From: Candidatus Latescibacterota bacterium
GTDB lineage: Bacteria > Latescibacterota > UBA2968 > GCA-2709665
Assembly (NCBI GenBank): GCA_965248435.1
Contig: OZ252100.1
Location: 3,616,001-3,680,000 of the forward strand
Direction of reading: 5' to 3'
Length of the DNA stretch: 64,000 nt
The notes under the pieces were generated by a model. That model saw only the letters and a program-made list of their open reading frames with translations, was not told the DNA's origin and searched no databases. Shown here in pieces: positions 1-64,000 of the stretch; position 1 is the first letter of the stretch; the number at the start of each line of letters is the position of its first letter. Position numbers and translations under genes: made by a program.

Positions 1-1820
1 TGATCCACTTCATGCCGCCTACGGCGCTGCTGCCGCTGGTGACGTGGATCGGGATCAACCTGTTTCTGAGGACAGCGCTTCCCCGCTATGCGCTGTCACG
101 CACAGAGGTACTGACGATCTTCGGGATCGTCTGGCTCCCGGCCACGATGCCGGGGGGTGTGTCGAGTTATCTGTTGAGTGCCGTCGCCGGTCCTGCCGAG
201 TACTCGTCTCCGGAGAACCGGTTCTGGGATGTCGGCTGGCCCCATCTGCCTCAGTGGATGTTTTTGAAACCGTCGGAGTATGTCGTCGGGGGATTCTGGT
301 CCGGGCTCCCAGAGGGAGACGCGATCCCCTGGGGCCCGTGGATCCCGGTCCTCTTCTGGTGGTTCATGGCCGCGCTGGGGATGGGGCTGACCGGATTCTT
401 CGCCAGCACGCTCTTTTACAAGCAGTGGCTCGAGAACGAGCGACTCATCTTCCCGCTGTCGAGATTCCCGAGCGATCTCCTGGCGCAATCGGAGAACGGT
501 CGCGTGCCCGACGTGATGAAGAACTGGGTCTTCTGGATCGGGTTCGCGTCTACATCGGGCATCCTCTTCTGGAATATCGCTGGCTACTTCGTCCTGCATA
601 TGCCCAGGATCATGCTTTTCGAAACATTGGGCACGCACGTCGTCCACATCGGCCGCGGATTTCCCCCCTACCACCTCAGGGTGCACCCATTGCTCATGGG
701 CCTGGCCTACCACTGCCCCCTGAACCTCCTGTTCACGTTCTGGATCCTCTACCCCCTGGATATCCTGAAACAAGGGATCATGAACCGGGTCGGGTTCTCC
801 GTCGGGCTTGAAGGTCAGCCTGCCACGCCCAGCCACATTTCCACCCTGGAGGCCAACGGTGCCCTCTTCTTCCTCGTGGGCTGGTCGATCTGGATCGCCC
901 GACACCATTTGAAAGAGACCTACCGGAAGGCCTTTTCTTCCCCTCGGCAAGCGGACGACGGGGCACCGGTCTCCTACCGGGCGGCCTGGCTGGGGCTCGG
1001 CTGTTCCGGCATCTTCATGCTTGGCCTCTTCGTGTCGATCGGGTTCAGCCTCCCGCTGGCGATTTTTCACGCGTTGATAACGGGGGCGGCCTACTTCGGC
1101 GTGACCAAATACTCGGCCGCGACCGGTTTCGTGTTTTTGAGGCCGCCGTCCGCCAAGGGTCACGCGGTGGTCAACTGGTTGTGGGGGACGGGCAACATGA
1201 CACCGGGAGACCTGTCGGGGATGGCGATCCTGAACAACCAGGGGTTCGCCGGCGGGGGCACGGCACGGATGCTCTCGATTCCGGCCACGCCGCACTTTTT
1301 CCGCCTCCTGGGAGATGCCCTGCGTCGAAACCCGCTCATCTGGGGCGCGCTTCCCGCAGCACTGCTGGTCGCCTTTGTCGCGACCATGGGCGCCAGCATT
1401 CAAATGAGCTACGTGGAAGGGCGACTGAATTTGAGCTCGGGCCCTACCGGTTGGGGCAAGTTTCTGGGGATGGTCCCTGTTCTGGAAGGGGCGTCGGTCA
1501 CGCGCTTCGACTACCAGAAGTGGCTGGTCTGGATCTTCGGCGGGGCCGAGGCGGGATTTTTGACGTTTATGATGTCGCGATTTTCGGGCTGGCCGATCCA
1601 CCCGCTTGGGATCGCCTTCCCCCAGTTCTACGGATTCAGCGTCTTTCTGGTCTGGCTGCCCAAGTTTCTGATCGTCCGCTACGGCGGCGTGACTCTTTTC
1701 CGGCGCTCCCTGCCGTTCTGGTATGGTTTCCTGGTCGGGTACCTCGTCGGCGTCGGCGCCTCGACCGTCGTCGACATGATCTGGTTTCCGACCTCCATGC
1801 ATTGGGTGCATGGATGGTAA
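1..1820 (+). CDS. DUF6785/DUF6784-family polytopic membrane protein (OPT-like putative transporter), probably 5'-partial
   Basis: Many TM segments, with QWLENERLIFPL and C-terminal WPIHPLG motifs shared with the paralogs at 13626 and 29131. The frame is open from base 3 and lacks the N-terminal helix the paralogs have, so the true start is probably upstream of the window. Confidence 0.8.
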   Translation, partial: IHFMPPTALLPLVTWIGINLFLRTALPRYALSRTEVLTIFGIVWLPATMPGGVSSYLLSAVAGPAEYSSPENRFWDVGWPHLPQWMFLKPSEYVVGGFWSGLPEGDAIPWGPWIPVLFWWFMAALGMGLTGFFASTLFYKQWLENERLIFPLSRFPSDLLAQSENGRVPDVMKNWVFWIGFASTSGILFWNIAGYFVLHMPRIMLFETLGTHVVHIGRGFPPYHLRVHPLLMGLAYHCPLNLLFTFWILYPLDILKQGIMNRVGFSVGLEGQPATPSHISTLEANGALFFLVGWSIWIARHHLKETYRKAFSSPRQADDGAPVSYRAAWLGLGCSGIFMLGLFVSIGFSLPLAIFHALITGAAYFGVTKYSAATGFVFLRPPSAKGHAVVNWLWGTGNMTPGDLSGMAILNNQGFAGGGTARMLSIPATPHFFRLLGDALRRNPLIWGALPAALLVAFVATMGASIQMSYVEGRLNLSSGPTGWGKFLGMVPVLEGASVTRFDYQKWLVWIFGGAEAGFLTFMMSRFSGWPIHPLGIAFPQFYGFSVFLVWLPKFLIVRYGGVTLFRRSLPFWYGFLVGYLVGVGASTVVDMIWFPTSMHWVHGW

Positions 1821-1836
1821 TGTAACGCTAGGCAAT

Positions 1837-2078
1837 TGCGGAATGCCCGATTGGGGATTGCGGAATGAAAAACAAATCTCACCGCGGAGACGCAGAGGAC
1901 GCGGAGAAGACTGGGTACCGGGAAACCAAAACACGGGTACCGGGTACCGTAAAACCGTGGATCGTCGTTCGTGGTTCGTGTAGAGACGCCCCGCCGGGGC
2001 GTCTCTACGGCTAACGGGGGATTGAGGGGGATTTCCCGATGATAACTGGATTAGCTTTACGCGATACGAAACGCGATA
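1837..2078. repeat. Composite intergenic repeat cluster
   Basis: Contains TGCGGAA-type heptamers, CACCGCGGAGACGCAGAG, a GGGTACC element (1913-1950), the palindrome GTAGAGACGCCCCG-C-CGGGGCGTCTCTAC (1980-2008) and a GGGGATTGAGGGGGATTT half-element. Confidence 0.8.
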
Positions 2079-2100
2079 TTACGGGTGAGAGAGGTCATCC

Positions 2101-3372
2101 ATGAAGCTCACAGCGGAACAGGAAGAAGCGCTGAAAGGCCGGTCCGGTCCGGTCCTGGCCAGATACATGAAATGGTTTGTCGATTGGGGCCACGCCATGG
2201 GGGCGGAGAGGCTGGTTCCGGTCACGAACGTTCACTGCATCCTACGTACCCCGCTCCTGAAAGGGATGTCGGAAGACACACTGGATGTCTACATCGAGGA
2301 GTTTCGAGCGCTCTGCAAGCACAAGGTGAAATGCAAGACCCTGACGCACGCGAAGACGCAATGCAGGACTTCGGCCCCTTCAGGATTGACGCAGATCACG
2401 TCCGAGGATGAAATAGGAATCAGCCAGAAGGAGCTCGATTTTCAAGAAGAGCTCAACCGGATCGCTCAAGAGGCAGGAATTTCGACGACGTGGTCCTGCA
2501 CGCCCTATCTCGTGGGCAGCGTCCCCGAATTCGGAGAGATCTGTGCGTGGACGGAGTCTTCCGCGGTGGTCTTCGCCAACTCGATCCTCGGGGCGAGGAC
2601 AACCCGCCACGGGATGGAAAGCTCGCTGGCGGCCGCGTTCCTGGGCTGGGTGCCGGAATTCGGCGTCCTGCTGGATGAGAATCGGAAGGCCTCGATCCAG
2701 GTGGATGTCGACGCCGACATGAGATCGAAGAGCGATTGGGGCGCGCTTGGATATTTTGCGGGCGAGATCGCAGGAACGGAGATCCCGGTTTTCGTCGGTG
2801 TGGATCGGATCGGTCCAGAAGAGGCGAAGCAGCTGTCGGCGACGCTGCCGTATTCGGGTCAGGGTACGACGATGTTTCATATCGCTGGCGTGACGCCCGA
2901 GGCGCCGTCTCTGGACAGCGTACTCGACCCGGATAGAGAGATCAGGCGCATTTCCTTCGGCGAGAATGAAAGGCGAGAAGCCTACGGGAAGATGACCACG
3001 TTGGGGAAGGGGGAGGCGGTCGACGCAGTGATTCTGGGCTGTCCCTTCAGCTCCTTGGAAGAGCTGGAAGAGATCTCCAACCATTTGCAGAAGGAGAAAG
3101 TCGCTCCAGGGGTGAGGTTTATCGTCTGTACCTCGCACGACACCCTGGATCTCGCTTCGAAGGCGGGTTACGCGGACGTTATCCATCAGGCAGGAGGAAC
3201 GTTGATGGTGGACAGCTGTCCCGGTGCGATGGGGAAGATGCGTCCACAGAATGTGGTCTCGAACTCCTTCAAGCAGGCCTTCTATGGACGCAGCGCCCTG
3301 GAGGCCAGGACGGGCGTGGCGGACCTTGGCGGCTGCATCGAAGCGGCGATCAAGGGAACCTGGATGGCATGA
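2101..3372 (+). CDS. Aconitase X catalytic (large) subunit, DUF521
   Basis: MKLT..EE N-terminus; WSCTPY, WTESSAVVFANSILGART, MFHIAGVTPEA, LGCP and DSC motifs; GAGAGG RBS. Confidence 0.9.
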   Translation: MKLTAEQEEALKGRSGPVLARYMKWFVDWGHAMGAERLVPVTNVHCILRTPLLKGMSEDTLDVYIEEFRALCKHKVKCKTLTHAKTQCRTSAPSGLTQITSEDEIGISQKELDFQEELNRIAQEAGISTTWSCTPYLVGSVPEFGEICAWTESSAVVFANSILGARTTRHGMESSLAAAFLGWVPEFGVLLDENRKASIQVDVDADMRSKSDWGALGYFAGEIAGTEIPVFVGVDRIGPEEAKQLSATLPYSGQGTTMFHIAGVTPEAPSLDSVLDPDREIRRISFGENERREAYGKMTTLGKGEAVDAVILGCPFSSLEELEEISNHLQKEKVAPGVRFIVCTSHDTLDLASKAGYADVIHQAGGTLMVDSCPGAMGKMRPQNVVSNSFKQAFYGRSALEARTGVADLGGCIEAAIKGTWMA

Positions 3373-3782
3373 AAAAACAGAAGATTCGAGGGAGGAAGGT
3401 GATCGGAGGCAAGGCCTCGGGTGAGGCGGCCGTGAGCGAGACCGCGCTCTGCTTCAGGTCGGAGTTCAACCCGATCGAAGGGCGCGTGATCGATTCGAAT
3501 CACCCCATGTACGACAGGATCCTTACCGGCAAGGTCGTGGTTATGCCGTCGACGAAGGGGTCGTCCGGAAACACGATGTTTATGAGAATCGCCTCTCTCG
3601 AGGGCAAGGCGCCTTCCGCCCTGATCCACAAAGAGATCGATTCGCCCCTCGTGCTCGCGTGCGCGATCGCGAACATTCCCCTGGTGCAGATCGACGAGAA
3701 GGCGTTTGGCTCGATACAGGATGGAGATTGGGTTGAGGTGGATGCGGATAGGGGAATTATTGAGGTGTCGAGGAAAGAGTAG
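3369..3782 (+). CDS. Aconitase X swivel (small) subunit, DUF126
   Basis: GKASGEA, GKVVVMPSTKGSS, GKAPSALI and IQDGDWVEVDADRG motifs; ATGA overlap with the large subunit. Confidence 0.9.
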   Translation: MKKQKIRGRKVIGGKASGEAAVSETALCFRSEFNPIEGRVIDSNHPMYDRILTGKVVVMPSTKGSSGNTMFMRIASLEGKAPSALIHKEIDSPLVLACAIANIPLVQIDEKAFGSIQDGDWVEVDADRGIIEVSRKE

Positions 3783-3807
3783 AGCACAAATGCGCGTGAT
3801 TGCTGGG

Positions 3808-3904
3808 GGAATGGAGTAATGGAGTGTTGGAGTAATGGAAAGGCAAAACCAAGAACCTGCTTGATTTTCCCAATACTCCATTACTCCAGTACCGCAATAC
3901 TCCA
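3808..3904. repeat. Inverted pair of 8-bp tandem arrays (TGGAGTAA / TTACTCCA)
   Basis: GGAATGGAGTAATGGAGTGTTGGAGTAATGG followed by CCAATACTCCATTACTCCAGTACCGCAATACTCCA. Confidence 0.85.
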
Positions 3905-3992
3905 GAATCGCGGAGTCGGTAGCAAAGTGCCCAGACATAGAAATTCAGATTGAAGAGGGCTTCATATCAACACACCCGAATGGAGGTAACAT

Positions 3993-4883
3993 ATGGCAAG
4001 CAGTACAAAACGTGAACCGCTGAGGTTCCTGGTTGTGGTCGCCCACCCTCACGATTTCACCCACTGCGCCGGGACGTCCGGGATTCACATCAAGATGGGC
4101 GACTCCGTTACCGTGGTCACGATGACGGACGGCGGCATGAAGCACAACGAGCGCTACATGGACGAGCTCATGAAACCGGAAGCGGAGCGGGACCCGGAGG
4201 TGATGAGCCAGACGCCGAAGGACTACGCCGCGCAGAAGGAGAAGGAACTCCGGGGAGTGTGTGAAATCTTCGGGGTGACCGACCTTCGGATCCTGACCTT
4301 CCCGGAACCGTTCCGACGCTCCCGGTCACCTGAGGCCCTGGAGGTGCTCGAAGATATCATCCGGGATGTGCGGCCGCACGTGATGATCACTCACGCGCCG
4401 TTCAACTTTTCGCCGGTCGGGATTTCGCGGAACAGCATGGGTGTCGCGATCCTGAACGACCACCGGGAGACGGCGATCACGGCGCTGGAGGCCAGGGTGA
4501 GGCCGTCGTCGACGCCGGATTATGAGAACAAGAGACAGGCGCACAAGATCGCGGCCACTTATTTCCTGGGCGTGGACGTGATGCCGAACGAGATCGACTT
4601 CTACGTGGATATCTCGAGGTGGGGAGAAGAGCGGATGCAGGCGGAGGGCCTGTTCGCGAGTCAGGGTCAGGACGACACGTTCGCGCGGCTGCGGATAGAG
4701 AAACAGGTGGGGAACGCGGGCTGGTGTGCCAAGACTCAGTACGCGGAGGGGTTCGTTCGGGAACAGATCGAGACGCTTTCCTGTATCACGGTTTCTGAGT
4801 GGGACATGCTCCGGGCGACCGGTTCAAACATGGACATGATGAGGCATCGGGCAGGGGAGATCATGCTGACGCCTGAAATCTAA
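3993..4883 (+). CDS. PIG-L/LmbE-family metalloenzyme with atypical motifs (copy 1)
   Basis: LVVVAHPHDF, VTMTDG, IIRDVRPHVMITH, NDH, YVDIS and YAEGF motifs; GGAGG RBS. Confidence 0.85.
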   Translation: MASSTKREPLRFLVVVAHPHDFTHCAGTSGIHIKMGDSVTVVTMTDGGMKHNERYMDELMKPEAERDPEVMSQTPKDYAAQKEKELRGVCEIFGVTDLRILTFPEPFRRSRSPEALEVLEDIIRDVRPHVMITHAPFNFSPVGISRNSMGVAILNDHRETAITALEARVRPSSTPDYENKRQAHKIAATYFLGVDVMPNEIDFYVDISRWGEERMQAEGLFASQGQDDTFARLRIEKQVGNAGWCAKTQYAEGFVREQIETLSCITVSEWDMLRATGSNMDMMRHRAGEIMLTPEI

Positions 4884-4888
4884 GGGCC

Positions 4889-5039
4889 GTCGTTCGTGGA
4901 TCGTGCGTCGTGTCCTTTGGGACACGACAGGATCGTCGTTCGCAAACGAAAAGCAATTCTCACCGCAGAGACGCAGAGATCGCAGAGGAAATCGATGATG
5001 AAAGGAAAAACCGGGTAGGGGCGAACCTTGTGTTCGCCC
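4889..5039. repeat. Intergenic repeats, including a GTAG-type REP-like hairpin
   Basis: TCGTTCG-type heptamers; CACCGCAGAGACGCAGAGATCGCAGAG (4961-4987); GTAGGGGCGAACCTTGTGTTCGCCC (5015-5039), identical to 36690-36714. Confidence 0.8.
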
Positions 5040-5086
5040 GCACAAATACGTTAGGCGAATGAACACCACTTGAATGGAGGTTCTTT

Positions 5087-5977
5087 ATGGCAGGCAATTC
5101 AAAACGGGAACCGCTGAGTTTCCTCGTCGTCATCGCTCACCCGCACGATTTTACCCACTGCGCCGGGACGTGCGGCATTCACATTAATAAGGGCGACTCG
5201 GTCACGGTGGTTACGATGACGGACGGCGCGCGGAAGCACAACGAGCGTTTCATGGACGAATTGATGAAGCCGGAGGCGGAGCGCGATCCTGAGGTGATGA
5301 GCCAGACGCCGGATCAGTATGCCGAGAAGAAGGCGAACGAGATCCAGGGCGTCTGCGCCATCTTCGGCGTGACAGACCTGCGAATCCTGACCTTCCCGGA
5401 GCCGTTCCGCAATTCGCGCTCGCCCGAGGCGGTGGAGGCGCTGGAGGACATCATCCGGGACGTGCGTCCGCACGTGATGATCACACACGCACCGTTCAAT
5501 TTTTCGCCCGTGGGGATTTCGCGGAACAGCATGGGATGCGCGATCCTGAACGATCACAGGGAGACGGCGATCGCGGCCCTGGAAGCCAGGGTGAGACCGG
5601 CGTCGACGCCGGATTATGAGAACCAGAAGCAGGCGCACAAGATCGCGGCCACCTACTACCTGGGCGTGGACGTGATGCACAATCAGGTGGACTTTTATGT
5701 CGACATCTCGCGATGGAAGGAGCAGCGGATGGAGGCGGAGGCCATGTTCGACAGCCAGGGACAGTCCGTGGAGTTCGCCCACAAGCGAACCGAGAGGGGC
5801 GCGGGGGGAACGGGCTGGCACGCGAAGACGCAGTATGCGGAAGGGTTCGTCCGGTCCGAGGTCGAAACACTCCCCTGCATCACAGTGCCTGAATGGAGCA
5901 TGATGTACGCGACCCGACCCTCGATGGACCATATCCGGCACCTGGCGGGTGAGCTAATGCTGACTCCTGAAATTTGA
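5087..5977 (+). CDS. PIG-L/LmbE-family metalloenzyme with atypical motifs (copy 2, tandem paralog)
   Basis: Same length (296 aa) as 3993-4883 and highly similar to it; GGAGG RBS. Confidence 0.85.
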   Translation: MAGNSKREPLSFLVVIAHPHDFTHCAGTCGIHINKGDSVTVVTMTDGARKHNERFMDELMKPEAERDPEVMSQTPDQYAEKKANEIQGVCAIFGVTDLRILTFPEPFRNSRSPEAVEALEDIIRDVRPHVMITHAPFNFSPVGISRNSMGCAILNDHRETAIAALEARVRPASTPDYENQKQAHKIAATYYLGVDVMHNQVDFYVDISRWKEQRMEAEAMFDSQGQSVEFAHKRTERGAGGTGWHAKTQYAEGFVRSEVETLPCITVPEWSMMYATRPSMDHIRHLAGELMLTPEI

Positions 5978-5978
5978 A

Positions 5979-6129
5979 GACCGGGTACTGGGTACCGGGA
6001 AGTCAAAACACGGGTACCGGGGTTCGGGTATCCGATGCCCTAGAAATTGAAGGAAATCATTTTCTCCCCCCTTTCCTCCAGGGAAGCATGTCCCGCGCGA
6101 GACGCGGGAGGGAGCCGGAGGGGTTAGGT
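5979..6129. repeat. GGGTACC element plus C-rich/G-rich palindromic element with a nested insert
   Basis: GGGTACCGGGAAGTCAAAACACGGGTACCG, then CTCCCCCCTTTCC...GGGAA[GCATGTCCCGCGCGAGACGCGGGAG]GGAGCCGGAGGGGTTAGG. Confidence 0.7.
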
Positions 6130-6315
6130 CTGAATCGGTATAAATGTTTATTTGTAAATGACTTAAGAACAACATAAAACGTGATGTGTAACAATGTTTC
6201 GGTCCAACGGAGGGTCGGCTTTCCGCACTATTTGGAGTAAGACTTTGTTTTTTAAATTGTTAGTGAGAAATTGTATTCAAGATCGAAAAATTCGGGGTCA
6301 TTCTTCTTTTTTTGC

Positions 6316-6344
6316 TTGACCTAACTGATTTAGGACGTTAATTT
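6316..6344 (+). promoter_or_regulatory. Putative sigma70-type promoter in the AT-rich region upstream of the TBDR
   Basis: TTGACC-17 bp-TAATTT, preceded by a T-rich tract; the -10 match is weak. Confidence 0.35.
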
Positions 6345-6637
6345 TATAGATCAGTATTTGGATAATGGCCATTTTTATGGGGGGTGTTATGAAAGAACGC
6401 CCGATCGTTTTGTACTACAAATTTATTTTTGGCCGCACAGCCCGGGGTGCAGATGTGCGGCATTTCTATGTCTGACATGAAAGGAGGGATGCCCGCGCGC
6501 GCGATTGCAAAAGATTCCGAACTTCAAACGCGGTGATTAAAACGTAATTTTTCAAGATAGGAGGCTAAGTGGCAAAGAGATCTAGATTTAAACGTTCGTT
6601 AGGTTTAGTTTCGCCGGGTAACAACCAAGGAGGAAGT

Positions 6638-9600
6638 ATGAAGTCATTTAATATTATCGTATCCATCATTCTGGTGGGGGCCCTCTTCGCCTTCGTGCCG
6701 ACCGACGTGTTGGCCAGCACGTATGGCAAGGTAACGGGCTCGATCCAGGATGAAAACGGGAACCCGCTTCCCGGGGCAAACATCGTGATCGAAGGCACGC
6801 AGCGCGGCGCCACATCAGACGCCGACGGCAGCTTTCTGGTCATCGGTGTGCCGCCGGGCGAGCACCAAGTGACGGCCTCGATGGTCGGTTACGGCACTTC
6901 GGCCCTGCAGAAGGTGCTCGTGCAGTCGGACTTCACGACCACGATCAGTTTCAGCCTGACGGAGGCGGCGCTGGAGGCGGCCGAGATGGTCGTGACCGCG
7001 CAGCGTCCGCCCGTCGAAGTGGACCGGACCTCGAGTCGGTACGTGATCGACATCTTCGAGATCGAGAACGTCCCGCTGGCTCGGTCCGCTGAAGACCTGA
7101 TCGAGCTGGAGCCCGGCGTGTCGTTGGACGGCGCACTGCGCATCCGGGGTCGCAGCAACGATTCCCAGACCGCGGAGATCGACGGGGTCCGGCTGATCTG
7201 GACCGACGGCGAGACCTCCATGGGCGGTCGTGGCAGCGTCATGCTCACCGGGGGGATCAACAAGAGCGCCCTGCAGGAGGTGAGCATACTGACCGGCGGC
7301 ATGGATGCCGAGTACGGCCACTCCTCCTCGAGGGTCAGTTTCGTCACCCAGGATGGGGGGTCCGCGTTTTCGGGCATGGGCGAATACCGCCTGACCCCGC
7401 CCGGGAAGAAGCACTGGGGCAGGGACGTCTACGAGAGCGGCCTGATGAAGAAGAAGCTCACCGACGTGACCGGCTCCGCCTCTTTCCCGTCCGGGCTGTC
7501 TCCGACCGACTACACGGGCGAGATCGGCCACTACTTCGAGGGATCCGCCGGCGGTCCGATCTCGGATCAGGCAGGGTTCTTCGGGTCCGTTGCCCACAGC
7601 CGGGAGGCCACCATCTTTCCGGAGGCCTCGCTCACGGAGCCGTTCAACATCAAGGGCTCGGGCAACGTCACCTTCCGGCCGACGGGCGACCTGAAGGTGA
7701 AAGTGGGCGGGATGTATTCGAAGGATAAGATATGGAGGGGCGAGCGGCGGGCCATGACCACTTCAGGCGGCATCTGGGGTGCGTATGCGCCCAACAACGT
7801 CCTGAACCTCTTCCTTCCGGCCGACTACAGCGCGATGGGCCAGCAGGAGGAGAAGAACGCCCTCTACTACGCCGTCGCCACGCATTCTCTTAATCCTAAG
7901 ACGTTCTGGGAGTTTCGGGCAGCATACTCGACGAGGCTGATCGAAAACACCGAGACCAAAGTAAGCTCCACCTCGAGACCGATTGACGAGTACGGTTTCA
8001 CGCTTCCATACGACTACAATAATAGCGACGACACGGATCGCACGAGGTGGATCTTCAAGGGCGACATCACCAGCCAGATGCACAAGAACCACCTCGTCAA
8101 GGCCGGGTTCGAGCACGTCCGTTACAGTGTCCTGGAGTCGCGGCTGGACTTTAATGTCGCCAGCCCAAACGTCGCGATGGTACTCGTCGGATTTGACGAT
8201 CCGGCGATCGGGATGAAGCCGGGCAAGCCCAACCAGTACGCGGCCTACGTCCAGGACAAGATGGAGTTCGAGGGCCTGGTGATCAACGCCGGCGTCCGGA
8301 TCGATGCCTTCCAAGCTGGCGACGTCTTCGAGCCAGGGGCCGCGAACTGGATGCACTACCAGACGATCACCCGCCACCGCAACGTGCCCCTGATCGACCA
8401 CGGGACAATGTGGAGCGTCAGCCCCCGGATCGGGATCTCACACCCGATCAGTGAGCGCGCGACCGTCAGGTTCTTCACGGGGCGGTTCCGGCAGTTGCCC
8501 AGTTTTCATGGTTTCTGGTACCATGCCTGGGTCGGGAGTGACCCCATCTCGCTGGACCTGAACAACGACGGTTCGATCAGCCAGCAGACGGAGCTCTACA
8601 ATCGAATGACGCTGAAGCACAACGGCTTCGGCCCGTCCCCGGGCATCAGAGAGGGGCGGGAGCAGACCATGGAGGTCGGAGCGGACTGGAACTTTGCGGG
8701 CGACTATGTCGGGTCCCTGACCATGTTCTACGCCGATAAGAACGGGACCGGCTCTACCTACTACATGCCCCCGGAGAAACTGAACCCCGTCGGGTTCAGG
8801 GGTGAGAACATGAAGGCGCAGTCCAACAACCCTGGATTCGATTCCAGGCGGGGGTTCGAGCTCTCGTTCAAGAAGATGTTCAGTCAGATGACCTCGTTCA
8901 GCGTGGCGTGGAACGTCCAGTGGGTCGCCCAGTTCAGTTCGTTTAAATTCAGCTATATGCATCCCGGCGCGAACTACGTGAACAGCGACCGGTGGTTCCT
9001 GGGCGTGGACATCAACTCCGACGGGTCGGAGACGCCTCACGTACCTTCGGCGGCTGAGCGGGCTGAGTACGCTGCCATCGCACAGGCGGACCTCAACAAT
9101 TCCCTCGCCCTCGTGGGCGCCGCCGCTGAAGAGAACGGGTTCTGGTTGCCCGTGGTGGAGGACGGCGTAGAGGGCAACTATATCGACCAGCGTCAGGGGG
9201 TCCGCATCAGCAGTTTCCTGGAAGGCACGGATCGGCGCAACTACGGGAGTGCGCAGTTCCTGTTCTCCGCGCCGACGGACTTTCACATAACGGCCCTTCA
9301 GGGGTTCCGGGCCACGTTGCTCTACCGGATCCAACAGGGGACTTCCTTCCCTTACACGCCGATTGGATCGCCGCCCAAACAGGTGTCCGGACCTCCTTCG
9401 ACGGTGACGGACGTGAACTTTGAGAGAGATTTCTCGTTCGGCCAGGGCGGCACGATCACGGGCTTCCTGGAGATCAAGAACCTGTTCGACCAGCGGGACA
9501 ATGTGATCTTTGGCGGCTCCGGTTTCGAATTCAGCTACATGGCGTACGGGCTGCAGACGCGGCCACCGGACGATCCGGACTTCCTCGCGTATGGCAACAT

Positions 9601-9739
9601 CGACGAGTACAACCTGGTCTACGGTGCCTCACAGGTCAACAACGTCCACAACACCTACAGATACTTCGACCTCGTGGACAATGCCCTTGCCCTCGGCGAG
9701 CCGCGACTTCTCGTTCTCGGCGCCCGGTTGAGGTTCTAA
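6638..9739 (+). CDS. TonB-dependent receptor with N-terminal carboxypeptidase-regulatory-like domain
   Basis: Signal peptide; GKVTGSIQDENGNPLPGANIVIEGT..GATSDADGSF; TonB-box-like EMVVTAQR; plug motif GGMDAEYG; YVQDKMEF, SPRIGISHP, EIKNLFD; C-terminal LGARLRF. The ATG at 6638 has an AGGAGG RBS; an in-frame GTG at 6569 also has one. Confidence 0.92.
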   Translation: MKSFNIIVSIILVGALFAFVPTDVLASTYGKVTGSIQDENGNPLPGANIVIEGTQRGATSDADGSFLVIGVPPGEHQVTASMVGYGTSALQKVLVQSDFTTTISFSLTEAALEAAEMVVTAQRPPVEVDRTSSRYVIDIFEIENVPLARSAEDLIELEPGVSLDGALRIRGRSNDSQTAEIDGVRLIWTDGETSMGGRGSVMLTGGINKSALQEVSILTGGMDAEYGHSSSRVSFVTQDGGSAFSGMGEYRLTPPGKKHWGRDVYESGLMKKKLTDVTGSASFPSGLSPTDYTGEIGHYFEGSAGGPISDQAGFFGSVAHSREATIFPEASLTEPFNIKGSGNVTFRPTGDLKVKVGGMYSKDKIWRGERRAMTTSGGIWGAYAPNNVLNLFLPADYSAMGQQEEKNALYYAVATHSLNPKTFWEFRAAYSTRLIENTETKVSSTSRPIDEYGFTLPYDYNNSDDTDRTRWIFKGDITSQMHKNHLVKAGFEHVRYSVLESRLDFNVASPNVAMVLVGFDDPAIGMKPGKPNQYAAYVQDKMEFEGLVINAGVRIDAFQAGDVFEPGAANWMHYQTITRHRNVPLIDHGTMWSVSPRIGISHPISERATVRFFTGRFRQLPSFHGFWYHAWVGSDPISLDLNNDGSISQQTELYNRMTLKHNGFGPSPGIREGREQTMEVGADWNFAGDYVGSLTMFYADKNGTGSTYYMPPEKLNPVGFRGENMKAQSNNPGFDSRRGFELSFKKMFSQMTSFSVAWNVQWVAQFSSFKFSYMHPGANYVNSDRWFLGVDINSDGSETPHVPSAAERAEYAAIAQADLNNSLALVGAAAEENGFWLPVVEDGVEGNYIDQRQGVRISSFLEGTDRRNYGSAQFLFSAPTDFHITALQGFRATLLYRIQQGTSFPYTPIGSPPKQVSGPPSTVTDVNFERDFSFGQGGTITGFLEIKNLFDQRDNVIFGGSGFEFSYMAYGLQTRPPDDPDFLAYGNIDEYNLVYGASQVNNVHNTYRYFDLVDNALALGEPRLLVLGARLRF

Positions 9740-9828
9740 TCGAATGCGGATTGTGGATCGGGGATTGCGGATCGGAAATGCCATCCAATATCCCCGATTC
9801 CAGATCTTAACAGAAGGAGTGCTTTACG

Positions 9829-12294
9829 ATGAAATGCATTTCTTTTAAGTCACTGTCCGGTCTGTTCTTGGCTGGCGTGTTCCTCGCCGGTACGGTGGCC
9901 GCCGAGGCGCAGTTTACAGGCGTCACCGACGTCACCATGTGGGGTTCGAGGCGCGGCTTTTTCCGGGGGATACCCGGGGACAGCTTCGCCCCCAACGGCC
10001 AGTCCGGCTCCACCTGGGACACCAAGAAGGGCCGGGGCGCGGGCCAGTGGTCCTACCCGTTCAATTATGCGACCCTGTGCTGTTTCACGCCCAAATATGA
10101 TGACGCCGATCTGTGGGGAGCTATGGCAGAATACTCGGCGGGGCAGATGCAGGACAACGCGGCCGGAAAGGGCGTCATTGTCCTGCAGAACACGAACGGA
10201 GAGAAGTTCGTCTCCTGGACGGGTCCGAACGTTCCCAGTTCGGACACCCTGCCGCTGATTTACGACATCGAAAACAGTCGGTACAGCTACGATGCTGCAG
10301 TCAACGCCGCGCTCGGGCCCGCGGAGCAGTTCCAGTTCGGGTCCGGCAGTTCGATCGGCGCCCCGTATCTGGGCCGCGAAACGGTGACGCCCAGCTACGT
10401 CGGGGACTCCAATCTCGGTCCTGGGGGAGTCGGGGAGAACACGACCAACTGGTACCCAGGCGCACTGTCCAAGCTGGACGCTGGCGTCGCGGCGCACCAG
10501 ACGGACTGCTACGAGATCAACAACTACGACTGGTCAATCTACGCCCCGGTGCAGAACGAGGCTGAAAAGCTCTCGGTTTGCCAGTGGACGCACAAGAACG
10601 ACCTGGTCGTCACGCGGATCAACCGTGGCTGGAGCCACCAGGACCTCGACGACGGAATCCTCTGGGATATCGAGATCGAGAACCAGGGCAGCGCGACGAT
10701 GAACGGCGTCCACATCGGGTTCATGAACACCCTCTACACGAGCGTGTTCGGGTGCAAGTGGTGGAACGCCAACGTCGGGGCGATTATGCAGTACCGCGAC
10801 CCGGGGTGCTACGACGACTGGTTCAAGTTCACCGAGGCGCCGAACTACGTGGCCGCCGGTGGCGACGCGGACCTGGTCGGGAAGATCATCCACTACGTCT
10901 ACGACGGGGACGACAAGACGGTGTTGTTCCACGACGACACGGGAGACCCGAACGACAATTCGATTCGCTCCCCCTATATGTTTCGTGGCTTCAACATGGG
11001 GAACATCCCGGACGGCGTGCTCCAGTCGCCGGCCTTCGTGGGCACGGGGTGGCTCGCGTTCCAGAACACCGGTGCCAGCCATACCTTCAACGAGTACGAC
11101 AAGGCGCAGGGCTACAACGATCCGGTCGGATTCAGCGGGGCGCTAGGGAAGTACTGGCCGGTAATCAAGCGGGGCGTCGCCGATGAGCCGTTCGAGGCCA
11201 AGGGCTGGACGGCCGCGCAGCAGTATGACGGCTTGTTGGGGGCGACGAACGATGACCCGACCACGGACATCCAGGAGCAGTTCCAGAGCACATTGATCGG
11301 TCCCTACAACCTGGACCCGGGAGACAAGGCCAAGGTCGTGTTCTTCATGTTCGGCGCGCACGGAGGGATGTTCGAGTTCGGTCCGGAGGGCTCCGGTTAC
11401 TCCAAGGATGTCATGCGCTGGGCGTTCGATAACGCCGGCACGTTCGGGACTGATGTCGCCCTTCGAAAGCAGAAGTTTATCGGCGACGGTCACAAAGGGG
11501 TCGGGATGGTATATGACCACTTCGCGTTCGCCTACGCGAACGACTATCAGATCCCGAACACCCCACCCGACATCGAAAGGAGTTTCTCGTTCAGCCCGGA
11601 AGCGCAGAACGTGATCTCCTGGCCGTCGGCCGAAGACGTGAACCCCGACTACGGCGGCACGTCGGACATCACGGCATACCGGATCTATACCTCCGACTTT
11701 GACGATTCGGGGGGATGGCGCCCGGTTGGCGAGGTCCCGGCGACCGGCGCGAGCTCCTACACCTTCATCGATCCAGAGTCGGTGGCCGGGTTCGGCTATT
11801 TGTACACGGTGCGCGCCGTGGCCTCCGCCAAGACAACCTGGAGCGAGGGGAACGCGACACTCGCGGACCTGCCAGCCCGGATGGCCTCGCACGTGACCGG
11901 CGGCATGATGGGCGGATTTGCGGCGGTCGAGCAGACGCTCTGGCAGCCAAAATACCCGAAAGCAGCCCCGGCTACGGCGTTCGAGAACCTGGATGAAGTC
12001 CCGCGGGTGGTGCCCAACCCGTTCAGCCTGTCGCGGGACAAAACGGAATCGAACTACCAGAGCGGGCTGAATATCCGGTTTACCGGGGTCCCAGCCAAGT
12101 CCACGATCCGGATCTACTCGGTCTCGGGCGATCTGATGAGAGTGATCCAGCACGATGACCCGAACGCGGGCGAGGCGGTCTGGACTCAGAACGACAGGTT
12201 CTCCAGCGCCACGGTCGGGACGGGTGTCTACTATTTCGTCGTTGAAAACGCAAGCGGCAAGACTCAGAAGGGGACCTTCGTCGTCCTGAGATGA
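9829..12294 (+). CDS. Secreted protein with FN3-like region and C-terminal T9SS-CTD/FlgD-Ig-like sorting domain
   Basis: Signal peptide (AEA/QF); VISW..YRIY..YTFID..YLYTVRAV; C-terminal VVPNPF..IRFTGVP..IRIYSVSGDLMRVI..GVYYFVVE..GTFVVLR. Confidence 0.8.
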   Translation: MKCISFKSLSGLFLAGVFLAGTVAAEAQFTGVTDVTMWGSRRGFFRGIPGDSFAPNGQSGSTWDTKKGRGAGQWSYPFNYATLCCFTPKYDDADLWGAMAEYSAGQMQDNAAGKGVIVLQNTNGEKFVSWTGPNVPSSDTLPLIYDIENSRYSYDAAVNAALGPAEQFQFGSGSSIGAPYLGRETVTPSYVGDSNLGPGGVGENTTNWYPGALSKLDAGVAAHQTDCYEINNYDWSIYAPVQNEAEKLSVCQWTHKNDLVVTRINRGWSHQDLDDGILWDIEIENQGSATMNGVHIGFMNTLYTSVFGCKWWNANVGAIMQYRDPGCYDDWFKFTEAPNYVAAGGDADLVGKIIHYVYDGDDKTVLFHDDTGDPNDNSIRSPYMFRGFNMGNIPDGVLQSPAFVGTGWLAFQNTGASHTFNEYDKAQGYNDPVGFSGALGKYWPVIKRGVADEPFEAKGWTAAQQYDGLLGATNDDPTTDIQEQFQSTLIGPYNLDPGDKAKVVFFMFGAHGGMFEFGPEGSGYSKDVMRWAFDNAGTFGTDVALRKQKFIGDGHKGVGMVYDHFAFAYANDYQIPNTPPDIERSFSFSPEAQNVISWPSAEDVNPDYGGTSDITAYRIYTSDFDDSGGWRPVGEVPATGASSYTFIDPESVAGFGYLYTVRAVASAKTTWSEGNATLADLPARMASHVTGGMMGGFAAVEQTLWQPKYPKAAPATAFENLDEVPRVVPNPFSLSRDKTESNYQSGLNIRFTGVPAKSTIRIYSVSGDLMRVIQHDDPNAGEAVWTQNDRFSSATVGTGVYYFVVENASGKTQKGTFVVLR

Positions 12295-12337
12295 GCAGTA
12301 GCTGCTCGTTCCACGCCTTTCAAAAAGGATATCGACC

Positions 12338-13336
12338 ATGAAACGGATTGTATGTGGTATGTGGTGCGTCGCGCTGTTCGTCGTCTTCGCCGCATACCCT
12401 GTCTCCGCGCAGCAGCGCGGGCAAGTCGAAGCGGATATTCAAGAGTATGATGCCAGCGATACGGCCTTCAACAAGACCACGCCCTCCACGTTCTCGTTCC
12501 TCAAGGTGGAGCAAAGCGCCCGGGTCGCGGGCATGGGAGACGCCTACACGGCGGTCGCTGACGGGATCGAAGGGATTTACTTCAACCCGGCCTCGATCGC
12601 AAGCATCGACCGTGTCGGGTTTACCTTCGGCTACTCCAAGTGGATCGTGGATTCCGAGTTCTACTCGGGCGCCCTCGCGATCAACCTGGGCGCCGGCCTG
12701 GTCGGGGGGATCTCCTTCATCAGCTACAAGCTTGCGGATGTCGAGGAGACCACGACGCTGAAGCCGCTGGGCACCGGGCGGATGCTGGACCTGGGCGACC
12801 TGGCGGTCGGGTTTCATGTCGCAAGAAAGATGACCGACAAGCTGCAGGTAGGCGGTATGTTCCGCTATGTCCAATCCAAGCTCGACCACGCGGAACTCAA
12901 CGGCATCTCGGTGAGCTTTGGCACGCTCCTGCACACCGGGTTCCGGAGCCTGCGGATCGGGATGTCCATGAAGAACATGGGCAACCAGCAGACCGTGGTT
13001 TCCGAAAGGGCGGCGGTTCCGATCCTGTTCAACATCGGCAGCTCCATGGAAGTCGTCGGTGAGCTGGGCGACCCGCTCTCGGTGACGGCCTCTTTCGAGG
13101 GCGCCTACTTCACCGACACGAAGCAGCGTTACAACGTGGGCGCGGAGCTCTGGCTGAACAGCATGATCGCGGTCCGTGCCGGCAAGAAGTTCGAGTACGA
13201 TTCGGAAGACTGGTCTGTCGGCGGCGGTTTGAAGGGTAACTTCGACGGACGCAATGTCGCGCTGGACGTGGCCTATTCCGAAATGGGGTCGGATTTCGAC
13301 AAGCCGATCCGGGTGACGTTCTCCGGTTCGTTCTAG
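12338..13336 (+). CDS. PorV/PorQ-like (FadL-fold) outer-membrane beta-barrel
   Basis: Signal peptide; FLKV..SARVAGMGDAYTAVADG...IYFNPAS; alternating beta pattern; terminal Phe. Confidence 0.85.
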   Translation: MKRIVCGMWCVALFVVFAAYPVSAQQRGQVEADIQEYDASDTAFNKTTPSTFSFLKVEQSARVAGMGDAYTAVADGIEGIYFNPASIASIDRVGFTFGYSKWIVDSEFYSGALAINLGAGLVGGISFISYKLADVEETTTLKPLGTGRMLDLGDLAVGFHVARKMTDKLQVGGMFRYVQSKLDHAELNGISVSFGTLLHTGFRSLRIGMSMKNMGNQQTVVSERAAVPILFNIGSSMEVVGELGDPLSVTASFEGAYFTDTKQRYNVGAELWLNSMIAVRAGKKFEYDSEDWSVGGGLKGNFDGRNVALDVAYSEMGSDFDKPIRVTFSGSF

Positions 13337-13362
13337 TCCAGCCCACCGCTGTAAGATGTTGG

Positions 13363-13402
13363 CAACCGCCCGGAACCTTAGGTTTCGGGCGGTTATTTTT
13401 TT
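13363..13402 (+). terminator. Rho-independent terminator of the TBDR-CTD-PorV operon
   Basis: AACCGCCCGGAACC-TTA-GGTTTCGGGCGGTT hairpin followed by ATTTTTTT. Confidence 0.85.
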
Positions 13403-13414
13403 ATCTTGGAGAAC

Positions 13415-13590
13415 AAATCCCCCCTGCCCCCTCCCTCGGCAAGCTCGGGACATGCTTTTCCAAAGGGGGAGGATTAACCTTGCTGAAAGAGTACCCATTC
13501 AGGAATAGAATCTTCCCCCTTTAACAAAGGCCTGTCCCGAAACGAGCCTGCGAGTCGAGGGAGGGACTGAGGGGGATTTCAAAATGCATC
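13415..13590. mobile_element. MITE-like element (AAATCCCCC...GGGGGATTT ends) with two nested short inserts
   Basis: Terminal inverted repeats; the interior (GAGTACC..AGGA..TCTTCCCCCTTT) is homologous to 25278-25371 + 26678-26709. Confidence 0.65.
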
Positions 13591-13625
13591 GCTTTTAGAA
13601 CTGTTCACCCTGGAAAGTCCCCAGA

Positions 13626-15689
13626 TTGGCAACACCCGTACAGAAAACCGCCCCCAGTCAGACACCTGAACCCGACACGGAGCCGACCGCGCGCCGGGGG
13701 TTGACGGCGCGATCCGTCATGCTCGGTCTGGTTGGGGTCGTCGCGATGAACGTGATCGCCGTCTACGTGCCCTACGACTACCAGGGCTCGTTGATGACCT
13801 ACACGCACGTCCCGATGGCGATGCTCATCGTGTTCGTGCTGATGGTCATCTGCGGCGCGGCCTTCTCGCGCTGGACGGGAATCGTGCTTTCCACGACGGA
13901 GTGGCACACGATCCTGGCCATGGGCATCGTCGCGGCCGCGGTCCCCGGCTACGGGCTGACGACCTACCTGCTCGCCCTGATGGCCGCGCCCCACTACTAT
14001 CCTGCAGTCTACCGCTCGTCGACGGCGCCGTGGGAAACCTTCCTGTATCCCTACACCAAAGATTGGCTGTTCCCCAGCAATGAAGGGAACGCGGTCTCGT
14101 GGTTCCACGAGGGCCTGCCTCCCGGCGCGGAAATCCCGTGGGATGTCTGGGTGGTCCCGCTCTTCTCGTGGGGCACGATGATCGCGGCCTTCTTCCTGAC
14201 CCTGGCCTGCGTGGCGGCCATCCTTCGGAAGCAGTGGCTGAGGAACGAGCGCCTCGTGTTCCCCGCCACGGTGCCGCTTGTGGATATGGCCGCGCACCCC
14301 GGGTCCGGGAGGCGCGCCCTTCCGGAATTCACGAAGCACTTCCTCTTCCGGGTTGGATTCTGCATCTCCTTCGGGATGATCGCCTGGAACTGTATCAGCT
14401 ACTTCATCCTCAACTTCCCACGGTTTCCGATCGGCGAGGGGGATTTCAAGCAGTTCAGCGAGGAGTTCCCCAATGTGATGGTGTCGCTCGACCTCTACAC
14501 GCTCTTCTTCTCCTATTTCGCCAGCCTGGACGTCCTGTTCAGCCTCTGGTTCTTCGACCTGGTGTATATCCTGGAAGCCGGGGGTCTTCACGCGTTGGGG
14601 GTCGACACGAGGCCGGTGAGCGGGGCTGCCCGGGGCGTCATCATTTCACAGACGATGGGGGCCTATGCCGTGTTCGCGCTTTCGGTTTTCTGGGTCGCGC
14701 GCGGTCACATCAGAGACGTTTTCCGAAAGGCGCTGAACCGCGATGCGCCTGTGGACGACCAGGACCAGCTTCTTTCCTACCGAACGGTGGTGATCGGTCT
14801 GATCGTCGGCCTGGTCTTCATGTTCCTGTGGCTGACGCGTATCGGCTACGAGGCAGTTTTCGCCGCCCTGGTCCTGCCGATCGTCATCCTGGTTTACGTG
14901 GGCATGGCCAGGATGGTCGCCGACTCAGGCATGCCCTTTCTGAGCATCCCCCGCGGCGTTTCGGGGTTCGGATACGTAGGGAGGATTGTCGGCCGGGATG
15001 CGACGAGTGCGAGCACACTCGTGGCGCACCACTGCGAAGACATCCTGTTCCACCATTTCAGGGGGCTCTTTCTGCCGGCCCTTGCACACGCGGGTCGGAT
15101 CGCGGAGGGGGTGCGGGGAAATCGCCGACATCTGATGGCCGCGGTTGTCCTCGCCTTTTTCGTCAGCCTGTTTCTCTCTGTCACGTTGACACTCGATCTG
15201 GCCTACCGCAAGGGGGCCCACGCCTTCAACAGCTGGATGATCGGAGACTGGGCGTCTCGGCACCTCAGAAACGCGGCGCAGAGCGTCAGCTACAAGTTCA
15301 AGAATCCGTCTCCACCCATCCATATTCGAAGCCCCGACCATCTCGCCTTTCTCACGATCGGTGGGGCGGCCATGGCCGGGTTGACCTATCTACGGCACAC
15401 CTTCTTCTGGTGGCCGCTCCATCCGCTGGGGCTCGCGCTTGTGGGGGCCGAGCTGGTCCGCCGGACGAGCACGACCCTTTTCCTGGCCTGGCTGATCAAA
15501 CTGCTCATGCTGCGCGTGGGCGGACAGGCGGTCTATCAGAAGTCGTTTCCGCTCTTCCTCGGACTGCTCGTCGGCTATGTCCTAGGTGTGGCGTTCTCCG
15601 GGTTGATCGATGCCATCTGGTTCCCCTATCAAGCGCATCCCGTTCACACGTTGGGATGGTACGACGGCCCGGCTGTGTTTCACTACTAA
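13626..15689 (+). CDS. DUF6785/DUF6784-family polytopic membrane protein (OPT-like)
   Basis: GLTARSVMLG, ILRKQWLRNERLVFP, MARMVADSG, WWPLHPLG and PLFLGLLVG motifs; TTG start is uncertain. Confidence 0.85.
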   Translation: MATPVQKTAPSQTPEPDTEPTARRGLTARSVMLGLVGVVAMNVIAVYVPYDYQGSLMTYTHVPMAMLIVFVLMVICGAAFSRWTGIVLSTTEWHTILAMGIVAAAVPGYGLTTYLLALMAAPHYYPAVYRSSTAPWETFLYPYTKDWLFPSNEGNAVSWFHEGLPPGAEIPWDVWVVPLFSWGTMIAAFFLTLACVAAILRKQWLRNERLVFPATVPLVDMAAHPGSGRRALPEFTKHFLFRVGFCISFGMIAWNCISYFILNFPRFPIGEGDFKQFSEEFPNVMVSLDLYTLFFSYFASLDVLFSLWFFDLVYILEAGGLHALGVDTRPVSGAARGVIISQTMGAYAVFALSVFWVARGHIRDVFRKALNRDAPVDDQDQLLSYRTVVIGLIVGLVFMFLWLTRIGYEAVFAALVLPIVILVYVGMARMVADSGMPFLSIPRGVSGFGYVGRIVGRDATSASTLVAHHCEDILFHHFRGLFLPALAHAGRIAEGVRGNRRHLMAAVVLAFFVSLFLSVTLTLDLAYRKGAHAFNSWMIGDWASRHLRNAAQSVSYKFKNPSPPIHIRSPDHLAFLTIGGAAMAGLTYLRHTFFWWPLHPLGLALVGAELVRRTSTTLFLAWLIKLLMLRVGGQAVYQKSFPLFLGLLVGYVLGVAFSGLIDAIWFPYQAHPVHTLGWYDGPAVFHY

Positions 15690-15796
15690 AGGATCGGGTA
15701 CCGGGAATGCAAAACACGGGTACCGTAGCATGTTGTATCGCACCGTGGCAGACGATTGATATGTATCTCGACAGAAGACGGAGCAATAATCAATAT

Positions 15797-16851
15797 GCTG
15801 GATTCAATGACTAAGTGCAACACTTGGACTTGAAGACTTCAGCTGGTGTTTTGAAGTTAAGACATTTTCTTGGTCGGTTGTTGATCCGGTTCTGAATTTT
15901 CTTTAACTCGTGTTTGCTGACCTTTGAGAAGTCTGTCTTCTTGGGGAGGTATCTGCGGACCAGACCGATAGCGTTTTCCACAGCGCCTCGCTCCCAGCTG
16001 TGGAACGGTTTGCAGAAATAGGATTTGGTGCCAAGCACCTCGTTGACCCGTTGATGTTGGCCGTTTTCGGATCCGTTGTCATATGTGATGCTCTTCCTCA
16101 TGTGGGGAGGATGTCGCCCAAGGCGTCGATTAATCGCTTCGGCGACCTCCGAGGGTCCGTTCTTTGCCAGCTTAGCCAGGTGTAGGTATCTCGACGATCG
16201 CTCAAGACAAGCGCCAACGGCCTGTTTGCTCTCACGAGAGATGATGGTGTCGGATTCCCAGTGGCCAGGTTGTTTCCGTTTTTCGATGTAACGGGGACGT
16301 CGATCGATCGAAATACGGCCTGGAATGTGGCTTTCCCGGTGTTTTCGGGTATGCCACCGCGGCTTTCGTTTTTTGTGAGCTCGGGATAAGCAAGCAACCA
16401 GATCCCGCTGCTTGTGCACCTTTGGATCGTAGATATACTGGTAGATGGCTTCGTGGCTGATACCCGCGCTCGGACGCTCCTCGGGAAGCCTCCCAGCGAT
16501 CAACTCGGGAGACCATCCTTGCTTGAGTTTGGTCTCGACATATCGCCGGATAACCGGATTCTTCAGCCGTTTCCGCTTGCCGGCCTCCCGCTTACGTTTC
16601 TCAGCCCTTCTGTGAGCCTGGAGGCCCGAGTAACTCTCAGCTATCGGGGACGGATTACGTTTCAACTCTCTTGAAATCGTGCTGGCGCTCCGGTCAAGGG
16701 CCTTGGCAATATCTCTAAGGCTTGCACCAGTGGCTCGACAAAGCGCAATCTGCTCGCGTTCGTCTATCGTAAGATGCTTGTAATTGTTTCCCATACACTT
16801 AGGATAGGACAGTTGCTACCCTAAGTGTTGCACTTCCTTATTGAACTCAGG
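15797..16851 (-). mobile_element. IS30-family insertion sequence
   Basis: Imperfect 28-29 bp terminal IRs (CTGGATTCAATGACTAAGTGCAACACTT at 15798-15825; AAGTGTTGCACTTCCTTATTGAACTCAG at 16823-16850), flanked by a TAT 3-bp direct repeat. Confidence 0.9.
15811..16794 (-). CDS. IS30-family transposase
   Basis: YKHLTIDER, HTH STISRELKRN, WSPELIAG, GHWESDT, ITYDNGSE, WERGAVEN and NNRPRKCL motifs. Confidence 0.95.
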   Translation of the reverse strand: MGNNYKHLTIDEREQIALCRATGASLRDIAKALDRSASTISRELKRNPSPIAESYSGLQAHRRAEKRKREAGKRKRLKNPVIRRYVETKLKQGWSPELIAGRLPEERPSAGISHEAIYQYIYDPKVHKQRDLVACLSRAHKKRKPRWHTRKHRESHIPGRISIDRRPRYIEKRKQPGHWESDTIISRESKQAVGACLERSSRYLHLAKLAKNGPSEVAEAINRRLGRHPPHMRKSITYDNGSENGQHQRVNEVLGTKSYFCKPFHSWERGAVENAIGLVRRYLPKKTDFSKVSKHELKKIQNRINNRPRKCLNFKTPAEVFKSKCCT

Positions 16852-16972
16852 TATCCAACACGCAATATCCAATAATCAAGGGCGATAATGAAGCGTGGGT
16901 CAATTTTGGATTTCGGATTTGGGATTGCGGATTGAAGAGGCTGGATCACGAAAGGACACGAAGAAACACGAA
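16852..16972. repeat. Short tandem arrays (CAATATC-type, GGATTTC-type, CACGAA-type)
   Basis: CAACACGCAATATCCAATAATCAA; TTTTGGATTTCGGATTTGGGATTGCGGATT; CACGAAAGGACACGAAGAAACACGAA. Confidence 0.75.
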
Positions 16973-17063
16973 GTTTCAACCACCCAATGATCTCCTGAAG
17001 AGCTTGGCTACAGTCCACGAATGACGATCGGCAGTTGTACTTGGAGGGGACTTAGGGTAACCG

Positions 17064-20000
17064 ATGGCTGATTTTCTGCAGTTGCTTCGCCGTATCGCTT
17101 TGATCCTCCTGATCGGGCTCGGCGCTGTCGCCTTCCTCTTTTTCGGGATCGGACCTGAACGCACCTCCCCGTGGCTGACCGACCTCCTCGGTCTGGAGCC
17201 GCCCCCACCCCTTCCACCTGCGCCCGTTCACGAGGCCGGGGACGTTTCGGGACGCGTGATCGATGCCGTGTCCGAGGCCGATGTTCGTCGTCTGATGGCC
17301 CGCTTCACGAGCCATGGGTCCCGCGTTCCGGGCTACTCCGGTCACGACGACGCGGCGCGGTTCATCCTGCAGGAGTTCGAACGCCTCGGCCTCGAAGGGG
17401 TGAAGACCGAAGCATTCGACGTGACCTCCCCCGTGGACAAGGGGGGGCGCCTTACCCTCACCAAGAGCGGTGCCTCCTTTTCCCTGCACTCAATCTGGCC
17501 CAACCTGGTGAAGACCTCCACGCTCCCCCCGGGAGGTGTGCGGGCTCGCTTGATTTACGGAGGTGACGGCACGTGGGAGACCTTTAACGGGCACGATATG
17601 GACGGTGCTGCTGTTCTGATGGAGTTCAACTCCTGGAACCGATGGCTCAACGCCGCTTCGCTGGGCGCAGGACAGATCATCTTTATCGAGCCAGACTCCA
17701 CGACGCGCGCGGAGGGCGAACAGAAGTACCTGATCTCGCCCAACGGGACCGAACGGTTCTGGATCGACAAATCCTCAGGACGTGAACTGCGGCGATTGCT
17801 GGAGAAAGAGGGGGAGGTGGAGGTGGAGCTTCACGCGCGCATGGACTGGGAGAAGACGGTTGCCCACAACATTCTGGGGACCGTTCCCGGGACCGATCCG
17901 GAGCTCAAGGACCAGATCATCGTGATCAACGCCTACTACGATGCGATGTCGGTCGTGCCGGCCCTGGCGCCGGGCGCAGAAATGGCCTGTGGAATCGTGG
18001 CGCTGCTCGAGCTCGCGGACTATCTCCAGCGACACCCGCCCGCGCGGACCGTGCTGCTTCTGGCCAGCTCGGCCCACCACTTCAGTTCACGCGGGATCTC
18101 CGATTTTCTGAGTCGTCACGCCCGCAAGCAGGAGGACTTCGCCGCGTTGATGACCGACCCGATCGACATCCGCCTGTTTATCGCGCTGGATCTCTCCAGC
18201 CGGACTGCCGAGATCGGCCTCTGGAACAGCGCGCCGAGTCACTACTATAAACAGTTCTTCACGCCGATCGGAAAGTCGCTCGTTCGATTCACCAGGGCGA
18301 TCGCTGAGGACTTCGGCCTCGATCCCCAGCGCGCGCTGATCGACGGCGTCAATCCACCCCCCGGGATGACGTGGAAAATCTTCAACCCCGGGAAACTCGT
18401 GAAGACTGAAGGCCTGATCGTGATGGCGGCCGGCACGCCGGCCCTTTCGCTTGTCACGTTGAACGATGCCCGCCTCGGCGTCGACACCCCCCTGGACAGA
18501 CCGGAGATCGTGGACTACGCGAACCTGACCGGACAGATCCGCCTGCTGACCGGCGTGATCGACCTGGCGCTCAACGACCCGGGTTTAATCACGGACTACG
18601 AACTGCGCCCGGAGGACCGCGTTCAGTGGCTGAAGGGGTATGCGAAGACCTTCCCTAGGCGCAGCATCGTCCCGGACCGCCCCAAGCCTGGAGCGATTGC
18701 GGCGGTGCGCCTTGGCAGGAGCGAGAATTATTCGTCGTCCAAATCGGCCAAAGGAGTTAGAGAGACCCGCTATGACATAGCCGACGAGAGGGGGGCGTTT
18801 ATCATCCCCGGCATTATCGAAAAGAAAGCGACCGCCTCAGTCTATGTTTTGGACTCCGATACGGGGGAGATCACTCACGCGCCCAACCGCGGCGTGCAGG
18901 CCGACATCTACAAGCCAGAGGTCGATATGGACTGGTGGATGACGGAGCAAATCAGTGTCCTGTTCCCCTGCGTCGCCACCGATTTTTACGACATCGTGGA
19001 TCCCCGCTATCTGAACAAGTTGTCGGAGGTCAGTGTATACGGGGAGGACAACGCGGCCCCACAGGAGTACGGTTACGATATCGGTTTGGGCGCGACCGGG
19101 GAACTGCGCCACCCTGAGTCGATGGCGGTCGGGACCCTCTTCACGCGTCCCGGGGAGAAGGTAAAGATCACGATGCGCTCCTGGGCGATCGGTCTTCGCC
19201 TCGTGCTGCTTAACGCGATGGGCGTGGAGACGGAGGAAGCCGCCCGCGGCGGAGGGTTTGTCACCCACGCTTCGGGCACCGTCCCTCGCACCGCCTACCA
19301 GGCGGCGAAGGATATGTGGATGCTGAACGAAAGCCGGATACGTGAACTGAAACGATTCGCGATCGAGAATCACAGACTGAACGTCCTCCACGCCCAGTCG
19401 GCAGACCACCTCGAGCAGGCCGAGTCTGCACTGGCACAAAAGCGCTGGGACCTGTTCATGAAGCACAGCCGGGCCGCCCTGGGTTTCGAGTCGCGGGCCT
19501 ATCCTGACGTGAAGGCCACCCAGAACGGTGTGATCCGGGGGATTATTTTCTTCATGGCCCTGGTGATCCCGTGCGCCTTCTTTGCCGAACGGCTCATCAT
19601 TACGGCCTCCGACATTCGGTGGCAGCTCACTGCCTTCGCCGGCATCTTCGGCGTGATCTGGGTCTTTCTCTACTTCGTACACCCGGCGTTCGAGCTCTCC
19701 AATCCGTTCGTCGTCCTGCTCGCCTTCATCATCCTTGCGCTTGCCGCCTTCGTCATTTCGCTGATCTTTTCCCGGTTCAACGAGAACATGAGGCGGCTGC
19801 GAACTTCAGACGTCCTGCTGCACGAAACCGACGTCGGCCGGGTGAGCGCCTCCCTGGCCGCCTTTCAGCTGGGCATCGCCAACATGAAGCGCCGTCGACT
19901 GCGAACCTGGCTGACTTTCCTCACGCTCCTGCTGCTCACCTTTACCGTCCTTTCGTTCACCTCGATCAAATCGTCGCTGCAGTTCCACAAGCTCCAGCGG

Positions 20001-21629
20001 GACGCAGATGGGGCCTACCCCGGCGTCCTGATCCGGACCAAGGCCTGGACGCAGCTGGAGGAAGTGGCCTACGACTACGCGAAAACCCACTATGAAGGAA
20101 TCGGAGTGGTGGCCCCTCGGACCTGGCATCAGAACATGGACCGACAGCTGATTCCGCTGGACCTGGATGGGAAGTCTGCCTTTGCGCTGGGTGCGCTGGG
20201 CCTGGCGCCCGAGGAAGCGGAGGTCACCGGGATCGACAAGTATCTGAAGGCAGGGCGCTGGTTTCGGCACGGAGAAAGGGCCTGCATCCTTCCGGATCGG
20301 CTGGCCGACGAATTCGGGGTTACCGCATCGGATCTAGGAACGCGTCAGATCAGGCTCTTCGGGGAACATTTGACGGTCATCGGGCTTATGGACGCGGACA
20401 AGCTTCGCCGGTTCAAGGACCTGGATGGTGAGATGCTGACTCCGCCTGATTTTATGGAGACAGGCCTCGCCAGCCGGCGCCGCGAGGGGCAACTGGAGCA
20501 TCGGGAGAGACAAGGGATCAACCAGCCGGCGGCGGATATCTTCGAGTTCCAGCATCTCGATCCGGACGACGTTTTGATCCTTCCATACGAGTTCATAAGA
20601 GAGGTTGGAAGTCCCCCGCAGTCCCTCGCCATTCGCTTCCATCCCGGAGTAGATATCGAAGCGCAGGTCAAGGCCCTGCTTTCCCGCCTCGCAGTGATCC
20701 TGTTCGCAGGACTCCCCGATGCAGATGGGAGGGTCAATGTGTCGGTCTACAGCTCGTTCGGCGACACCTCCTTCAGGGGACTCGGGAACCTCTTTATCCC
20801 GGTCCTGATCGCAGCCCTCATCGTGTTGAACACGATGATGGGCTCGGTCTACGAACGCTTTCGGGAGATCGGCATCTACTCCGCGGTCGGTCTGGCCCCG
20901 CTGCACATCGCCTTCCTGTTTATCGCCGAGGCGTGTGTCTATGCGGTCTTCGGCACGGTCGGCGGTTACCTCCTGGGGCAGGGGGTCGCCAAGATCATTC
21001 TCTGGCAGGGCTGGCTTACCGGTGTGACGCTCAACTACTCCGCCATGTCCGCTGTGTATGTCTCCGTCCTGGTGATGGCTGTGGTGGTTCTGTCCACGCT
21101 TTACCCGGCTCGGCAGGCCTCAAACATGGCGGTGCCCGACGTGACGCGCCGCTGGACGCTGCCGGATCCGGAGGGCGACCACTGGCGATTCGAGTTTCCC
21201 TTCACGGTCGGGGGCGGCGAGGTCTTCGGCCTCAGCAGGTTCCTGGTTGACTACTTCGAATCCCACAGCGGCGAGTCGACCGGAATGTTCATGTCTGAGG
21301 GCACGACCCTGGAGGCGCGGACGACAGAGAAGGGCGAGGGATGCAGGATCGAGACCACCATCTGGACCGCTCCCTACGACCTGGGGGTCAGCCAGCGAGT
21401 GAGTTTCGATGCATCGCCCACGGGTGAATTCAACATTTACGCCCTCTCACTCGCAATCGACCGTCTCTCCGGGGACGTCACCTCCTGGCAGCGGGTGAAT
21501 CGCGGTTTTATGGGAGCGCTCCGGAAGCAGTTCCTCATCTGGCGGACCCTGAGTCCCGAAGACCGTGCGGGCTACATCCAGAGAGGCGGCGAGATCCAGA
21601 CCGCAGACCACGGACCACGGACTGCATAA
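17064..21629 (+). CDS. Large membrane protein: PA/M28-peptidase-like ectodomain fused to MacB/FtsX-like permease domains
   Basis: N-terminal TM; GSRVPGYSG, NILGTVPG..IIVINAYYD..APGA (M28 fold); ANMKRRRLRTWLTFLTL; LNTMMGSVYERFREIGIYSAVGLAP..FIAEA (FtsX); STLYPARQAS. Confidence 0.85.
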   Translation: MADFLQLLRRIALILLIGLGAVAFLFFGIGPERTSPWLTDLLGLEPPPPLPPAPVHEAGDVSGRVIDAVSEADVRRLMARFTSHGSRVPGYSGHDDAARFILQEFERLGLEGVKTEAFDVTSPVDKGGRLTLTKSGASFSLHSIWPNLVKTSTLPPGGVRARLIYGGDGTWETFNGHDMDGAAVLMEFNSWNRWLNAASLGAGQIIFIEPDSTTRAEGEQKYLISPNGTERFWIDKSSGRELRRLLEKEGEVEVELHARMDWEKTVAHNILGTVPGTDPELKDQIIVINAYYDAMSVVPALAPGAEMACGIVALLELADYLQRHPPARTVLLLASSAHHFSSRGISDFLSRHARKQEDFAALMTDPIDIRLFIALDLSSRTAEIGLWNSAPSHYYKQFFTPIGKSLVRFTRAIAEDFGLDPQRALIDGVNPPPGMTWKIFNPGKLVKTEGLIVMAAGTPALSLVTLNDARLGVDTPLDRPEIVDYANLTGQIRLLTGVIDLALNDPGLITDYELRPEDRVQWLKGYAKTFPRRSIVPDRPKPGAIAAVRLGRSENYSSSKSAKGVRETRYDIADERGAFIIPGIIEKKATASVYVLDSDTGEITHAPNRGVQADIYKPEVDMDWWMTEQISVLFPCVATDFYDIVDPRYLNKLSEVSVYGEDNAAPQEYGYDIGLGATGELRHPESMAVGTLFTRPGEKVKITMRSWAIGLRLVLLNAMGVETEEAARGGGFVTHASGTVPRTAYQAAKDMWMLNESRIRELKRFAIENHRLNVLHAQSADHLEQAESALAQKRWDLFMKHSRAALGFESRAYPDVKATQNGVIRGIIFFMALVIPCAFFAERLIITASDIRWQLTAFAGIFGVIWVFLYFVHPAFELSNPFVVLLAFIILALAAFVISLIFSRFNENMRRLRTSDVLLHETDVGRVSASLAAFQLGIANMKRRRLRTWLTFLTLLLLTFTVLSFTSIKSSLQFHKLQRDADGAYPGVLIRTKAWTQLEEVAYDYAKTHYEGIGVVAPRTWHQNMDRQLIPLDLDGKSAFALGALGLAPEEAEVTGIDKYLKAGRWFRHGERACILPDRLADEFGVTASDLGTRQIRLFGEHLTVIGLMDADKLRRFKDLDGEMLTPPDFMETGLASRRREGQLEHRERQGINQPAADIFEFQHLDPDDVLILPYEFIREVGSPPQSLAIRFHPGVDIEAQVKALLSRLAVILFAGLPDADGRVNVSVYSSFGDTSFRGLGNLFIPVLIAALIVLNTMMGSVYERFREIGIYSAVGLAPLHIAFLFIAEACVYAVFGTVGGYLLGQGVAKIILWQGWLTGVTLNYSAMSAVYVSVLVMAVVVLSTLYPARQASNMAVPDVTRRWTLPDPEGDHWRFEFPFTVGGGEVFGLSRFLVDYFESHSGESTGMFMSEGTTLEARTTEKGEGCRIETTIWTAPYDLGVSQRVSFDASPTGEFNIYALSLAIDRLSGDVTSWQRVNRGFMGALRKQFLIWRTLSPEDRAGYIQRGGEIQTADHGPRTA

Positions 21630-21762
21630 ACCAAGCGACAGAAGGTTCAGGTGTGTCGGTAAGAACAGATAGCGAGAGCCAGGCTAGAGCTGAATCATCC
21701 CGGCTTTAGTCATACGGGAGCAGGCGACAGGCGACGATCCACTGAGCGTTTGGTGAGCGTCC

Positions 21763-21819
21763 AGCGCGGGAATGAATTCCCGCGCTCGTGAAACAGGAAG
21801 TCCGCCCTGCGGCGGACTG
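21763..21819. repeat. Two adjacent palindromes (REP-like or IS200/605-end-like)
   Basis: AGCGCGGGAAT-GA-ATTCCCGCGCT and AGTCCGCC-CTGC-GGCGGACT. Confidence 0.6.
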
Positions 21820-21870
21820 AAGCCAGACCTCTTGCTCCACCTTCTGAGATGCGGATTAGTGGAGGTTCGT

Positions 21871-22563
21871 GTGGGTGAAAGCCAGGCAGAGATCTTTGAG
21901 CGCGATGGATTCCTGGTCGTGAACCGCATTTACGATGCCGAGGAGATGGTCAGTTGGAAGGAAGCCGTCGTCAGGATTATGCGGGAGGAGGGGAGTCTGG
22001 ACAATCTGCCTTCAGGCGTGAGGGTCTGGATGCTCGATGAACTTCACCCCTTCTTCAGAGAACGTATGAAGGACCCGTGCGTTATCGACGTCCTGAGGCG
22101 AGTCGTCGGTCCTGATCTCGAGTTTCTAAGCGTGAAGGCGGTCTACAAGAACCGCAGCACGACGTTCGAGTCGCCGTGGCACCAGGACTGGTATTACTGG
22201 AGAGGTGCCAGCAAGATCTCGATCTGGATCGCCCTGGATGACGCGAACTCCGAGAACGGCTGTCTCAAGATGATCCCCGGCAGCCACAAGAAACGGTTCG
22301 ATGTCCAGAAGGTAAAAGAAACGACCGGTTTCGGATGGCGGGCCGAGAGCGAAGCGCTGGAGGATCTGCCGGTCGTCACGCTGGAAGTCGCGTGTGGCGA
22401 CGCCGTCTTCTTCCACGATCAGATGCTCCACAGCTCTTATCCGAATAGATCGGGGACAGACCGATGGTCTATGATATCGACTTACCGGGATGCCTCCGTC
22501 GCCGACGACTCCACCAGCTGGGATCGTTCCATGTTGGTGAGTGGGCTGTCCGTCAATGGATGA
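21871..22563 (+). CDS. Phytanoyl-CoA dioxygenase (PhyH)-family Fe(II)/2OG oxygenase
   Basis: FERDGFLV, PWHQD, WIALDDANSENGCLKMIPGSH and GDAVFFH...LHSSYPNRS...R motifs; GTG at 21871 follows a GGAGG RBS. Confidence 0.9.
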   Translation: MGESQAEIFERDGFLVVNRIYDAEEMVSWKEAVVRIMREEGSLDNLPSGVRVWMLDELHPFFRERMKDPCVIDVLRRVVGPDLEFLSVKAVYKNRSTTFESPWHQDWYYWRGASKISIWIALDDANSENGCLKMIPGSHKKRFDVQKVKETTGFGWRAESEALEDLPVVTLEVACGDAVFFHDQMLHSSYPNRSGTDRWSMISTYRDASVADDSTSWDRSMLVSGLSVNG

Positions 22564-22570
22564 AGGCGGA

Positions 22571-22720
22571 CCCCTCCCTCGGTCTCCCTCGACCAGGCTC
22601 GGGACAGGCCTCCCCTAAAGGGGAGGGAAGACAGGCGCCATCTAGTTTTACAAAGTCAAACACAGTGATCCTCGCTGCTCCCCCCTTCCCTTTAGGGAAG
22701 GGGGGTGGGGGGGGTTAGGT
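22571..22720. repeat. Inverted pair of C-rich/G-rich palindromic elements, one with a nested insert
   Basis: CCCCTCCCTCGGTC[TCCCTCGACCAGGCTCGGGACAGGCC]TCCCCTAAAGGGGAGGG and CCCCCCTTCCCTTTAGGGAAGGGGGG..GGGGGTTAGG. Confidence 0.75.
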
Positions 22721-22738
22721 CCGAACGATGAGACACAG

Positions 22739-25228
22739 ATGTTAGCGAACCTCTTACGCAGACGCAAATCGGCCCAGTTCCAGGAGATCGAGGAATACCG
22801 GGATCTGCTGGAAACACCCGACAGCTTTGAAGAGGGCTTCAACACCAAGACGATCCTGGGCGCCCTCTTCGTCTCGGTCATCATGGTCCCGGGCAACATC
22901 TACCTGGAGCTGATGATCGGGGGCTCGATCGGGGCGGCCGCGCAATGGGTCACGATCATCCTCTTCCTGGAGCTGTCCAAGCGGTCTTTCACCGTGTTGA
23001 AGCGGCAGGAGCTCTACCTCCTCTACTACGTCACGAGCGCGCTCGTGGCCCGGGAGACCGGCGCCTCCGACGGCATGCTCTGGAACCAGTATTTCGTCCA
23101 GTCTCCCGCGGCCAAACAGTTCGGGATCGCCAAGCTGATCCCCTGGTGGTGGGCCCCACCGCCCGGTTCGGAGGCCCTCGCCGAGCGGACCTTCTTCCAC
23201 CAGGACTGGCTCTGGCCGATCTCGATCATGGTCCTCGGCTTCATCATGGCGCGCATCGCCTGGTTCACCGCCAGCTACGTCCTGTTCCGGCTGACTTCCG
23301 ACTATGAGCGCCTCCCGTTTCCGTTCGCTCCGATCAACGCGCAGACCGCGATGGCCCTGGCCGAGGAGAGCAGCGGGGAGATCACGTGGAAATGGCGCGT
23401 CTTCAGCATCGGGGCGGTCATCGGGGTGGTCTGGGGCGCGATCTATGTGGGGGTCCCCGCGATCACGGGGGCGTTTATGGAGGAACCGGTCCAGATCATC
23501 CCGATCCCGTGGGTCGACTTCACGCAGTACACCGGCAACTTCCTGCCGGCGACGCCCCTCGGGTTCACGCTTCACCTGGGGCCGATCTTTGCCGGTCTGC
23601 TCGCGCCGTTCTGGGCGGTGATGGGGTCGTTTCTCGGTGTCGTGGTCCATTCGATCGCCAGCCCGATCCTGCACCATTACGGCTACATGCCTCACTGGAT
23701 CATGGGCATGGATACGATCCAGACGCACTTTGTGACCGGGATCGACTTCTGGATGTCTTTCGGGATCGGACTCACGTTCGCCATCACCGTCATCGGCCTG
23801 TATCAGGTCTTCACGGGTGTGCGATCTGCGAGGATCGAGAAACAGGAGAAGGGGAGCTGGACGCCTCCGGCCGGACGCGGAGACTTCCGGATCTGGATCT
23901 GCATCATCCTGTTCTGCATCGCCAGCATCTACACGATCGCGCTCGCCAAGGTCCTCTTTCCGGCCCTGATCGGCAGGACCGTGATGATCTTCTTTCTGGT
24001 CTTCGCCTTCGTCTACACGCCGCTCATCTCCTTTGTCAACGCGCGGTTGGACGGACTCGTCGGCCAGCAAACCAACATTCCGTATGTCAAAGAGACCACG
24101 ATCTTCCTCAGCGGCTTCCAGGGGGTCGACATCTGGTTCGTCCCGTTCCCGATGACCACCTACGCAGCCGAAGCCAATAAATTCAGAGAGATCGAACTGA
24201 CCGGGTCGAAGTTCACCGGCATCCTGAAGGCCGAACTCTTCATGGTTCCGCTGATTCTGTTCACCAGTTTTTTCTACTGGTCCTACATCTGGAAGCTGGC
24301 GCCGATCCCCTCGGATGCCTATCCCTACGCCCAGTTGATGTGGCCGCTCCGCGCGCTGCAGCAGAGCGTCTGGTATACGAGCACGATGCGCAGTGAAATC
24401 GTGCCCGACGCCAGGGCGGGAAACATCACCTGGATTCCGGGAAACCTGACCGACGGGGGCTGGTGGTACTGGCGTGCCCGGACACGGGAGGACACAGACT
24501 CGGAGGCGTTCAGGAAGCGATTCGAGGCCTGGATGTCGGGTCCCGAGAAGAAGGATTCGAACAGCGACGGGAAGATCGATGAGGAGGATCTCAGGGCGGT
24601 CGGTCCCTGGTCGCGGGTCGGAACCTTCTATACTAACTTCGAAGGTACAGACCCACCGCCTGACCCGCCACCGTCGGTCCGCGTCGAGCCCTTAACCCGA
24701 AGGATCTCAGAAACCTTGCCGTCCACGCCACCCGCGATTAAACGGCCCGTGGACGGCCACCACGTGGACACGCCCAACCCCAAGCTCATGATCGAAGGGT
24801 TTCTGGGCGCCGAGGGGCAGACCTGGGTCTACGAGTTCGAGGTCGATGAGGTCCCTTCATTCGATGGGGCCTTCCTTCAGAGTTCGGACGACAAGCCGAT
24901 CCTGTTCGAGGCCCTGAAGCCGAAGGTGATCGCGATCGGTTTCGCCGTCGGCCTGTTGACGTTCATCATCCTGTCCGTCTTCGGGCTTCCGATCCTCCTG
25001 ATCTTCGGCTACGTGCGGAGCCTGACCAACATCCCGCACGTGATGATCACCGAAATCATCGGCGCGCTCCTCGCGCGCTACTATTTCCAGAAGAAATACG
25101 GCAGGCAACAGTGGCGCCTCTACGCCGCCGTCCTGCTCGCCGGTTTCTTCGCCGGCATGGCCCTCGTGGGGATGGGCTCTGTCTCGATCGCGATGATACA
25201 GAAATCGGTCTCTGTATTGCTGTTCTGA
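22739..25228 (+). CDS. OPT-superfamily-like putative peptide transporter with a soluble Ig/FN3-like insertion
   Basis: Many TM helices; YRDLLETPDSFEEGF, AAQWVTIILFLE, ERLPFPFAP and WKLAPIPSDAYPYAQ motifs; hydrophilic insert at about 24385-24895. Confidence 0.75.
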   Translation: MLANLLRRRKSAQFQEIEEYRDLLETPDSFEEGFNTKTILGALFVSVIMVPGNIYLELMIGGSIGAAAQWVTIILFLELSKRSFTVLKRQELYLLYYVTSALVARETGASDGMLWNQYFVQSPAAKQFGIAKLIPWWWAPPPGSEALAERTFFHQDWLWPISIMVLGFIMARIAWFTASYVLFRLTSDYERLPFPFAPINAQTAMALAEESSGEITWKWRVFSIGAVIGVVWGAIYVGVPAITGAFMEEPVQIIPIPWVDFTQYTGNFLPATPLGFTLHLGPIFAGLLAPFWAVMGSFLGVVVHSIASPILHHYGYMPHWIMGMDTIQTHFVTGIDFWMSFGIGLTFAITVIGLYQVFTGVRSARIEKQEKGSWTPPAGRGDFRIWICIILFCIASIYTIALAKVLFPALIGRTVMIFFLVFAFVYTPLISFVNARLDGLVGQQTNIPYVKETTIFLSGFQGVDIWFVPFPMTTYAAEANKFREIELTGSKFTGILKAELFMVPLILFTSFFYWSYIWKLAPIPSDAYPYAQLMWPLRALQQSVWYTSTMRSEIVPDARAGNITWIPGNLTDGGWWYWRARTREDTDSEAFRKRFEAWMSGPEKKDSNSDGKIDEEDLRAVGPWSRVGTFYTNFEGTDPPPDPPPSVRVEPLTRRISETLPSTPPAIKRPVDGHHVDTPNPKLMIEGFLGAEGQTWVYEFEVDEVPSFDGAFLQSSDDKPILFEALKPKVIAIGFAVGLLTFIILSVFGLPILLIFGYVRSLTNIPHVMITEIIGALLARYYFQKKYGRQQWRLYAAVLLAGFFAGMALVGMGSVSIAMIQKSVSVLLF

Positions 25229-25371
25229 GCGGCCAACTTGGGGACACGAGGCGATGCGGGTCGATGCATGACATGGAAAATCCCCCCTGCCCCCCTTTAA
25301 AAAATGGGGGAGATTGCTCTTTCTGAGGGAGTACCTATCCAGGAGTAAATTCTTCCCCCTTTTAAAAAGGG

Positions 25372-26677
25372 TGTACAGACTTGGGACATGGTATACACCC
25401 GTTTGGACACATGGCATACACTTCTAAAGTGGTGCATAATAGACCTCCAACAAGGAGGTCTTTATGCCGTGGCCGGAGGTATCCATTGTGTCTTCTCGGT
25501 TGGAGTTCGTCACGTTGGCGATGTCCGATGAGGTCAATATCCGTGTACTCTGCAGGCGGTTCGGGGTCTGTCCGAGTACTGCCTACAAGTGGATCAGACG
25601 CTATGAGCGTGATGGACCTGCGGGATTAGAGGATCAGTCTCGTCGTCCGCATTATAGTCCAAAGCGTACTCCCAAGAACATTGAAAGCCAGATTCTCGTC
25701 GTGCGTGATCAGCACCCGAGCTGGGGTGGACGGAAGATCCAGGATATTCTGCTCAAGAAAGGTATTTCATCGGTTCCTAGCCCCAGCACGATTACCCAGA
25801 TTTTGAGGCGAAACGATCGGCTTGATCCTGCCGAATCGGAAAAGAACAAAACCTGGCGCCGCTTCGAGGAGAAAGTCCCAAACGCCTTATGGCAAATGGA
25901 CTTCAAGGGTCACTTTCCCCTCTGGAAAGGGCGGTGTCACCCGTTAACCGTTCTGGACGATCATTCTCGTTATTCGGTCGGCCTGCAGGCCTGTGGCAAT
26001 GAGCAGGCGCCGACCGTAAAAGAACGCCTCACAGGCGTTTTCGAGAGGTATGAGTTGCCGGATCGGTTCCTGGTGGACAACGCTACACCTTGGGGCGGAA
26101 GAAGCCCGTGGGATCTGACGGGATTAACCATCTGGTTGATCCGGTTAGGCATCGGCGTGATCCACAGCCGACCTTATCATCCTCAGACACTGGGTAAGGA
26201 CGAGCGATTCCACAGAACACTCAACGAGGAAGTGCTTCGACATCGCGCCTGGCTGGATCTGGACCAGTGTCAGCGTGCGTTCGACAAGTGGCGACTCACA
26301 TACAATCTGGAACGGCCTCACGAAGCGCTAGATATGGCGGTGCCCGCAGAGCGATATCGTCCCAGCTCCAGAACCTTCCCAAAACAGCTTCTCCCGCTCG
26401 AATATGCACCTGGAGACCTGGTGAGGAAGGTTCAGGACAAAGGCGAGTTTTCGTTCAAAGGCCGGTTGTTCCAAGTCAGTAGAGCGTTGAGAGGCCATCC
26501 TGTCGCAATGAGAGCCACCAGGATCGACGGAGTGTTCGACGTCTTCTTCTGCCACAAAAAACTATCCACAATCGATCTAAACAGCACCCCAAAGGGGACT
26601 ATGACATCCCTATCCCCCTAGTCAAATGTGTATACCATGTCCCCGAACACCTGTTTACCATGTATCCGGTCTGTACA
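25372..26677 (+). mobile_element. IS481-family insertion sequence
   Basis: TGT...ACA termini; IRs TGTACAGACTTGGGACATGGTATACAC and TGTTTACCATGTATCCGGTCTGTACA, with internal repeated CATGG units; AAGGG 5-bp direct repeat (25367-25371 and 26678-26682). Confidence 0.92.
25464..26621 (+). CDS. IS481-family transposase
   Basis: MPWPEVS..RLEFV, TAYKWIRRY, LWQMDFKG, VLDDHSRY, PYHPQTLGKDERFHRTL and YNLERPHEAL motifs. Confidence 0.95.
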   Translation: MPWPEVSIVSSRLEFVTLAMSDEVNIRVLCRRFGVCPSTAYKWIRRYERDGPAGLEDQSRRPHYSPKRTPKNIESQILVVRDQHPSWGGRKIQDILLKKGISSVPSPSTITQILRRNDRLDPAESEKNKTWRRFEEKVPNALWQMDFKGHFPLWKGRCHPLTVLDDHSRYSVGLQACGNEQAPTVKERLTGVFERYELPDRFLVDNATPWGGRSPWDLTGLTIWLIRLGIGVIHSRPYHPQTLGKDERFHRTLNEEVLRHRAWLDLDQCQRAFDKWRLTYNLERPHEALDMAVPAERYRPSSRTFPKQLLPLEYAPGDLVRKVQDKGEFSFKGRLFQVSRALRGHPVAMRATRIDGVFDVFFCHKKLSTIDLNSTPKGTMTSLSP

Positions 26678-26765
26678 AAGGGGGATTGAGGGGGATTTCA
26701 AGATGCATCACGCTAGGGCCGCCCCAATGGCCTTGAAGGATGCAACTCGCCTGTCAGGGATGGCG

Positions 26766-26806
26766 AAAAACAAGAAGCGGCAGACGCATTCGCGTCTGCC
26801 GCTTCT
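26766..26806 (-). terminator. Rho-independent terminator after the ankyrin lipoprotein gene
   Basis: Perfect stem AGAAGCGGCAGACGC-ATTC-GCGTCTGCCGCTTCT, with TGTTTTT downstream on the minus strand. Confidence 0.8.
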
Positions 26807-26829
26807 GTAAGGTAGATTCTCTCCTGCGC

Positions 26830-27426
26830 CTAACCCTCGGTTGGATTCGCGTGTTCTCCTCCGGCTTCCCTCAACAATCCGGCGATTTCATAGCGGTTCC
26901 ATTTTAATGCTTCGTCCAGGGCCGTAAAACCTTCGGAACTTTTCTGGTTTATGTCCAAAGCAGCGTAATCGGGATTGAGCAGGATGCGGACCAGATCAAT
27001 ATCGTCGAGGTGGATCGCACCGAACAGGGACCTCCAATCCCCCTTGGCCCCGCGCTGGAGCAGGAACTGGACCACTTCGCGACCTTTATCTCCGTATCTG
27101 GGGACCGCCGAGACCGCCCGCAGCACGGTCAGTTCATCAGGCACGGCACCTCTATCCAGGAGCAGCCTGACGACCTCGGGGTTACCGCCAGCGACCGCGA
27201 CCTGCAGGGCGTTATTCGCCACAGCGCCCTGGTCGAGCAGCTGCGTCATCTGTTCCAGGTCGCTATTGATAACGGCGATCAACAACTGGGACGAAAGAGA
27301 CATCTCAGAGACGGAAATGGACTCGTTCGTATCGGTGGTGATGATCCTGCCGCTGTTACCGCAAGCGAGCCCACAGAGGGGCAGAATCCAGAAGGCGGCC
27401 TTCATCGAAACGTCCATGCGGTCCAT
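26830..27426 (-). CDS. Ankyrin-repeat putative lipoprotein
   Basis: Lipobox-like GLAC; ALQVAVAGGNPEVVRLLLDRGA and GFTALDEA...EIAGLLREAG; the start may be a downstream Met (MKAAF). Confidence 0.8.
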   Translation of the reverse strand: MDRMDVSMKAAFWILPLCGLACGNSGRIITTDTNESISVSEMSLSSQLLIAVINSDLEQMTQLLDQGAVANNALQVAVAGGNPEVVRLLLDRGAVPDELTVLRAVSAVPRYGDKGREVVQFLLQRGAKGDWRSLFGAIHLDDIDLVRILLNPDYAALDINQKSSEGFTALDEALKWNRYEIAGLLREAGGEHANPTEG

Positions 27427-27461
27427 CCTACAGATTCTGCCGGGTTCGAGCGTTGTTCGAT

Positions 27462-27490
27462 GAAAACAAAAGAAGGCCCGGGGGGCCTTC
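27462..27490 (-). terminator. Putative terminator after the DUF3179 gene
   Basis: GAAGGCCC/GGGCCTTC stem followed by TTTTGTTTTC on the minus strand. Confidence 0.55.
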
Positions 27491-27517
27491 CCTCTGCGTC
27501 TCTACTCTCGCCTGAAT

Positions 27518-28699
27518 TTACTCAAAGATTTCGGTGTCCTGCCAGAACGTGGCCCATGCAAACCAGAAGGCGTTATGGGCCGGGACCTGAGTCAGACGTT
27601 TGCCCGAAAGCTCCCCCTCGATCGCCCTGCCCATCAGATTCCAGACCGTTCCGGTCTCCCTGTCCTTCATCATAAAGGGATAGACCGGATCGTTTGAAGC
27701 CACCTTGTCGAACGTCAGGATTTGGTTGACCCACCGGGAGTAGGGGATCGCCAACTGTTCGGCGCCGTAATACACCACGACGATGTCTTGTTCACCGACG
27801 CGGTCATTGATCACCGCCTCACTTCCCATGTTTTCGAAGGGGTAAGCCTTGGCCTGCGCCCCGAAACGGACACCGAGGACCATAGATTTGGGTTCGAATC
27901 GCTCCGCGATCGGATTGTCAAACAGTTGTGGGAACGTGGAGAAGATGGGAAGTGTGTCCAGCTCTCTATAACTGCCGTAGGGGTAAATCACGTAATGACT
28001 CAATTTGTAGACACCGTTGGATGCACTGACCACCTTTGTTTTCGGGTGGAGCCGCTTCCAGTAGCCCCACGTCGTCTCTACGACAGGCATAAGCGTCAGG
28101 GGTTCAAAAGAGCCCCTTATTCCCGTGGAGATCATCTGTGGATAAAGCGTGTTGCCATCCCGCCGGTCGTACATGATCAGATTGCTGTTGAACAGCATGC
28201 CGGAGACCCCGGTTGTGATTCGTTGGCGGTCCAAGCTCCGTCCCTCGAAAACCATGCCTGTGCTGGTCAGCGGGCAGAAGGTCACGACGACGGGTTGTCC
28301 GGCCACGGCATCGTTCACGACCTCGTGCCACCATCCGATGTTGTGTGGGTAGGCCTTGGCCTGCCCACTGATCTCCAAACCCATGACCAGATCGGTGTCT
28401 GCGAGGTAGCCGGCTGACTCGTGTCCCGGATCCACGAAAACGGGGTCGGTCAGTGCTGGAATCGCATCCCTGTCGATGATGACCTCGATCTCGTCGAAGG
28501 GGAATGATGAGATGTTCAAGAAGTTCTTCGCTGGACCAAGTGACGTTCCCGTCCCAGTGGTGGGTGCCGCAGCTCCGCCGCTGGTGCCGCCGCCGGTGGA
28601 AGGAGCCGGGCTTCCGGAATTTGTGGCGGAATCCCCGCCGCAGCCGAACAGTCCGAATCCGAAAACCGCAAGAATCACTGTAGAAAAGGTCCGCTTCAT
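27518..28699 (-). CDS. DUF3179-domain lipoprotein
   Basis: MKRT...LFGC lipobox and a Gly/Ser/Thr linker; DAIPALTDPVF, AKAYP, WHEVVND, TFCPLT, GVSGMLFNSNLIMYDR and FWFAWATF motifs. Confidence 0.88.
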   Translation of the reverse strand: MKRTFSTVILAVFGFGLFGCGGDSATNSGSPAPSTGGGTSGGAAAPTTGTGTSLGPAKNFLNISSFPFDEIEVIIDRDAIPALTDPVFVDPGHESAGYLADTDLVMGLEISGQAKAYPHNIGWWHEVVNDAVAGQPVVVTFCPLTSTGMVFEGRSLDRQRITTGVSGMLFNSNLIMYDRRDGNTLYPQMISTGIRGSFEPLTLMPVVETTWGYWKRLHPKTKVVSASNGVYKLSHYVIYPYGSYRELDTLPIFSTFPQLFDNPIAERFEPKSMVLGVRFGAQAKAYPFENMGSEAVINDRVGEQDIVVVYYGAEQLAIPYSRWVNQILTFDKVASNDPVYPFMMKDRETGTVWNLMGRAIEGELSGKRLTQVPAHNAFWFAWATFWQDTEIFE

Positions 28700-28769
28700 C
28701 GTCAGGTCTGCCCTGAGAGATAGATGGTGTAAGCCTTTAAAATATACGTCAATATTAATGAAATAGGCT

Positions 28770-28785
28770 TGCAAGATCTGTGCCT
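28770..28785 (-). promoter_or_regulatory. Putative sigma54 (-24/-12) promoter for the DUF3179 gene
   Basis: Minus strand reads AGGCAC-AGATC-TTGCA against the consensus TGGCAC-N5-TTGCW. Confidence 0.6.
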
Positions 28786-28824
28786 TGATGGAGATTGCCG
28801 TACAAAAACGTATAAATTACAGTT

Positions 28825-28837
28825 TATCAATATATTA
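28825..28837. promoter_or_regulatory. Putative IHF site
   Basis: TATCAATATATTA matches WATCAANNNNTTR, with an AT-rich 5' flank, about 40 bp upstream of the sigma54-like motif. Confidence 0.5.
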
Positions 28838-28899
28838 ACGCATTTACTACGAGTGTTGAGAGGGCTGGTTGATTGGGAGGGTTGTTATGTGTACGTGAG

Positions 28900-28940
28900 A
28901 CCTAACCCCCCTGGCCCCCCTTCCCTAAAGGGAAGGGGGG
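28900..28940. repeat. C-rich/G-rich palindromic element
   Basis: CCTAACCCCCCTGGCCCCCCTTCCCTAAAGGGAAGGGGGG, nearly identical to 42970-43007 and the reverse complement of 22680-22719. Confidence 0.8.
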
Positions 28941-29068
28941 ATGAGATGGTGAAACCCGCTATCTGACTATTGGTCCGAAAAAAGATGAGCCACTGGCGGC
29001 GGACTCGAGATAGGGGGATTTTTGTTTTTGATTTTAGCTTTTCGGGATTTATCCTGCTGACGTAATTG

Positions 29069-29084
29069 CGTGAATTGACTCACG
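29069..29084. promoter_or_regulatory. Palindromic CRP-like operator overlapping a TTGACT hexamer
   Basis: CGTGA-ATTGAC-TCACG against the CRP consensus TGTGA-N6-TCACA. Confidence 0.35.
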
Positions 29085-29130
29085 AAGCGTCTTGAAATAA
29101 GCGCTTTTCATTTGTCTGAGGAAATCGGTT

Positions 29131-31128
29131 TTGGCTGAATCGGCCCCAGCGGCCCCAATGCCTGAACAAGCACCGTCATCCAGCGCGCGCGGGATCACGC
29201 TTCGTTCCGTGGCCGTTGGGATCGGGATCGTGGTCCTCGTCAACATCTGGGTGGTCTACGCGGAGACGATCGTCAGGTGCACCCGGCTGAATCTACAGAC
29301 GCTTCAGCTCACTCTGCTTTCGCTTTTCGTCCTCCTCGTCGGGCTCGCCAACCCGCTCCTGAAACTCGTTCAGAGGAGGTTCGCGTTTTCGTCCTCCGAG
29401 CTGCTCGCGGTCGTGGCGATCGGTATGGTGGGCTCGGTCGTGCCCACGACGGGGGTCTCCGGCTTTCTCCTGGGCATGATTTCGTCGCCGTTCTATTTCG
29501 ACACGCCGGAGAATATGTGGGGGGAGTTCTATCACCCCTACTTGAGTACGTGGGCCGTGCAGACGGACCGGGAGGCGCTTCGGGTGTTTTATGAGGGCCT
29601 TCCACCGGGCGCTGAGGCCCCCTGGACATCCTGGATCGTTCCCCTGGGCTGGTGGGCGAGCATCATCGCGGCCATCTTCATCGGATCTGCCTGCGCCATG
29701 GTGATCCTTCGCAAGCCGTGGGTGGAACACGAGCGGCTGGCCTATCCACTCGCGACGGTGCCGATCGAGATGGTAGAGGGCGCCGATTCAAACCGCCTGC
29801 TGCCGGAGTTTATGCAGGGCAGGCTGTTCTGGATCGGAGCTATCGTACCCTTCTCGCTCTTTTTCTGGAATACGATGCACTGGCTCTACCCACCCATTCC
29901 GCACTTCATTCTCTATCCACCGCCCCACTTCGAATACTTCCGGTTTACGCGATACTCTCCATTCATCGTCGTGCAGCCGCTCCAGTTCTACACGATCGGC
30001 ATCTGTTACTTCGCCAACCTGCAGGTGCTGTTCAGCGTCTGGTTCTTCTTCCTGGTGCACGTCGTGGAGGGGGGGATCAAGAATCGATTGGGCTACAGGA
30101 TCGGGTGGTCGTCCGATTCGTTCAGCGCCGACCCGCCGACGGAGGCCTGGCAGTGCCACGGGGCGCTTGCCTTCTTGGTGATCTGGCGGCTCTGGGTTGC
30201 GCGGCATCACTTGCGAGATGTCTTCTTGAGGGCGGTTCGATCGGCCCATCCCGCCGATGACCGCGGCGAGATGCTTTCCTATCGCGTCGCAGTCCTCGGT
30301 CTTCTGCTGAGCCTCTGCTACGCGATGTTCTGGCTTCATCAGATCGGGATGGATCCGGTCACCATCGCGATGTTCATGTTTTCAGGGGGGATTATCTACC
30401 TGGGCATGGCGAGGATCTCAGCGGAGGCGGGCGTGCCCGCTGCACAGTCGTCGGTGTCGCCGCAGGCGTTCGTGATGGACCTCAGGGGCACGGATGTGAT
30501 GTCCCGGGCAAACCTGACCGGCATCCTGCTTTCCTACTCGCTGATCGATTACATGCGCGGGCTGTTTACGCCCAGTCTCGCTCACGCGGCGAGGTGGGGT
30601 GACCTGATCAGGGGGAACCGGCGCCTCCTGCTGCTCTGGGTCGGTATCGGGGTGCTTGCCGGTCTGAGCGCTTCCGTATTGTTCACGATCCACCTCGGCC
30701 ACAATTACGGGGCCTACAACTTCTCGGGTCTCTTCTTCGGGGGGAATCCAAAACAGGTCTTTTCCTCGACAGCGGGGTTGATGCGGACGCCGGTGGCCCC
30801 GGATCCGATGCGGCTCCTGTTCTACGGGATCGGCGCTGTTGTGATGGCGCTGTTGACGTTCATGAGAAACCGGGTCGGCTGGTGGTCTCTCCATCCGATC
30901 GGATTCGTCCTCTCCGCGGCGGACAACAACGCCTCTCTGGTGATGCCTGTGTTTATCGCCTGGGCGCTCAAGATGATATTGATGCGTATCGGGGGCGTTA
31001 CGCTCTATCGACGCACAAAACCATTGTTCCTGGGTCTGCTTGTCGGCTATACGTTCGGCGTAGTCTGGTCGTTCGTCGTGGATGCGATCTGGTTTCCGGG
31101 GCACGGGCACTCTGTGAGTGGATGGTAG
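29131..31128 (+). CDS. DUF6785/DUF6784-family polytopic membrane protein (OPT-like)
   Basis: GITLRSVAVG, ILRKPWVEHERLAYPL, MARISAEAG, WWSLHPIG and PLFLGLLVG motifs; start is TTG 29131 or ATG 29158. Confidence 0.85.
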   Translation: MAESAPAAPMPEQAPSSSARGITLRSVAVGIGIVVLVNIWVVYAETIVRCTRLNLQTLQLTLLSLFVLLVGLANPLLKLVQRRFAFSSSELLAVVAIGMVGSVVPTTGVSGFLLGMISSPFYFDTPENMWGEFYHPYLSTWAVQTDREALRVFYEGLPPGAEAPWTSWIVPLGWWASIIAAIFIGSACAMVILRKPWVEHERLAYPLATVPIEMVEGADSNRLLPEFMQGRLFWIGAIVPFSLFFWNTMHWLYPPIPHFILYPPPHFEYFRFTRYSPFIVVQPLQFYTIGICYFANLQVLFSVWFFFLVHVVEGGIKNRLGYRIGWSSDSFSADPPTEAWQCHGALAFLVIWRLWVARHHLRDVFLRAVRSAHPADDRGEMLSYRVAVLGLLLSLCYAMFWLHQIGMDPVTIAMFMFSGGIIYLGMARISAEAGVPAAQSSVSPQAFVMDLRGTDVMSRANLTGILLSYSLIDYMRGLFTPSLAHAARWGDLIRGNRRLLLLWVGIGVLAGLSASVLFTIHLGHNYGAYNFSGLFFGGNPKQVFSSTAGLMRTPVAPDPMRLLFYGIGAVVMALLTFMRNRVGWWSLHPIGFVLSAADNNASLVMPVFIAWALKMILMRIGGVTLYRRTKPLFLGLLVGYTFGVVWSFVVDAIWFPGHGHSVSGW

Positions 31129-31153
31129 GAAAGCCGACGGCAGACGGCGGACC

Positions 31154-31312
31154 GCAATAATCTCTCTTGTTGAAACAGTGGCTTGCCAGCATTTGATCAA
31201 AAGACGCAATTATGAAGTCGATTCTGACTCGATGGGTGGGGCTTATGCCATGAGCGAGACTGTTTTTAGGAAACTACAAGCAATGCGAAAGGCCATCGCC
31301 CCGAATGCATAG
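31154..31312 (+). pseudogene. 3' remnant of a four-helix-bundle (23S rRNA IVP-like) gene flanked by inverted heptamer arrays
   Basis: Translates AIISLVETVACQHLIKRRNY...AYAMSETVFRKLQAMRKAI*, resembling the C-terminal half of TIGR02436/PF05635 proteins (from recall). No N-terminal half or RBS is present. Confidence 0.6.
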
Positions 31313-31358
31313 CTTTCTGTCGCATCGCGGCCGCCGTCTGCGGTCCGTGGTCTGCGGT

Positions 31359-32831
31359 CTATTCTATCGGGTCAAGCGGGTAAAGCGGCCTTGGCCGATG
31401 CTGGTAGGTAAAGTCTTCGGGATTGGCTGCGGTGGCGCCGGGGGTGTTTACGGTGATGATTCTCGATGAAACCGGTTCGTAGGCAGCGCGAGGGGCGACG
31501 GCACCCTTGACGACGATGATCCTGCGGGTCTCGGGACGGATGCCGAGGCAAAGGACCTGATGGAGGCTCGTCGGAGACTCGCGGAGGCTGGTGAGGACGA
31601 CGAGGTGGCCTTCCGGCGTCTCCACCACTGCTGTGAGGCCGGTGTCGCCGAAGCGCAGGCCGCCGTGCCTCGGTTCCGGCTCGATGTACCTTCCGTCTGC
31701 GATGAGGCGGACGGTCCCGGTGATGGAGATGGGATCGCCGTGCCGATCATCGGTCTTACCGCCTATCATGATACTGACTGCTTCACGCACGCCAGCGGTG
31801 ATGCATTCCTGAACGGCGTCCGGGTCGTAGATCAGGACCAGGCAGTCCGGGACGTTCTGGCGGAGGATTTCGGCGAATAGGATCGTAGAATCTCCCGGGC
31901 CCCCGCCCCCGATGTTGTCCCCGCAATCCATCAGGCTGACCGGACCCTTCGGTTCGGCGGCGGCTTCGCGGACCGCCGACTCAGGATCCGTCAGCTTTGC
32001 TGTCAACGCCTCGCGACGTTCCCAGACAAAGTCGGCAAGTTTCTGGACTTCCGTTTCAGCCCTTTCTGCATCCTGATCCGCAACGACAAGGGCCGTGGGC
32101 CCTATCTCGGCGACGTCTGCATAGATGTAGCCCGGCGCGAAGGAGGCGGAGAGGATTCCGGGAAGACGTGAGATGCGGTCCACCTCAGCCATAATCTCCG
32201 CCATGGGGCCGGATTCAGTGACCTGCTTCAGGATGTGAGGGAGAAGAGGGGGTTTTCGCATGGCCTGCACGGGACGGACCTCTCCGCGGACCGTTCGGGC
32301 GATGAGTTCGGCGGCCTCCAGGCCCCGATCCCGCTGACGGACGTGCGGGCATGTTCGATAAAAGATCGTGGCTGTGGAATTCTCCACCATTCGCGGCGAG
32401 ACGTTGGTGTGCAGGTCGAGCGTGAGCACGATAGGGAAGCCGGGTCCGAGCAGGGTGCGGATACGCTCCATCGTCTCTCCATCCGCATCCGGGTAGGCCT
32501 CGCAAACCATGGCGCCGTGGAGGGCGAGGAGCAGACCGTCCAGCGCTCCGGCGCTCTTGAGTCCTCGCGTGATGTCGCCGACGATCTTCTCGAAGGCCTC
32601 CTCTGTGACTGGGCCGGAGGGGGTGGCCCAACCCATCAGGATGGGGACAGGATCGAAGCCCTGTGCCTCCGCGCCGGCAATAAACCCCCCCATTTCGTGG
32701 TGCGCATCCTCCCAAACAGAGATGACCTCTTCGCCGTAATGAAGGTTCGCCTCCTGGAAGTGCCGGAGGGCGGTTGGCGTTTCCGCAAAGGTGTTGGATT
32801 CGTGCATGAATCCGGCCAGGGCGATTCGCAT
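31359..32831 (-). CDS. M81-family metallopeptidase (MlrC-like)
   Basis: MRIALAGFMHESNTF, LLALHGAMV, TLDLHTNVS, RTCPHV and DNIGGGGPGDST motifs. Confidence 0.92.
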   Translation of the reverse strand: MRIALAGFMHESNTFAETPTALRHFQEANLHYGEEVISVWEDAHHEMGGFIAGAEAQGFDPVPILMGWATPSGPVTEEAFEKIVGDITRGLKSAGALDGLLLALHGAMVCEAYPDADGETMERIRTLLGPGFPIVLTLDLHTNVSPRMVENSTATIFYRTCPHVRQRDRGLEAAELIARTVRGEVRPVQAMRKPPLLPHILKQVTESGPMAEIMAEVDRISRLPGILSASFAPGYIYADVAEIGPTALVVADQDAERAETEVQKLADFVWERREALTAKLTDPESAVREAAAEPKGPVSLMDCGDNIGGGGPGDSTILFAEILRQNVPDCLVLIYDPDAVQECITAGVREAVSIMIGGKTDDRHGDPISITGTVRLIADGRYIEPEPRHGGLRFGDTGLTAVVETPEGHLVVLTSLRESPTSLHQVLCLGIRPETRRIIVVKGAVAPRAAYEPVSSRIITVNTPGATAANPEDFTYQHRPRPLYPLDPIE

Positions 32832-32979
32832 TTTCTCTTCTCCTCCAGACAGTTACAGTCTGGGTGCGAGTGGGTAGGCGAAGGGGTTCCAATACCCTTT
32901 ACAACGGGGGGTTCATTTTGTAAGGTAGACCGGATCTTAAGGCTCTGCAACGCCAAATTTGGCGCGATGGGGTGTCGAA

Positions 32980-34077
32980 ATGAGGAAATACCGCGGCGGC
33001 GTGATCGGACTGGGATGGATGGGCATGCTTGGGGACCTGGAGGGCAAGCGGGCCTGGGACCGATACGATGTGGATGACGTCGACCGCCCCACGCCAGAGC
33101 TGAATGTGCACCGCGAATTCCATTTTCACGACGGCCCGGGTGAAGCGCACGTTCCGCATACCTGGGCCGAAGCCATGTGGGACCGGCCGGAAGTGGACCT
33201 GGTGGCCGGATCTGAACGCGATCCGAAGCGGTTAAAGGCGTTCACAGAGCGCTACGGTGTCAATGCGGTCTATACGGACGCGGAAGAGATGCTGCGAAAG
33301 GAGCGGCTCGACATCGTGGCGATTGCCACGAACGTGAAGGGGCGGGCGGACCTGACCTGCCTGGCCGTGGAATGCGGGGTGAAGGGGATCGCAACCGAGA
33401 AACCGATGGCGCACACGCTCGACGAGGCCGACCGGATGGTGAAGACCTGCGCGGACGCCGGCGTACCGCTCTCCTGCGGGGCCATTCCGGTCAACCATCC
33501 CTCCTACGCAAAGGCCAAAGAGCTGATCAATGGAGGGGCCATCGGGGAGATCGTCTCGATCCAGGCCGAGGCACCCCACGCGCAGAAGCAGAACTGGTCT
33601 TACTTCGTAGACAGCGCGCCGGCCTGGGTGGTGGGCAGCGGGGAGGATCAAGCCAGGCGAGAGTCAGAGAGCAACGAGTTCGTCGGTCAGGGGATGATGG
33701 TGACGACCGACGGAGGATTCGTCTTTTTCAGAAGGGGTGCAGGTCTCCTTCGCGTAACCGGTAGCGCCGGCGAGATTGCGCTGGACCGGGGATGGCGGAT
33801 CTGGCAGGATCTGGACACGCCGATCGGAAAGCAACGCGTGGAGCTGCAGTGGCCGGGCCCGAGGTTGGCGGGCGGCTACAACGCCGTTTACGGACTGGCA
33901 GATATTATCGATTGTTTGGAAGGTCGAATGGATGAGCCGAAGAACTCCGGGAGGCGGATCGCCGTAGCGTTGGAAGTAGAGGTCGCCCTGAAGATGTCAT
34001 CGGCTCAGGGGGGCGCTCACGTGGATCTGCCCCTGAAGGACCGCAGCCACGGCCTTCAATACACCTGGTTCAGGTAG
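32980..34077 (+). CDS. Gfo/Idh/MocA-family oxidoreductase
   Basis: GVIGLGWMG, YTDAEEML..ERLDIVAIAT and EKPMAHTLDEADRMV motifs. Confidence 0.9.
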   Translation: MRKYRGGVIGLGWMGMLGDLEGKRAWDRYDVDDVDRPTPELNVHREFHFHDGPGEAHVPHTWAEAMWDRPEVDLVAGSERDPKRLKAFTERYGVNAVYTDAEEMLRKERLDIVAIATNVKGRADLTCLAVECGVKGIATEKPMAHTLDEADRMVKTCADAGVPLSCGAIPVNHPSYAKAKELINGGAIGEIVSIQAEAPHAQKQNWSYFVDSAPAWVVGSGEDQARRESESNEFVGQGMMVTTDGGFVFFRRGAGLLRVTGSAGEIALDRGWRIWQDLDTPIGKQRVELQWPGPRLAGGYNAVYGLADIIDCLEGRMDEPKNSGRRIAVALEVEVALKMSSAQGGAHVDLPLKDRSHGLQYTWFR

Positions 34078-34084
34078 GCCCGGT

Positions 34085-35794
34085 GTGAACAGCTCCACAG
34101 CGTTCAGGATCTCCAAGGAAGAGGCGCGCGCCTCCAGGGCGATGGTCGCCACGAAGCACGAACAGGCGACCCGGGCAGGGCTGGAAGTCCTGGAACTCGG
34201 CGGGAATGCGATCGACGCTGCGATCGCGGCCTGTTTCGCTACCGGTGTCGTCGAGCCGAACGCGGCGACGATCGGGGGTGGCGGGTATATCGTCTATCAG
34301 ATGGGCGATCGGTGCGGCGTCATCGGCGGGCACATGTGCGCGCCGTTGGAGGCGAGACCTGACATGTTTCGCCTGACCGGCAATCCGGGCACTGGAACGT
34401 TCGGATGGGCGGAAGTGGAAGACAACGCCAATCTAGAAGGCCATCTTTCGATCGGCACGCCAGGTGTCGTGGCCGCGATGTGCGAGGCGCATCGCCTGTT
34501 CGGCCGTGTCCGGCTGGAGGATGTGATCGCTCCAGCCGTCCGGCTTGCGCGGAACGGGTTCACGCCGCACTGGCACAACCTCTACGCCTTCGGCCTCCTT
34601 GCCGGCAACCTGTTCCAACACGAGGAACTCCGCCGGATCTTCATGCCTGGCGGAGCCATGCCGAAGGGCGACTTCTTTCATCCGGGATGCCTGCGCCAGC
34701 CGGAGCTGGCCGATGTGATGGAGGCGATCGGGCGAGAGGGTCCGGATGTCTTCTACAAGGGTGAGGTCGCGGGGAGGATCGCGGAAGATATTCAGGCGAA
34801 CGGCGGGATCCTGTCGCGGAAGGACTTCGATAGTTATACGCCGTTCGTGTGGGACGGGGGTCTTCAGGTCAGCTACCGCGGCCACACGGTGATCCTTCCT
34901 CCCCACGCGACGGCCGGCATCACGACGGCGATGACCCTGAAGTTGATGGATCGGTTCGATTTCGTGGGGATGGGTCACAACCGTGAGGAAACCCTTCACG
35001 CTTTCATCTGTTCGACGCGGCTCGCCTATGCGGACCGCTATGCGTATCTCGCGGATCCCGAGACCGTGGACGTCCCGTGGAGAGGGCTCTTGTCGGATGC
35101 CTACGCCGACAGGCGCCGGGCGCAGATCGGCGATCGCGTGCCCGATGAATGGAAGGCCGGGGACCCGTGGGTAGAGGAGGGGCGTCGTCCGGAAGTCGTG
35201 CACGAGCCGAGCGCTCCGCTGCTGAACGACGGCACGACGCACCTCTGTGCGGTGGACGGCGATGGCAACGCGGTGTCGTTCACGAACACGATCGGTTTCG
35301 GCTTCGGCTCGGGCGTGGTGCCAAAAGGCACCGGAATCGTGATGAACAACGCGATGGCCTGGTTCGACCCGGTGCCGGGGCGGATCAACTCGATTCTGCC
35401 TGGACGCTGGCCGTTGAACAACGCGACTCCGGCGATCGTTCGGACGAAGGACGGGGGGCTGATGCCGCTAGGCGCATCTGGGGGGCGCCGGATTACGAAC
35501 GCGGTCTCCCAAATGATCGCGAACATCGTCGATTTCGGTATGGGACCCCAGGCGGCGATCGACACGCCGCGGGTGGACTGTTCGACGCCGCGGACGAGCG
35601 TCCCTGAGGCGCTGGACGCGACGGTGCGTAGCGGCCTGGAGGCGCGGGGCCATCAACTGAAGGTTGTGGGGTCGGAGTACCCGGCAGGCTGGATCACGAA
35701 CTTTGCGAGCCCGACTGCGATTGTGCGGGACTCCGAGGGAAATCTTACTGCAGGTGTCGATACCTTTCACTCCGCACACGCGGAAGGTCTGTAG
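34085..35794 (+). CDS. ggt: Gamma-glutamyltransferase-family Ntn hydrolase (no signal peptide)
   Basis: GGNAIDAAIA, IGGGG, GTPG, GTTHLCAVDGDGNAVSFTNT (Thr nucleophile), FGSG, GIVMNN and GASGG motifs. Confidence 0.9.
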   Translation: MNSSTAFRISKEEARASRAMVATKHEQATRAGLEVLELGGNAIDAAIAACFATGVVEPNAATIGGGGYIVYQMGDRCGVIGGHMCAPLEARPDMFRLTGNPGTGTFGWAEVEDNANLEGHLSIGTPGVVAAMCEAHRLFGRVRLEDVIAPAVRLARNGFTPHWHNLYAFGLLAGNLFQHEELRRIFMPGGAMPKGDFFHPGCLRQPELADVMEAIGREGPDVFYKGEVAGRIAEDIQANGGILSRKDFDSYTPFVWDGGLQVSYRGHTVILPPHATAGITTAMTLKLMDRFDFVGMGHNREETLHAFICSTRLAYADRYAYLADPETVDVPWRGLLSDAYADRRRAQIGDRVPDEWKAGDPWVEEGRRPEVVHEPSAPLLNDGTTHLCAVDGDGNAVSFTNTIGFGFGSGVVPKGTGIVMNNAMAWFDPVPGRINSILPGRWPLNNATPAIVRTKDGGLMPLGASGGRRITNAVSQMIANIVDFGMGPQAAIDTPRVDCSTPRTSVPEALDATVRSGLEARGHQLKVVGSEYPAGWITNFASPTAIVRDSEGNLTAGVDTFHSAHAEGL

Positions 35795-35857
35795 ACGTAC
35801 GAAACGTAACGACGATCCATAGATCGCAAGTGGAATTCAATCAAGGGAGATCCCTAC

Positions 35858-36622
35858 ATGAATACCAACAAGCGACCCTCATCCGAAGTGATCGAAGCCC
35901 TGTATGAGCTGGGGGTAGATGCCGTCACGACGACGATGGACGGACTCGGCGTGCGCCGGACGTTCATGCAGGGTCCGCAAATCCGTATCCCGGGAAGCAA
36001 GATCGTCGGTCCTGCGATCACGCTTCGCTTTGTGCCAAATCGGGAGGATAAGATAAAGGGGTTCAAGCTGCCCGGGGCGGACGGAGAGGGAATCGCCGAA
36101 GAAGAGGAGGCCGAGAAGAAGTCGGCCCTGTGGGAGATCATGTATCACGTGCAGCCGGGGGACGTCCTCGTTGCGGAACAGCGAGGGGACATCGCGACCG
36201 GTGTGGTTGGGGAGATGCTGGCGACCTATTTCAAGGCCCGCGGAGGGATCGGGATTGTGACTGACGGCTGCGTGAGGGACTCGAAGATGATCTTCGAGGA
36301 GGTAGGCCTGCCGTGCTGGACGACCAGTCTTACCACGGGCGGTGCGAGCCACATGAATCTGTTTCCTCTGGATTTCAACCTCCCGATCGGGTGCGGCAAG
36401 GTCCTTGTCGAGCCCGGAGACATCATCATGGCGGACAACGGGGGCGCGATCGTGGTGCCGCCTGTACTCCTGCCTGCGATTCTGGAGAAGGCAGGCGCAA
36501 AAGAGGAGCGGGAGATCTTCATCCGGATGAAACTGCGGGAAGGGGGAGAGATGAAGAAGTACTACCCACTGAACGAAGAAGGACAGAAGGAGTTTGAGGA
36601 GTGGCTCGCGGCTAGGAAGTGA
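35858..36622 (+). CDS. RraA-like / HMG-CHA aldolase-family protein
   Basis: VGPAITLRF, GEMLA, GIVTDGCVRD and VEPGDIIMADNGG motifs. Confidence 0.85.
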   Translation: MNTNKRPSSEVIEALYELGVDAVTTTMDGLGVRRTFMQGPQIRIPGSKIVGPAITLRFVPNREDKIKGFKLPGADGEGIAEEEEAEKKSALWEIMYHVQPGDVLVAEQRGDIATGVVGEMLATYFKARGGIGIVTDGCVRDSKMIFEEVGLPCWTTSLTTGGASHMNLFPLDFNLPIGCGKVLVEPGDIIMADNGGAIVVPPVLLPAILEKAGAKEEREIFIRMKLREGGEMKKYYPLNEEGQKEFEEWLAARK

Positions 36623-36627
36623 GGACA

Positions 36628-36714
36628 GGGTACCGGGAAATCAAAACACGGGTACAGGGCACCGTAAGACTGGGCATCATCGTGGGCCGGTAGGGGCGAA
36701 CCTTGTGTTCGCCC
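36628..36714. repeat. GGGTACC element plus GTAG-type REP-like hairpin
   Basis: GGGTACCGGGAAATCAAAACACGGGTAC and GTAGGGGCGAACCTTGTGTTCGCCC. Confidence 0.8.
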
Positions 36715-36777
36715 ACACGTGCATCACCTCGTGACATATGATTGTAGGCCCGGAAAACAAATAACGGAGGAAACAGG

Positions 36778-37611
36778 ATGCTGAGAATCGGCTGTGCGAC
36801 GTTCAGTTTCGGGGACTTGACGCTGGAGGAATCGGCCGAAGTGGTGAAAGGCCTGGGCTTCAACCTGGTGGATGTGGGGGCGGGATGGAGCAAGTATCAG
36901 CAGGTCCATCCCGCGGAGGCGGCAGAGGACCCCCAGGAGCACGCGGATATTATCAAAAAATGGATGGAGAAGCACGGCCTTGCGATCTCCGAGCTGTTCG
37001 TGATGCAGTTCGAGGATCCGCCGAATCACCCGGACCCGGAGTCGAGGGCGCGGACCCAAAAGCGGTTCGAGGGGCTCGCGACGTTTTGCCAGAAGGCGGG
37101 GTTCGAGAGCATCATGATGCTACCGGGCGGGGTCAACGAGGGACAGACGGAAGAGGAGGCCTTCGACACGTCGGTGGCCGAGCTTCAGAAGATGGTGGCG
37201 GTGGCGCAGGAAAAGGGCATCCAATGCAACGTCGAGCCGAATGGAGGCTCTGTTGCGGGAAAGCCGGATGACGGGGCGCGGCTCTGCGAGGCTGTTCCGG
37301 GGCTGGGGCTCACGCTCGACTATCACCATCAACTGCAGCTGGGCTTTAATGTCGATCAAATCGAACCGATGCATAAGTACGCGAAACACTTCCACGCCAA
37401 GCAGTCGGCACCGGGATCGGGTATGGCGAAGGCGGATGAAGGTGCGATTGATTTCAGGCGGTTGGTCCGAACACTGAAGGCCGAAAACTACGAGGGCGTC
37501 GTCTGCGTAGAATTCGTGACACGCCAGGAATTGATCGATCAGGGCTGGGACTTCAAGGTAGAGACGGGCAGACTCAAGGAAATCCTCGAAGAGGCCCTCT
37601 ACGAGAATTAG
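36778..37611 (+). CDS. Sugar phosphate isomerase/epimerase (xylose isomerase-like TIM barrel)
   Basis: NVEP, GLTLDYHH, HFHAKQ, GAIDF and YEGVVCVEF motifs. Confidence 0.85.
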   Translation: MLRIGCATFSFGDLTLEESAEVVKGLGFNLVDVGAGWSKYQQVHPAEAAEDPQEHADIIKKWMEKHGLAISELFVMQFEDPPNHPDPESRARTQKRFEGLATFCQKAGFESIMMLPGGVNEGQTEEEAFDTSVAELQKMVAVAQEKGIQCNVEPNGGSVAGKPDDGARLCEAVPGLGLTLDYHHQLQLGFNVDQIEPMHKYAKHFHAKQSAPGSGMAKADEGAIDFRRLVRTLKAENYEGVVCVEFVTRQELIDQGWDFKVETGRLKEILEEALYEN

Positions 37612-37698
37612 AGAACCTGGGTTCGAAGTTGGATTCATCCTTCACCGATCAGTGACGCGAGAGTCCTCCACTGGAGGACTCTTTGACTGTAAAGGCGA

Positions 37699-38847
37699 TT
37701 GATGGCAGAGAAGACATACGGCGTTCTGCTCGCGAGTTTCAGCAAACACAGCCATCAGAATTTCTTCATCCCATCCTATCTGGGCCACCCCAGGATTCGC
37801 ATTGTTGCGGTTACGGATGAGTCGGATGTCGAGCCGGAGCTGAAAAGCCAGAACGAGAAGCGGGCACGGGAGCTGAACATCCCCTATGTCGAAGGATTCG
37901 ATCGGGCCCTGGAGCTGGACGGCGTGGATATCGTCAGTATCGGACACGAGATCGAGCGACGTGCCGATCTGGCGATTCGTGCCGCGGCGGCTGGCAAGCA
38001 TCTCTGGATCGACAAGTATATCGGTGCGACGATCGAGGAATGCGATGAAGTAGTGAAGCGGGTAGAGGCTGCCGGTGTAAAGTCGATCATTCCCAGCTAC
38101 GTTTATGGCGAGCTCGTGGGCAGGAGCCGAGCCGTTATCGACTCTGGAGTACTCGGTGAGCTTCTGGGCGTGCATGCGGACGCCATGTTCGGCAAGAATT
38201 TGCCTCAGGAGATTGCCGAACAGGATCGGAAAACCCCCTTTCTTCCGCCGGGACGCTGGAAGTTTCCAGACATCAAGCGGGAGCTGCTCACGGTAGGCGC
38301 CTATGCCGCTGCCCTTGTGCAGGGCTGCCTCGGCCGCATTTCACACGTCTGCGGGTTCGCCGACGCCTATTTCTTTCCGGAGCACGCTGCCCACGGAGCC
38401 GACGATTTCGGGACCCTCACGATGACGGACAGCGAGGGTCGAGTCGCGACACTGTGCGGCGGACGCGTCGGAATGGCCGTACACACCTACGGAGGCCTGT
38501 CTCGGGCGTGGCTGATCGGTACGAAGGGGAGTGTGCTCGTGGATGCCAATCGCCCGGCACTGGACGTCTTCGTGCGCGAGGATATCATCAACGCAGACTA
38601 CTCGATCCCCAGCCACGATCCGATGCAGTGGCATTCTCACGCCCCTTCCATGGGGACTTCCCTGGCGGAGGATCAAGGGGGGCTGTCGAATGGTCTGGAA
38701 GATCTGGTCCAGGCCCTGGACGAGGACCGCATGCCCGGCTTTACGGTGAGGGAGGCCAGGGACCATATGGAGATCCTCATCGCCGGCTATACCGCTGTTG
38801 TCAACGGAGAGACTGTGGACCTTCCCCTGAAACGCCAGGCAAACTGA
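37699..38847 (+). CDS. Gfo/Idh/MocA-family oxidoreductase (divergent)
   Basis: IVAVTD, VDIVSI, AAAAGKHLWIDKY, GVLGELLGV and DDFGTLTM motifs. Confidence 0.8.
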   Translation: MMAEKTYGVLLASFSKHSHQNFFIPSYLGHPRIRIVAVTDESDVEPELKSQNEKRARELNIPYVEGFDRALELDGVDIVSIGHEIERRADLAIRAAAAGKHLWIDKYIGATIEECDEVVKRVEAAGVKSIIPSYVYGELVGRSRAVIDSGVLGELLGVHADAMFGKNLPQEIAEQDRKTPFLPPGRWKFPDIKRELLTVGAYAAALVQGCLGRISHVCGFADAYFFPEHAAHGADDFGTLTMTDSEGRVATLCGGRVGMAVHTYGGLSRAWLIGTKGSVLVDANRPALDVFVREDIINADYSIPSHDPMQWHSHAPSMGTSLAEDQGGLSNGLEDLVQALDEDRMPGFTVREARDHMEILIAGYTAVVNGETVDLPLKRQAN

Positions 38848-39752
38848 TGTCAGACAGACGCGTGGCTCTGGTCGCAGATCCTTCTCATTTTGAAATCGTC
38901 CGGGCCATCTGTTCCCGCTTTGAAAATGTGGGCGTCTTCAATCCGACCCGCTCGCGCTTCGGCGAACTCTCTTCTCCAATATTCACAGACCTCGAATCTC
39001 TGCTCCGACAGTTCGATCCCGCCCTCTGCTGTTTCCTGAGCCCTTACACTCGCATGAAGCAAGACCTTCCCACGTGCATCGATCGGCGGGTCCACGTTCT
39101 GTCCGCCGGGCCGTTTTCCCTGAATCGAAAAGAATTCGAGTTGGTGTCCCAGGAAGCGAGAGACAATCGAATTCACGTTCAGAGCAACGGTCGGCATCTG
39201 TTCTCTCGATTGCACGACACGGTTTCAGAACGATCCGGCGGTTCTGCATTCGGGCATCCCGTTTACTTACGTCTTTTGACCGGCGGGGGAGACGGGATTC
39301 TTTCGGCCTGGTGGGCAGCGTGCGAAGCACTGGCGCAGGCAGAGTCTCTCCTGAGATCGGGGGTCACAGATCTTCGCGTCACGGCGATCAAGAAGGGCAG
39401 GAAGCATCACGTTACGCTGACGGGTCAGATGGGCGACCGCGCGCTGGCGCAGCTCGTGATCGCCCCTGTTCATATGCCGCTGGGCTGCGACATGACCCTT
39501 CTGGGTACCGGCGGGTTGCTGTTGAACGAAAGTATCCATAACGCGACAACGGTGATCAAAGAGGGGGGGGTCGAGCTCCATTCGCACGATGCGTTCTGCC
39601 CCGATCCAGACTGGTTGAGGGACTTTGTGGAGAAGATCGATCGCTCCGACCCCGAGCTTCCGGATTGGAAGACGCTTTCGTTTCAGGGCCGGGTATTGCG
39701 ATCTATTCGTCAGGCCGTGCGTGAGGGTCGACCCGTGCGCGTAAAAGTGTGA
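38847..39752 (+). CDS. Degenerate Gfo/Idh/MocA-like protein, translationally coupled to the upstream gene
   Basis: TGATG stop/start overlap at 38845-38849; FTDLESLL, VHVLSAGP, FGHPVYLR and TLLGTGG motifs. Confidence 0.6.
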   Translation: MSDRRVALVADPSHFEIVRAICSRFENVGVFNPTRSRFGELSSPIFTDLESLLRQFDPALCCFLSPYTRMKQDLPTCIDRRVHVLSAGPFSLNRKEFELVSQEARDNRIHVQSNGRHLFSRLHDTVSERSGGSAFGHPVYLRLLTGGGDGILSAWWAACEALAQAESLLRSGVTDLRVTAIKKGRKHHVTLTGQMGDRALAQLVIAPVHMPLGCDMTLLGTGGLLLNESIHNATTVIKEGGVELHSHDAFCPDPDWLRDFVEKIDRSDPELPDWKTLSFQGRVLRSIRQAVREGRPVRVKV

Positions 39753-39784
39753 TCCGCATCATATGAATACCGCGATTCATTTCG

Positions 39785-39914
39785 TCGCCATCAGGAGTTG
39801 GCTCCTACCGGATACAGTTCGCCATCACCCGGTAGGAGCCGTCTCCCGACGGCGAACAATTTGATCGCGGTGTCTGTCTCGGACAACCGTATGTGCCGTC
39901 GCCAGACGGCGAAG
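39785..39914. repeat. Cluster of GTAG-type REP-like elements in inverted arrangement
   Basis: GGCTCCTACCGG ... CCGGTAGGAGCCGTCTCCCGACGGCGAA ... GCCGTCGCCAGACGGCGAA. Confidence 0.7.
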
Positions 39915-39939
39915 ATTTTGACCATAAGGAGATAAGACA

Positions 39940-40938
39940 ATGAGCGAAACCGCCAACGTGGGCCAGGCTCGGGACGAAGACAGGGAGTTCTTCGAGCGCG
40001 AACTGGCCTCTTTCGTGCCGGACCGGGTGTTCGATGCCCACTGTCACGCGTATCACGAAGACAACTGCACGCTTCCGGAGATCTTCTCAGAGATTCGAAC
40101 CGTGGGGTATCCTGAATACATGAGCGTCATGGAGGACCTTCATCCAGGGAGGCACATGGGGGCCCTGCTCATCCCGTCGACGCACGAACCTGAGAGGCTG
40201 CCTCACGCCAACGAGTGGGCGGCCAAGGCCGCTTCGGCCAACCCCGATTTTCGGAGCTCGTTCTTCGTGAAGCCAGACGATGATCCGGAGTGGGTCCGGG
40301 ATGAGGTGAAGCGGCTCGGGGCCTGCGGTCTCAAGTGCTACCATACGTACTCGGACGTAGACCCGACCTGGGAAGCCCAGATTCCGGACTACCTTCCTGA
40401 GAAGTTCATCAAGGTCGCGGACGAGGAGGGATGGATGATCACGCTCCACATGGTGAGATCCCGCGCGGTGGCCGACCCCGGGAACATCAAGTGGATCCGT
40501 CACTACTGTGAAACGTATCCGAACATGATCCTGGTCCTGGCGCATTCGGCGAGGGCGTTTCAGCCTGCGCACGCCATGGAGGGGCTCCCGCAGCTGACGG
40601 GGCTGGACAACCTCTACTGTGACTCGAGCGCAAACTGCGAACAGATGGCGCATCAGGCGATCATCCGGATCCTCGGGCACGAGAAGCTGCTATACGGATC
40701 AGACTTTATGGCGAGCCACGATCGGGGGCGATCGGTCGGTGCCGCGGACACCTTCCTCTGGCTCTACAACGACACGCCCGTATGGGTCGAGAAACATCTG
40801 ACGATCAAACCGGTGCTGGTCGGGCTGGAGCACCTGCGATCCATGAAATGGGCGTGCTGGTCCGAACGTCTGAGCGACAGCGCCGTTGAAGACATCTTCT
40901 GGAATAACTCGGCAAAGCTGTTCGGCATCGATTCTTGA
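39940..40938 (+). CDS. Amidohydrolase_2-family metalloenzyme
   Basis: FDAHCH, GLKCYH, ITLH, LVLAH, NLYCDSS, LLYGSDF and IFWNNSAKLF motifs. Confidence 0.88.
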   Translation: MSETANVGQARDEDREFFERELASFVPDRVFDAHCHAYHEDNCTLPEIFSEIRTVGYPEYMSVMEDLHPGRHMGALLIPSTHEPERLPHANEWAAKAASANPDFRSSFFVKPDDDPEWVRDEVKRLGACGLKCYHTYSDVDPTWEAQIPDYLPEKFIKVADEEGWMITLHMVRSRAVADPGNIKWIRHYCETYPNMILVLAHSARAFQPAHAMEGLPQLTGLDNLYCDSSANCEQMAHQAIIRILGHEKLLYGSDFMASHDRGRSVGAADTFLWLYNDTPVWVEKHLTIKPVLVGLEHLRSMKWACWSERLSDSAVEDIFWNNSAKLFGIDS

Positions 40939-40965
40939 TCGCACCCGGAGGGCGATAGAAAGGAC

Positions 40966-41952
40966 ATGGAAAGACCCCAGGTAGGCATCCTGGCTCGTCG
41001 GTCTCTTCGCGAGAAGATCCTGAGAGAAGAAGACCTTCAGCGCCTCAAAGGCTTCGCGGAAGTCAGTATGAATCCGGAAGATCGAGATCTCACGGAAGAG
41101 GAGGCGGCCCGGTTTCTGAGCGGGATGGACGCGGCCATGTCCTCGTGGGGAAGTTCGCGGCTGACGTCCGCGGTTCTGGAAGCGGCAACGGGGCTGAAGA
41201 TCTGGGTGCACGCCGCAGGTTCCGTGAAGACGAAGATGTGCCCGGAGGCGTGGGAGAAGGGGATTATCCTGACGAGCGCCGCGGCTGCGATCGCGGGGGA
41301 TGTAGCCGAGCTGACGATCGGGTTCATCACGATCGGGCTGAGGCGGATCATCCCCTACATGCGCGAGATGGCAGCGAACGAACCACCCGACAAAGCGGCG
41401 TCCCGTTCGCTCTACCGAAAGACCGTGGGGGTCATCTCGGCGAGCCACGTCGGCCGGCAGGTGATGGAGCTCCTGCAGCCCTACAACGTGAGGATCCTGC
41501 TGTATGATCCGTACGTGGACTCAGACCAGGCGAAGACCTTCGGGGCCGAGTTGGTGGACCTGGATACGATGGCGCGCGCGAGCGATGTGGTGAGCTGTCA
41601 CGCGCCGGCGCTGGAAGCGACCTACCACATGTTTAACGGGACCCACTTCAAGCTGATGAAGGACGATGCCATCTTCGTGAATACCTCCAGGGGGAACAAC
41701 ATCGACGAGGCGGCGCTGATCGAGGAGCTGGAGAAGGGGCGGCTGTTCGCGCTCCTGGATGTGTCGAGTCCGGAACCCGCGATGCCCGACAGCCCGCTAC
41801 GTCGGCTGCCGAACGTGGTTCTGACCCCTCACGTGGCGGGGCGGCCGTCCTTCCGCCTGGGTGAAATGGCGGTGGAGGAGCTTCGCCGCTTTTATGCGGG
41901 AGAGCCCCAGATGCATCAGGTGACGAGAGACATGTTGGACCGGATTGCGTGA
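40966..41952 (+). CDS. D-isomer-specific 2-hydroxyacid dehydrogenase (copy 1)
   Basis: HAAGSVK, YDPY, SDVVSCHAP, FVNTSRG, LDV..PEP and LTPHVAG motifs. Confidence 0.9.
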   Translation: MERPQVGILARRSLREKILREEDLQRLKGFAEVSMNPEDRDLTEEEAARFLSGMDAAMSSWGSSRLTSAVLEAATGLKIWVHAAGSVKTKMCPEAWEKGIILTSAAAAIAGDVAELTIGFITIGLRRIIPYMREMAANEPPDKAASRSLYRKTVGVISASHVGRQVMELLQPYNVRILLYDPYVDSDQAKTFGAELVDLDTMARASDVVSCHAPALEATYHMFNGTHFKLMKDDAIFVNTSRGNNIDEAALIEELEKGRLFALLDVSSPEPAMPDSPLRRLPNVVLTPHVAGRPSFRLGEMAVEELRRFYAGEPQMHQVTRDMLDRIA

Positions 41953-41963
41953 CGGGATGACTT

Positions 41964-42959
41964 ATGAGTAAACCTCGAGTCGGCATCCTGGTGCGCCGCT
42001 CGCTTCGCGAGATGATTCTCCCGGCCGAGGCGCTTCAAGAATTGGAGCGCTTCGCCGAAGTGATCTTGAATCCCGAGGACCGGGACTTCGCGGAGGAAGA
42101 GGCGGCGGTGTTCCTGAGAGATGCGGATGGGGCGATGTCGAGCTGGGGAACCCCGAGCCTCACCTCTGCGATTCTGGAAGCGGCGCCCGGGTTGAAGGTC
42201 TGGGCGCACGCCGCCGGGTCGGCAAAGCGGCGGATGTGCCCCGAGGCCTGGGAGAAGGGGGTCGTGCTCACGAGCGCCGCGGCCGCGATCGCGGTGGATG
42301 TTGCGGAGCTGACGATCGGGTTCATGACGATCGGGCTGAGACGAGTCATCCCTTACATGCGAGAGATGGCGGCGAACGCGGCGATTGATATGGACGCCTC
42401 CCACTCGCTCTACCGAAAGACCGTGGGGATCATCGGCGCCGGACACGTGGGCCGGCGGGTGATGGAGCTCCTCAAACCTTACAAGGCCCGGATCCTGCTC
42501 TACGACCCCTACCTGGATGCAGAGCAGGCGGAGACGCTCGGGGCCGAGCTTGTGGACCTGGAGAAGATGGCGCGAGAGAGCGATGTGGTGACCTGTCACG
42601 CGCCGCGCCTGGATGGGACCCACCACATGGTGAATGGGACGCACTTCAAGCTGATGAAGGACGACGCCATCTTCATAAACAACGCGGTCGGGGATAACGT
42701 CGATGAGGCCGCCCTGATCGAGGAGCTGGAGAAGGGCCGCCTGTTCGCCTTCCTGGATGCGTCCAGTCCTCAGCCACCTGAGCCGGACAGTCCCCTGCGC
42801 CGATTGCCGAACGTGGTCCTGACGCCGGGTCACGCCGCACTCGCCGGCCAAAGGCCCTCCGTGATCGGCGAGATGGCAGTGGAGGAGCTGCGGCGCTTCT
42901 TCGCGGGTGAACCCCAGATGCATCAGCTGACTCGGGAAATGCTGGATCGCATTGCATGA
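41964..42959 (+). CDS. D-2-hydroxyacid dehydrogenase paralog (copy 2; altered catalytic residues)
   Basis: Close paralog of copy 1; GIIGAGHVG, INNAVG, SPQP and LTPGHAA. Confidence 0.85.
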   Translation: MSKPRVGILVRRSLREMILPAEALQELERFAEVILNPEDRDFAEEEAAVFLRDADGAMSSWGTPSLTSAILEAAPGLKVWAHAAGSAKRRMCPEAWEKGVVLTSAAAAIAVDVAELTIGFMTIGLRRVIPYMREMAANAAIDMDASHSLYRKTVGIIGAGHVGRRVMELLKPYKARILLYDPYLDAEQAETLGAELVDLEKMARESDVVTCHAPRLDGTHHMVNGTHFKLMKDDAIFINNAVGDNVDEAALIEELEKGRLFAFLDASSPQPPEPDSPLRRLPNVVLTPGHAALAGQRPSVIGEMAVEELRRFFAGEPQMHQLTREMLDRIA

Positions 42960-42969
42960 GAAAAGTCGA

Positions 42970-43007
42970 CCTAACCCCCTAGCCCCCTTCCCTAAAGGGA
43001 AGGGGGA
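42970..43007. repeat. C-rich/G-rich palindromic element
   Basis: CCTAACCCCCTAGCCCCCTTCCCTAAAGGGAAGGGGG. Confidence 0.8.
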
Positions 43008-43039
43008 ATAATTCTCTGGAGTGATCGTCAGGAGCATCG

Positions 43040-44593
43040 ATGTCCACAACCCATGGCGAAATTCCGTTTCTGATCGGCCAAGACTTCGTCAAACGGCGTA
43101 ACGTCGCCTGGCGGGTCGAGCTGGGCGAGCCGGACCCTGAGAATCCCCTGCTCGAACCGGAGATGCCGTGGGACACCGACCATCCGTTTTTGCACGGGAC
43201 CGTGCTTCGCGATCCGATCGACGGGCTCTGGAAGGCGTGGGGGGCGGCGTCTGCGCACGACCCCTACCAACATCAGGCACGGCGCCTCGCCTACCTGGAG
43301 AGCGAAGATGGGGTTAGCTGGCGTCGTCCGGAGCTCGAACTCTGCCCGTATGGAGAACATAAACGGACCAACATCCTGCTGGATGTGACTTCCGGCGGCG
43401 ACCTCTCTCAGGCCAGTGTGATGGTCAGTCCTGATGCGGACGAGGCTCGGCGTTATGAGATGTTCGTCCTTCGCCGACCGGGATGGCCGGCGGAGCTGCC
43501 CGGGACAGATGTGGCGAAAGGGTTTGAGACGCCTGAAGGTGGTGAGGCCAGGGAACGGGGAATCTACCACTATACATCCAGCGACGGGTTAAACTGGAAT
43601 GCAGATGTGGGCCCGGTCCTCAAGGAGAACAACCACCCGCTTCGCCAGGATGCCACGGCCGACAGCTGCTACATCTTCGGACAGGATGACGGAACTTATG
43701 TCTCCTATCACAAGAAGTCGATTCGGGGTTTTCCAGGTAGCATTATGCCTTACGAACTCGGCCCGGGGGGATGTCGCATCCTGGTGCAGCGGAGGAGTGA
43801 AGACGGCATACACTGGGACCCGCTGGAGTTGTGCATGCTTCCGGACTGGCGAGACACGACCGATACCCAGTTCATGGAGATGGCAGTCTCGCCCGTGACG
43901 GGCGGGTATCTTGGCGTGGTGACCGTTTACAGGACCGGAAGCCAGACCCTGGAGTTTCAGTTTGCGGCGTCGAGGGACGGTCGCTACTGGTGGCGCCCGG
44001 ACCGGCGTGCGTGTGTATCGCTGCCTCCGCTCGGAGAATACGGCGGCGGGATGATGTGGGGGACCCACAACCTGATCGATGACGGGGACCGGCTCCATTA
44101 CTACTACACGGGACTTCAGGGAATTCACGGAGACATCTTCAGTACGGAAGAGGCCGATCTGGCCGAGGCGGAGGGCCGGCCTTACAAGCGGCTCTCACCC
44201 TTGCACGGTGAGGTCCTGGCGCGCGTGCCCAGCCTGATCTTCTTTCACGGCGCCCTCTGTCGGGCGTCCTGGAAGAAGGGGAGACTCTGGGCGCTGACGA
44301 CGGCCTCGGGGGGGAAACTGGAGGGCGAGGCAACGACGCAGGCGAGCATGCGTCAGGGTGAAGTGCTGAACCTGAGCACGGCGACGTTCAGGGATGGCGA
44401 GCTTCGGGCCGAGCTTGTGGGCGAGGATGGTCGGGCAGCGGAGGGATTCGATCGCGACGCGTGTGACCGGTTTTCGGGCGACACGATGCGGACGAGGATG
44501 ACGTGGAACGGGAAAGCGGCCGCGCCTGCTGACGGCCTCCAGGTCAGATTCATACTCAGAAACGCGCGGCTGTATGGGTTTGATTTTACATAG
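43040..44593 (+). CDS. Uncharacterised beta-propeller glycoside-hydrolase-like protein (GH32/43/130-like fold), paralog 1
   Basis: NPLLEPEMPWD, GTVLRD..WKAW, Asp-box-like SEDGVSW / SSDGLNW / SEDGIHW / SRDGRYW, C-terminal beta-sandwich ending LYGFDF; no signal peptide. Confidence 0.7.
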   Translation: MSTTHGEIPFLIGQDFVKRRNVAWRVELGEPDPENPLLEPEMPWDTDHPFLHGTVLRDPIDGLWKAWGAASAHDPYQHQARRLAYLESEDGVSWRRPELELCPYGEHKRTNILLDVTSGGDLSQASVMVSPDADEARRYEMFVLRRPGWPAELPGTDVAKGFETPEGGEARERGIYHYTSSDGLNWNADVGPVLKENNHPLRQDATADSCYIFGQDDGTYVSYHKKSIRGFPGSIMPYELGPGGCRILVQRRSEDGIHWDPLELCMLPDWRDTTDTQFMEMAVSPVTGGYLGVVTVYRTGSQTLEFQFAASRDGRYWWRPDRRACVSLPPLGEYGGGMMWGTHNLIDDGDRLHYYYTGLQGIHGDIFSTEEADLAEAEGRPYKRLSPLHGEVLARVPSLIFFHGALCRASWKKGRLWALTTASGGKLEGEATTQASMRQGEVLNLSTATFRDGELRAELVGEDGRAAEGFDRDACDRFSGDTMRTRMTWNGKAAAPADGLQVRFILRNARLYGFDFT

Positions 44594-44600
44594 AGGAAAC

Positions 44601-44647
44601 AAATCCCCCCTACCCCCCTTTTCCAAAGGGGGATTAAGGGGGATTTA
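44601..44647. repeat. Short form of the AAATCCCCC...GGGGGATTT palindromic element
   Basis: AAATCCCCCCTACCCCCCTTTTCCAAAGGGGGATTAAGGGGGATTT. Confidence 0.8.
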
Positions 44648-44681
44648 AGAATCATCACATCTCACCTCAAAGAGTTGATTC

Positions 44682-46244
44682 ATGTCCACGACTGACCGAG
44701 GGATTCCGTTTCTGATCGGCGATGACTTCGTCAAGCGCCGAAACGTCGCCTGGCGGGTCGAGCTGGGCGAGCCGGACCCTGAGAATCCGCTGCTCGAACC
44801 GGAGATGCCGTGGGACAACGATCATCCGTTTTTGCACGGGACCGTACTTCGCGATCCGATCGACGGGCTATGGAAGGCGTGGGGTACAGCGGCGGCACAC
44901 GACCCCTACCGATATCACGCCCGCCGCCTCGCCTACCTGGAGAGCGAAGACGGGGTTCACTGGCGTCGCCCGGAGCTTGAACTCTGTCCGTATGGCCAAC
45001 ACGAACGGACGAACATCCTGCTGGACGTGGATTCTGGCGGCAACCTCTCTTGTATGAGCGTGATCGTCAATCCGGATGCGGACGAGTCTCGGCGTTATGA
45101 GATGTTCGTCCTTCGCCGACCGGGATGGCTGGTGGAGGTCCCCGGGACTGAGGTCGCGAAGGGATTTCGGACTCCCGAGGGTTGTGAGGCCAGGGAACGG
45201 GGGATCTACCACTACACGTCCAGTGACGGCATAAAATGGAACGCGGACGTCGGTCCGGTCCTGCTGGAGAACAACGATCCACTTCGTCAAGACGCCACCT
45301 CGGACAACAGTTACTTCTTCCGACAGGAAGATGGGACCTACGTCTCCTATCACAAGAAGTCGATTCGTGGGTTCCCCGGCAACATCATCCCGTATGAACT
45401 CGGCCCGGGAGGATGCCGCATCCTGGTACAGAGGCGAAGCGAGGACGGCATCCACTGGGACCCGCTGGAGCTATGCATGCTGCCGGACTGGAGAGACCCG
45501 AATGATACCCAGTTCATGGAGATGGGGGTCTCGCCCGTGTCCGGCGGCTACCTGGGGATCGTGACCGTTTACAGGACGGGGAACCAGACCCTGGAGCTCC
45601 AGTTCGCGGCGTCCAGGGATGGCCGCTATTGGTGGCGCCCCGACCGGCGTGCTTGTGTGTCGATGCCTCCACTCGGAGACTACGGCGGGGGGATGATGTG
45701 GGGGTCGCACAACCCGATCGAAGAGGGGGACCGGCTCCACGTCTACTACACGGGAGCTCAGGGTCTCCACGGAGACATCTTCAGCACGGAGGAGGCCGAT
45801 CTGGCGGAGGCGGAGGGCCGGCCGTATAAGCCGCTTAAGCCCCTGCACGGTGAGGTCCTGGCCCGCGTGCCCAGCCTTATCTTTCATCACGGCGCGTTCT
45901 GTCGGGCGTCTTGGAAGCGAGGGAGGCTCTGGGCGCTGACAACGGCCTCGGGTGGAAACCTGGAAGGCGAGGCGACCACGCGCGCGAGCATCGGCCATGG
46001 TGAAACGCTGGACGTCAGCGCCGCCACGTTCCGGAATGGCGAGCTTCGGGCGGAGCTTGTGGGCGAGGATGGTCGAGCGGCGGAGGGATTTGACCGCGAT
46101 GCGTGTGAGGGGATTTCGGGCGATACGATGCGGACGACGGTCACGTGGAATGGAAAAGCAGCCGTGCCCACAGATGGATTGCAAATCAGGTTCGTCCTCA
46201 GAAACGCGCGGCTGTATGGCTTTGAATTCGCGCAGCCAAATTAA
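44682..46244 (+). CDS. Uncharacterised beta-propeller glycoside-hydrolase-like protein, paralog 2
   Basis: Highly similar to 43040-44593 over its full length. Confidence 0.7.
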   Translation: MSTTDRGIPFLIGDDFVKRRNVAWRVELGEPDPENPLLEPEMPWDNDHPFLHGTVLRDPIDGLWKAWGTAAAHDPYRYHARRLAYLESEDGVHWRRPELELCPYGQHERTNILLDVDSGGNLSCMSVIVNPDADESRRYEMFVLRRPGWLVEVPGTEVAKGFRTPEGCEARERGIYHYTSSDGIKWNADVGPVLLENNDPLRQDATSDNSYFFRQEDGTYVSYHKKSIRGFPGNIIPYELGPGGCRILVQRRSEDGIHWDPLELCMLPDWRDPNDTQFMEMGVSPVSGGYLGIVTVYRTGNQTLELQFAASRDGRYWWRPDRRACVSMPPLGDYGGGMMWGSHNPIEEGDRLHVYYTGAQGLHGDIFSTEEADLAEAEGRPYKPLKPLHGEVLARVPSLIFHHGAFCRASWKRGRLWALTTASGGNLEGEATTRASIGHGETLDVSAATFRNGELRAELVGEDGRAAEGFDRDACEGISGDTMRTTVTWNGKAAVPTDGLQIRFVLRNARLYGFEFAQPN

Positions 46245-46316
46245 TGTGTTCCGGGTCGCCCTTTTCGTCGTTCACAGAAATCCGGCGCGCCGGTTGACTA
46301 CTTCGGGAGTAGATCG

Positions 46317-47879
46317 ATGTCCAAAACCGAGAGCGAGATCCCTTTTCTGATCGGCGAGGACTTTGTTCGGCGCCGCAATGTTGCCTGGAGGGTTGAGATC
46401 GGCAGGACACCGGACAACCCGCTGCTCGAACCGGAGATGCCCTGGGATGACGGTCATCCGTTCCTGCACGGCACGGTCCTTCTGGATCCGACCGACGGGA
46501 TCTGGAAGGCGTGGGGGGCGGCAGGGCAGAACGATACCAAGTACCGTAGACAGGCCCGTCGCCTGGCCTATCTGGAGAGTGAGGACGGGATCGACTGGCG
46601 CCGACCCGAGCTGGACCTCTACCCGTTCGGGGATCACGCGAGAACGAACATCGTGATGGACCTGGACTCGGGCGGAAACGCGATCTACGCAAACGTGTTT
46701 GTCCAACCCGAAGCGCCGGAAGCTCAGCGGTACCGGATGTTCGTTCTACGCAGGTTCGGTCTTCCCTCCCGGGACCTCGGGGTAAAGACCATCCGGGGGT
46801 TCACCGGGCCCGACGGAAAGGAATCGCGATCTGTCGGGGTCTATTGCTACAACTCTCCTGACGGACTCCACTGGGAACCGGATGTGGGCCCCGTGCTTGT
46901 CGAAAGTGCCGACCTCCTGAGCGCGAGTGCCACGACGGACGGCATCTTCATCTATCCTGAGCCGGACGGGAGCTTCTCGGCCTATCACAAAGTGGTGATC
47001 CGAGGATTCCCCGGCTCCATTCTACCTTATGAAAGCGGGCCGGGGGCGACCCGGGTGCTGGTGAGACGCACGAGCGAGGACGGGATTCACTGGGGAATGC
47101 ACGAACCCTGTATCCAGCCGGACTGGCGGGACCCGAACGATACGGAGTTCATGGAGATGGCGGTCACTCCCGTGGCAGGAGGTTACGTCGGGGTGCTGAC
47201 GCTCTACCGAACGAGCAATCAGACCCTGGAGCTTCAGTTCGCCGCTTCCCGCGACGGCCGCTACTGGTGGCGACCGGACCGGCGGGCATGCGTGGAGCAG
47301 CCTCCGCTCGGCGATTACGGCGGCGGGATGATGTGGGGGTCTCACCATATGATCGGCGACGGCGATGACATCCATTTCTACTACAGCGGGCTTCAGGGGA
47401 TTCACGGGGACATGCTGGGCACCCAGGATGCCGATCAGGCCGCCCTGGAGGGACGAGATTACGCGGGCCTTCCTCCGCTTCACGGAGAGGTTTACTCTCG
47501 CTCGGCGGACATCCTCTACTTCCACGGTGCGCTGTGCAGAGCGACATGGAGGCGAGGGAGGCTCTGGGGGCTGGCGACCGCCTCCGGGGGCCACATGGAG
47601 GGCACAGCCGTTACCTCCGCGGAGATGGACAAGGGACAGTCGCTGGACATCAATGCCAGCACCGTGAAGGATGGCGAGATCCTCGCCGAGCTGCTGGACG
47701 GAGAAGGTCGCGTTGCCCAGGGCTTTGATCGCGATGCGTGTGACCCGTTTTCGGGTGATGCACCGCTGCACAGGATCACGTGGAAGGGTAAAGCCGCTGC
47801 CCCAGCCGATGGGCTACAGGCGAGGTTCATTCTGCGTCGCGCGGTGCTTTACGGGTTTGAGTTCAGCAATGAAAAGTAG
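46317..47879 (+). CDS. Uncharacterised beta-propeller glycoside-hydrolase-like protein, paralog 3
   Basis: Same motifs as paralogs 1 and 2, but more diverged. Confidence 0.7.
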   Translation: MSKTESEIPFLIGEDFVRRRNVAWRVEIGRTPDNPLLEPEMPWDDGHPFLHGTVLLDPTDGIWKAWGAAGQNDTKYRRQARRLAYLESEDGIDWRRPELDLYPFGDHARTNIVMDLDSGGNAIYANVFVQPEAPEAQRYRMFVLRRFGLPSRDLGVKTIRGFTGPDGKESRSVGVYCYNSPDGLHWEPDVGPVLVESADLLSASATTDGIFIYPEPDGSFSAYHKVVIRGFPGSILPYESGPGATRVLVRRTSEDGIHWGMHEPCIQPDWRDPNDTEFMEMAVTPVAGGYVGVLTLYRTSNQTLELQFAASRDGRYWWRPDRRACVEQPPLGDYGGGMMWGSHHMIGDGDDIHFYYSGLQGIHGDMLGTQDADQAALEGRDYAGLPPLHGEVYSRSADILYFHGALCRATWRRGRLWGLATASGGHMEGTAVTSAEMDKGQSLDINASTVKDGEILAELLDGEGRVAQGFDRDACDPFSGDAPLHRITWKGKAAAPADGLQARFILRRAVLYGFEFSNEK

Positions 47880-47891
47880 CGGTGATCAAGG

Positions 47892-47976
47892 ACCGCAGAC
47901 GACAGACCGCAGACGGCGAGATGAATAACGTGATCCCTGAGGTTTTGAGCCGTCCGTGGTCCGCGGTCCGTCGTCG
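47892..47976. repeat. Inverted pair of heptamer arrays (GACCGCA/GACGGC type)
   Basis: GACCGCAGACGACAGACCGCAGACGGC ... GCCGTCCGTGGTCCGCGGTCCGTCGTC. Confidence 0.75.
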
Positions 47977-48003
47977 TGCATAGCGGGTTTTAGGAGAGGT
48001 CAA

Positions 48004-49320
48004 CTGAGCAACGTACCAATGACGCGTCCCGAAGAAGCGCTGGCGATTCACGAAACGGACACCTATCGTGCTTCGACCTTCGCCCGGCTGGAAGACGGAC
48101 GCATCCTGCAGTTGGCCGGTACGACCTTCACGATCTCCGACGACGGGGGGCTTACCTGGTCGGAGCCGTTCGAGCGCCGAGACCCTAACGGGAATCTGGT
48201 CGGTGGCCTGTGGATGTCGCTGGTCAGGTTGTCTGGGAACGGGGTGGGTGTGTCCACAGGGGGGACCGGTTTCGGACTGGATTCCCCTCACGATTTGCCG
48301 GGAAACCACTTCCAGTTCCAGGTGTTCTGGCGTTCGGAGGATGGCGGGGAGACGTGGGAAGCGCCGGTACGCATCAGCGTTCCCGGGATCGATGCCTGCC
48401 AGTATCACGACGTGCTGATTCGCACTTCGTCGGGCAGGATCGTTATGCCGGTGTACACCAGGTTCGGTCAAAAGTTGGGGCCCGGTGGCGTCGAGCCGCC
48501 CCATTCCGGGAAGCTGGTGCACGGCCAGTGGGCCTCCTCCCGCACCCATTTCTGGGATCCAGGCTTCCGGGGCTCCCTGGTGTATTACTCGGACGACGAC
48601 GGGCGGACGTGGCAGAGAAACCGGGACGGGGAGCTCATCATCCTGCTGGACTGGAACGCGAATTTCAACTACACGAACGAGCCCTCAGTAACGGAGGTAG
48701 AGCCGGGTAGACTGCTGATGCTCCTGCGCACGGCCCTCGGACGCCTCTTCCAGGCCTGGTCTACCGACAACGGAGAGACGTGGACCCGGCCCGCGCCGAC
48801 CCCGCTCGCCTCTTCCATCGCGCCGGGCCAGATCCGAACGCTGCCGAACGGTCACCTGCTGGCGGTGTGGAACCAGCACAGTGAAGATGAGATCAAGCAG
48901 GGGTACGTGCGCACACGGATCTCTTCAGCGGTCAGTCGCAACGGGGGCAGCATCTGGGAATTCTTCCAGAACGTGGAATCGATGCACGAAGAGACGCGAG
49001 TGGAGCCGGGTCCGATCCGACCCGTGCGTCCCGAAGAGTACCATTTCAGGCCGGGTGTGCCTGCACCAGAACGGGAGGGACGTTACCTCACGCCGACCGA
49101 GACCTACGGATGGTGGACCTATCCCTCGGTGTTCGTGATGGAAGACCGGGTGCTCATCGGTCACCGCTACCGGGCCTATCGGGAACACCCGACCCAGGCA
49201 ACACTCCTCACGAGCAGTGAAGCGGAAGGGAGCGGCGGCTTCATTCACAAGCTTAAGGTCCTGCCAATCACCTGGTTTTACGGGGGTAAAGAGCCGGCTG
49301 AGAGCGTCTGGATTGCTTAG
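48004..49320 (+). CDS. Sialidase-fold (BNR/Asp-box) protein, paralog 1
   Basis: Five Asp boxes (SDDGGLTW, SEDGGETW, SDDDGRTW, STDNGETW, SRNGGSIW), NEPS and TYPS. CTG at 48004 aligns with the paralog start codons and follows AGGAGAGG. Confidence 0.8.
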   Translation: MSNVPMTRPEEALAIHETDTYRASTFARLEDGRILQLAGTTFTISDDGGLTWSEPFERRDPNGNLVGGLWMSLVRLSGNGVGVSTGGTGFGLDSPHDLPGNHFQFQVFWRSEDGGETWEAPVRISVPGIDACQYHDVLIRTSSGRIVMPVYTRFGQKLGPGGVEPPHSGKLVHGQWASSRTHFWDPGFRGSLVYYSDDDGRTWQRNRDGELIILLDWNANFNYTNEPSVTEVEPGRLLMLLRTALGRLFQAWSTDNGETWTRPAPTPLASSIAPGQIRTLPNGHLLAVWNQHSEDEIKQGYVRTRISSAVSRNGGSIWEFFQNVESMHEETRVEPGPIRPVRPEEYHFRPGVPAPEREGRYLTPTETYGWWTYPSVFVMEDRVLIGHRYRAYREHPTQATLLTSSEAEGSGGFIHKLKVLPITWFYGGKEPAESVWIA

Positions 49321-49374
49321 GATGATCTACCGTTATTCCAAAGTCGTTGCTGAGCGTACACGACGAGGGATTAC

Positions 49375-50703
49375 GTGAGCAACGTACCGATGACGCGCCC
49401 CGAAGAGGCGCTTGCGATTCACGAGACGGACGCCGTCCGCGCTTCCACCTTCACTCAGCTGGAAGACGGGCGCATCCTGCAGTTGGCTGGAAGGACGTTC
49501 ACGACATCCAACGACGGGGGCCTCACCTGGTCCGAGCCGTTCGAGCGCCGTGACCCGAACGGAAACTTGATCGGGGCCGGAGGGCGTTCGCTCGTCAGGC
49601 TCTCCGGAAACGGGATCGGGGTTGCCGGCTATGGGCGAGGTATGGGACTGGACTCGCCCTACGATCTTCCCGAGAGCCATCACCAGGTGTTCTGGCGTTC
49701 GGAGGATGCCGGGGAGACGTGGGAGGCGCCGGTACGCATCAGCATTCCCGGAATCGACACCTGCCAGTTCCAGGACGTGCTGATTCGTACCTCTTCGGGC
49801 AGGATCGTTCTGCCGGTGTTTACCCGAATGGGTCAACGCACGGGGCCCGGAGGCGTCGAACCGCCTGTTTCCGGGAAGCTGCTGAAAGGACAATGGGCAT
49901 CCTCGCATACTCACTTTTTCGATCCGGGCTTTCGGGGATCCCTTGTCTACTACTCAGACGACGACGGGCGGACGTGGCAGCGAAATCGAGACAGCGAGCT
50001 GTTCATCCTGCTGGACTGGAACGCGAATTTCAACTACACGAACGAGCCCTCAGTAACGGAGGTCGAGCCGGGTAGACTGCTGATGTTCCTGCGCACGGCC
50101 CTCGGGCGCCTCTTCCATTCCTGGTCTGCCGATAACGGGGAGACGTGGACCCGGCCCGCGCCGACCGCGCTGGCCTCGTCCATCGCGCCGGGTCAGATCC
50201 GGACGCTGCCGAACGGCCATCTGCTCGCGGTGTGGAACCAGCACAGTCAGGAGGAGATCAGGCAGGGGTTCGTACGAACACGGATCTCTTCGGCGGTCAG
50301 TCGCAACGGGGGCAGTATCTGGGAATTCTTTCAGAACGTGGAATCGATACACGAAGAGACGAAGGTGGAGCCGGGCCCGATTCGGCCGGTCCGTCCTGAG
50401 GAATTCCATTTCAGACCGGGTGTGTCTGCCCCGGAGCGGGAGGGACGTTACCTCACGCCGGCTGAGGCCTATGGCTGGTGGACTTATCCGTCAGTGCTGG
50501 TGATGGAAGACCGGGTGCTCATCGGGCACCGTTACCGGACGTATCGGGAACACCCTACCCAGGCAAGGCTCCTTATGAGCAGTGAAGTAGAGGGGAGTGG
50601 CGGCTTCATTCTCAAGCTGAAGGTGCTGCCGCTTTCTTGGTTCTACGGGGGCAAGCAACCGGCTGAGAGCGTCTGGATCGCCCAGAAGGATATACCAGTA
50701 TAA
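49375..50703 (+). CDS. Sialidase-fold (BNR/Asp-box) protein, paralog 2
   Basis: MSNVPMTRPEEALA start (GTG); same Asp boxes; closest to paralog 1. Confidence 0.82.
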   Translation: MSNVPMTRPEEALAIHETDAVRASTFTQLEDGRILQLAGRTFTTSNDGGLTWSEPFERRDPNGNLIGAGGRSLVRLSGNGIGVAGYGRGMGLDSPYDLPESHHQVFWRSEDAGETWEAPVRISIPGIDTCQFQDVLIRTSSGRIVLPVFTRMGQRTGPGGVEPPVSGKLLKGQWASSHTHFFDPGFRGSLVYYSDDDGRTWQRNRDSELFILLDWNANFNYTNEPSVTEVEPGRLLMFLRTALGRLFHSWSADNGETWTRPAPTALASSIAPGQIRTLPNGHLLAVWNQHSQEEIRQGFVRTRISSAVSRNGGSIWEFFQNVESIHEETKVEPGPIRPVRPEEFHFRPGVSAPEREGRYLTPAEAYGWWTYPSVLVMEDRVLIGHRYRTYREHPTQARLLMSSEVEGSGGFILKLKVLPLSWFYGGKQPAESVWIAQKDIPV

Positions 50704-50797
50704 GTGTATCTCGTATTTCGTATCTCGCGGCTCTTCACTTCTCATATACGATAGTTGATTTCAAACTCTACTATTAACGAAAGAAGGAGAAGGTCAC

Positions 50798-52078
50798 ATG
50801 AGTAACGTTCCGATGACACGACCGGAAGAGGCGCTGGCCATGTATGACCTTCCCTACTGGCACCACACCGCCTTCGTCGAAAGGAGGGACGGCAGCGTCC
50901 TTCAGGTCTGCGGCGCCAAGTTTCTGACGTCGGAAAACGGGGGAATTAGCTGGTCGGAGCCCTACGAGTGTCACGACCCGGACGGAGATCAGGTGATGGC
51001 CCGGTCTCTCGTGAGACTCGAGGGGGATGCGATCGGGATGTCTTACGTCGCTCATGACGAAAAATCGTATATGACATTCAGGCGCTCGGAGGATGGCGGA
51101 AAGACGTGGGGGCTCCCACTTCGCGTTTCCCCGGAGGGGTTTTCCGTATCCGACTATCACGACACGATGATTCGGACCTTTTCGGGACGTCTGATCATGC
51201 CGGTCTACGTGGGACTGGGACAGGGATCTGCCTCGAACGACATCCCGGGGCCCTGGCCGGGCAAACTGGTGAGGGGGCAGTGGGTCTCCACGAACGCCCA
51301 CTTTTTCGACATGGGGTTCTCCTGTTCGTTCGTCTACTACTCGGATGACGGAGGGGCGACCTGGCAGACGAACAGGGGCGGGAAGCTGCTGGTCAACCTG
51401 GACTACAGCGCCGTGTGCAGCTACTTGAACGAGCCCTCCGTGACCGAGGTGGAGCCCGGTGTCCTTCTGCTGTTCCTGCGCTCCGGACTTGGACGTTTGT
51501 TTCAGGCCTGGTCGCACGACAACGGGGAGACATGGACCCGCCCGGAGCCAACGTCGCTGGCGACGTCGACGGCGCCGGGGCAGATCCGGACGCTGCCGAA
51601 CGGCCATTTGCTGGCGGTCTGGAATCAGCTGGGGCCGGAGGAGATCCGGCGCGGCTACCATCGATCGCGGATCTCGACGGCGATCAGCCGGAACGGGGGG
51701 AGTGTGTGGGAGTTCTTCCAGAACGTGACCTCCCTTCACGAGGAGACGCGGGTCGAGCCGGGTCCGATCGAGCCGGTGCGTCCGGAGGAGTATCACTACA
51801 ACCCTGACATGCCGGCGCCGGAGCGTGAAACAGAGTATGTGACCCCGGCGGATGAGTACGGCGTGTGGACCTACCCTTCCGTACTGGTGCTGAAGGACCG
51901 GGTGATTATCTCGCACCGCTACTACATGTACGGAGAGCACGAGACGGCCGCACAGCTTGTGAAGACCGGTCCCACCGAAGATATCCACGGCTTCATCCAG
52001 AAGCAGAAGGTGCTGCCACTGTCCTGGCTGTATGGCGGCAAGGAACCGGCGGACAGTCCACACATAGCTGGATCGTAG
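50798..52078 (+). CDS. Sialidase-fold (BNR/Asp-box) protein, paralog 3
   Basis: MSNVPMTRPEEALA start; Asp boxes, NEPS, FLRS and WTYPS. Confidence 0.82.
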   Translation: MSNVPMTRPEEALAMYDLPYWHHTAFVERRDGSVLQVCGAKFLTSENGGISWSEPYECHDPDGDQVMARSLVRLEGDAIGMSYVAHDEKSYMTFRRSEDGGKTWGLPLRVSPEGFSVSDYHDTMIRTFSGRLIMPVYVGLGQGSASNDIPGPWPGKLVRGQWVSTNAHFFDMGFSCSFVYYSDDGGATWQTNRGGKLLVNLDYSAVCSYLNEPSVTEVEPGVLLLFLRSGLGRLFQAWSHDNGETWTRPEPTSLATSTAPGQIRTLPNGHLLAVWNQLGPEEIRRGYHRSRISTAISRNGGSVWEFFQNVTSLHEETRVEPGPIEPVRPEEYHYNPDMPAPERETEYVTPADEYGVWTYPSVLVLKDRVIISHRYYMYGEHETAAQLVKTGPTEDIHGFIQKQKVLPLSWLYGGKEPADSPHIAGS

Positions 52079-52186
52079 ACGCGTATCTCGTATCTCGAGG
52101 CGTCACGCTTCGCTCACTGGATAGCTGATTCTCATTAGATAGCTGATTTCAGAGTTTCTACATTGCCTCAACCCTGAAGGAATGAG

Positions 52187-53485
52187 ATGAGCAACGTACC
52201 GATGACGCGGCCTGAAGAGGCGCTGGCCATGCACGATTTTACCTACTATCACGCCTGCGCCTTCGTGGAAAGAAGGGACGGAAGTATCCTCCAGATCGCG
52301 GGCACGAAATTCACCACATCCGAGGATGGGGGGTTGAGTTGGTCGGAGCCCTATGAATGTCGCGACCCTGATGGAGAGCTGGTGCAAGGCAGGTCTCTGG
52401 TCAGGCTGGGTGGAGATGCGATCGGGATGTCCAACTGCCCTCAAACCGAATCGGATGGACCACGACCCAAATCATGTGAGACGTTCAGGCGTTCGGAGGA
52501 CGGGGGCAGGACGTGGGGGCTCCCGCTTCGTGTCTCTCCGGAAGGGTTTTCTGTATCTGACTATCACGACACGATGATTCGGACGTCCTCGGGCCGTTTG
52601 GTCATTCCGGTCCACATGCTTCTGGGACAGGTATCCGCCTCGAACGACATCCCGGGACCCTGGCCGGGCAAGCTTGTAAAAGGGCAGTGGGTCTCGACGA
52701 ACGCCCACTTCTTCGACATGGGGTTTACCTGTTCGTTCGTCTACGTCTCCGACGACGACGGGGCGACCTGGCAGACGAACAAAGACGGAAAACTGCTGGT
52801 CAACCTGGACTGCAACGCCGTGAGCAGCTACCTGGTCGAGCCATCCGTGACCGAAGTGGAGCCCGGAAGGCTTCTGATGTTTCTGCGCTCCGGTCTCGGG
52901 CGTCTGTTTCAGGCCTGGTCGCACGACAACGGGGAGACATGGACGCGCCCCGAGCCTACGTCGCTTGCCACATCGACGGCCCCGGGTCAGATCCGGACGC
53001 TGCCGAACGGGCACCTGCTCGCGGTCTGGAATCAGCAGGGGCCGGAGGAGATCCGTCACGGCTACCACCGGTCTCGGATGTCGACGGCGATCAGCCGGAA
53101 TGGAGGAAGCGTGTGGGAGTTCTTCCAGAATGTGATGTCGCTGCACGAGGAGACGCGCGTGGAGCCGGGTCCGATCGAGCCGGTACGTCCGGAGGAGTAC
53201 CATTACAACCCGGACATGCCGGCGCCGGAGCGCGAAGCTGAATATGTGACACCGGCGGATGAGTACGGCGTGTGGACCTACCCGTCTGTCCTGGTGCTGA
53301 AGGATCGGGTGATCATCTCGCATCGTTACTACATGTACGGTGAGCACGAGACGGCCGCACAGTTGGTGAAGACCGATCCGAGCGAAGATCTCCACGGTTT
53401 CATCCAGAAGCAGAAGGTGCTGCCACTGTCCTGGCTGTATGGCGGCAAGGAGCCGGCGGATCATCCAGCGATCGCTGGGTCGTAA
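52187..53485 (+). CDS. Sialidase-fold (BNR/Asp-box) protein, paralog 4
   Basis: Same motifs as paralog 3, with VEPS in place of NEPS. Confidence 0.82.
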   Translation: MSNVPMTRPEEALAMHDFTYYHACAFVERRDGSILQIAGTKFTTSEDGGLSWSEPYECRDPDGELVQGRSLVRLGGDAIGMSNCPQTESDGPRPKSCETFRRSEDGGRTWGLPLRVSPEGFSVSDYHDTMIRTSSGRLVIPVHMLLGQVSASNDIPGPWPGKLVKGQWVSTNAHFFDMGFTCSFVYVSDDDGATWQTNKDGKLLVNLDCNAVSSYLVEPSVTEVEPGRLLMFLRSGLGRLFQAWSHDNGETWTRPEPTSLATSTAPGQIRTLPNGHLLAVWNQQGPEEIRHGYHRSRMSTAISRNGGSVWEFFQNVMSLHEETRVEPGPIEPVRPEEYHYNPDMPAPEREAEYVTPADEYGVWTYPSVLVLKDRVIISHRYYMYGEHETAAQLVKTDPSEDLHGFIQKQKVLPLSWLYGGKEPADHPAIAGS

Positions 53486-53521
53486 ACGTAGGGTAAAAGG
53501 CAGGAAAGGAATGGACGTCCG

Positions 53522-55510
53522 TTGAGACCACAGCCAAAATGGCTCCGGGAGGGGCTGATCTTCGTCGGGAACTGGGAGACGCTGGTCGCGCGGACTCGCC
53601 ATGGCGGCCTCGCCGAGAACATGCGAGAGCTCTACAAGGCGGAACACAGTGAAGAAGTCGTGCGCCGGCTGAAGGACGTCGGCGTCAACATGATCCTGAT
53701 GCACTACTTCAAGACGGGGCTTCGGGTCGAGGAGGAGGAGCGGGCATACGCAGAGCAGCTCGCGGGGTTCTGCCGTAAGTACGGGATGCGGGTCGGCGCC
53801 TACATCGGCGGGACGATCTACTACGAGACGCTTGCGCAGGATGATGAAGACTGCGTCAACTGGGCCGCGCGCGACGAGGATGGCCGGCCGATACGCCGGT
53901 CCCTTTCCTCCGGGCTGTGCCGATACAAGCCCTGCTACAATCAACCGGGCTATCGCGCCTTCATCCGGCGCGTCGTCGAGATGGCCGTGAAGGAGCTCGG
54001 GACGGACCTCGTCCACTTCGACAACTTCGGGGACAGCGCGGAGCCGGCCTGCCACTGCGGGGAGTGCGTCAGAAAATTCTCAAAGTTCCTGGAGACGAAA
54101 TACCGGGACGCGTCGATCCGGCTCGAGCGATACGGATTCACAGACCTCTCTCGTATCCGGCCGCCGATCTTTCCGAAGACGGTTCCTCCGGAGAAGTATC
54201 CCCTGGTCCGCGATCCTTCCGTACAGGACTGGATGGAGTTTGGCAGCGAGTGCCTCACCGATTTCTACAGGGAGATGAGTGATCTGATCCTGGAGCTCAA
54301 TCCCGAGGTGGCCGTCGAGTGCAATCCGGGCGGTATCCGTCCCGGCAACTGGCGCTACTACTGCGGCGTCGACCTGCCGCGGCTGGTGGTGCACGGGGAT
54401 GTGTTCTGGACCGAGGAGAACGCCGAGCCGCGACTGGAGGACGGGCGGCTCATTTCGAGGATCCGGACCTTCAAGGCAGCGCAGTCTCTGGGGAACGTGC
54501 TCTTTTCCTACGCACTCGGACCTCACACGACCCGGTTCCGAAGGTTCAGCAAGGACGCCAGGCTGCCGGTCCTTGAACCGATGGTCCTGGGGGGCCCAAC
54601 GATCGGATGCGTGGGCATGATGTGGGAGGGCGGAGAGGTGGAAGAGATCGAGAAAAATCTCCGCTCGCCGGACTTCGCCTTCTTTCTGAAGCATCGATCT
54701 CGGTTCGTAGATACCGAGCCCGTGACTGACGTGGCGGTCGTTCGCAGCTTCAGTTCCATGGCCTTCAATGCAGTCGATCCTCACCGGGATGTCTGGTTTT
54801 TCGAGCAGGCGCTCATTCAATCCGCCGTGACCTTCACACTCGCGTTCGACCGCGACCTGAACGAAGGCTGCCCCTACCGGGTGCTCGTGCTGGCCGGTCA
54901 GGAATGCATCAGCGAGGATCAGGTCCGGTTCCTCGAGGCGTTTCTTCAGGCCGGGGGTGGGGTCGTGCTGGTAGAGAATTCGGGAACGCACGATGCGTGG
55001 CACCGCGTCAGAACCGAGACCCTGACGAACGTTCTCAGGGCGCTCGCCGACGAGGTGGAAACACTGGAGAACGGCGTGACTCAAGCGCGAATCGGCCGGG
55101 GGCGGGCGGCCATCGCTCCCTCCATCGTGGCCACTGCAGATGACCCTTTAGGACCCTTCGACTGGAGACGTCCGGAGAACTGGAAGGATCTGTTGGAGGC
55201 AGTCAGATGGGCGGCAGGCGGGCGCCTGTCGGTCGAGGTCGAAGCACCCCCCTCGTTCATCGTGGAGGTCCGCCGGCAGACCGAACCGGATCGGCTGCTG
55301 ATCCACCTGCTCAATTTCGAATCCGTAAGTCCCGGGCCCGACCTGCGCGTTTCTGTTGCCATCCCCGAGTTCGCGAGGCCCGCTCGATGTATAGAGTTGA
55401 GCCCGGAGGAACCCGAAGGTCGCGAGGTCCACTTCGAGTCTGATGATGATGGGATCGCGTTTGAGGTTTCCGGCGTGGAGAAGTACAGACTGGTCGTCAT
55501 AGATGGTTGA
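53522..55510 (+). CDS. GH42-like TIM-barrel protein with beta-galactosidase trimerisation (GATase-like) domain
   Basis: LKDVGVNMI, PCYNQPGY, VHFDN, CHCGECVRKF Cys cluster, YRVLVLAGQECISEDQVRFLEAFLQAGGGVV and LLIHLLNF motifs. Confidence 0.7.
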   Translation: MRPQPKWLREGLIFVGNWETLVARTRHGGLAENMRELYKAEHSEEVVRRLKDVGVNMILMHYFKTGLRVEEEERAYAEQLAGFCRKYGMRVGAYIGGTIYYETLAQDDEDCVNWAARDEDGRPIRRSLSSGLCRYKPCYNQPGYRAFIRRVVEMAVKELGTDLVHFDNFGDSAEPACHCGECVRKFSKFLETKYRDASIRLERYGFTDLSRIRPPIFPKTVPPEKYPLVRDPSVQDWMEFGSECLTDFYREMSDLILELNPEVAVECNPGGIRPGNWRYYCGVDLPRLVVHGDVFWTEENAEPRLEDGRLISRIRTFKAAQSLGNVLFSYALGPHTTRFRRFSKDARLPVLEPMVLGGPTIGCVGMMWEGGEVEEIEKNLRSPDFAFFLKHRSRFVDTEPVTDVAVVRSFSSMAFNAVDPHRDVWFFEQALIQSAVTFTLAFDRDLNEGCPYRVLVLAGQECISEDQVRFLEAFLQAGGGVVLVENSGTHDAWHRVRTETLTNVLRALADEVETLENGVTQARIGRGRAAIAPSIVATADDPLGPFDWRRPENWKDLLEAVRWAAGGRLSVEVEAPPSFIVEVRRQTEPDRLLIHLLNFESVSPGPDLRVSVAIPEFARPARCIELSPEEPEGREVHFESDDDGIAFEVSGVEKYRLVVIDG

Positions 55511-55541
55511 GGGGCCCGGAATTTAGAACAGGAGCGCGGAT

Positions 55542-57497
55542 TTGAATCTGAAAGAGACCCAGAAATCGATCGAGGTTCTGGTCAAATACGAGAAAAAGAT
55601 CGGGCACAAAGGACCGGCCAGCGCCGATCTCCAGGCGGCGGTTGGCGATGGTGGAAGGGATGGGGTCTGGCGGCGCTATCTGTTGAACGGGTCGCATCTT
55701 GCCGACGTGGCGGGCTGGGTTGTGTTGCGTTCTGAAGATGGCGTGGCAACGCCATCCCTGGCCCTCACGGAAATTCGAAGGCTGGTCGAATCCGCCCACA
55801 AAAGTCCTCCCCGGTCCGCAGACGGGTTTCTCGGAAAATATCTGAATGAGCGGTCGAGTTTGCCGGCCTCTTTCAGGGAGAGACTCGACCGCCTCGCGAA
55901 GAAGGGCGAGAGGGAGATCCCGCTCTGTGCCGCGGGATTCGCTCGTGAGCTTGCGCGCCTCGGAAGGATCGGTGCCGAAGGTGCTGAGGCAGAGGTCCAT
56001 GCCCATTGGTATGCAGAGATTCTGGAGGGGCGTGTCCGGCTTCCAGAGGCACGAAGGGTCCCTGCGAAGATCACCAAGGCGGCGAAGCGCCTTACGGATC
56101 ATCTTCGATCCGTAGAGAGGGACAAAAGGATCGGGGAACGCACGGCATATGAGAGGTACGCGGGCGTCCTCAAGTCTCACGAGATGACCGATGTGACGGA
56201 CATCCTGATTCGGATGCACGGATCGAGGCCGGTGCTGGGCGTCGTCCAGATCGAGCCGTTCCTGAAACACTATTCAAAGGCGGAGACGCTGAATCGGCTG
56301 AGGCGGCTCATCGAGTGGTTTTCAGGGATCAACACGTGGAACAACGAAGGGGTTTCGCTCACCCCTAGGCTGATGGTATATCTCTCCCAAAAGAACGACT
56401 TCGAGTCCCTGCTTAAGCGAATGGATTTTCTGAGGGCGGCCCGGGATAGCGGGAAGTTTCACATCGACGATCCGCTCGCACGCGAGCTGGAGTTCCTGCG
56501 GTTCTCGGTCTACAACCGATTTACGCGTCATCCCAAGACGGATGAAGAGCTATATGAAATGTTCCAGGACCTCAAGCCGCTCCCTCCTCAGAAGGAGGTG
56601 CCGATTCGTCTCGACATGGATGAGATGCGCCAGGTGAAACGGACGGCTTATGAAGCATTCCTGTTTCTGGAGTTTTTGAAGGCGTTCAAGGCCCGCACGG
56701 AACGACACGTCGTGGTGATTGGAAACGATCGATACGGGCGACAGTGGGTGGTGGAGCCGATCGCGGAGCAACTCAAGGATGGGTTTTCCCTTCGTTACGA
56801 TCGCGTAGAATCGGGTCACGCATACCGTTTGAAGACGCCTCCGGTCTTTCCTGAGACGTTCGTGAGAGAGCTGAGCGACGGGATGCCTCACGTGGTGATC
56901 GTAGACGGCGCGAAGCCATTTCGGAAGCTGGAGAGAAAGATGCGGTTCTCGCGCTCGATGCGGGCCTACGCCAACTGGTTCTCGGTGTTCAACGACCTGC
57001 GTTCGGAAGGTGACGTGTCGAGTTTCGAAGCGGAGAGCGGCCTTCCGCCCTATCACGTGCGGGAACTGAAGCGGTGGCACGAGTTCACACGACTCCGTCG
57101 GCAGATGCGGGACTGGGTCACACCTGGAGAGACCTACAGCGTGAGAGTCTGGGCGCCGGAGTGGTACAGGCAGGTTCAACTCGGAGATGTTGAAATCGAG
57201 TACCAGCCGATCGACACGAAGGAAGACCGGCCGATGGTGGTGATGGCGAACTCGAACGTGTCAGGGGAGGATTGGAAGGGATTTCCGGCCGAGCTTCGGG
57301 GGACCCGGACCTATTATTTCGACGGCCCGGAGGACCTGGTGAAGGAGGAACTGGTGTTCGGGTTCGGCGATTACGGGGTGGAGACGCGCACTGTGGGACC
57401 GACGACGGTGGCGTTTATCGCCGAAGTCCGGAAGCAGATCGCGGCCGAGGTCGGTCGGCTGGTCGCAAGTGGGTGCGCACCGAAGGTCAGGATCTAG
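55542..57497 (+). CDS. Hypothetical protein (651 aa)
   Basis: Long ORF, TTG start after an AGGAG RBS, co-directional with its neighbours; no family recognised. Confidence 0.7.
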   Translation: MNLKETQKSIEVLVKYEKKIGHKGPASADLQAAVGDGGRDGVWRRYLLNGSHLADVAGWVVLRSEDGVATPSLALTEIRRLVESAHKSPPRSADGFLGKYLNERSSLPASFRERLDRLAKKGEREIPLCAAGFARELARLGRIGAEGAEAEVHAHWYAEILEGRVRLPEARRVPAKITKAAKRLTDHLRSVERDKRIGERTAYERYAGVLKSHEMTDVTDILIRMHGSRPVLGVVQIEPFLKHYSKAETLNRLRRLIEWFSGINTWNNEGVSLTPRLMVYLSQKNDFESLLKRMDFLRAARDSGKFHIDDPLARELEFLRFSVYNRFTRHPKTDEELYEMFQDLKPLPPQKEVPIRLDMDEMRQVKRTAYEAFLFLEFLKAFKARTERHVVVIGNDRYGRQWVVEPIAEQLKDGFSLRYDRVESGHAYRLKTPPVFPETFVRELSDGMPHVVIVDGAKPFRKLERKMRFSRSMRAYANWFSVFNDLRSEGDVSSFEAESGLPPYHVRELKRWHEFTRLRRQMRDWVTPGETYSVRVWAPEWYRQVQLGDVEIEYQPIDTKEDRPMVVMANSNVSGEDWKGFPAELRGTRTYYFDGPEDLVKEELVFGFGDYGVETRTVGPTTVAFIAEVRKQIAAEVGRLVASGCAPKVRI

Positions 57498-57555
57498 ACA
57501 TACGTATCTCGTATCTCGGGGCTTTTCGCTTTCACTCAAACTTGACGGGGATGAG

Positions 57556-58839
57556 ATGAGCAACGTACCGATGACGCGCCCGGAAGAGGCGCTCGCGATG
57601 CACGACATCACGCATCACTACGCGTGCGGCTATGTCGAACGGGCCGATGGCAGCATTCTCAAGATCTCTGGCACGAAGTTCACGACTTCAGACGACGGGG
57701 GAATCACCTGGTCGGACTACTATGAGTGTCACGATCCTGATGGCGAGCTGGTGCAGGGCCGATCTCTGGCGAGGTTGGAGGGGAACGCGATCGGGATCTC
57801 CAACGTAGTTAGCTCATCGGATTCGGATGTGTATAACTACATGTCATTCAGGCGCTCGGAAGACGGAGGCAAGACGTGGGGCCTCCCGCTTCGCGTTTCA
57901 CCGGAAGAGTTTTCCGTAGATGACTATCACGACACGATGATTCGGACCTCCTCGGGGCGTTTGATTATGCCGGTCTACACTTCACTGGGGCAGCGATCTG
58001 CCTCCAACGACATTCCAGGGCCCTGGCCGGGCAAGCTGGTGAAGGGGCAGTGGGTCTCGACGAACGCCCACTTCTTCGACATAGGGTTCTCCTGTTCATT
58101 CGTCTACTATTCAGATGACGACGGGGCGACCTGGCAGGCGAACAAGGACGGGAAGTTGCTGGTTAACCTGGACTACAGTGCCGTGTGCAGCTACTTGAAC
58201 GAGCCATCCGTCACTGAAGTAGAGCCGGGTACGCTTTTGCTGTTCCTGCGCTCCGGACTGGGTCGTCTGTTTCAGGCCTGGTCGTTTGACAATGGGGAGA
58301 CCTGGACGCGCCCCGAGCCGACGTCGCTTGCCACGTCGACGGCTCCGGGTCAGATCCGGACGCTGCCGAACGGACACCTGCTCGCGGTCTGGAACCAGCA
58401 GAGTCCGAAGGAGATCCGCCATGGCTATCACCGCTCACGGATCTCGACGGCAATCAGCCGGAACGGGGGGAGCGTGTGGGAGTTCTTCCAGAATGTGACG
58501 TCCCTCCACGAGGAGACGCGCGTGGAGCCGGGACCGATCGAGCCGGTCCGTCCCGAGGAGTATCATTACAACCCGGACATGCCTTCACCGGAACGTGAAG
58601 CGGAATATGTAACGCCGACGGATGAATATGGTGTGTGGACCTACCCGTCTGCGCTCGTGCTGAAGGACCGGGTGATCATTTCGCATCGCTACTACTACTA
58701 CAGCGAACACGAGACACGCGCGGAGCTGCTGAAGAACGGCGAACGCGATGGGTGGATTGAAAAGGTGAAGGTGCTGCCAATGTCCTGGCTCTATGGCGGC
58801 AAGGAGCCGGCTGATAGTCCACGCATCGCTGGGTCGTAA
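57556..58839 (+). CDS. Sialidase-fold (BNR/Asp-box) protein, paralog 5
   Basis: ATG at 57556 gives MSNVPMTRPEEALA; Asp boxes, NEPS and WTYPS. Confidence 0.82.
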   Translation: MSNVPMTRPEEALAMHDITHHYACGYVERADGSILKISGTKFTTSDDGGITWSDYYECHDPDGELVQGRSLARLEGNAIGISNVVSSSDSDVYNYMSFRRSEDGGKTWGLPLRVSPEEFSVDDYHDTMIRTSSGRLIMPVYTSLGQRSASNDIPGPWPGKLVKGQWVSTNAHFFDIGFSCSFVYYSDDDGATWQANKDGKLLVNLDYSAVCSYLNEPSVTEVEPGTLLLFLRSGLGRLFQAWSFDNGETWTRPEPTSLATSTAPGQIRTLPNGHLLAVWNQQSPKEIRHGYHRSRISTAISRNGGSVWEFFQNVTSLHEETRVEPGPIEPVRPEEYHYNPDMPSPEREAEYVTPTDEYGVWTYPSALVLKDRVIISHRYYYYSEHETRAELLKNGERDGWIEKVKVLPMSWLYGGKEPADSPRIAGS

Positions 58840-58887
58840 ACTCCAAGTCTGGATTAAATTCTAACGCTAAAACTCGAGAGGGATGAG

Positions 58888-60186
58888 ATGAGCAACGTAC
58901 CGATGACGCGCCCGGAAGAAGCGCTCGCGATGCACGACATCACGCATCACTACGCGTGCGGCTATGTCGAACGGGCCGATGGCAGCATTCTCAAGATCTC
59001 TGGCACGAAGTTCACGACTTCAGACGACGGGGGAATCACCTGGTCGGACTACTATGAGTGTCACGATCCTGATGGCGAGCTGGTGCAGGGCCGATCTCTG
59101 GCGAGGTTGGAGGGGAACGCGATCGGGATCTCCAACGTGGTTAGCGCACCGCAGGATCCGGATGTGTATAACTACATGTCATTCAGGCGCTCGGAAGACG
59201 GAGGCAAGACGTGGGGCCTTCCGCTTCGCGTTTCACCAGATGTCTATTCGGTCTCGGACTACCACGACACGATGATTCGCACTTCCTCGGGCCGTCTGAT
59301 CATGCCGGTCTACTGTGGGATGGGACAGCGGACGGCTCCGAACGATATCCCCGGACCGTGGGGCGGCAAGCTGGTGAAGGGGCAGTGGGTCTCGGTAGGT
59401 GCCCACATTTTTGACATGGGGTTCTACTGTTCGTTCGTCTACTATTCCGACGACGACGGGGCGACCTGGGAAAAGAGCAAGAACGAGGAACTGCTCGTCT
59501 ACCTCGACTACGGCACGGTCGTCAGCTACGCGAACGAGCCGTCCGTGACGGAGGTGGAACCGGGAACGCTGCTGATGTTCCTGCGCACCGGTGTCGGGCG
59601 TCTGTTTCAAGCCTGGTCGTATGACAACGGGGAGACCTGGACGCGTCCCGAACCGACGTCGCTTGCCACGTCGACGGCGCCAGGTCAGATCCGGACACTG
59701 CCGAACGGCCATCTGTTGGCGGTCTGGAATCAGCAGAGTCCAGAGGAGGTCCGGCGTGGCTACATTCGGTCGCGTATCTCAACGGCGATCAGCCGGAACG
59801 GAGGGAGCGTGTGGGAGTTCTTCCAGAATGTGACGTCGCTGCACGAGGAGACACGCGTGGAGCCGGGGCCGATCGAACCGGTTCGTCAGGAAGAGTACCA
59901 CTACAGGCCGGACATGCCGGCGCCTGAGCGTAGGGCGGAGTATGTGACACCTGCCGATGAATACGGGGTGTGGACCTATCCGTCCGTGCTGGTTCTGAAG
60001 GACCGGGTGATCATTTCGCATCGCTACTACCTCTATACCGAGCACGAAACGCGCGCGGAGCTGCTCAAGAATGGGGAGCGAAACGACTGGATCGAAAAGG
60101 TGAAGGTGCTTCCGTTGTCGTGGCTGTATGGCGGCAAGGATCCGGCAGACAATCCGAACAATAAGATTTCCTGGTCGGGATTCTAG
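58888..60186 (+). CDS. Sialidase-fold (BNR/Asp-box) protein, paralog 6
   Basis: Same motifs; the 5' part is nearly identical in DNA to paralog 5. Confidence 0.82.
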   Translation: MSNVPMTRPEEALAMHDITHHYACGYVERADGSILKISGTKFTTSDDGGITWSDYYECHDPDGELVQGRSLARLEGNAIGISNVVSAPQDPDVYNYMSFRRSEDGGKTWGLPLRVSPDVYSVSDYHDTMIRTSSGRLIMPVYCGMGQRTAPNDIPGPWGGKLVKGQWVSVGAHIFDMGFYCSFVYYSDDDGATWEKSKNEELLVYLDYGTVVSYANEPSVTEVEPGTLLMFLRTGVGRLFQAWSYDNGETWTRPEPTSLATSTAPGQIRTLPNGHLLAVWNQQSPEEVRRGYIRSRISTAISRNGGSVWEFFQNVTSLHEETRVEPGPIEPVRQEEYHYRPDMPAPERRAEYVTPADEYGVWTYPSVLVLKDRVIISHRYYLYTEHETRAELLKNGERNDWIEKVKVLPLSWLYGGKDPADNPNNKISWSGF

Positions 60187-60226
60187 GCTGATGCTTCGCA
60201 GGTTTATTTAACGTGAGAGGGTAAAA

Positions 60227-61525
60227 ATGAGCAACGTACCGATGACACGTCCTGAAGAGGCGCTCGCGATGCACGATATCTCGTATCACTTCGCGTGCGG
60301 CTACGTCGAACGTGCCGATGGCAGCGTTCTGAAGATCTCGGGCACGAAGTTCTCGACGTCGGACGACGGGGGGATCACCTGGTCGGAGCCCTATGAATGT
60401 AGAGATTCTAATGGAGAGCTGGTGCAGGGCCGGTCCTTGGCGAGGCTGGAGGGGAACGCGATTGGGATGACCAACTGCGATCAACTCCCATCGGAGGGAC
60501 AAGGAGCAAAAGTTTGTGAGACGTTCCGGCGATCTGAGGATGGGGGAAAGACGTGGGGGCTTCCGCTTCGCCTATCACCTGATTTCATTACGGTCGCAGA
60601 CTACCACGACACGATGATTCGGACCTCCTCGGGACGCCTGGTCGTACCGGTCTACTGCTCGCTAGGACAGGGGTCCGCCGCGAACGATATTCCCGGTCCC
60701 TGGCCGGGAAAGCTGGTAAGAGGGCAGTGGGTTTCCACGAACGCCCACTTTTTTGATATGGGGTTCTCCTGTTCGTTCGTCTACCTTTCAGACGATGACG
60801 GGGCGACCTGGCAGACGAACAAGGATGGGGAACTCCTCGTCTATCTCGACTACGGCACCGTCGTCAGCTACCTGAACGAGCCGTCCGTCACCGAAGTGGA
60901 GCCAGGAGTCCTTCTGATGTTCCTGCGCTCCGGTGTCGGACGTCTGTTTCAGGCCTGGTCGTTTGACAACGGAGATACGTGGACGCGCCCCGAGCCGACC
61001 TCTCTCGCGACGTCGACGGCCCCGGGTCAGATCCGGACGCTGCCGAACGGTCACCTGCTTGCGGTCTGGAACCAGCAGGGCCCAGACGAGATCCGGCGCG
61101 GCTATCACCGGTCTCGGATCTCGACCGCGATCAGCAGGAACGGGGGGAGCGTGTGGGAGTTCTTCCAGAATGTGACGTCGTTGCACGAAGAAACGCGCGT
61201 CGAGCCCGGCCCGATCGAGCCGGTGCGTCCAGAGGAGCATCATTACGATCCGGACATCCCTGCGCCGGAGCGCGAAGCGGAGTATGTGACCCCTACGGAC
61301 GAATATGGCGTGTGGACCTATCCCTCTGCTCTGGTGCTGAAGGACCGGGTGATCATTTCCCATCGCTATTACCTCTACAGCGAGCACGAGACCCGCGCGC
61401 AGCTGATCAAGACGAATCCAAACGAGGATTTTCACGGGTTTATCGAGAAGGTGAAAGTATTGCCGATGTCGTGGCTCTATGGCGGCAAAGAGCCGGCTGA
61501 CCATCCCCGCATCATGGGAAGCTAG
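60227..61525 (+). CDS. Sialidase-fold (BNR/Asp-box) protein, paralog 7
   Basis: Same start peptide, Asp boxes, NEPS and WTYPS as the other paralogs. Confidence 0.82.
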   Translation: MSNVPMTRPEEALAMHDISYHFACGYVERADGSVLKISGTKFSTSDDGGITWSEPYECRDSNGELVQGRSLARLEGNAIGMTNCDQLPSEGQGAKVCETFRRSEDGGKTWGLPLRLSPDFITVADYHDTMIRTSSGRLVVPVYCSLGQGSAANDIPGPWPGKLVRGQWVSTNAHFFDMGFSCSFVYLSDDDGATWQTNKDGELLVYLDYGTVVSYLNEPSVTEVEPGVLLMFLRSGVGRLFQAWSFDNGDTWTRPEPTSLATSTAPGQIRTLPNGHLLAVWNQQGPDEIRRGYHRSRISTAISRNGGSVWEFFQNVTSLHEETRVEPGPIEPVRPEEHHYDPDIPAPEREAEYVTPTDEYGVWTYPSALVLKDRVIISHRYYLYSEHETRAQLIKTNPNEDFHGFIEKVKVLPMSWLYGGKEPADHPRIMGS

Positions 61526-61536
61526 GGACGTCCTAG

Positions 61537-62478
61537 ATGACCGAAGTTCTCACCGAATCCATCAAAGATAAACGCGCCTGGACGGCGAAAACCGCCGACC
61601 CACAGGAAGCTTGGACCACAGTTCTGTCCGAAGCGTGTTTTGAGGAGCTGGTGAGAACCGCGCAGGGGGTGGAGGGACCGACGACGGAGATCCGCGTCCG
61701 ACAGGAGGACCTTTCCCTAAGTAGATCCGCTCTCGCTCCGGTCTCGGAGGCGATCGAATCAGGCCGGGGATTCGCGGTGATCGACAGGGTACCGCTGGAG
61801 AACCGCTCGACAGAGGAGGTCGTGCGGATCTACTGGCTGATCGGTCAGATCCTGGGGGACCCGTTCGACCAGGACATCAAGGGGACGCTGCTTTACGATG
61901 TGACGGACACCGGCCAAAACGTTGCAGAAGGGGCCCGGTTCTCCGTCACCAACGCGGAGAGCACCTTCCATACCGACGGGGCGTTCAACCCGCACGTGCC
62001 CGACATTGTCGGACTGCTGTGTCTTCAGACGGCCAAGTCGGGTGGCGAAAGCCAGCTCGTGAGCGCGGTTGCGGTTCACAACGCGCTGCTCGAAAATCAC
62101 AAGGAGGTTCTGGAGAGGCTGTATGACGTCTTCTGCTTCGACCGCAGGGGCCAGTTCCGCGAGGGGGAGGACCCGTTTACGGAGACGCCGATCTATCGCT
62201 GGGACGGGTCGGAGCTGATCCACCGTTACATGAATTTGTACGTTGAGGTGGGCCATCGGCTTGCTGAGAGACCGCTGACTGCGGATCGGGAGGCGGCGCT
62301 TGAGATGATGGAGAGATTGGTGCAGCGAGAGGACTTGAGGGTCGAGTTCAGCCTGGAGCGAGGGCAGATGCTCTTCACGAACAACCGATGGATTCTGCAC
62401 AACCGCACGGCCTTCGAGGATCATCCTGAGCCTGAGAAGCGGCGGTACTATGTCAGGCTGTGGCTGAGCAGGAAGTGA
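61537..62478 (+). CDS. TauD/TfdA-family Fe(II)/2OG dioxygenase
   Basis: GRGFAVI, FHTDG, VGLLCLQTAKSGGESQLVS, NNRWILHNRTAFED and RYYVRLWL motifs. Confidence 0.9.
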   Translation: MTEVLTESIKDKRAWTAKTADPQEAWTTVLSEACFEELVRTAQGVEGPTTEIRVRQEDLSLSRSALAPVSEAIESGRGFAVIDRVPLENRSTEEVVRIYWLIGQILGDPFDQDIKGTLLYDVTDTGQNVAEGARFSVTNAESTFHTDGAFNPHVPDIVGLLCLQTAKSGGESQLVSAVAVHNALLENHKEVLERLYDVFCFDRRGQFREGEDPFTETPIYRWDGSELIHRYMNLYVEVGHRLAERPLTADREAALEMMERLVQREDLRVEFSLERGQMLFTNNRWILHNRTAFEDHPEPEKRRYYVRLWLSRK

Positions 62479-62495
62479 AACCAGGGGAGAAACCG

Positions 62496-63977
62496 ATGTA
62501 CGACTATGAGAAGTATCCTCCGATCATCTATGCGGACGATTTCGCAGATCGCCAGAACATCAGCTGGCGGGTCGAGCCGGCCAGGAAGCACGAAACCAAT
62601 CCGCTGCTCGAGCCGAAATTTCCGTGGGACAGCGCCAGCCCCTGCGGCGGTCACGGAACGATCCTGAAAGACCCGATCGACGGTGTCTTCAAGGCGTGGG
62701 TCGTCGGCATCGAGGAAGATTTGTCTTACGATGGAAGCGGGCCGCTGGGCTACCGGCTCGTCCACCTTCGGTCCGAAGACGGGGTCGATTGGGAACGCCC
62801 GGAGCTGGACGTCTGTCCGGTCGAGGGCCACTCGAGGACAAACATCCTCCTGGATTACGACACCGGCGGACGGACGACCTACGCTTCGGTGTTCGTCGAT
62901 CCGGAGGCGAATCCGGATGAGCCATACGAGATGTTCTGCTTTCGCGACGCCGCCCTGAACTGCCCTGCCGGTCTCGTGGCCGGGTTCGGTCCGGACGCGG
63001 TACCGGGCCGCCAGTCGTATCGCTACCGTTCCGTGGACGGGATCCACTGGCGCCCGGACCAGGGCCCGGTTCCGATCTCGAGCGCGGATACGCTCTACGT
63101 TCACAAGGCGTCGGACGGGACGTACGTCTGCCATCACAAGTACTCGATCCCGATGTACCCGGGCGGCAGGGCCGCGTTCGATGTCGCCGGGAGCAAATGC
63201 CGGATCGGGTGGCAGGCAAGGAGTGAGGATGGCTACAACTGGTCGGAGTCGATCCCGATGATGGTCCCGGATTCGCTCGACGCGCAGGGTGACCAGATCA
63301 TGGAGGTGGGCCGCTATCCGTACAACGACGGTTACATCGGCCTGACGGCGATTTTCAACGGCATCCACCAGGAGATGCATCTTCAGCTTGCGGTTTCTCC
63401 TACCGGCCTTCCGATCAAGACCTACCCGCCCTACTCAGACAGCGGCTGGTGGCGGCCGTCCCGCCGCCCCGCGCTCGGATTGGAGCCGCTCGGCGATTAC
63501 GGCGGGGGACAGATCTGGCCCACGCGAACACTCGTCGAGGATGGGGACGAACTCGTGATTTTTTACGGCGCCCTGGAGGGTGTCCACGGAGACCTGTATT
63601 CGAGAGAGCCGGGCATGCTGCACTTCTATGGGGCCCTGTGCCGGGCCTCGTGGGAGAAGGGACGCATGTGGGCAGCAGTTCCGGCCTCGGGCGGACACAG
63701 AGAAGCGATGCTCGAGACGCAACCGATGGAGGACACTGAGGGAAAGAAGCTGATTGTGAACGCGGTCACTCGGCCCGACGGGTTCGTGATGGCAGAACTG
63801 GTAGACGCGCGCGGCGAAGTAATTCCAGGGTTCGGTCGGGATGATTGCCAGGGACTGAGCGGCGATCACAAGTGCGCGGTTCTCTCGTGGAAAGGCGGCG
63901 AGGCCTGCCCTTCGAGCGGTCACCAGCTACGCATCTTTCTGATGCGCGCGAGGCTTTACGGGTTCGCGTGGCAGTAG
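62496..63977 (+). CDS. Uncharacterised beta-propeller glycoside-hydrolase-like protein, paralog 4 (divergent)
   Basis: SWRVE..NPLLEPKFPWD, GTILKDPIDG, SEDGVDW, PLGDYGGG, GALCRASW and LYGFAW; ATG at 62496 follows GGGGAG. Confidence 0.7.
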   Translation: MYDYEKYPPIIYADDFADRQNISWRVEPARKHETNPLLEPKFPWDSASPCGGHGTILKDPIDGVFKAWVVGIEEDLSYDGSGPLGYRLVHLRSEDGVDWERPELDVCPVEGHSRTNILLDYDTGGRTTYASVFVDPEANPDEPYEMFCFRDAALNCPAGLVAGFGPDAVPGRQSYRYRSVDGIHWRPDQGPVPISSADTLYVHKASDGTYVCHHKYSIPMYPGGRAAFDVAGSKCRIGWQARSEDGYNWSESIPMMVPDSLDAQGDQIMEVGRYPYNDGYIGLTAIFNGIHQEMHLQLAVSPTGLPIKTYPPYSDSGWWRPSRRPALGLEPLGDYGGGQIWPTRTLVEDGDELVIFYGALEGVHGDLYSREPGMLHFYGALCRASWEKGRMWAAVPASGGHREAMLETQPMEDTEGKKLIVNAVTRPDGFVMAELVDARGEVIPGFGRDDCQGLSGDHKCAVLSWKGGEACPSSGHQLRIFLMRARLYGFAWQ

Positions 63978-64000
63978 GTTGTTCGAATTTCCAAACACAT

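Follow-up and report, generated by a model that had tools for sequence, protein, structure and literature searches.

The stretch of DNA analysed here (the window, 64,000 nucleotides, positions 3,616,001-3,680,000 of its contig) comes from the genome of an uncultured marine bacterium of Candidatus Latescibacterota and is one slice of a catabolic island of about 420 kb, in which the genes are nearly one-stranded. Its features are collected in Table 1. The envelope components named in the first-pass annotation (the TonB-dependent receptor, the CTD protein, the PorV-like barrel, three DUF6785 proteins and the M28-FtsX fusion) were all recovered at the places given there; two transposase genes, the ankyrin protein, the DUF3179 lipoprotein, AcnX and both PIG-L genes had been left out. 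The first DUF6785 gene is the third in a tandem group (contig 3611-3617 kb). The following AcnX pair resembles, judging by sequence, a cis-3-hydroxy-L-proline dehydratase; against NCBIfam NF051439 it scores 198.5 bits, under the cut-off of 700. Further downstream, the region is broken up by the ankyrin protein and the DUF3179 lipoprotein (26830-28774), and DUF3179 genes are found again beside receptor or DUF6785 genes.

Table 1. Features of the window, with positions counted from its first nucleotide
Feature	Position	Strand	Remarks
DUF6785/DUF6784	12-1820	+	Pfam 2.5e-66 and 4.1e-12; 5' end cut by window edge
AcnX large subunit	2101-3372	+	Pfam AcnX 8.2e-107
AcnX swivel subunit	3369-3782	+	Pfam AcnX_swivel 5.6e-20
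PIG-L family de-N-acetylase paralogues (two)	3993-4883, 5087-5977	+	78% identical; no signal peptide
TonB-dependent receptor	6569-9739	+	N-terminal CarboxypepD_reg domain; signal peptide
CTD-bearing secreted protein, 821 aa	9829-12294	+	divergent type IX secretion type-A CTD, about residues 730-821
PorV/PorQ-family outer-membrane barrel	12338-13336	+	NF033709, 136.7 bits (cut-off 90)
DUF6785/DUF6784	13626-15689	+	Pfam 1.5e-90; directly 3' of cassette; position conserved in relatives
IS30-family insertion sequence	15797-16852	-	transposase gene 15811-16794
M28-FtsX fusion, 1521 aa	17064-21629	+	Peptidase_M28, MacB_PCD (periplasmic core) and FtsX permease domains
PhyH-family Fe(II)/2-oxoglutarate dioxygenase	21772-22563	+	absent from the block's duplicated copy
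OPT-like protein, 829 aa	22739-25228	+	13 predicted helices
IS481-family transposase gene	25464-26621	+	single copy in genome
Secreted ankyrin-repeat protein	26830-27426	-	
DUF3179 protein	27518-28774	-	lipoprotein-like N-terminus
DUF6785/DUF6784	29131-31128	+	Pfam 3.6e-114; head of enzyme cluster
M81/MlrC-like peptidase	in 31359-42959	-	
Accessory enzymes	in 31359-42959	+	two GFO, GGT, RraA-like aldolase/decarboxylase
Further accessory enzymes	in 31359-42959	+	xylose-isomerase-like TIM barrel, Amidohydro_2, two 2-hydroxyacid dehydrogenases
Unannotated gene, 301 aa	38847-39752	+	
F520 paralogues (three), ~520 aa	43040-47879	+	unannotated; no signal peptide
BNR_2 (sialidase-fold) paralogues (seven)	47956-61525	+	57 to 88% mutual identity; no signal peptide
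GH42-like protein	53522-55510	+	inside BNR_2 array
Protein of no named family, 651 aa	55542-57497	+	inside BNR_2 array
TauD-family dioxygenase	61537-62478	+	
Fourth F520 paralogue	62460-63977	+	

The enzyme cluster

The cluster of hydrolase-fold and redox enzymes, given as about 31 kb in the first-pass annotation, is present and extends over 32.6 kb (31359-63977) with 24 genes, 23 of them on the forward strand. The N-terminal stretch MSNVPMTRPEEALA is common to six of the seven BNR_2 proteins, and the seventh shows it minus the first M. F520 proteins are weakly linked to BNR_2 and GH130, and hence a beta-propeller fold is suspected. Sulfatases as well as GH28-like, GH36 and rhamnogalacturonan-lyase-like proteins are encoded elsewhere in the island.

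As had been claimed, none of the 24 cluster enzymes exhibits a signal-peptide-like N-terminus in a hydrophobicity scan, a crude measure (highest 12-residue Kyte-Doolittle mean within the first ~80 residues) for which every open frame was read from its earliest start codon. The peak lies below 1.5 in all enzymes but one, compared with 2.0 to 3.1 in the five exported proteins; the exception is GGT, whose peak of 2.18 is at residue 44 and thus falls within its mature fold. No Tat-like motif with a hydrophobic stretch behind it was found at the enzyme N-termini. The enzymes thus seem, from their sequences, to work inside the cell, with non-classical export as the other possibility.

The outer-membrane cassette and its distribution

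As a single sequence, the receptor reaches 23.5 bits for the Pfam Plug domain (cut-off 23.9) and has no match in the PDB, whereas a profile of 13 sequences of its family matches the plug domain of FepA (E 8.3e-12) and that of the SusC homologue 8aa4 (E 2.7e-9); no model recognised its barrel region. By its NCBIfam score (55.5 bits, cut-off 368), it does not belong to the SusC/RagA family. The 821-aa protein encoded next to it matches no Pfam family, and its single sequence remains below the threshold of TIGR04183 (16.9 to 21.2 bits, cut-off 23). The final ~80 residues of its family align with the 18 bona fide type IX CTDs over the cut-off in the source genome (hhalign probability 97.1%, E 6.6e-11), which also encodes SprA and TonB. 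We propose this CTD protein as a surface substrate-binding partner of the receptor, and the PorV-like barrel as its cognate anchor.

The three genes form a cassette that is present in five copies in the source genome, with DUF6785 or F520 genes behind every one of them; in three of the five, the next DUF6785 gene is situated 12 to 42 kb away. The same gene order (receptor, CTD protein, PorV-like barrel) is kept in all 20 loci sampled from 13 other genomes of five genera, which are non-independent, one genus providing eight of the 13 genomes. A DUF6785 gene follows the cassette within 6 kb at 15 of these loci, and directly at 11; a small outer-membrane barrel precedes it at 17. Copy numbers range from 5 to 13 or more cassettes per genome. 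The order CTD protein, PorV-like barrel, DUF6785 also occurs in a genome that does not belong to the phylum set of 168 genomes (L010), and at the orthologous locus (L121) of a genome of the same genus as the source genome, the order PIG-L, receptor, CTD protein, PorV-like barrel, DUF6785 and M28-FtsX is kept without the IS30 element that separates the latter two genes in the window. RNA-library contigs (four runs from two studies) cover all three cassette genes, and two of them bridge the junction between the CTD and barrel genes (12294/12338), a hint of expression from which strand and single-transcript status are not readable.

These findings bear on the possibility that the window contains no functional unit at all, being a mosaic of unrelated catabolic, membrane and mobile genes in which gene density feigns a system. 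The IS30 element (34 matching copies with 98 to 100% protein identity), the IS481 gene and the block at 13.6-25.2 kb, a segmental duplicate with 86.7 to 99.5% DNA identity that is interrupted by IS30, would agree with such a mosaic, as would the paralogue arrays making up the ~420 kb of the island and the range of enzyme families from peptidases to dioxygenases, with no single obvious pathway. However, chance accumulation does not explain a cassette order and a link to DUF6785 that are conserved throughout five genera and also in a genome from beyond the phylum set, nor does it fit the order from PIG-L to M28-FtsX at L121, and we consider the mosaic unlikely.

Of the two observations named in the first-pass annotation as speaking against a system, namely a lack of synteny in other genomes and export of the enzymes, neither was made: synteny was found, and signal-peptide-like N-termini were not. 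Its view of the window as one envelope-spanning system has nevertheless to be given up, since the window is composed of several adjacent modules and belongs to an island of many. The presumed association of the cassette with DUF6785 holds within the sampled loci, whereas the genomes of family f4 possess 5 to 88 DUF6785 candidates (at least 13 in all but one) and 1 to 4 PorV-family matches, such that the cassette is not an obligatory partner of DUF6785.

DUF6785 and the M28-FtsX/OPT-like module

DUF6785 proteins exhibit about 13 membrane helices and conserved Glu, Lys, Asp, Arg and His residues. The source genome contains 24 matches, corresponding to 22 full genes and one broken copy. The family is present in 154 of the 168 genomes of the phylum, and in the class of the window a first look gives 20-88 candidates per genome; outside this set, 20 to 29 matches were found in four genomes and 6 in a fifth, and the family comprises 7,657 cluster representatives at E <= 1e-3. 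Gene calling in the island gave 276 genes, of which 21 encode at least four predicted helices, namely 17 DUF6785 genes, one DUF6785 fragment, M28-FtsX, the OPT-like protein and one 380-aa protein. Apart from the last three, DUF6785 is the only polytopic membrane family of the island. Of the families described as missing in the first-pass annotation, SusD_RagB has no match in the whole genome, none of the 50 ABC_tran matches of the genome lies between 3,550,538 and 4,046,233, MFS_1 has no match between 2.78 and 4.68 Mb, and no Pfam match to solute-binding or TRAP proteins was obtained among the window proteins.

Concerning the neighbours of DUF6785, catabolic enzymes prevail at 80 loci studied (sulfatases at 19, GFO at 21), and heparinase II/III, UxuA, enolase-superfamily, GGT (six loci) and class III aminotransferase genes are found beside it at some of them. 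M28-FtsX lies within 10 kb at 16 of these loci, under several phylum labels, and ABC ATPase genes at 11.

Searches of the PDB and Pfam connected DUF6785 neither with a transporter family nor with a solved structure or a further Pfam family, and alone it has no match to OPT. Its N-terminal 209 columns align with the family of the 829-aa OPT-like protein (hhalign probability 80.8%, E 1.3e-5; reversed-sequence controls 0.2%), an ERL-x-FP motif lying inside the N-terminal ~210 residues common to both. This second protein, with 13 predicted helices, is present as annotated, but its likeness to the OPT/YSL family is weak: its C-terminal part, which gives the only OPT matches of the genome, all below the Pfam cut-off, scores 19.3 bits (PF03169, E 1e-3), weak OPT matches occur in four of 30 members of its family, and one NCBI record names a relative 'OPT/YSL family transporter'. 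Neither family's profile matched an OPT protein of solved structure. The suggested link of DUF6785 to OPT is a chain of two steps, each of them weak.

It is also conceivable that DUF6785 is a membrane enzyme or an exporter (e.g., a glycosyltransferase, polymerase, flippase or efflux protein), import being left to transporters encoded elsewhere or confined to small substrates. The family resembles nothing of solved structure, it adjoins a MurG-like GT28 glycosyltransferase gene at one locus, and other parts of the genome encode some 45 ABC ATPase domains and some 17 MFS genes. Yet the high numbers per genome together with co-directional sulfatase, lyase, dehydratase and oxidoreductase genes form the pattern of a substrate-diversified uptake family, the 420 kb hold no other candidate carrier, and the N-terminal homology to the OPT-like family exceeds the reversed-sequence controls, which renders an enzyme or exporter quite improbable. 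We propose that the DUF6785 protein directly 3' of the cassette is an inner-membrane permease.

M28-FtsX and the OPT-like protein, assigned to the same system in the first-pass annotation, constitute a separate module that is conserved across phyla and duplicated in the source genome: the OPT-like gene has a second copy at 3073.6-3076.1 kb (99.5% DNA identity), and the pair is found at 5387-5393 kb without the receptor cassette. The OPT-like protein is 53 to 98% identical among the matches listed (120 relatives). No ABC ATPase gene was found near M28-FtsX. This and its MacB periplasmic core and FtsX C-terminal domain recall permeases of the ADOP/MacB type, orphan duplicated permeases being typical of the ADOP family; it differs from them in scoring 28.3 bits against an ADOP model cut-off of 622, in the M28 peptidase-like domain fused to its N-terminus and in its conserved position beside the OPT-like protein and DUF6785.

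With peptides, glycopeptides or amino-acid conjugates as substrates in place of glycans, periplasmic trimming would fall to M28-FtsX and import to the OPT-like protein and DUF6785, and GGT, the M81/MlrC-like peptidase, AcnX, the PIG-L deacetylases and the dioxygenases would process what is imported. The joint presence of M28, M81/MlrC-like, GGT, AcnX and PIG-L in the window and the recurrence of M28-FtsX and GGT near DUF6785 argue for this, and degradation of hydroxyproline-rich glycoproteins by Latescibacteria was predicted by Youssef et al. 2015 (PMC4454575). The bulk of cluster and island, however, consists of glycoside-hydrolase-like, sulfatase and sugar-acid enzymes, and the arrays at 43-64 kb are fitted less well than modules A and C, such that peptides as the general substrate appear very improbable. 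Both substrate classes can be reconciled if DUF6785 paralogues differ in what they carry.

Comparison with known systems and predicted function

The organization found here shares with the SusC/SusD polysaccharide utilization loci (PULs) of Bacteroidota a TonB-dependent receptor with a CarboxypepD_reg-type N-terminal extension, a surface partner encoded next to it, clustered degradative enzymes and many paralogous copies per genome. Despite this similarity, the source genome lacks SusD, the receptor falls far short of the SusC/RagA cut-off, the role of partner falls not to a lipoprotein but to a type IX CTD protein accompanied by a PorV-like barrel of its own, and the enzymes lack signal peptides, whereas degradation in PULs takes place at the surface or in the periplasm; here it would accordingly be cytoplasmic. 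The earlier designation as a PUL analogue is retained as far as the recurrent cassette, DUF6785 beside sugar and sugar-acid genes and the N-termini of the enzymes are concerned, but not in the sense of one system.

The SusD-less CUT loci of Proteobacteria combine a TonB-dependent receptor, an inner-membrane carrier (MFS or sodium symporter) and catabolic enzymes, and resemble the present arrangement in this respect; the carrier here would be DUF6785 and not a known family such as MFS. We know of no type IX secretion components in CUT loci.

A CTD protein gene adjoining a dedicated PorV-family barrel gene is also known from the type IX pairs PorZ-PorQ and PorU-PorV. Known pairs of this kind work for the secretion machine or for gliding adhesins, whereas here a TonB-dependent receptor joins the pair in a cassette of three genes in fixed order, multiplied per genome. 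A review (PMC10202324) describes uncleaved CTDs retained by cognate PorV-like barrels, e.g., PorZ with PorQ, reports that type-B CTD cargo pairs with PorP/SprF, the genes being clustered, and proposes that PorV-like barrels retain and protect the CTD.

By analogy with type IX secretion, the receptor would take up oligomers with the help of the exported CTD protein, which would be held on the cell by its uncleaved CTD sitting in the PorV/PorQ-like barrel, as in PorZ with PorQ; the two would replace the SusD lipoprotein of Bacteroidota. From genomic context and weak homology, DUF6785/DUF6784 proteins, probably ion-coupled secondary transporters and distant relatives of the OPT-like family, would carry oligomers or conjugates into the cytoplasm. 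The arrays of BNR_2, F520 and GH42-like paralogues there, as well as the sulfatases, GH28-like, GH36 and rhamnogalacturonan-lyase-like proteins of the island, are predicted to dismantle them from the ends, and oxidoreductases, aldolases, deacetylases and dioxygenases would feed the pieces to central metabolism. The M28-FtsX/OPT-like module, distinct and often accompanied by its own DUF6785 copy, reached its place in the window by segmental duplication, is now flanked by insertion sequences and may handle peptides or glycopeptides.

Predicted from its genes, the island encodes what looks like a mode of feeding on complex sugars of a kind not found in the literature searched. We slightly favour, as a whole, the reading that its ~420 kb hold many repeated modules for uptake and cytoplasmic degradation, which would work without SusD, ABC ATPases and MFS carriers.

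Gene content of the window and the surrounding island

The gene map of the window was assembled from an ORF listing, a codon-usage gene call over the whole contig, and Pfam and NCBIfam scans, and comprises 41 genes; the host genome measures 5.67 Mb on two contigs. Open frames on the opposite strand at 96-1934, 12320-13498, 50774-52063, and 62448-63380 were rejected as genes, as each lacks a Pfam family and overlaps a better-supported gene. A 301-aa open frame at 38847-39752, which follows a GFO gene and whose ATG shares one base with the stop codon of the latter, was missed by the codon-usage gene call and matched no NCBIfam family.

Features of the window, in window positions (strand entered where reported)
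Feature	Position	Strand	Remark
DUF6785/DUF6784	12-1820		5' end outside window
AcnX large and small subunits	2101-3782		
Two PIG-L deacetylases	3993-5977		
TonB-dependent receptor	6569-9739		
821-aa secreted protein	9829-12294		
PorV/PorQ-family barrel	12338-13336		
DUF6785	13626-15689		
IS30-type transposase	15811-16794	minus	
M28/MacB_PCD/FtsX fusion	17064-21629		
PhyH	21772-22563		
829-aa protein	22739-25228		13 predicted helices
IS481-type transposase	25464-26621		
Ankyrin protein and DUF3179 protein	26830-28774	minus	
DUF6785	29131-31128		
24 enzyme genes	31359-63977		

The ankyrin-repeat protein (26830-27426, minus strand) is secreted, and the DUF3179 protein (27518-28774, minus strand) exhibits a lipoprotein-like N-terminus. 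DUF3179 recurs beside receptor or DUF6785 genes, namely at around 3,764 kb of the same contig (G000:C1) and at the sampled loci L054, L056, and L078, and could constitute a further binding component of uptake modules.

An all-against-all comparison of the 4,301 called proteins places the window, which spans G000:C1:3,616,001-3,680,000, within an almost one-stranded island of around 420 kb and 276 genes (G000:C1:3,595,000-4,015,000), in which arrays of paralogous enzymes for glycan degradation and redox reactions predominate. The first-pass annotation had treated the whole window as one system; the unit takes up less than the whole window and is more modular, and the island in which it lies extends far past the window. 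The largest families number, genome-wide, 52 (GFO), 50 (F520, an unannotated family of around 520 aa), 29 (GHL10-like), 23 (sulfatase), 22 (DUF6785), and 20 (BNR_2) members. GH28-like, FG-GAP/rhamnogalacturonan-lyase-like, GH36, DHDPS-like, HpcH aldolase, and DUF6807 proteins are also present, according to Pfam scans of representatives.

Only 21 proteins of the island possess at least four predicted helices: 17 DUF6785 proteins, six of them encoded in tandem at 3992-4005 kb, one DUF6785 fragment, the M28-FtsX fusion, the 829-aa protein, and one protein of 380 aa. The absence of common carriers, as noted in the window before, holds over larger distances: ABC_tran found no match between 3,550,538 and 4,046,233, i.e., none within around 65 kb of either window end, and MFS_1 none within 0.8 Mb of the window.

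The outer-membrane cassette

The receptor, the 821-aa protein, and the barrel, all three named in the first-pass annotation, were found as described, the first as a probable TonB-dependent receptor. The barrel scores 136.7 bits against the NCBIfam PorV/PorQ model NF033709 (cut-off 90) and thus belongs to this family. The type IX secretion C-terminal domain (CTD) of the 821-aa protein lies below threshold as a single sequence; the last 80 or so residues, taken as a 13-member family profile, match the 18 bona fide CTDs of the genome as type A (hhalign probability 97.1%, E 6.6e-11). The genome encodes the type IX translocon (SprA_N, 91 bits), these 18 CTD proteins, and two TonB_C domains over cut-off. 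The receptor is divergent by sequence: as a single sequence its Plug match reaches 23.5 bits (Pfam cut-off 23.9), a search against the PDB found nothing, and no barrel model was matched; its 13-member profile matches the plug domains of FepA (E 8.3e-12) and of a SusC homologue (E 2.7e-9).

In polysaccharide utilization loci (PULs) of the SusC/SusD type, SusD stands beside a receptor of the SusC/RagA family, whereas here neither is found. The receptor scores 55.5 bits against TIGR04056 (cut-off 368.25), with a match confined to the N-terminal 120 residues, and is thus not a SusC/RagA member; the gene following it belongs to no Pfam family, such that an adjacent SusD is missing as well; and SusD (PF07980) gave zero matches at E <= 1 in the whole genome, which bears out the earlier statement that none was recognised in the window.

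Within the host genome, tblastn searches with the window proteins located receptor, 821-aa family, and barrel in that order at 3035, 3622, 3766, 3891, and 3959 kb, each copy being followed by DUF6785 or F520 genes. Most genomes of the same order contain from 3 to at least 13 copies of the barrel family and a few contain 1 or 2; in one family of the phylum (f4), 1 to 4 matches occur. Twenty of the barrel matches listed, in 13 genomes that are complete or nearly so and represent five genera, were sampled with 15 kb around each; the order of receptor, CTD protein, and barrel is kept without exception, and DUF6785 is situated at most 6 kb downstream in 15 and immediately downstream in 11; because eight of the 13 genomes come from one genus, these loci are not independent events. 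In the locus L121 of a same-genus genome, the order PIG-L, receptor, CTD protein, barrel, DUF6785, and M28-FtsX is preserved. Upstream of the receptor, 17 of the 20 loci (within L122-L140) possess a secreted protein of around 235 aa with a weak OMP_b-brl match (22.2 bits versus 28.7), and in the host genome the gene for this small barrel protein (G000:C1:3,608,582-3,609,376) lies outside the window, 13 kb upstream of the window receptor. Conversely, among 80 loci collected with the DUF6785 profile, a barrel lies within 10 kb in 11, a CTD protein in 8, and a receptor in 7; one locus with cassette components comes from a genome labelled Gemmatimonadota, outside the set of 168 genomes of the phylum. 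The cassette is a real conserved unit, and the synteny elsewhere that the first-pass annotation called for is found.

RNA-library contigs of four runs, which belong to two studies and bear the labels marine and sponge metagenomes, align with 90 to 99% identity to the genes of all three cassette proteins, and two contigs (X1 record 7, X2 record 15) bridge the junction of the CTD-protein and barrel genes; such contigs carry no information on strand, level, or single transcripts, and their depth cannot rank genes. Elsewhere in the 20-kb stretch, cover is at trace depth alone (under 1 in any bin), and no RNA contig above trace depth was found at 13.3-26 kb, with DUF6785, M28-FtsX, and the OPT-like gene, where absence of cover does not equal silence.

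Concerning mechanism, a review (PMC10202324) describes that PorZ retains its CTD and thereby binds the PorQ barrel, that genes of type-B cargo lie in clusters with cognate PorP/SprF barrels, the supposed anchors of that cargo, and that cognate PorV-like barrels are suggested to shield CTDs against cleavage. From this biology, together with SprA, CTD proteins, and TonB in the genome, we infer that the type IX system would export the 821-aa protein and that the private barrel of this protein would keep it on the cell surface, beside the receptor, as a putative receptor partner. Anchored in this manner, it might hand substrate to the receptor and would fill the role of SusD and the surface glycan-binding lipoproteins of Bacteroidota. 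At the level of listings and abstracts, the literature on type IX secretion, TonB-dependent receptors, and polysaccharide use yielded no description of a cassette with these three members.

DUF6785 and the M28-FtsX module

The window copies exceed the cut-offs of both DUF6785 and DUF6784 (Pfam PF20581/PF20580) and are thus members, and both domains are likewise matched in all 33 aligned relatives. DUF6785 occurs in 154 of the 168 genomes of the phylum, with none in the 13 genomes of family f10, and some uncultured lineages reach 20 to 88 first-look candidates per genome. Outside the phylum set, 20 to 29 matches were found in four genomes labelled Gemmatimonadota (two), Zixibacteria, and Handelsmanbacteria, and 6 in a genome labelled Planctomycetota; among 1.84 billion proteins, 7,657 cluster representatives match at E <= 1e-3. 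Averaged hydropathy of 159 members exhibits 12 hydrophobic peaks, one of double length, and E90, R358, H360, D377, K614, and D651 are among the residues conserved in them. Profile searches found no relative in the PDB or Pfam, and a literature search found no mention of DUF6785, DUF6784, or their Pfam accessions. Among the genes that neighbour DUF6785 in the 80 loci, catabolic ones prevail (GFO 21, enolase-superfamily dehydratase 21, sulfatase 19, UxuA 12, CN-hydrolase 11, creatininase-like 10, GGT 6, and also heparinase II/III), the exceptions being ABC ATPase genes in 11 loci and GT28 in one.

The 829-aa protein scores 19.3 bits against Pfam OPT (PF03169; cut-off 25.8), hence below membership, and provides the only OPT matches of the genome. 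Weak OPT matches in 4 of 30 relatives (best E 6.2e-4), and the name OPT/YSL transporter given to one relative by one source, make the label "OPT-like" weak but consistent; a search of the family profile against the PDB found nothing. Among the 120 matches listed, identity ranges from 53 to 98%, and the named records are labelled Latescibacteria/Latescibacterota, Gemmatimonadota/Gemmatimonadetes, and Handelsmanbacteria. An alignment of 159 DUF6785 sequences with 121 of the 829-aa family yields a probability of 80.8% in hhalign (E 1.3e-5) over 209 N-terminal columns, with an ERL-x-FP motif common to both, versus 0.2% when either alignment is reversed. Only the deep alignments gave this value, three DUF6785 sequences against the single OPT-like protein yielding 3.7%; a global hhalign alignment failed, the likeness being N-terminal only, and none of 33 DUF6785 members matches Pfam OPT. 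What would tie DUF6785 to OPT transporters via the 829-aa family is a thin thread. Because of this thread, and because no other carrier is found in the 420 kb, a putative importer is the best, if unproven, reading of DUF6785.

The first-pass annotation had counted the M28-FtsX fusion and the OPT-like protein as parts of the same system as the cassette. These two form a separate module that probably belongs to a different function. M28-FtsX possesses FtsX and MacB_PCD domains and no cognate ABC ATPase, and is thus not classed as an ABC transporter of the MacB/FtsX type. In 16 of the 80 loci it is found no more than 10 kb from DUF6785, and the order M28-FtsX, DUF6785, 829-aa protein recurs on three contigs labelled Gemmatimonadota or unclassified. 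The host genome contains three pairs of M28-FtsX and the 829-aa protein, of which that at 5387-5393 kb has no DUF6785 or receptor gene among its mapped neighbours.

Furthermore, window positions 13670-25229 are duplicated at G000:C1:3,066,530-3,076,103, a copy from which PhyH is largely absent. At the DNA level the copies are 86.7% identical in DUF6785, 88.1% in M28-FtsX, and 99.5% in the 829-aa gene, and this unevenness suggests that the OPT-like gene has recently undergone gene conversion or been replaced. The DUF6785 and M28-FtsX genes are split by an insertion of an IS30-family element (around 15797-16852), of which the genome harbours 34 matching copies, 98 to 100% identical at the protein level; the element is absent from this site in the same-genus genome (L121).

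Enzyme arrays and the proposed uptake strategy

The statement that the enzymes are not exported agrees with a crude N-terminal scan, in which the 24 enzymes from 31359 onwards exhibit neither a signal-peptide-like hydrophobic stretch nor a Tat-like motif and five exported window proteins are positive. In F520, "RRNVA" at residue 18 was rejected as a Tat signal, as no hydrophobic stretch follows. Over the island, 25 of the 276 proteins begin with a signal-peptide-like stretch or an N-terminal helix, nearly all of them cassette or membrane proteins; therefore, within this crude test, the sulfatases and glycosidase-like proteins appear cytoplasmic. No sulfatase was flagged, and the representative read from the family of 23 paralogues (f12; 3730776-3732275, L082) has the catalytic-domain motif at its very start. 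So many sulfatases in the cytoplasm would be unusual.

The seven BNR_2 paralogues are mutually 57 to 88% identical, and all of them match the sialidase fold with its Asp-box repeats (PF13088, E 4e-21 to 7.5e-25). Matches to solved sialidases are weak and lie in the Asp-box region (best E 6.7e-8), and the proteins are here classed as sialidase-fold proteins only. Six of them have the N-terminal stretch MSNVPMTRPEEALA in common, and in the seventh (47956-49320) it lacks the first M. In the latter and in 57469-58839 this stretch lies inside the called frame, the listed ORFs beginning upstream of the motif common to the other five, and the true starts of both are probably internal.

F520 is represented in the window at 43040-47879 and 62460-63977. 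No Pfam family was found among the 120 relatives listed, and relatives of 42 to 49% identity are "hypothetical proteins" in records of Acidobacteriota and Planctomycetes. As the matches to BNR_2 (11 of 28 members) and to the N-terminal part of GH130 (E 0.0044) are both weak, F520 is regarded as probably beta-propeller-like and assigned to no family. For the 651-aa protein, a profile search of the PDB found nothing. The accessory genes (PIG-L, GFO, 2-hydroxyacid dehydrogenases, RraA-like aldolase, Amidohydro_2, AcnX, GGT, M81, TauD, and PhyH) permit, from their family names, a guess at glycans containing amino sugars or uronic acids, or at glycopeptides, as substrates.

The first-pass annotation had proposed a SusD-free counterpart of a PUL, with import through uncharacterised transporters and breakdown in the cytoplasm by paralogue arrays. 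This is reasonable, and it survives the refutation it had itself proposed, by lack of synteny elsewhere or by export of the enzymes. Loci for TonB-dependent nutrient uptake are a known kind; candidate novelties, as judged from sequence, are the type IX-anchored receptor partner and DUF6785 as inner-membrane carrier. That DUF6785/DUF6784 may constitute a superfamily of secondary transporters hitherto unrecognised and with a remote relation to OPT, and the cassette at the same time a functional replacement of SusC/SusD dependent on type IX secretion, is put forward tentatively, as something possible rather than probable.

If both hold, these bacteria would follow a strategy of "swallow whole, digest inside", with cytoplasmic sulfatases and glycosidases. 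A TonB-dependent receptor would obtain its surface partner through type IX secretion, a new link between the latter and glycan uptake. Both the F520 arrays and the sulfatases lacking signal peptides qualify as candidates for new exo-acting activities in glycan degradation. DUF6785, an uncharacterised family, is given a testable role: oligosaccharides and conjugates would enter the cell mainly through it in Latescibacterota and in neighbouring lineages with the labels Gemmatimonadota, Zixibacteria, Handelsmanbacteria, and Planctomycetota. Should it act as an importer, current annotation pipelines overlook the principal way in which these phyla take up carbon, and metabolic reconstructions based on genomes, e.g., that of Youssef et al. 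2015 (PMC4454575), which presents a model of monomer uptake, would need revising.

Follow-up and report, generated by a model that had tools for sequence, protein, structure and literature searches.

An M28-FtsX fusion protein as a candidate membrane subunit of a proposed four-part type VII ABC system

We describe a widespread and previously undescribed gene set, in which a protein with an M28-like ectodomain fused to a MacB/FtsX-type membrane half (P0001, 1521 aa) stands beside two transporter-like partners. Our preferred explanation, to which we give about an even chance, is that P0001 serves as membrane subunit, or mechanotransducer, in an as yet undescribed type VII ABC system of four parts; these would be a LolD/MacB-type ATPase, a DUF6785/DUF6784 OPT-like protein, the M28-FtsX fusion and a second OPT-like protein (OPTL). 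The P0001 ORF is not a chance reading frame, because at least 790 homologous proteins match it at E ≤ 0.001 (836-2662 aa), those among the matches listed being mostly about 1500 aa long. Its surroundings in the window, the 64-kb stretch of DNA that was analysed, are as follows.

13626-15689, + strand: DUF6785/DUF6784 polytopic membrane protein, 687 aa, the upstream partner (PF20581 E 1.5e-90; PF20580 E 3e-19)
15798-16850, - strand: IS30-like insertion sequence between the DUF6785 and M28-FtsX genes (HTH_38, inverted repeats)
17064-21629, + strand: M28-FtsX fusion protein P0001 (ORF, Pfam, homologue search)
21772-22563, + strand: PhyH-family dioxygenase gene (Pfam PhyH E 1.9e-34)
22739-25228, + strand: OPT-like polytopic membrane protein OPTL, 829 aa, the downstream partner (conserved adjacency, weak PF03169)
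25464-26621, + strand: IS481-like transposase gene bordering the cluster (HTH_32, rve, rve_3, LZ_Tnp_IS481)

Conserved adjacency, the same phyletic pattern and natural fusions with DUF6785 give good support to a partnership between M28-FtsX and the OPT-like proteins, bearing out the undescribed complex that an earlier note on this DNA had proposed. In a sample of 61 genomes from the phylum, M28-FtsX occurs in 48 and OPTL and DUF6785 in 47 each, and each of the three is found in none of the 13 genomes of one family (f9). OPTL lies directly 3' of M28-FtsX at 35 of 50 hand-tallied loci (18 genomes); among 80 related loci, 60 have a same-strand DUF6785 motif upstream and 33 or more an OPTL motif downstream. 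Fusions of the order FtsX module-DUF6785-DUF6784 include P0373 (2120 aa) and P0350, and ENA, JGI and NCBI together supply at least five such sequences, 2083-2120 aa long. By family resemblance, DUF6785 and OPTL are putative transporters: one OPTL relative carries the NCBI name 'OPT/YSL family transporter', and PF03169 (OPT) is weakly matched by 3 of 14 OPTL family members (best E 6e-4). Searches for solved relatives of DUF6785 or OPTL found none, and hhalign relates the two to each other at a probability of only 4.5%. Most DUF6785 proteins have no dedicated M28-FtsX neighbour, because there are at least 20 copies per genome against 1-5 M28-FtsX loci; a second DUF6785 gene of the window adjoins an M81 peptidase and a gamma-glutamyltranspeptidase. 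P0001 has two paralogs in its own genome, and one M28-FtsX paralog adjoins a Wzi-like capsule assembly gene. The OPTL of the window is 99.9% identical to the gene behind paralog 2 and 39% identical to that behind paralog 3.

P0001 itself divides into the following parts.

17067-17150, + strand: N-terminal membrane anchor helix, residues 2-29 (hydrophobic segment; helix 2-29 in the model)
17226-18608, + strand: PA-inserted M28-fold ectodomain, residues ~55-515 (VIA-align, Foldseek, profile alignment)
18621-19283, + strand: beta-rich periplasmic domain, residues ~520-740 (strands 521-740 in the model)
19290-19538, + strand: three-helix stalk into the membrane, residues 743-825 (model helices 743-764, 770-791, 795-825)
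19539-19805, + strand: family-specific three-helix TM bundle, residues ~826-914 (helices 2-27, 31-52, 61-94 of the C-half model)
19839-19970, + strand: cytoplasmic elbow helix and TM1 of the MacB-like module, residues ~926-969 (model helices 106-123, 125-149)
19980-20765, + strand: MacB-like periplasmic core domain, residues ~973-1234 (VIA-align; Pfam MacB_PCD below cut-off)
20793-21131, + strand: FtsX TM2-TM4 with the coupling-helix motif ERFREIGIYSAVGLAP, residues ~1244-1356 (Pfam FtsX 55.1 bits)
21132-21605, + strand: cytoplasmic C-terminal alpha/beta domain, residues ~1357-1514 (model, pLDDT about 80-90)

Pfam matches Peptidase_M28 at residues 269-379 (28.9 bits, cut-off 21.3, profile positions 1-96 of 193 only) and FtsX at 1245-1355 (cut-off 25.5), and MacB_PCD at 995-1134 with 24.3 bits, under the cut-off of 27. 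Structure was modelled in two halves. The model of residues 1-830 (pLDDT 85.3, pTM 0.83) runs from the N-terminal helix through the PA-inserted M28 fold and the beta-rich part to three long helices; that of residues 821-1521 (pLDDT 67.9, pTM 0.42) contains three helices, the elbow helix with TM1, a periplasmic domain, three FtsX helices and the C-terminal domain. The models bear out the domain order that had been claimed. The beta-rich domain, which the fold searches covered barely, has no Pfam match at E ≤ 10.

In VIA-align comparisons, the ectodomain aligns with the aminopeptidase AAP (1rtq; Z 29.5, rmsd 2.7, 271 of 291 residues), with 2ek8 (Z 27.6) and with TfR1 (Z 26.2), and the top Foldseek ranks are 2ek8, BSAP, PaAP, TfR1 and GCPII. 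By structure or by sequence, TfR1 and nicalin are related to it, in keeping with the transferrin-receptor-like precedent invoked earlier. Four substituted M28 motifs had been named, and all are present: AYYD (290-293), GAEMACG (304-310), SAHH (336-339) and VDTPLD (473-478). Both the motif reading and a ligand map from profile alignment to 2ek8, 6hc6 and 2anp confirm that the catalytic Glu and four of the five Zn ligands are replaced, which makes peptidase activity doubtful; the remodelled metal-site residues are Y292, D293, E306, H338, H339, D376 and D474. The description of this site as degenerate is not supported. Across 18 and 29 family members, with identities as low as 35-40%, Y292, E306, H338, D376 and D474 are invariant or nearly so. 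H339, which corresponds to ligand E152, is H, N or F, and all five ligand positions retain side chains able to bind metal. Because the replacing residues are conserved and all metal-capable, loss of M28 function is not established; judged by the alignments, the site is remodelled and not decayed, and the term pseudo-peptidase is unproven.

Such a site could also belong to an active metallo-hydrolase whose altered centre is Tyr/Glu/His/Asp/Asp, with an envelope polymer, a lipoprotein or a lipid as its substrate, and toggled in cis by the ABC module, in the manner of FtsEX or YbbAP-TesA; the OPT-like proteins would then be scaffolds, or would take up the products. We consider this rather unlikely. 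The metal-capable ligand positions suit it, and among Aeromonas aminopeptidase sequences it is 2anp, which we take to be an E151H mutant retaining some activity, that scores best against the family profile, with a His opposite H338 at the position of the catalytic Glu. A long helical stalk joins ectodomain and membrane, and the membrane-half model resembles FtsEX-EnvC (8hd0; VIA-align Z 13.2, rmsd 3.1). Precedents are known for type VII ABC systems acting as controllers or partners of hydrolases in the periplasm, namely FtsEX-EnvC and YbbAP-TesA (PMC12646458, PMC7668044 and structure titles). However, H339 varies, no clue to a cell-wall substrate was found, and neither the fusion with DUF6785 nor the strict tie to a pair of OPT-like proteins is explained.

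The membrane half of P0001 has the fold of MacB/FtsX proteins, and both its coupling helix and its elbow helix are intact. The family profile matches MacB 5lil at E 5.5e-13 and also YtrF, LolC and LolF, while Foldseek places MacB 5gko first (E 5.9e-14), followed by LolCDE, HrtB, YtrF and YbbP. The stretch around the elbow helix and TM1 aligns with the start of the MacB permease (invariant D923, R926, S928, N940, R944, R947 and T948), and the FtsX stretch is covered by the profile alignment to 5lil (invariant E1264, R1265, R1267, E1268, G1276 and P1279). The cytoplasmic elements of the coupling and elbow helices, which touch the ATPase in solved type VII systems, are invariant across 18 members. 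Between them, the periplasmic core aligns with the MacB periplasmic region 3ftj (VIA-align Z 14.3, rmsd 4.9, 181 aligned), and PF12704 is present in P0001 homologues. The preceding TM bundle has its own invariant residues (E842, R843, H873 and P874). The C-terminal domain, ordered beta-alpha-beta4-alpha-alpha in the model, is family-specific and not a P-loop domain; it has zero matches in Pfam, NCBIfam and Atlas, and its VIA-align scores against Bet v1/START/Aha1-C/KA1-like folds (Z 7.2-8.3) are at noise level. It occurs in 1557 cluster representatives, almost always at the C-terminus of proteins of 1450-3053 aa.

As the earlier note stated, the window holds no ABC ATPase: a PF00005 search of the 64 kb gave no match. 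Elsewhere in the genome there are 50 matches, the nearest to the window (C1:3616001-3680000) at C1:3550128 and C1:4046233, and none is found less than 20 kb from any of the three M28-FtsX paralogs. In a PF00005 survey of 16 loci in seven genomes, an ATPase was present within 10 kb at only two, one with its own FtsX permease and the other in a 375-aa frame on the opposite strand. Sixteen of the 80 related loci carry the exact coding pattern for ADEPTGNLD, a motif of MacB-type ATPases, in each case on the strand of M28-FtsX; at 11 of these, in the clade closest to P0001 outside its genus, it lies at a fixed distance of ~3.1 kb upstream. Three loci (L104, L105 and L012) read out as a same-strand cluster of ATPase, DUF6785, M28-FtsX and OPTL, the first gene being of LolD/MacB type, and a distant clade has an operon (L060) of M28-FtsX, OPTL, a mini-FtsX and an ATPase, with gaps of 4, -4 and 18 nt. 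The earlier note's proposal was to be refuted if homologous loci were consistently linked to a LolD/MacB ATPase; such linkage is found in part, at 16 loci and not at the other 64. Since the motif is absent from the flanks of those 64, linkage is clade-specific, and pairing elsewhere would be in trans.

A candidate trans partner is an orphan LolD-like ATPase of the same genome (G000:C1:2242846-2243634). It shares 79% identity with the ATPase in the L104 cluster, and its Walker A, signature and Walker B motifs are intact. Among solved structures its best matches are MJ0796, Spr0694, the MacB NBD, YtrE, LolD and YbbA. It lies 0.8 Mb from the nearest M28-FtsX paralog and 0.88 Mb from the nearest FtsX-domain gene, and the flanking ORFs that were scanned contain no permease family. 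Its orthologues lie 2.6-2.8 kb from M28-FtsX in three genomes (G018, G058 and G051) and 10-20 kb away in five (G041, G049, G013, G037 and G028).

The earlier note had read P0001, with no ATPase nearby, as a probable pseudo-peptidase receptor at the core of a receptor-coupled transport or signalling complex. As a device of a non-ABC kind, it would work as follows: an inactive M28 ectodomain would bind a ligand and signal through the FtsX-like helices to the C-terminal domain or an OPT-like partner, with no ABC motor. The lack of a nearby ATPase at all three paralogs and of the motif at most related loci, the replaced M28 ligands, the kinship with TfR1 and nicalin and the conserved non-P-loop cytoplasmic domain after TM4 all agree with this. 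Against it are the occurrence of ATPase genes within orthologous clusters and operons, arranged in two distinct ways, the orthologous orphan retained in this genome, the invariant coupling and elbow helices, and substituted site residues that are conserved and show no drift; we regard it as very unlikely.

In the four-part ABC system that we prefer, the ATPase gene would have been split off from the cluster in this genome, with the orphan as its orthologue. A dimer of this trans-encoded ATPase would bind and hydrolyse ATP and thereby shift TM1 and TM2 of the FtsX module; the periplasmic core domain would take up this shift, which the stalk together with the additional three-helix bundle would carry on to the M28-like ectodomain. 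The latter would bind the free end of a periplasmic substrate, or trim it with its altered metal centre, and the OPT-like permeases would then receive the substrate, most likely a peptide, and take it up. Both the substrate and the direction in which it moves are proposed here from family resemblance; the aminopeptidase fold, the OPT matches within the OPTL family and the peptidase and transpeptidase neighbours of the second DUF6785 gene hint weakly at a peptide.

The direction could also be the reverse. To our knowledge, all characterised type VII systems act outward or within the periplasm, and none is an importer. A review of MacB (PMC5985334) also bears on this. P0001 might accordingly export or extract in the way of MacB, LolCDE or HrtBA, so that a peptide or a molecule linked to lipid is removed from the periplasm or the outer leaflet, with the OPT-like proteins delivering the molecule from the cytoplasm and the M28-like domain processing it. 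The retained MacB-like periplasmic domain and the capsule assembly gene beside one paralog would suit such a role, which we nevertheless judge distinctly unlikely: no MacA/HlyD-type adaptor or TolC-like gene was found among the neighbours scanned, the OPT family is known for import, and the expansion of DUF6785 paralogs and the peptidase neighbours fit uptake better.

Two elements separate P0001 from its partners in the window. At the paralogous locus L006 the DUF6785 gene is likewise immediately upstream, with a gap of only about 160-190 nt, and the PhyH gene is missing from the aligned intergenic region; relative to L006 this gene is an insertion, probably outside the M28-FtsX system. The IS30-like element has a transposase ORF at 15811-16794, with HTH_38 and a weak rve match under Pfam's cut-off, and is bounded by 28-nt inverted repeats at 15798-15825 and 16823-16850.

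The open reading frame of P0001, the M28-FtsX fusion protein studied here (17064-21629, plus strand, 1521 aa), was borne out, and the four motifs that the earlier note had read from it are all present: AYYD at residues 290-293, GAEMACG at 304-310, SAHH at 336-339 and VDTPLD at 473-478. Pfam finds Peptidase_M28 at 269-379 (28.9 bits against a cut-off of 21.3, covering profile positions 1-96 of 193 only) and FtsX at 1245-1355 (55.1 bits, cut-off 25.5); a match to MacB_PCD at 995-1134 stays below its cut-off (24.3 bits, cut-off 27). In NCBIfam, only weak FtsX-type matches are seen, with ADOP, LolC and MacB all far under their cut-offs.

P0001 was folded as two halves, each with a 29-row alignment of relatives. 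The model of residues 1-830 reached a pLDDT of 85.3 and a pTM of 0.83; that of residues 821-1521, folded as a monomer, reached 67.9 and 0.42, with good periplasmic and C-terminal domains and poor TM helices. The domain order proposed earlier is reproduced by these models: an anchor helix, a PA-inserted M28 fold, a beta-rich domain and a three-helix stalk are followed by three TM helices, an elbow helix with TM1, a periplasmic core domain, TM2-TM4 and a cytoplasmic alpha/beta domain. On the usual MacB topology, the M28-like part would be periplasmic and the C-terminal domain cytoplasmic. In VIA-align, the core domain between TM1 and TM2 matches the MacB periplasmic region (3ftj) with Z 14.3 and 5f9q with Z 12.8 (rmsd 3.4), and the membrane half also matches FtsEX-EnvC (8hd0, Z 13.2); the top Foldseek ranks for this half are MacB, LolCDE, HrtB, YtrF, YbbP and BceB. 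When aligned to MacB (5lil), the family profile runs through the coupling helix and TM2-TM4, spanning ERFREIG...YPARKA. By structure, P0001 belongs to the type VII ABC permeases, and it probably works as they do.

The C-terminal domain, which is not a P-loop domain, gave nothing in Pfam (E <= 10) or NCBIfam and no usable match in the ESM Atlas. Its similarity to Bet v1/START/Aha1-C/KA1-like folds (Z 7.2-8.3) lies inside the noise range stated for VIA-align, and we thus claim no fold family for it. The beta domain (520-740) has no Pfam match at E <= 10.

The ectodomain has the alpha/beta aminopeptidase fold of M28 (PF04389). Among the 48,161 chains compared by VIA-align, it is closest to the Aeromonas aminopeptidase (AAP, 1rtq; Z 29.5, rmsd 2.7 over 271 of 291 residues), followed by the PA-containing M28 enzymes 2ek8 (Z 27.6) and 3iib (Z 26.8), and then by TfR1 (7zqs, Z 26.2), glutaminyl cyclases (Z about 25) and GCPII (Z 23.5). 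Foldseek concurs, with E-values of 4.4e-24 for 2ek8 and 7e-20 for TfR1 (3kas), and nicalin (7tm3) was matched at E 1.9e-5. The site was mapped by aligning family profiles to 2ek8, 6hc6 and the Aeromonas enzyme (2anp). We take the co-catalytic zinc ligands of M28 to be H97, D117, E152, D179 and H256 in AAP numbering, and E151 to be the catalytic general base.

Active-site positions of AAP and the corresponding residues of P0001
H97: Y292
D117: E306; a one-residue deletion leaves the register ambiguous by one residue
E151 (catalytic): H338
E152: H339
D179: D376, the sole canonical ligand retained
H256: D474

These alignments confirm the earlier view that the canonical ligands and the catalytic Glu are replaced: the zinc set of His, Asp, Glu, Asp and His is not present, and the place of the Glu is taken by H338. 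P0001 is thus not a canonical M28 peptidase. The description of the site as degenerate did not hold up, since the replacing residues are themselves invariant or conserved to 90% or more. Among 18 full-length relatives at 40-89% identity, there is no variation at Y292, D293, E306, H338, D376, D474, T475, P476 and D478; across 29 ectodomains (35-89% identity), Y292, D293, H338, D376, T475, P476 and D478 remain invariant, with E306 and D474 conserved to at least 90%. The same site residues recur in a 2769-aa relative whose ectodomain is 37% identical where it aligns, and only H339 varies (H, N or F).

P0001 has the same membrane-tethered PA-M28 fold as receptors of the TfR1, nicalin or nicastrin type and as GCPII; peptidase chemistry has been lost in TfR1 and nicalin. 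Unlike these eukaryotic single-pass proteins, P0001 keeps its substituted site strictly conserved and has the domain wired to an ABC module; as loss of function would let the residues drift, the site is not merely decayed, and a drifting pseudo-enzyme of the TfR type does not fit. The M28 site of P0001 is instead a conserved alternative set of residues, all of them potential metal binders. The best-scoring Aeromonas sequence against the family profile is 2anp, in which a His aligns with H338; this entry is presumably the E151H mutant that retains some activity. P0001 agrees with the PA-domain M28 aminopeptidases (2ek8, BSAP 6hc6, PaAP and AAP 1rtq) in fold, PA insertion included, and in where the motifs lie (Z 27-29.5, with Foldseek E-values as low as 4e-24). 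It differs from them in being membrane-anchored and fused to an ABC permease, and it keeps only D179, as D376.

In the window, P0001 lies in a cluster with two polytopic proteins, one carrying the DUF6785 and DUF6784 families and the other an OPT-like protein (OPTL).

The P0001 cluster in the window
13626-15689, plus strand: DUF6785/DUF6784 protein
15798-16850: IS30-like element between the DUF6785 and M28-FtsX genes, with 28-nt inverted repeats (82% complementary) and a transposase ORF at 15811-16794, minus strand
17064-21629, plus strand: M28-FtsX protein P0001
21772-22563: PhyH gene interrupting the cluster, absent from the paralogous locus L006 of the same genome
22739-25228, plus strand: OPTL
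After the cluster: IS481-like transposase

The IS30-like element probably uncouples transcription of the DUF6785 and M28-FtsX genes. Besides the window copy, the genome holds two M28-FtsX paralogs, which are 89% and 41% identical to it. Homologous OPTL proteins (829, 830 and 679 aa; 99.9% and 39% identity), none with a Pfam match, come after all three copies, and a DUF6785/DUF6784 protein precedes two of them. The OPTL proteins of the window and of L006 (15611-18103) are identical at 827 of 828 residues, while identity falls to 88-89% for the adjoining M28-FtsX genes and to 84% for the DUF6785 genes; together with the PhyH gene found in the window copy only, this suggests a recent gene conversion or partial duplication between the two loci.

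Throughout a phylum sample of 61 genomes, the three families have much the same distribution: M28-FtsX was matched in 48 genomes, OPTL in 47 and DUF6785 in 47, and each is missing from all 13 genomes of family f9. In 18 few-contig genomes tallied by hand, 35 of the 50 M28-FtsX loci among the matches listed have OPTL directly downstream, no more than 2.1 kb away and on the same strand. At L019 (locus a of genome G007), one locus of a subclade lacking OPTL, a DUF6785 gene lies directly upstream instead (hhalign probability 100%). Exact motif scans were run over 80 related loci. The DUF6785 motif occurs upstream on the same strand in 60 of them, 53 times at a fixed 1.4-1.6 kb, and six loci have almost no upstream flank; the OPTL motif occurs downstream in at least 33 of 80, and since it fails to pick up the known OPTL of locus L104, this is a minimum. 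Given how degenerate the patterns are, chance matches are negligible over about 2 Mb.

The family itself is large. At least 790 proteins match P0001 at E <= 0.001, and, among 1.84 billion cluster representatives (50% identity), 1557 match a C-terminal domain profile at the same threshold. This domain nearly always ends proteins of 1450-3053 aa. Two exceptions are P0373 (2120 aa) and the fragment P0350, in which a full DUF6785/DUF6784 protein continues past it. The 90% cluster of P0373 has 56 members, with at least five sequences of 2083-2120 aa drawn from ENA, JGI and NCBI, so that the fusion is not an assembly accident. Of the evidence gathered here, this fusion is the strongest that the FtsX-module protein and a DUF6785 protein work as one unit. 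P0373 had also been considered as an M28-FtsX-OPTL fusion; BLASTP against OPTL was negative, and it proved to be the DUF6785 fusion.

Some family members are longer still (2445-3053 aa; P0245, P0246 and P0279), with N-terminal Big_5 domains added in P0245 and P0246; in the P0279 cluster, JGI calls one member a "LysM repeat protein". Some family records are labelled Candidatus Poribacteria, and OPTL is also found in Candidatus Handelsmanbacteria. In genome G009 (C1:924566-928847), an M28-FtsX paralog is broken by a TAG stop, with no OPT-like gene after it among the matches listed, and is possibly a pseudogene.

Of known families, the partners come closest to OPT (PF03169). Like OPT proteins, they are polytopic, 660-830 aa long and carry an ERLPFP-type motif; unlike them, they are linked to an ABC module, a link not known for OPT. 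Weak PF03169 matches are seen in 3 of 14 OPTL members (best E 6e-4), none reaching the curated threshold, and the window OPTL has no PF03169 match in Pfam. One OPTL member is named "OPT/YSL family transporter" by NCBI; NCBIfam returned nothing meaningful for the OPT-like partners, and the OPTL and DUF6785 profiles matched no sequence of a solved structure at E <= 10. Comparing the two profiles with each other, hhalign gave a probability of 4.5%, with an alignment that is collinear over 189 columns including the ERLPFP motif. In locus L088 of genome G003 (8839-11718), the OPT-like partner is 959 aa long and has Reg_prop (two-component regulator propeller) repeats where the window OPTL has a variable soluble insert.

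For an ABC permease, an ATPase is to be accounted for. A PF00005 search of the window and of 20 kb around each of the other two paralogs found none. Extended to six further genomes, it found just two loci with an ATPase within 10 kb, giving 2 of 16 loci in seven genomes; one of these ATPases has its own FtsX permease, and the other lies on the opposite strand in a 375-aa frame. P0001's own genome has two LolD-like ATPases without a nearby FtsX gene. The LolD-like ATPase at C1:1151792 sits in a prfB-lysS-mcsB-clpC housekeeping cluster. An orphan ATPase of the LolD/MacB type lies at C1:2242846-2243634, with no permease family among the flanking ORFs scanned; its best solved relatives are MJ0796, Spr0694, the MacB NBD, YtrE, LolD and YbbA, ATPases of type VII systems.

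Linkage emerged only when this orphan was used as the query and combined with a motif scan, after the PF00005 surveys in seven genomes. Orthologues at 69-91% identity occur in 26 genomes of the phylum sample; they lie 2.6-2.8 kb upstream of the M28-FtsX gene in genomes G018, G058 and G051, 10-20 kb from it in G041, G049, G013, G037 and G028, and far off or on another contig in the rest. When the loci were read out, L104, L105 and L012 showed a same-strand cluster in the order ATPase, DUF6785, M28-FtsX, OPTL. The in-cluster ATPase of L104 is 79% identical to the orphan, with intact Walker A, signature and Walker B motifs, and its DUF6785 protein is 51% identical to that of the window.

A pattern coding for ADEPTGNLD was found in 16 of the 80 related loci, always on the strand of the M28-FtsX gene. 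Eleven hits lie upstream, at about 3.1 kb in L009, L012-L018, L025 and L054 and at 5.5 kb in L010, and their loci make up the clade nearest to the window gene beyond its own genus (62-69% identity); two more are at 7.5 kb, and three are downstream (L058, L060 and L061). In L060, four genes follow one another at spacings of 4, -4 and 18 nt: M28-FtsX, OPTL, a mini-FtsX of 220 aa and an ATPase of 243 aa. The linkage of M28-FtsX and ATPase is clade-specific and occurs in two independent arrangements. The earlier statement that no ATPase lies nearby stands for the window and for the paralogs of the same genome; 16 of the 80 related loci have an in-cluster ATPase, and the genome itself holds the orphan. 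The LolD/MacB linkage in homologous loci that the note had named as speaking against its reading is accordingly there in part, the other 64 of 80 loci being without the motif.

Mini-FtsX proteins (220-286 aa, almost without a periplasmic domain) paired with a LolD-like ATPase were also seen downstream of M28-FtsX/OPTL in distant lineages.

Mini-FtsX/ATPase pairs
L060, 16384-17795: in the same tightly packed operon
L088, 5897-7462: with a further ORF and gaps of several hundred bases between
L106, 12064-13866: likewise with a further ORF and gaps of several hundred bases between
L005, 1018-2789 (C1:4499853-4501624 of P0001's own genome): apart from the clusters

The mini-FtsX of L060 is 54% identical to one near the G003 cluster and 49% to the copy in P0001's own genome that adjoins another ATPase. 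A heterodimer of mini-FtsX with M28-FtsX, in the style of LolC/LolE, is conceivable.

P0001 shares with MacAB-TolC, LolCDE, HrtBA, YtrEF and BceAB a four-helix FtsX module whose TM1 and TM2 are separated by a large periplasmic domain, an ERxxEIG coupling helix, an N-terminal elbow helix and, in orthologous clusters, a LolD/MacB-type ATPase. What sets it apart from these systems is an N-terminal extension of about 830 residues that holds the anchor helix, the PA-M28 fold, the beta domain and the stalk, together with three additional TM helices, a cytoplasmic C-terminal domain of about 160 residues and seemingly obligate OPT-like neighbours; its ATPase is also unlinked, both in its own genome and at most of the related loci. 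Among the neighbours scanned there was neither an adaptor nor an outer-membrane partner. The best NCBIfam match on the FtsX part is ADOP (TIGR03434; E 4.7e-7), a family of duplicated FtsX permeases whose name calls them "orphan", and which are a precedent for FtsX genes without an adjacent ATPase. P0001 was rejected as a member: it scores 28 bits where the cut-off is 622, it has only one FtsX module, and its ectodomain is of another kind.

By analogy, the nearest functional counterparts of P0001 may be FtsEX-EnvC and YbbAP-TesA, type VII systems that partner periplasmic hydrolases (PMC12646458, PMC7668044; for MacB, see the review PMC5985334). As in FtsEX-EnvC/PcsB/RipC and YbbAP-TesA, an FtsX-fold module is combined with a hydrolase-fold periplasmic element that is reached via long helices; unlike in these, the hydrolase-like domain is fused in cis and has an M28 fold with a non-canonical site, two polytopic OPT-like proteins stand alongside, and no link to cell division or lipid hydrolysis is evident. 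A search of main texts found no paper on DUF6785/DUF6784 (PF20581/PF20580), nor any that brings FtsX in Latescibacterota together with either M28 or OPT.

The elbow and coupling-helix elements, which contact the ATPase in type VII systems of solved structure, are both invariant in the P0001 family. We consider it quite likely that P0001 is a type VII ABC subunit with a dedicated ATPase, and a physical partnership with the OPT-like proteins also seems probable. A trans-encoded ATPase dimer would then drive movements of TM1 and TM2 of the FtsX module; these would reach the periplasmic core domain and, via the stalk and the extra helix bundle, the M28-like domain, which would capture or trim a periplasmic substrate and hand it on to the OPT-like permeases. 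The aminopeptidase fold, the weak OPT matches in 3 of 14 members, and the M81 peptidase and gamma-glutamyltranspeptidase beside a second DUF6785 gene point weakly to a peptide substrate; peptide capture or uptake is accordingly proposed only tentatively. For the proposal as a whole, with type VII subunit, ATPase, OPT-like partners and peptide capture or uptake, we would put the chances at about even.

The paradigms of type VII systems are few (MacAB-TolC, LolCDE, FtsEX, HrtBA, BceAB and YbbAP-TesA), and P0001 would add to them an architecture in which a hydrolase-fold ectodomain is fused in cis to the permease, with an additional TM bundle, a novel cytoplasmic domain and a pair of OPT-like partners. 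It would also tie DUF6785 and DUF6784, Pfam families of unknown function, to a definable machine and so offer a route to their function, and it illustrates how an ABC permease can seem to lack a motor once insertion sequences and rearrangement have scattered its operon.

We further speculate, while regarding it as unlikely, that the type VII engine does not move the solute itself and would drive or gate the OPT-like, secondary-type permeases through the tethered M28-like capture or trimming domain, a new class of ATP-assisted, receptor-dependent importers. With 20-56 candidate copies of DUF6785 per genome and a phyletic pattern common with M28-FtsX, a few engines could serve many DUF6785 permeases in trans, in the way that numerous outer-membrane receptors depend on TonB-ExbBD. 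If this were true, M28-FtsX and its ATPase would be the chief platform by which Latescibacterota and their neighbours take up nutrients, and a Tyr/Glu/His/Asp/Asp metal centre with new chemistry on an M28 scaffold would be a second new element.

DUF6785 is strongly expanded in the phylum sample, with at least 20 scored matches and up to 56 candidates per genome, often as tandem pairs. The second copy in the window (29131-31128) adjoins the M81 (MlrC-like) peptidase, the gamma-glutamyltranspeptidase and a DUF3179 protein. Elsewhere in the window, a TonB-dependent-receptor-like gene (6569-9739; CarboxypepD_reg and Plug) is followed by an 821-aa ORF without a Pfam match (9829-12294). Three ORFs of 517-520 aa lie at 43040-47879; the first two (43040-44593 and 44682-46244) have no Pfam match, and the third is at 46317-47879. 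Beyond them, at 47956-53485 and 57469-61525, stand seven paralogous BNR/sialidase-like genes (426-456 aa) in a row that is broken by a 651-aa ORF without a Pfam match and a GH42-like gene (53522-55510).
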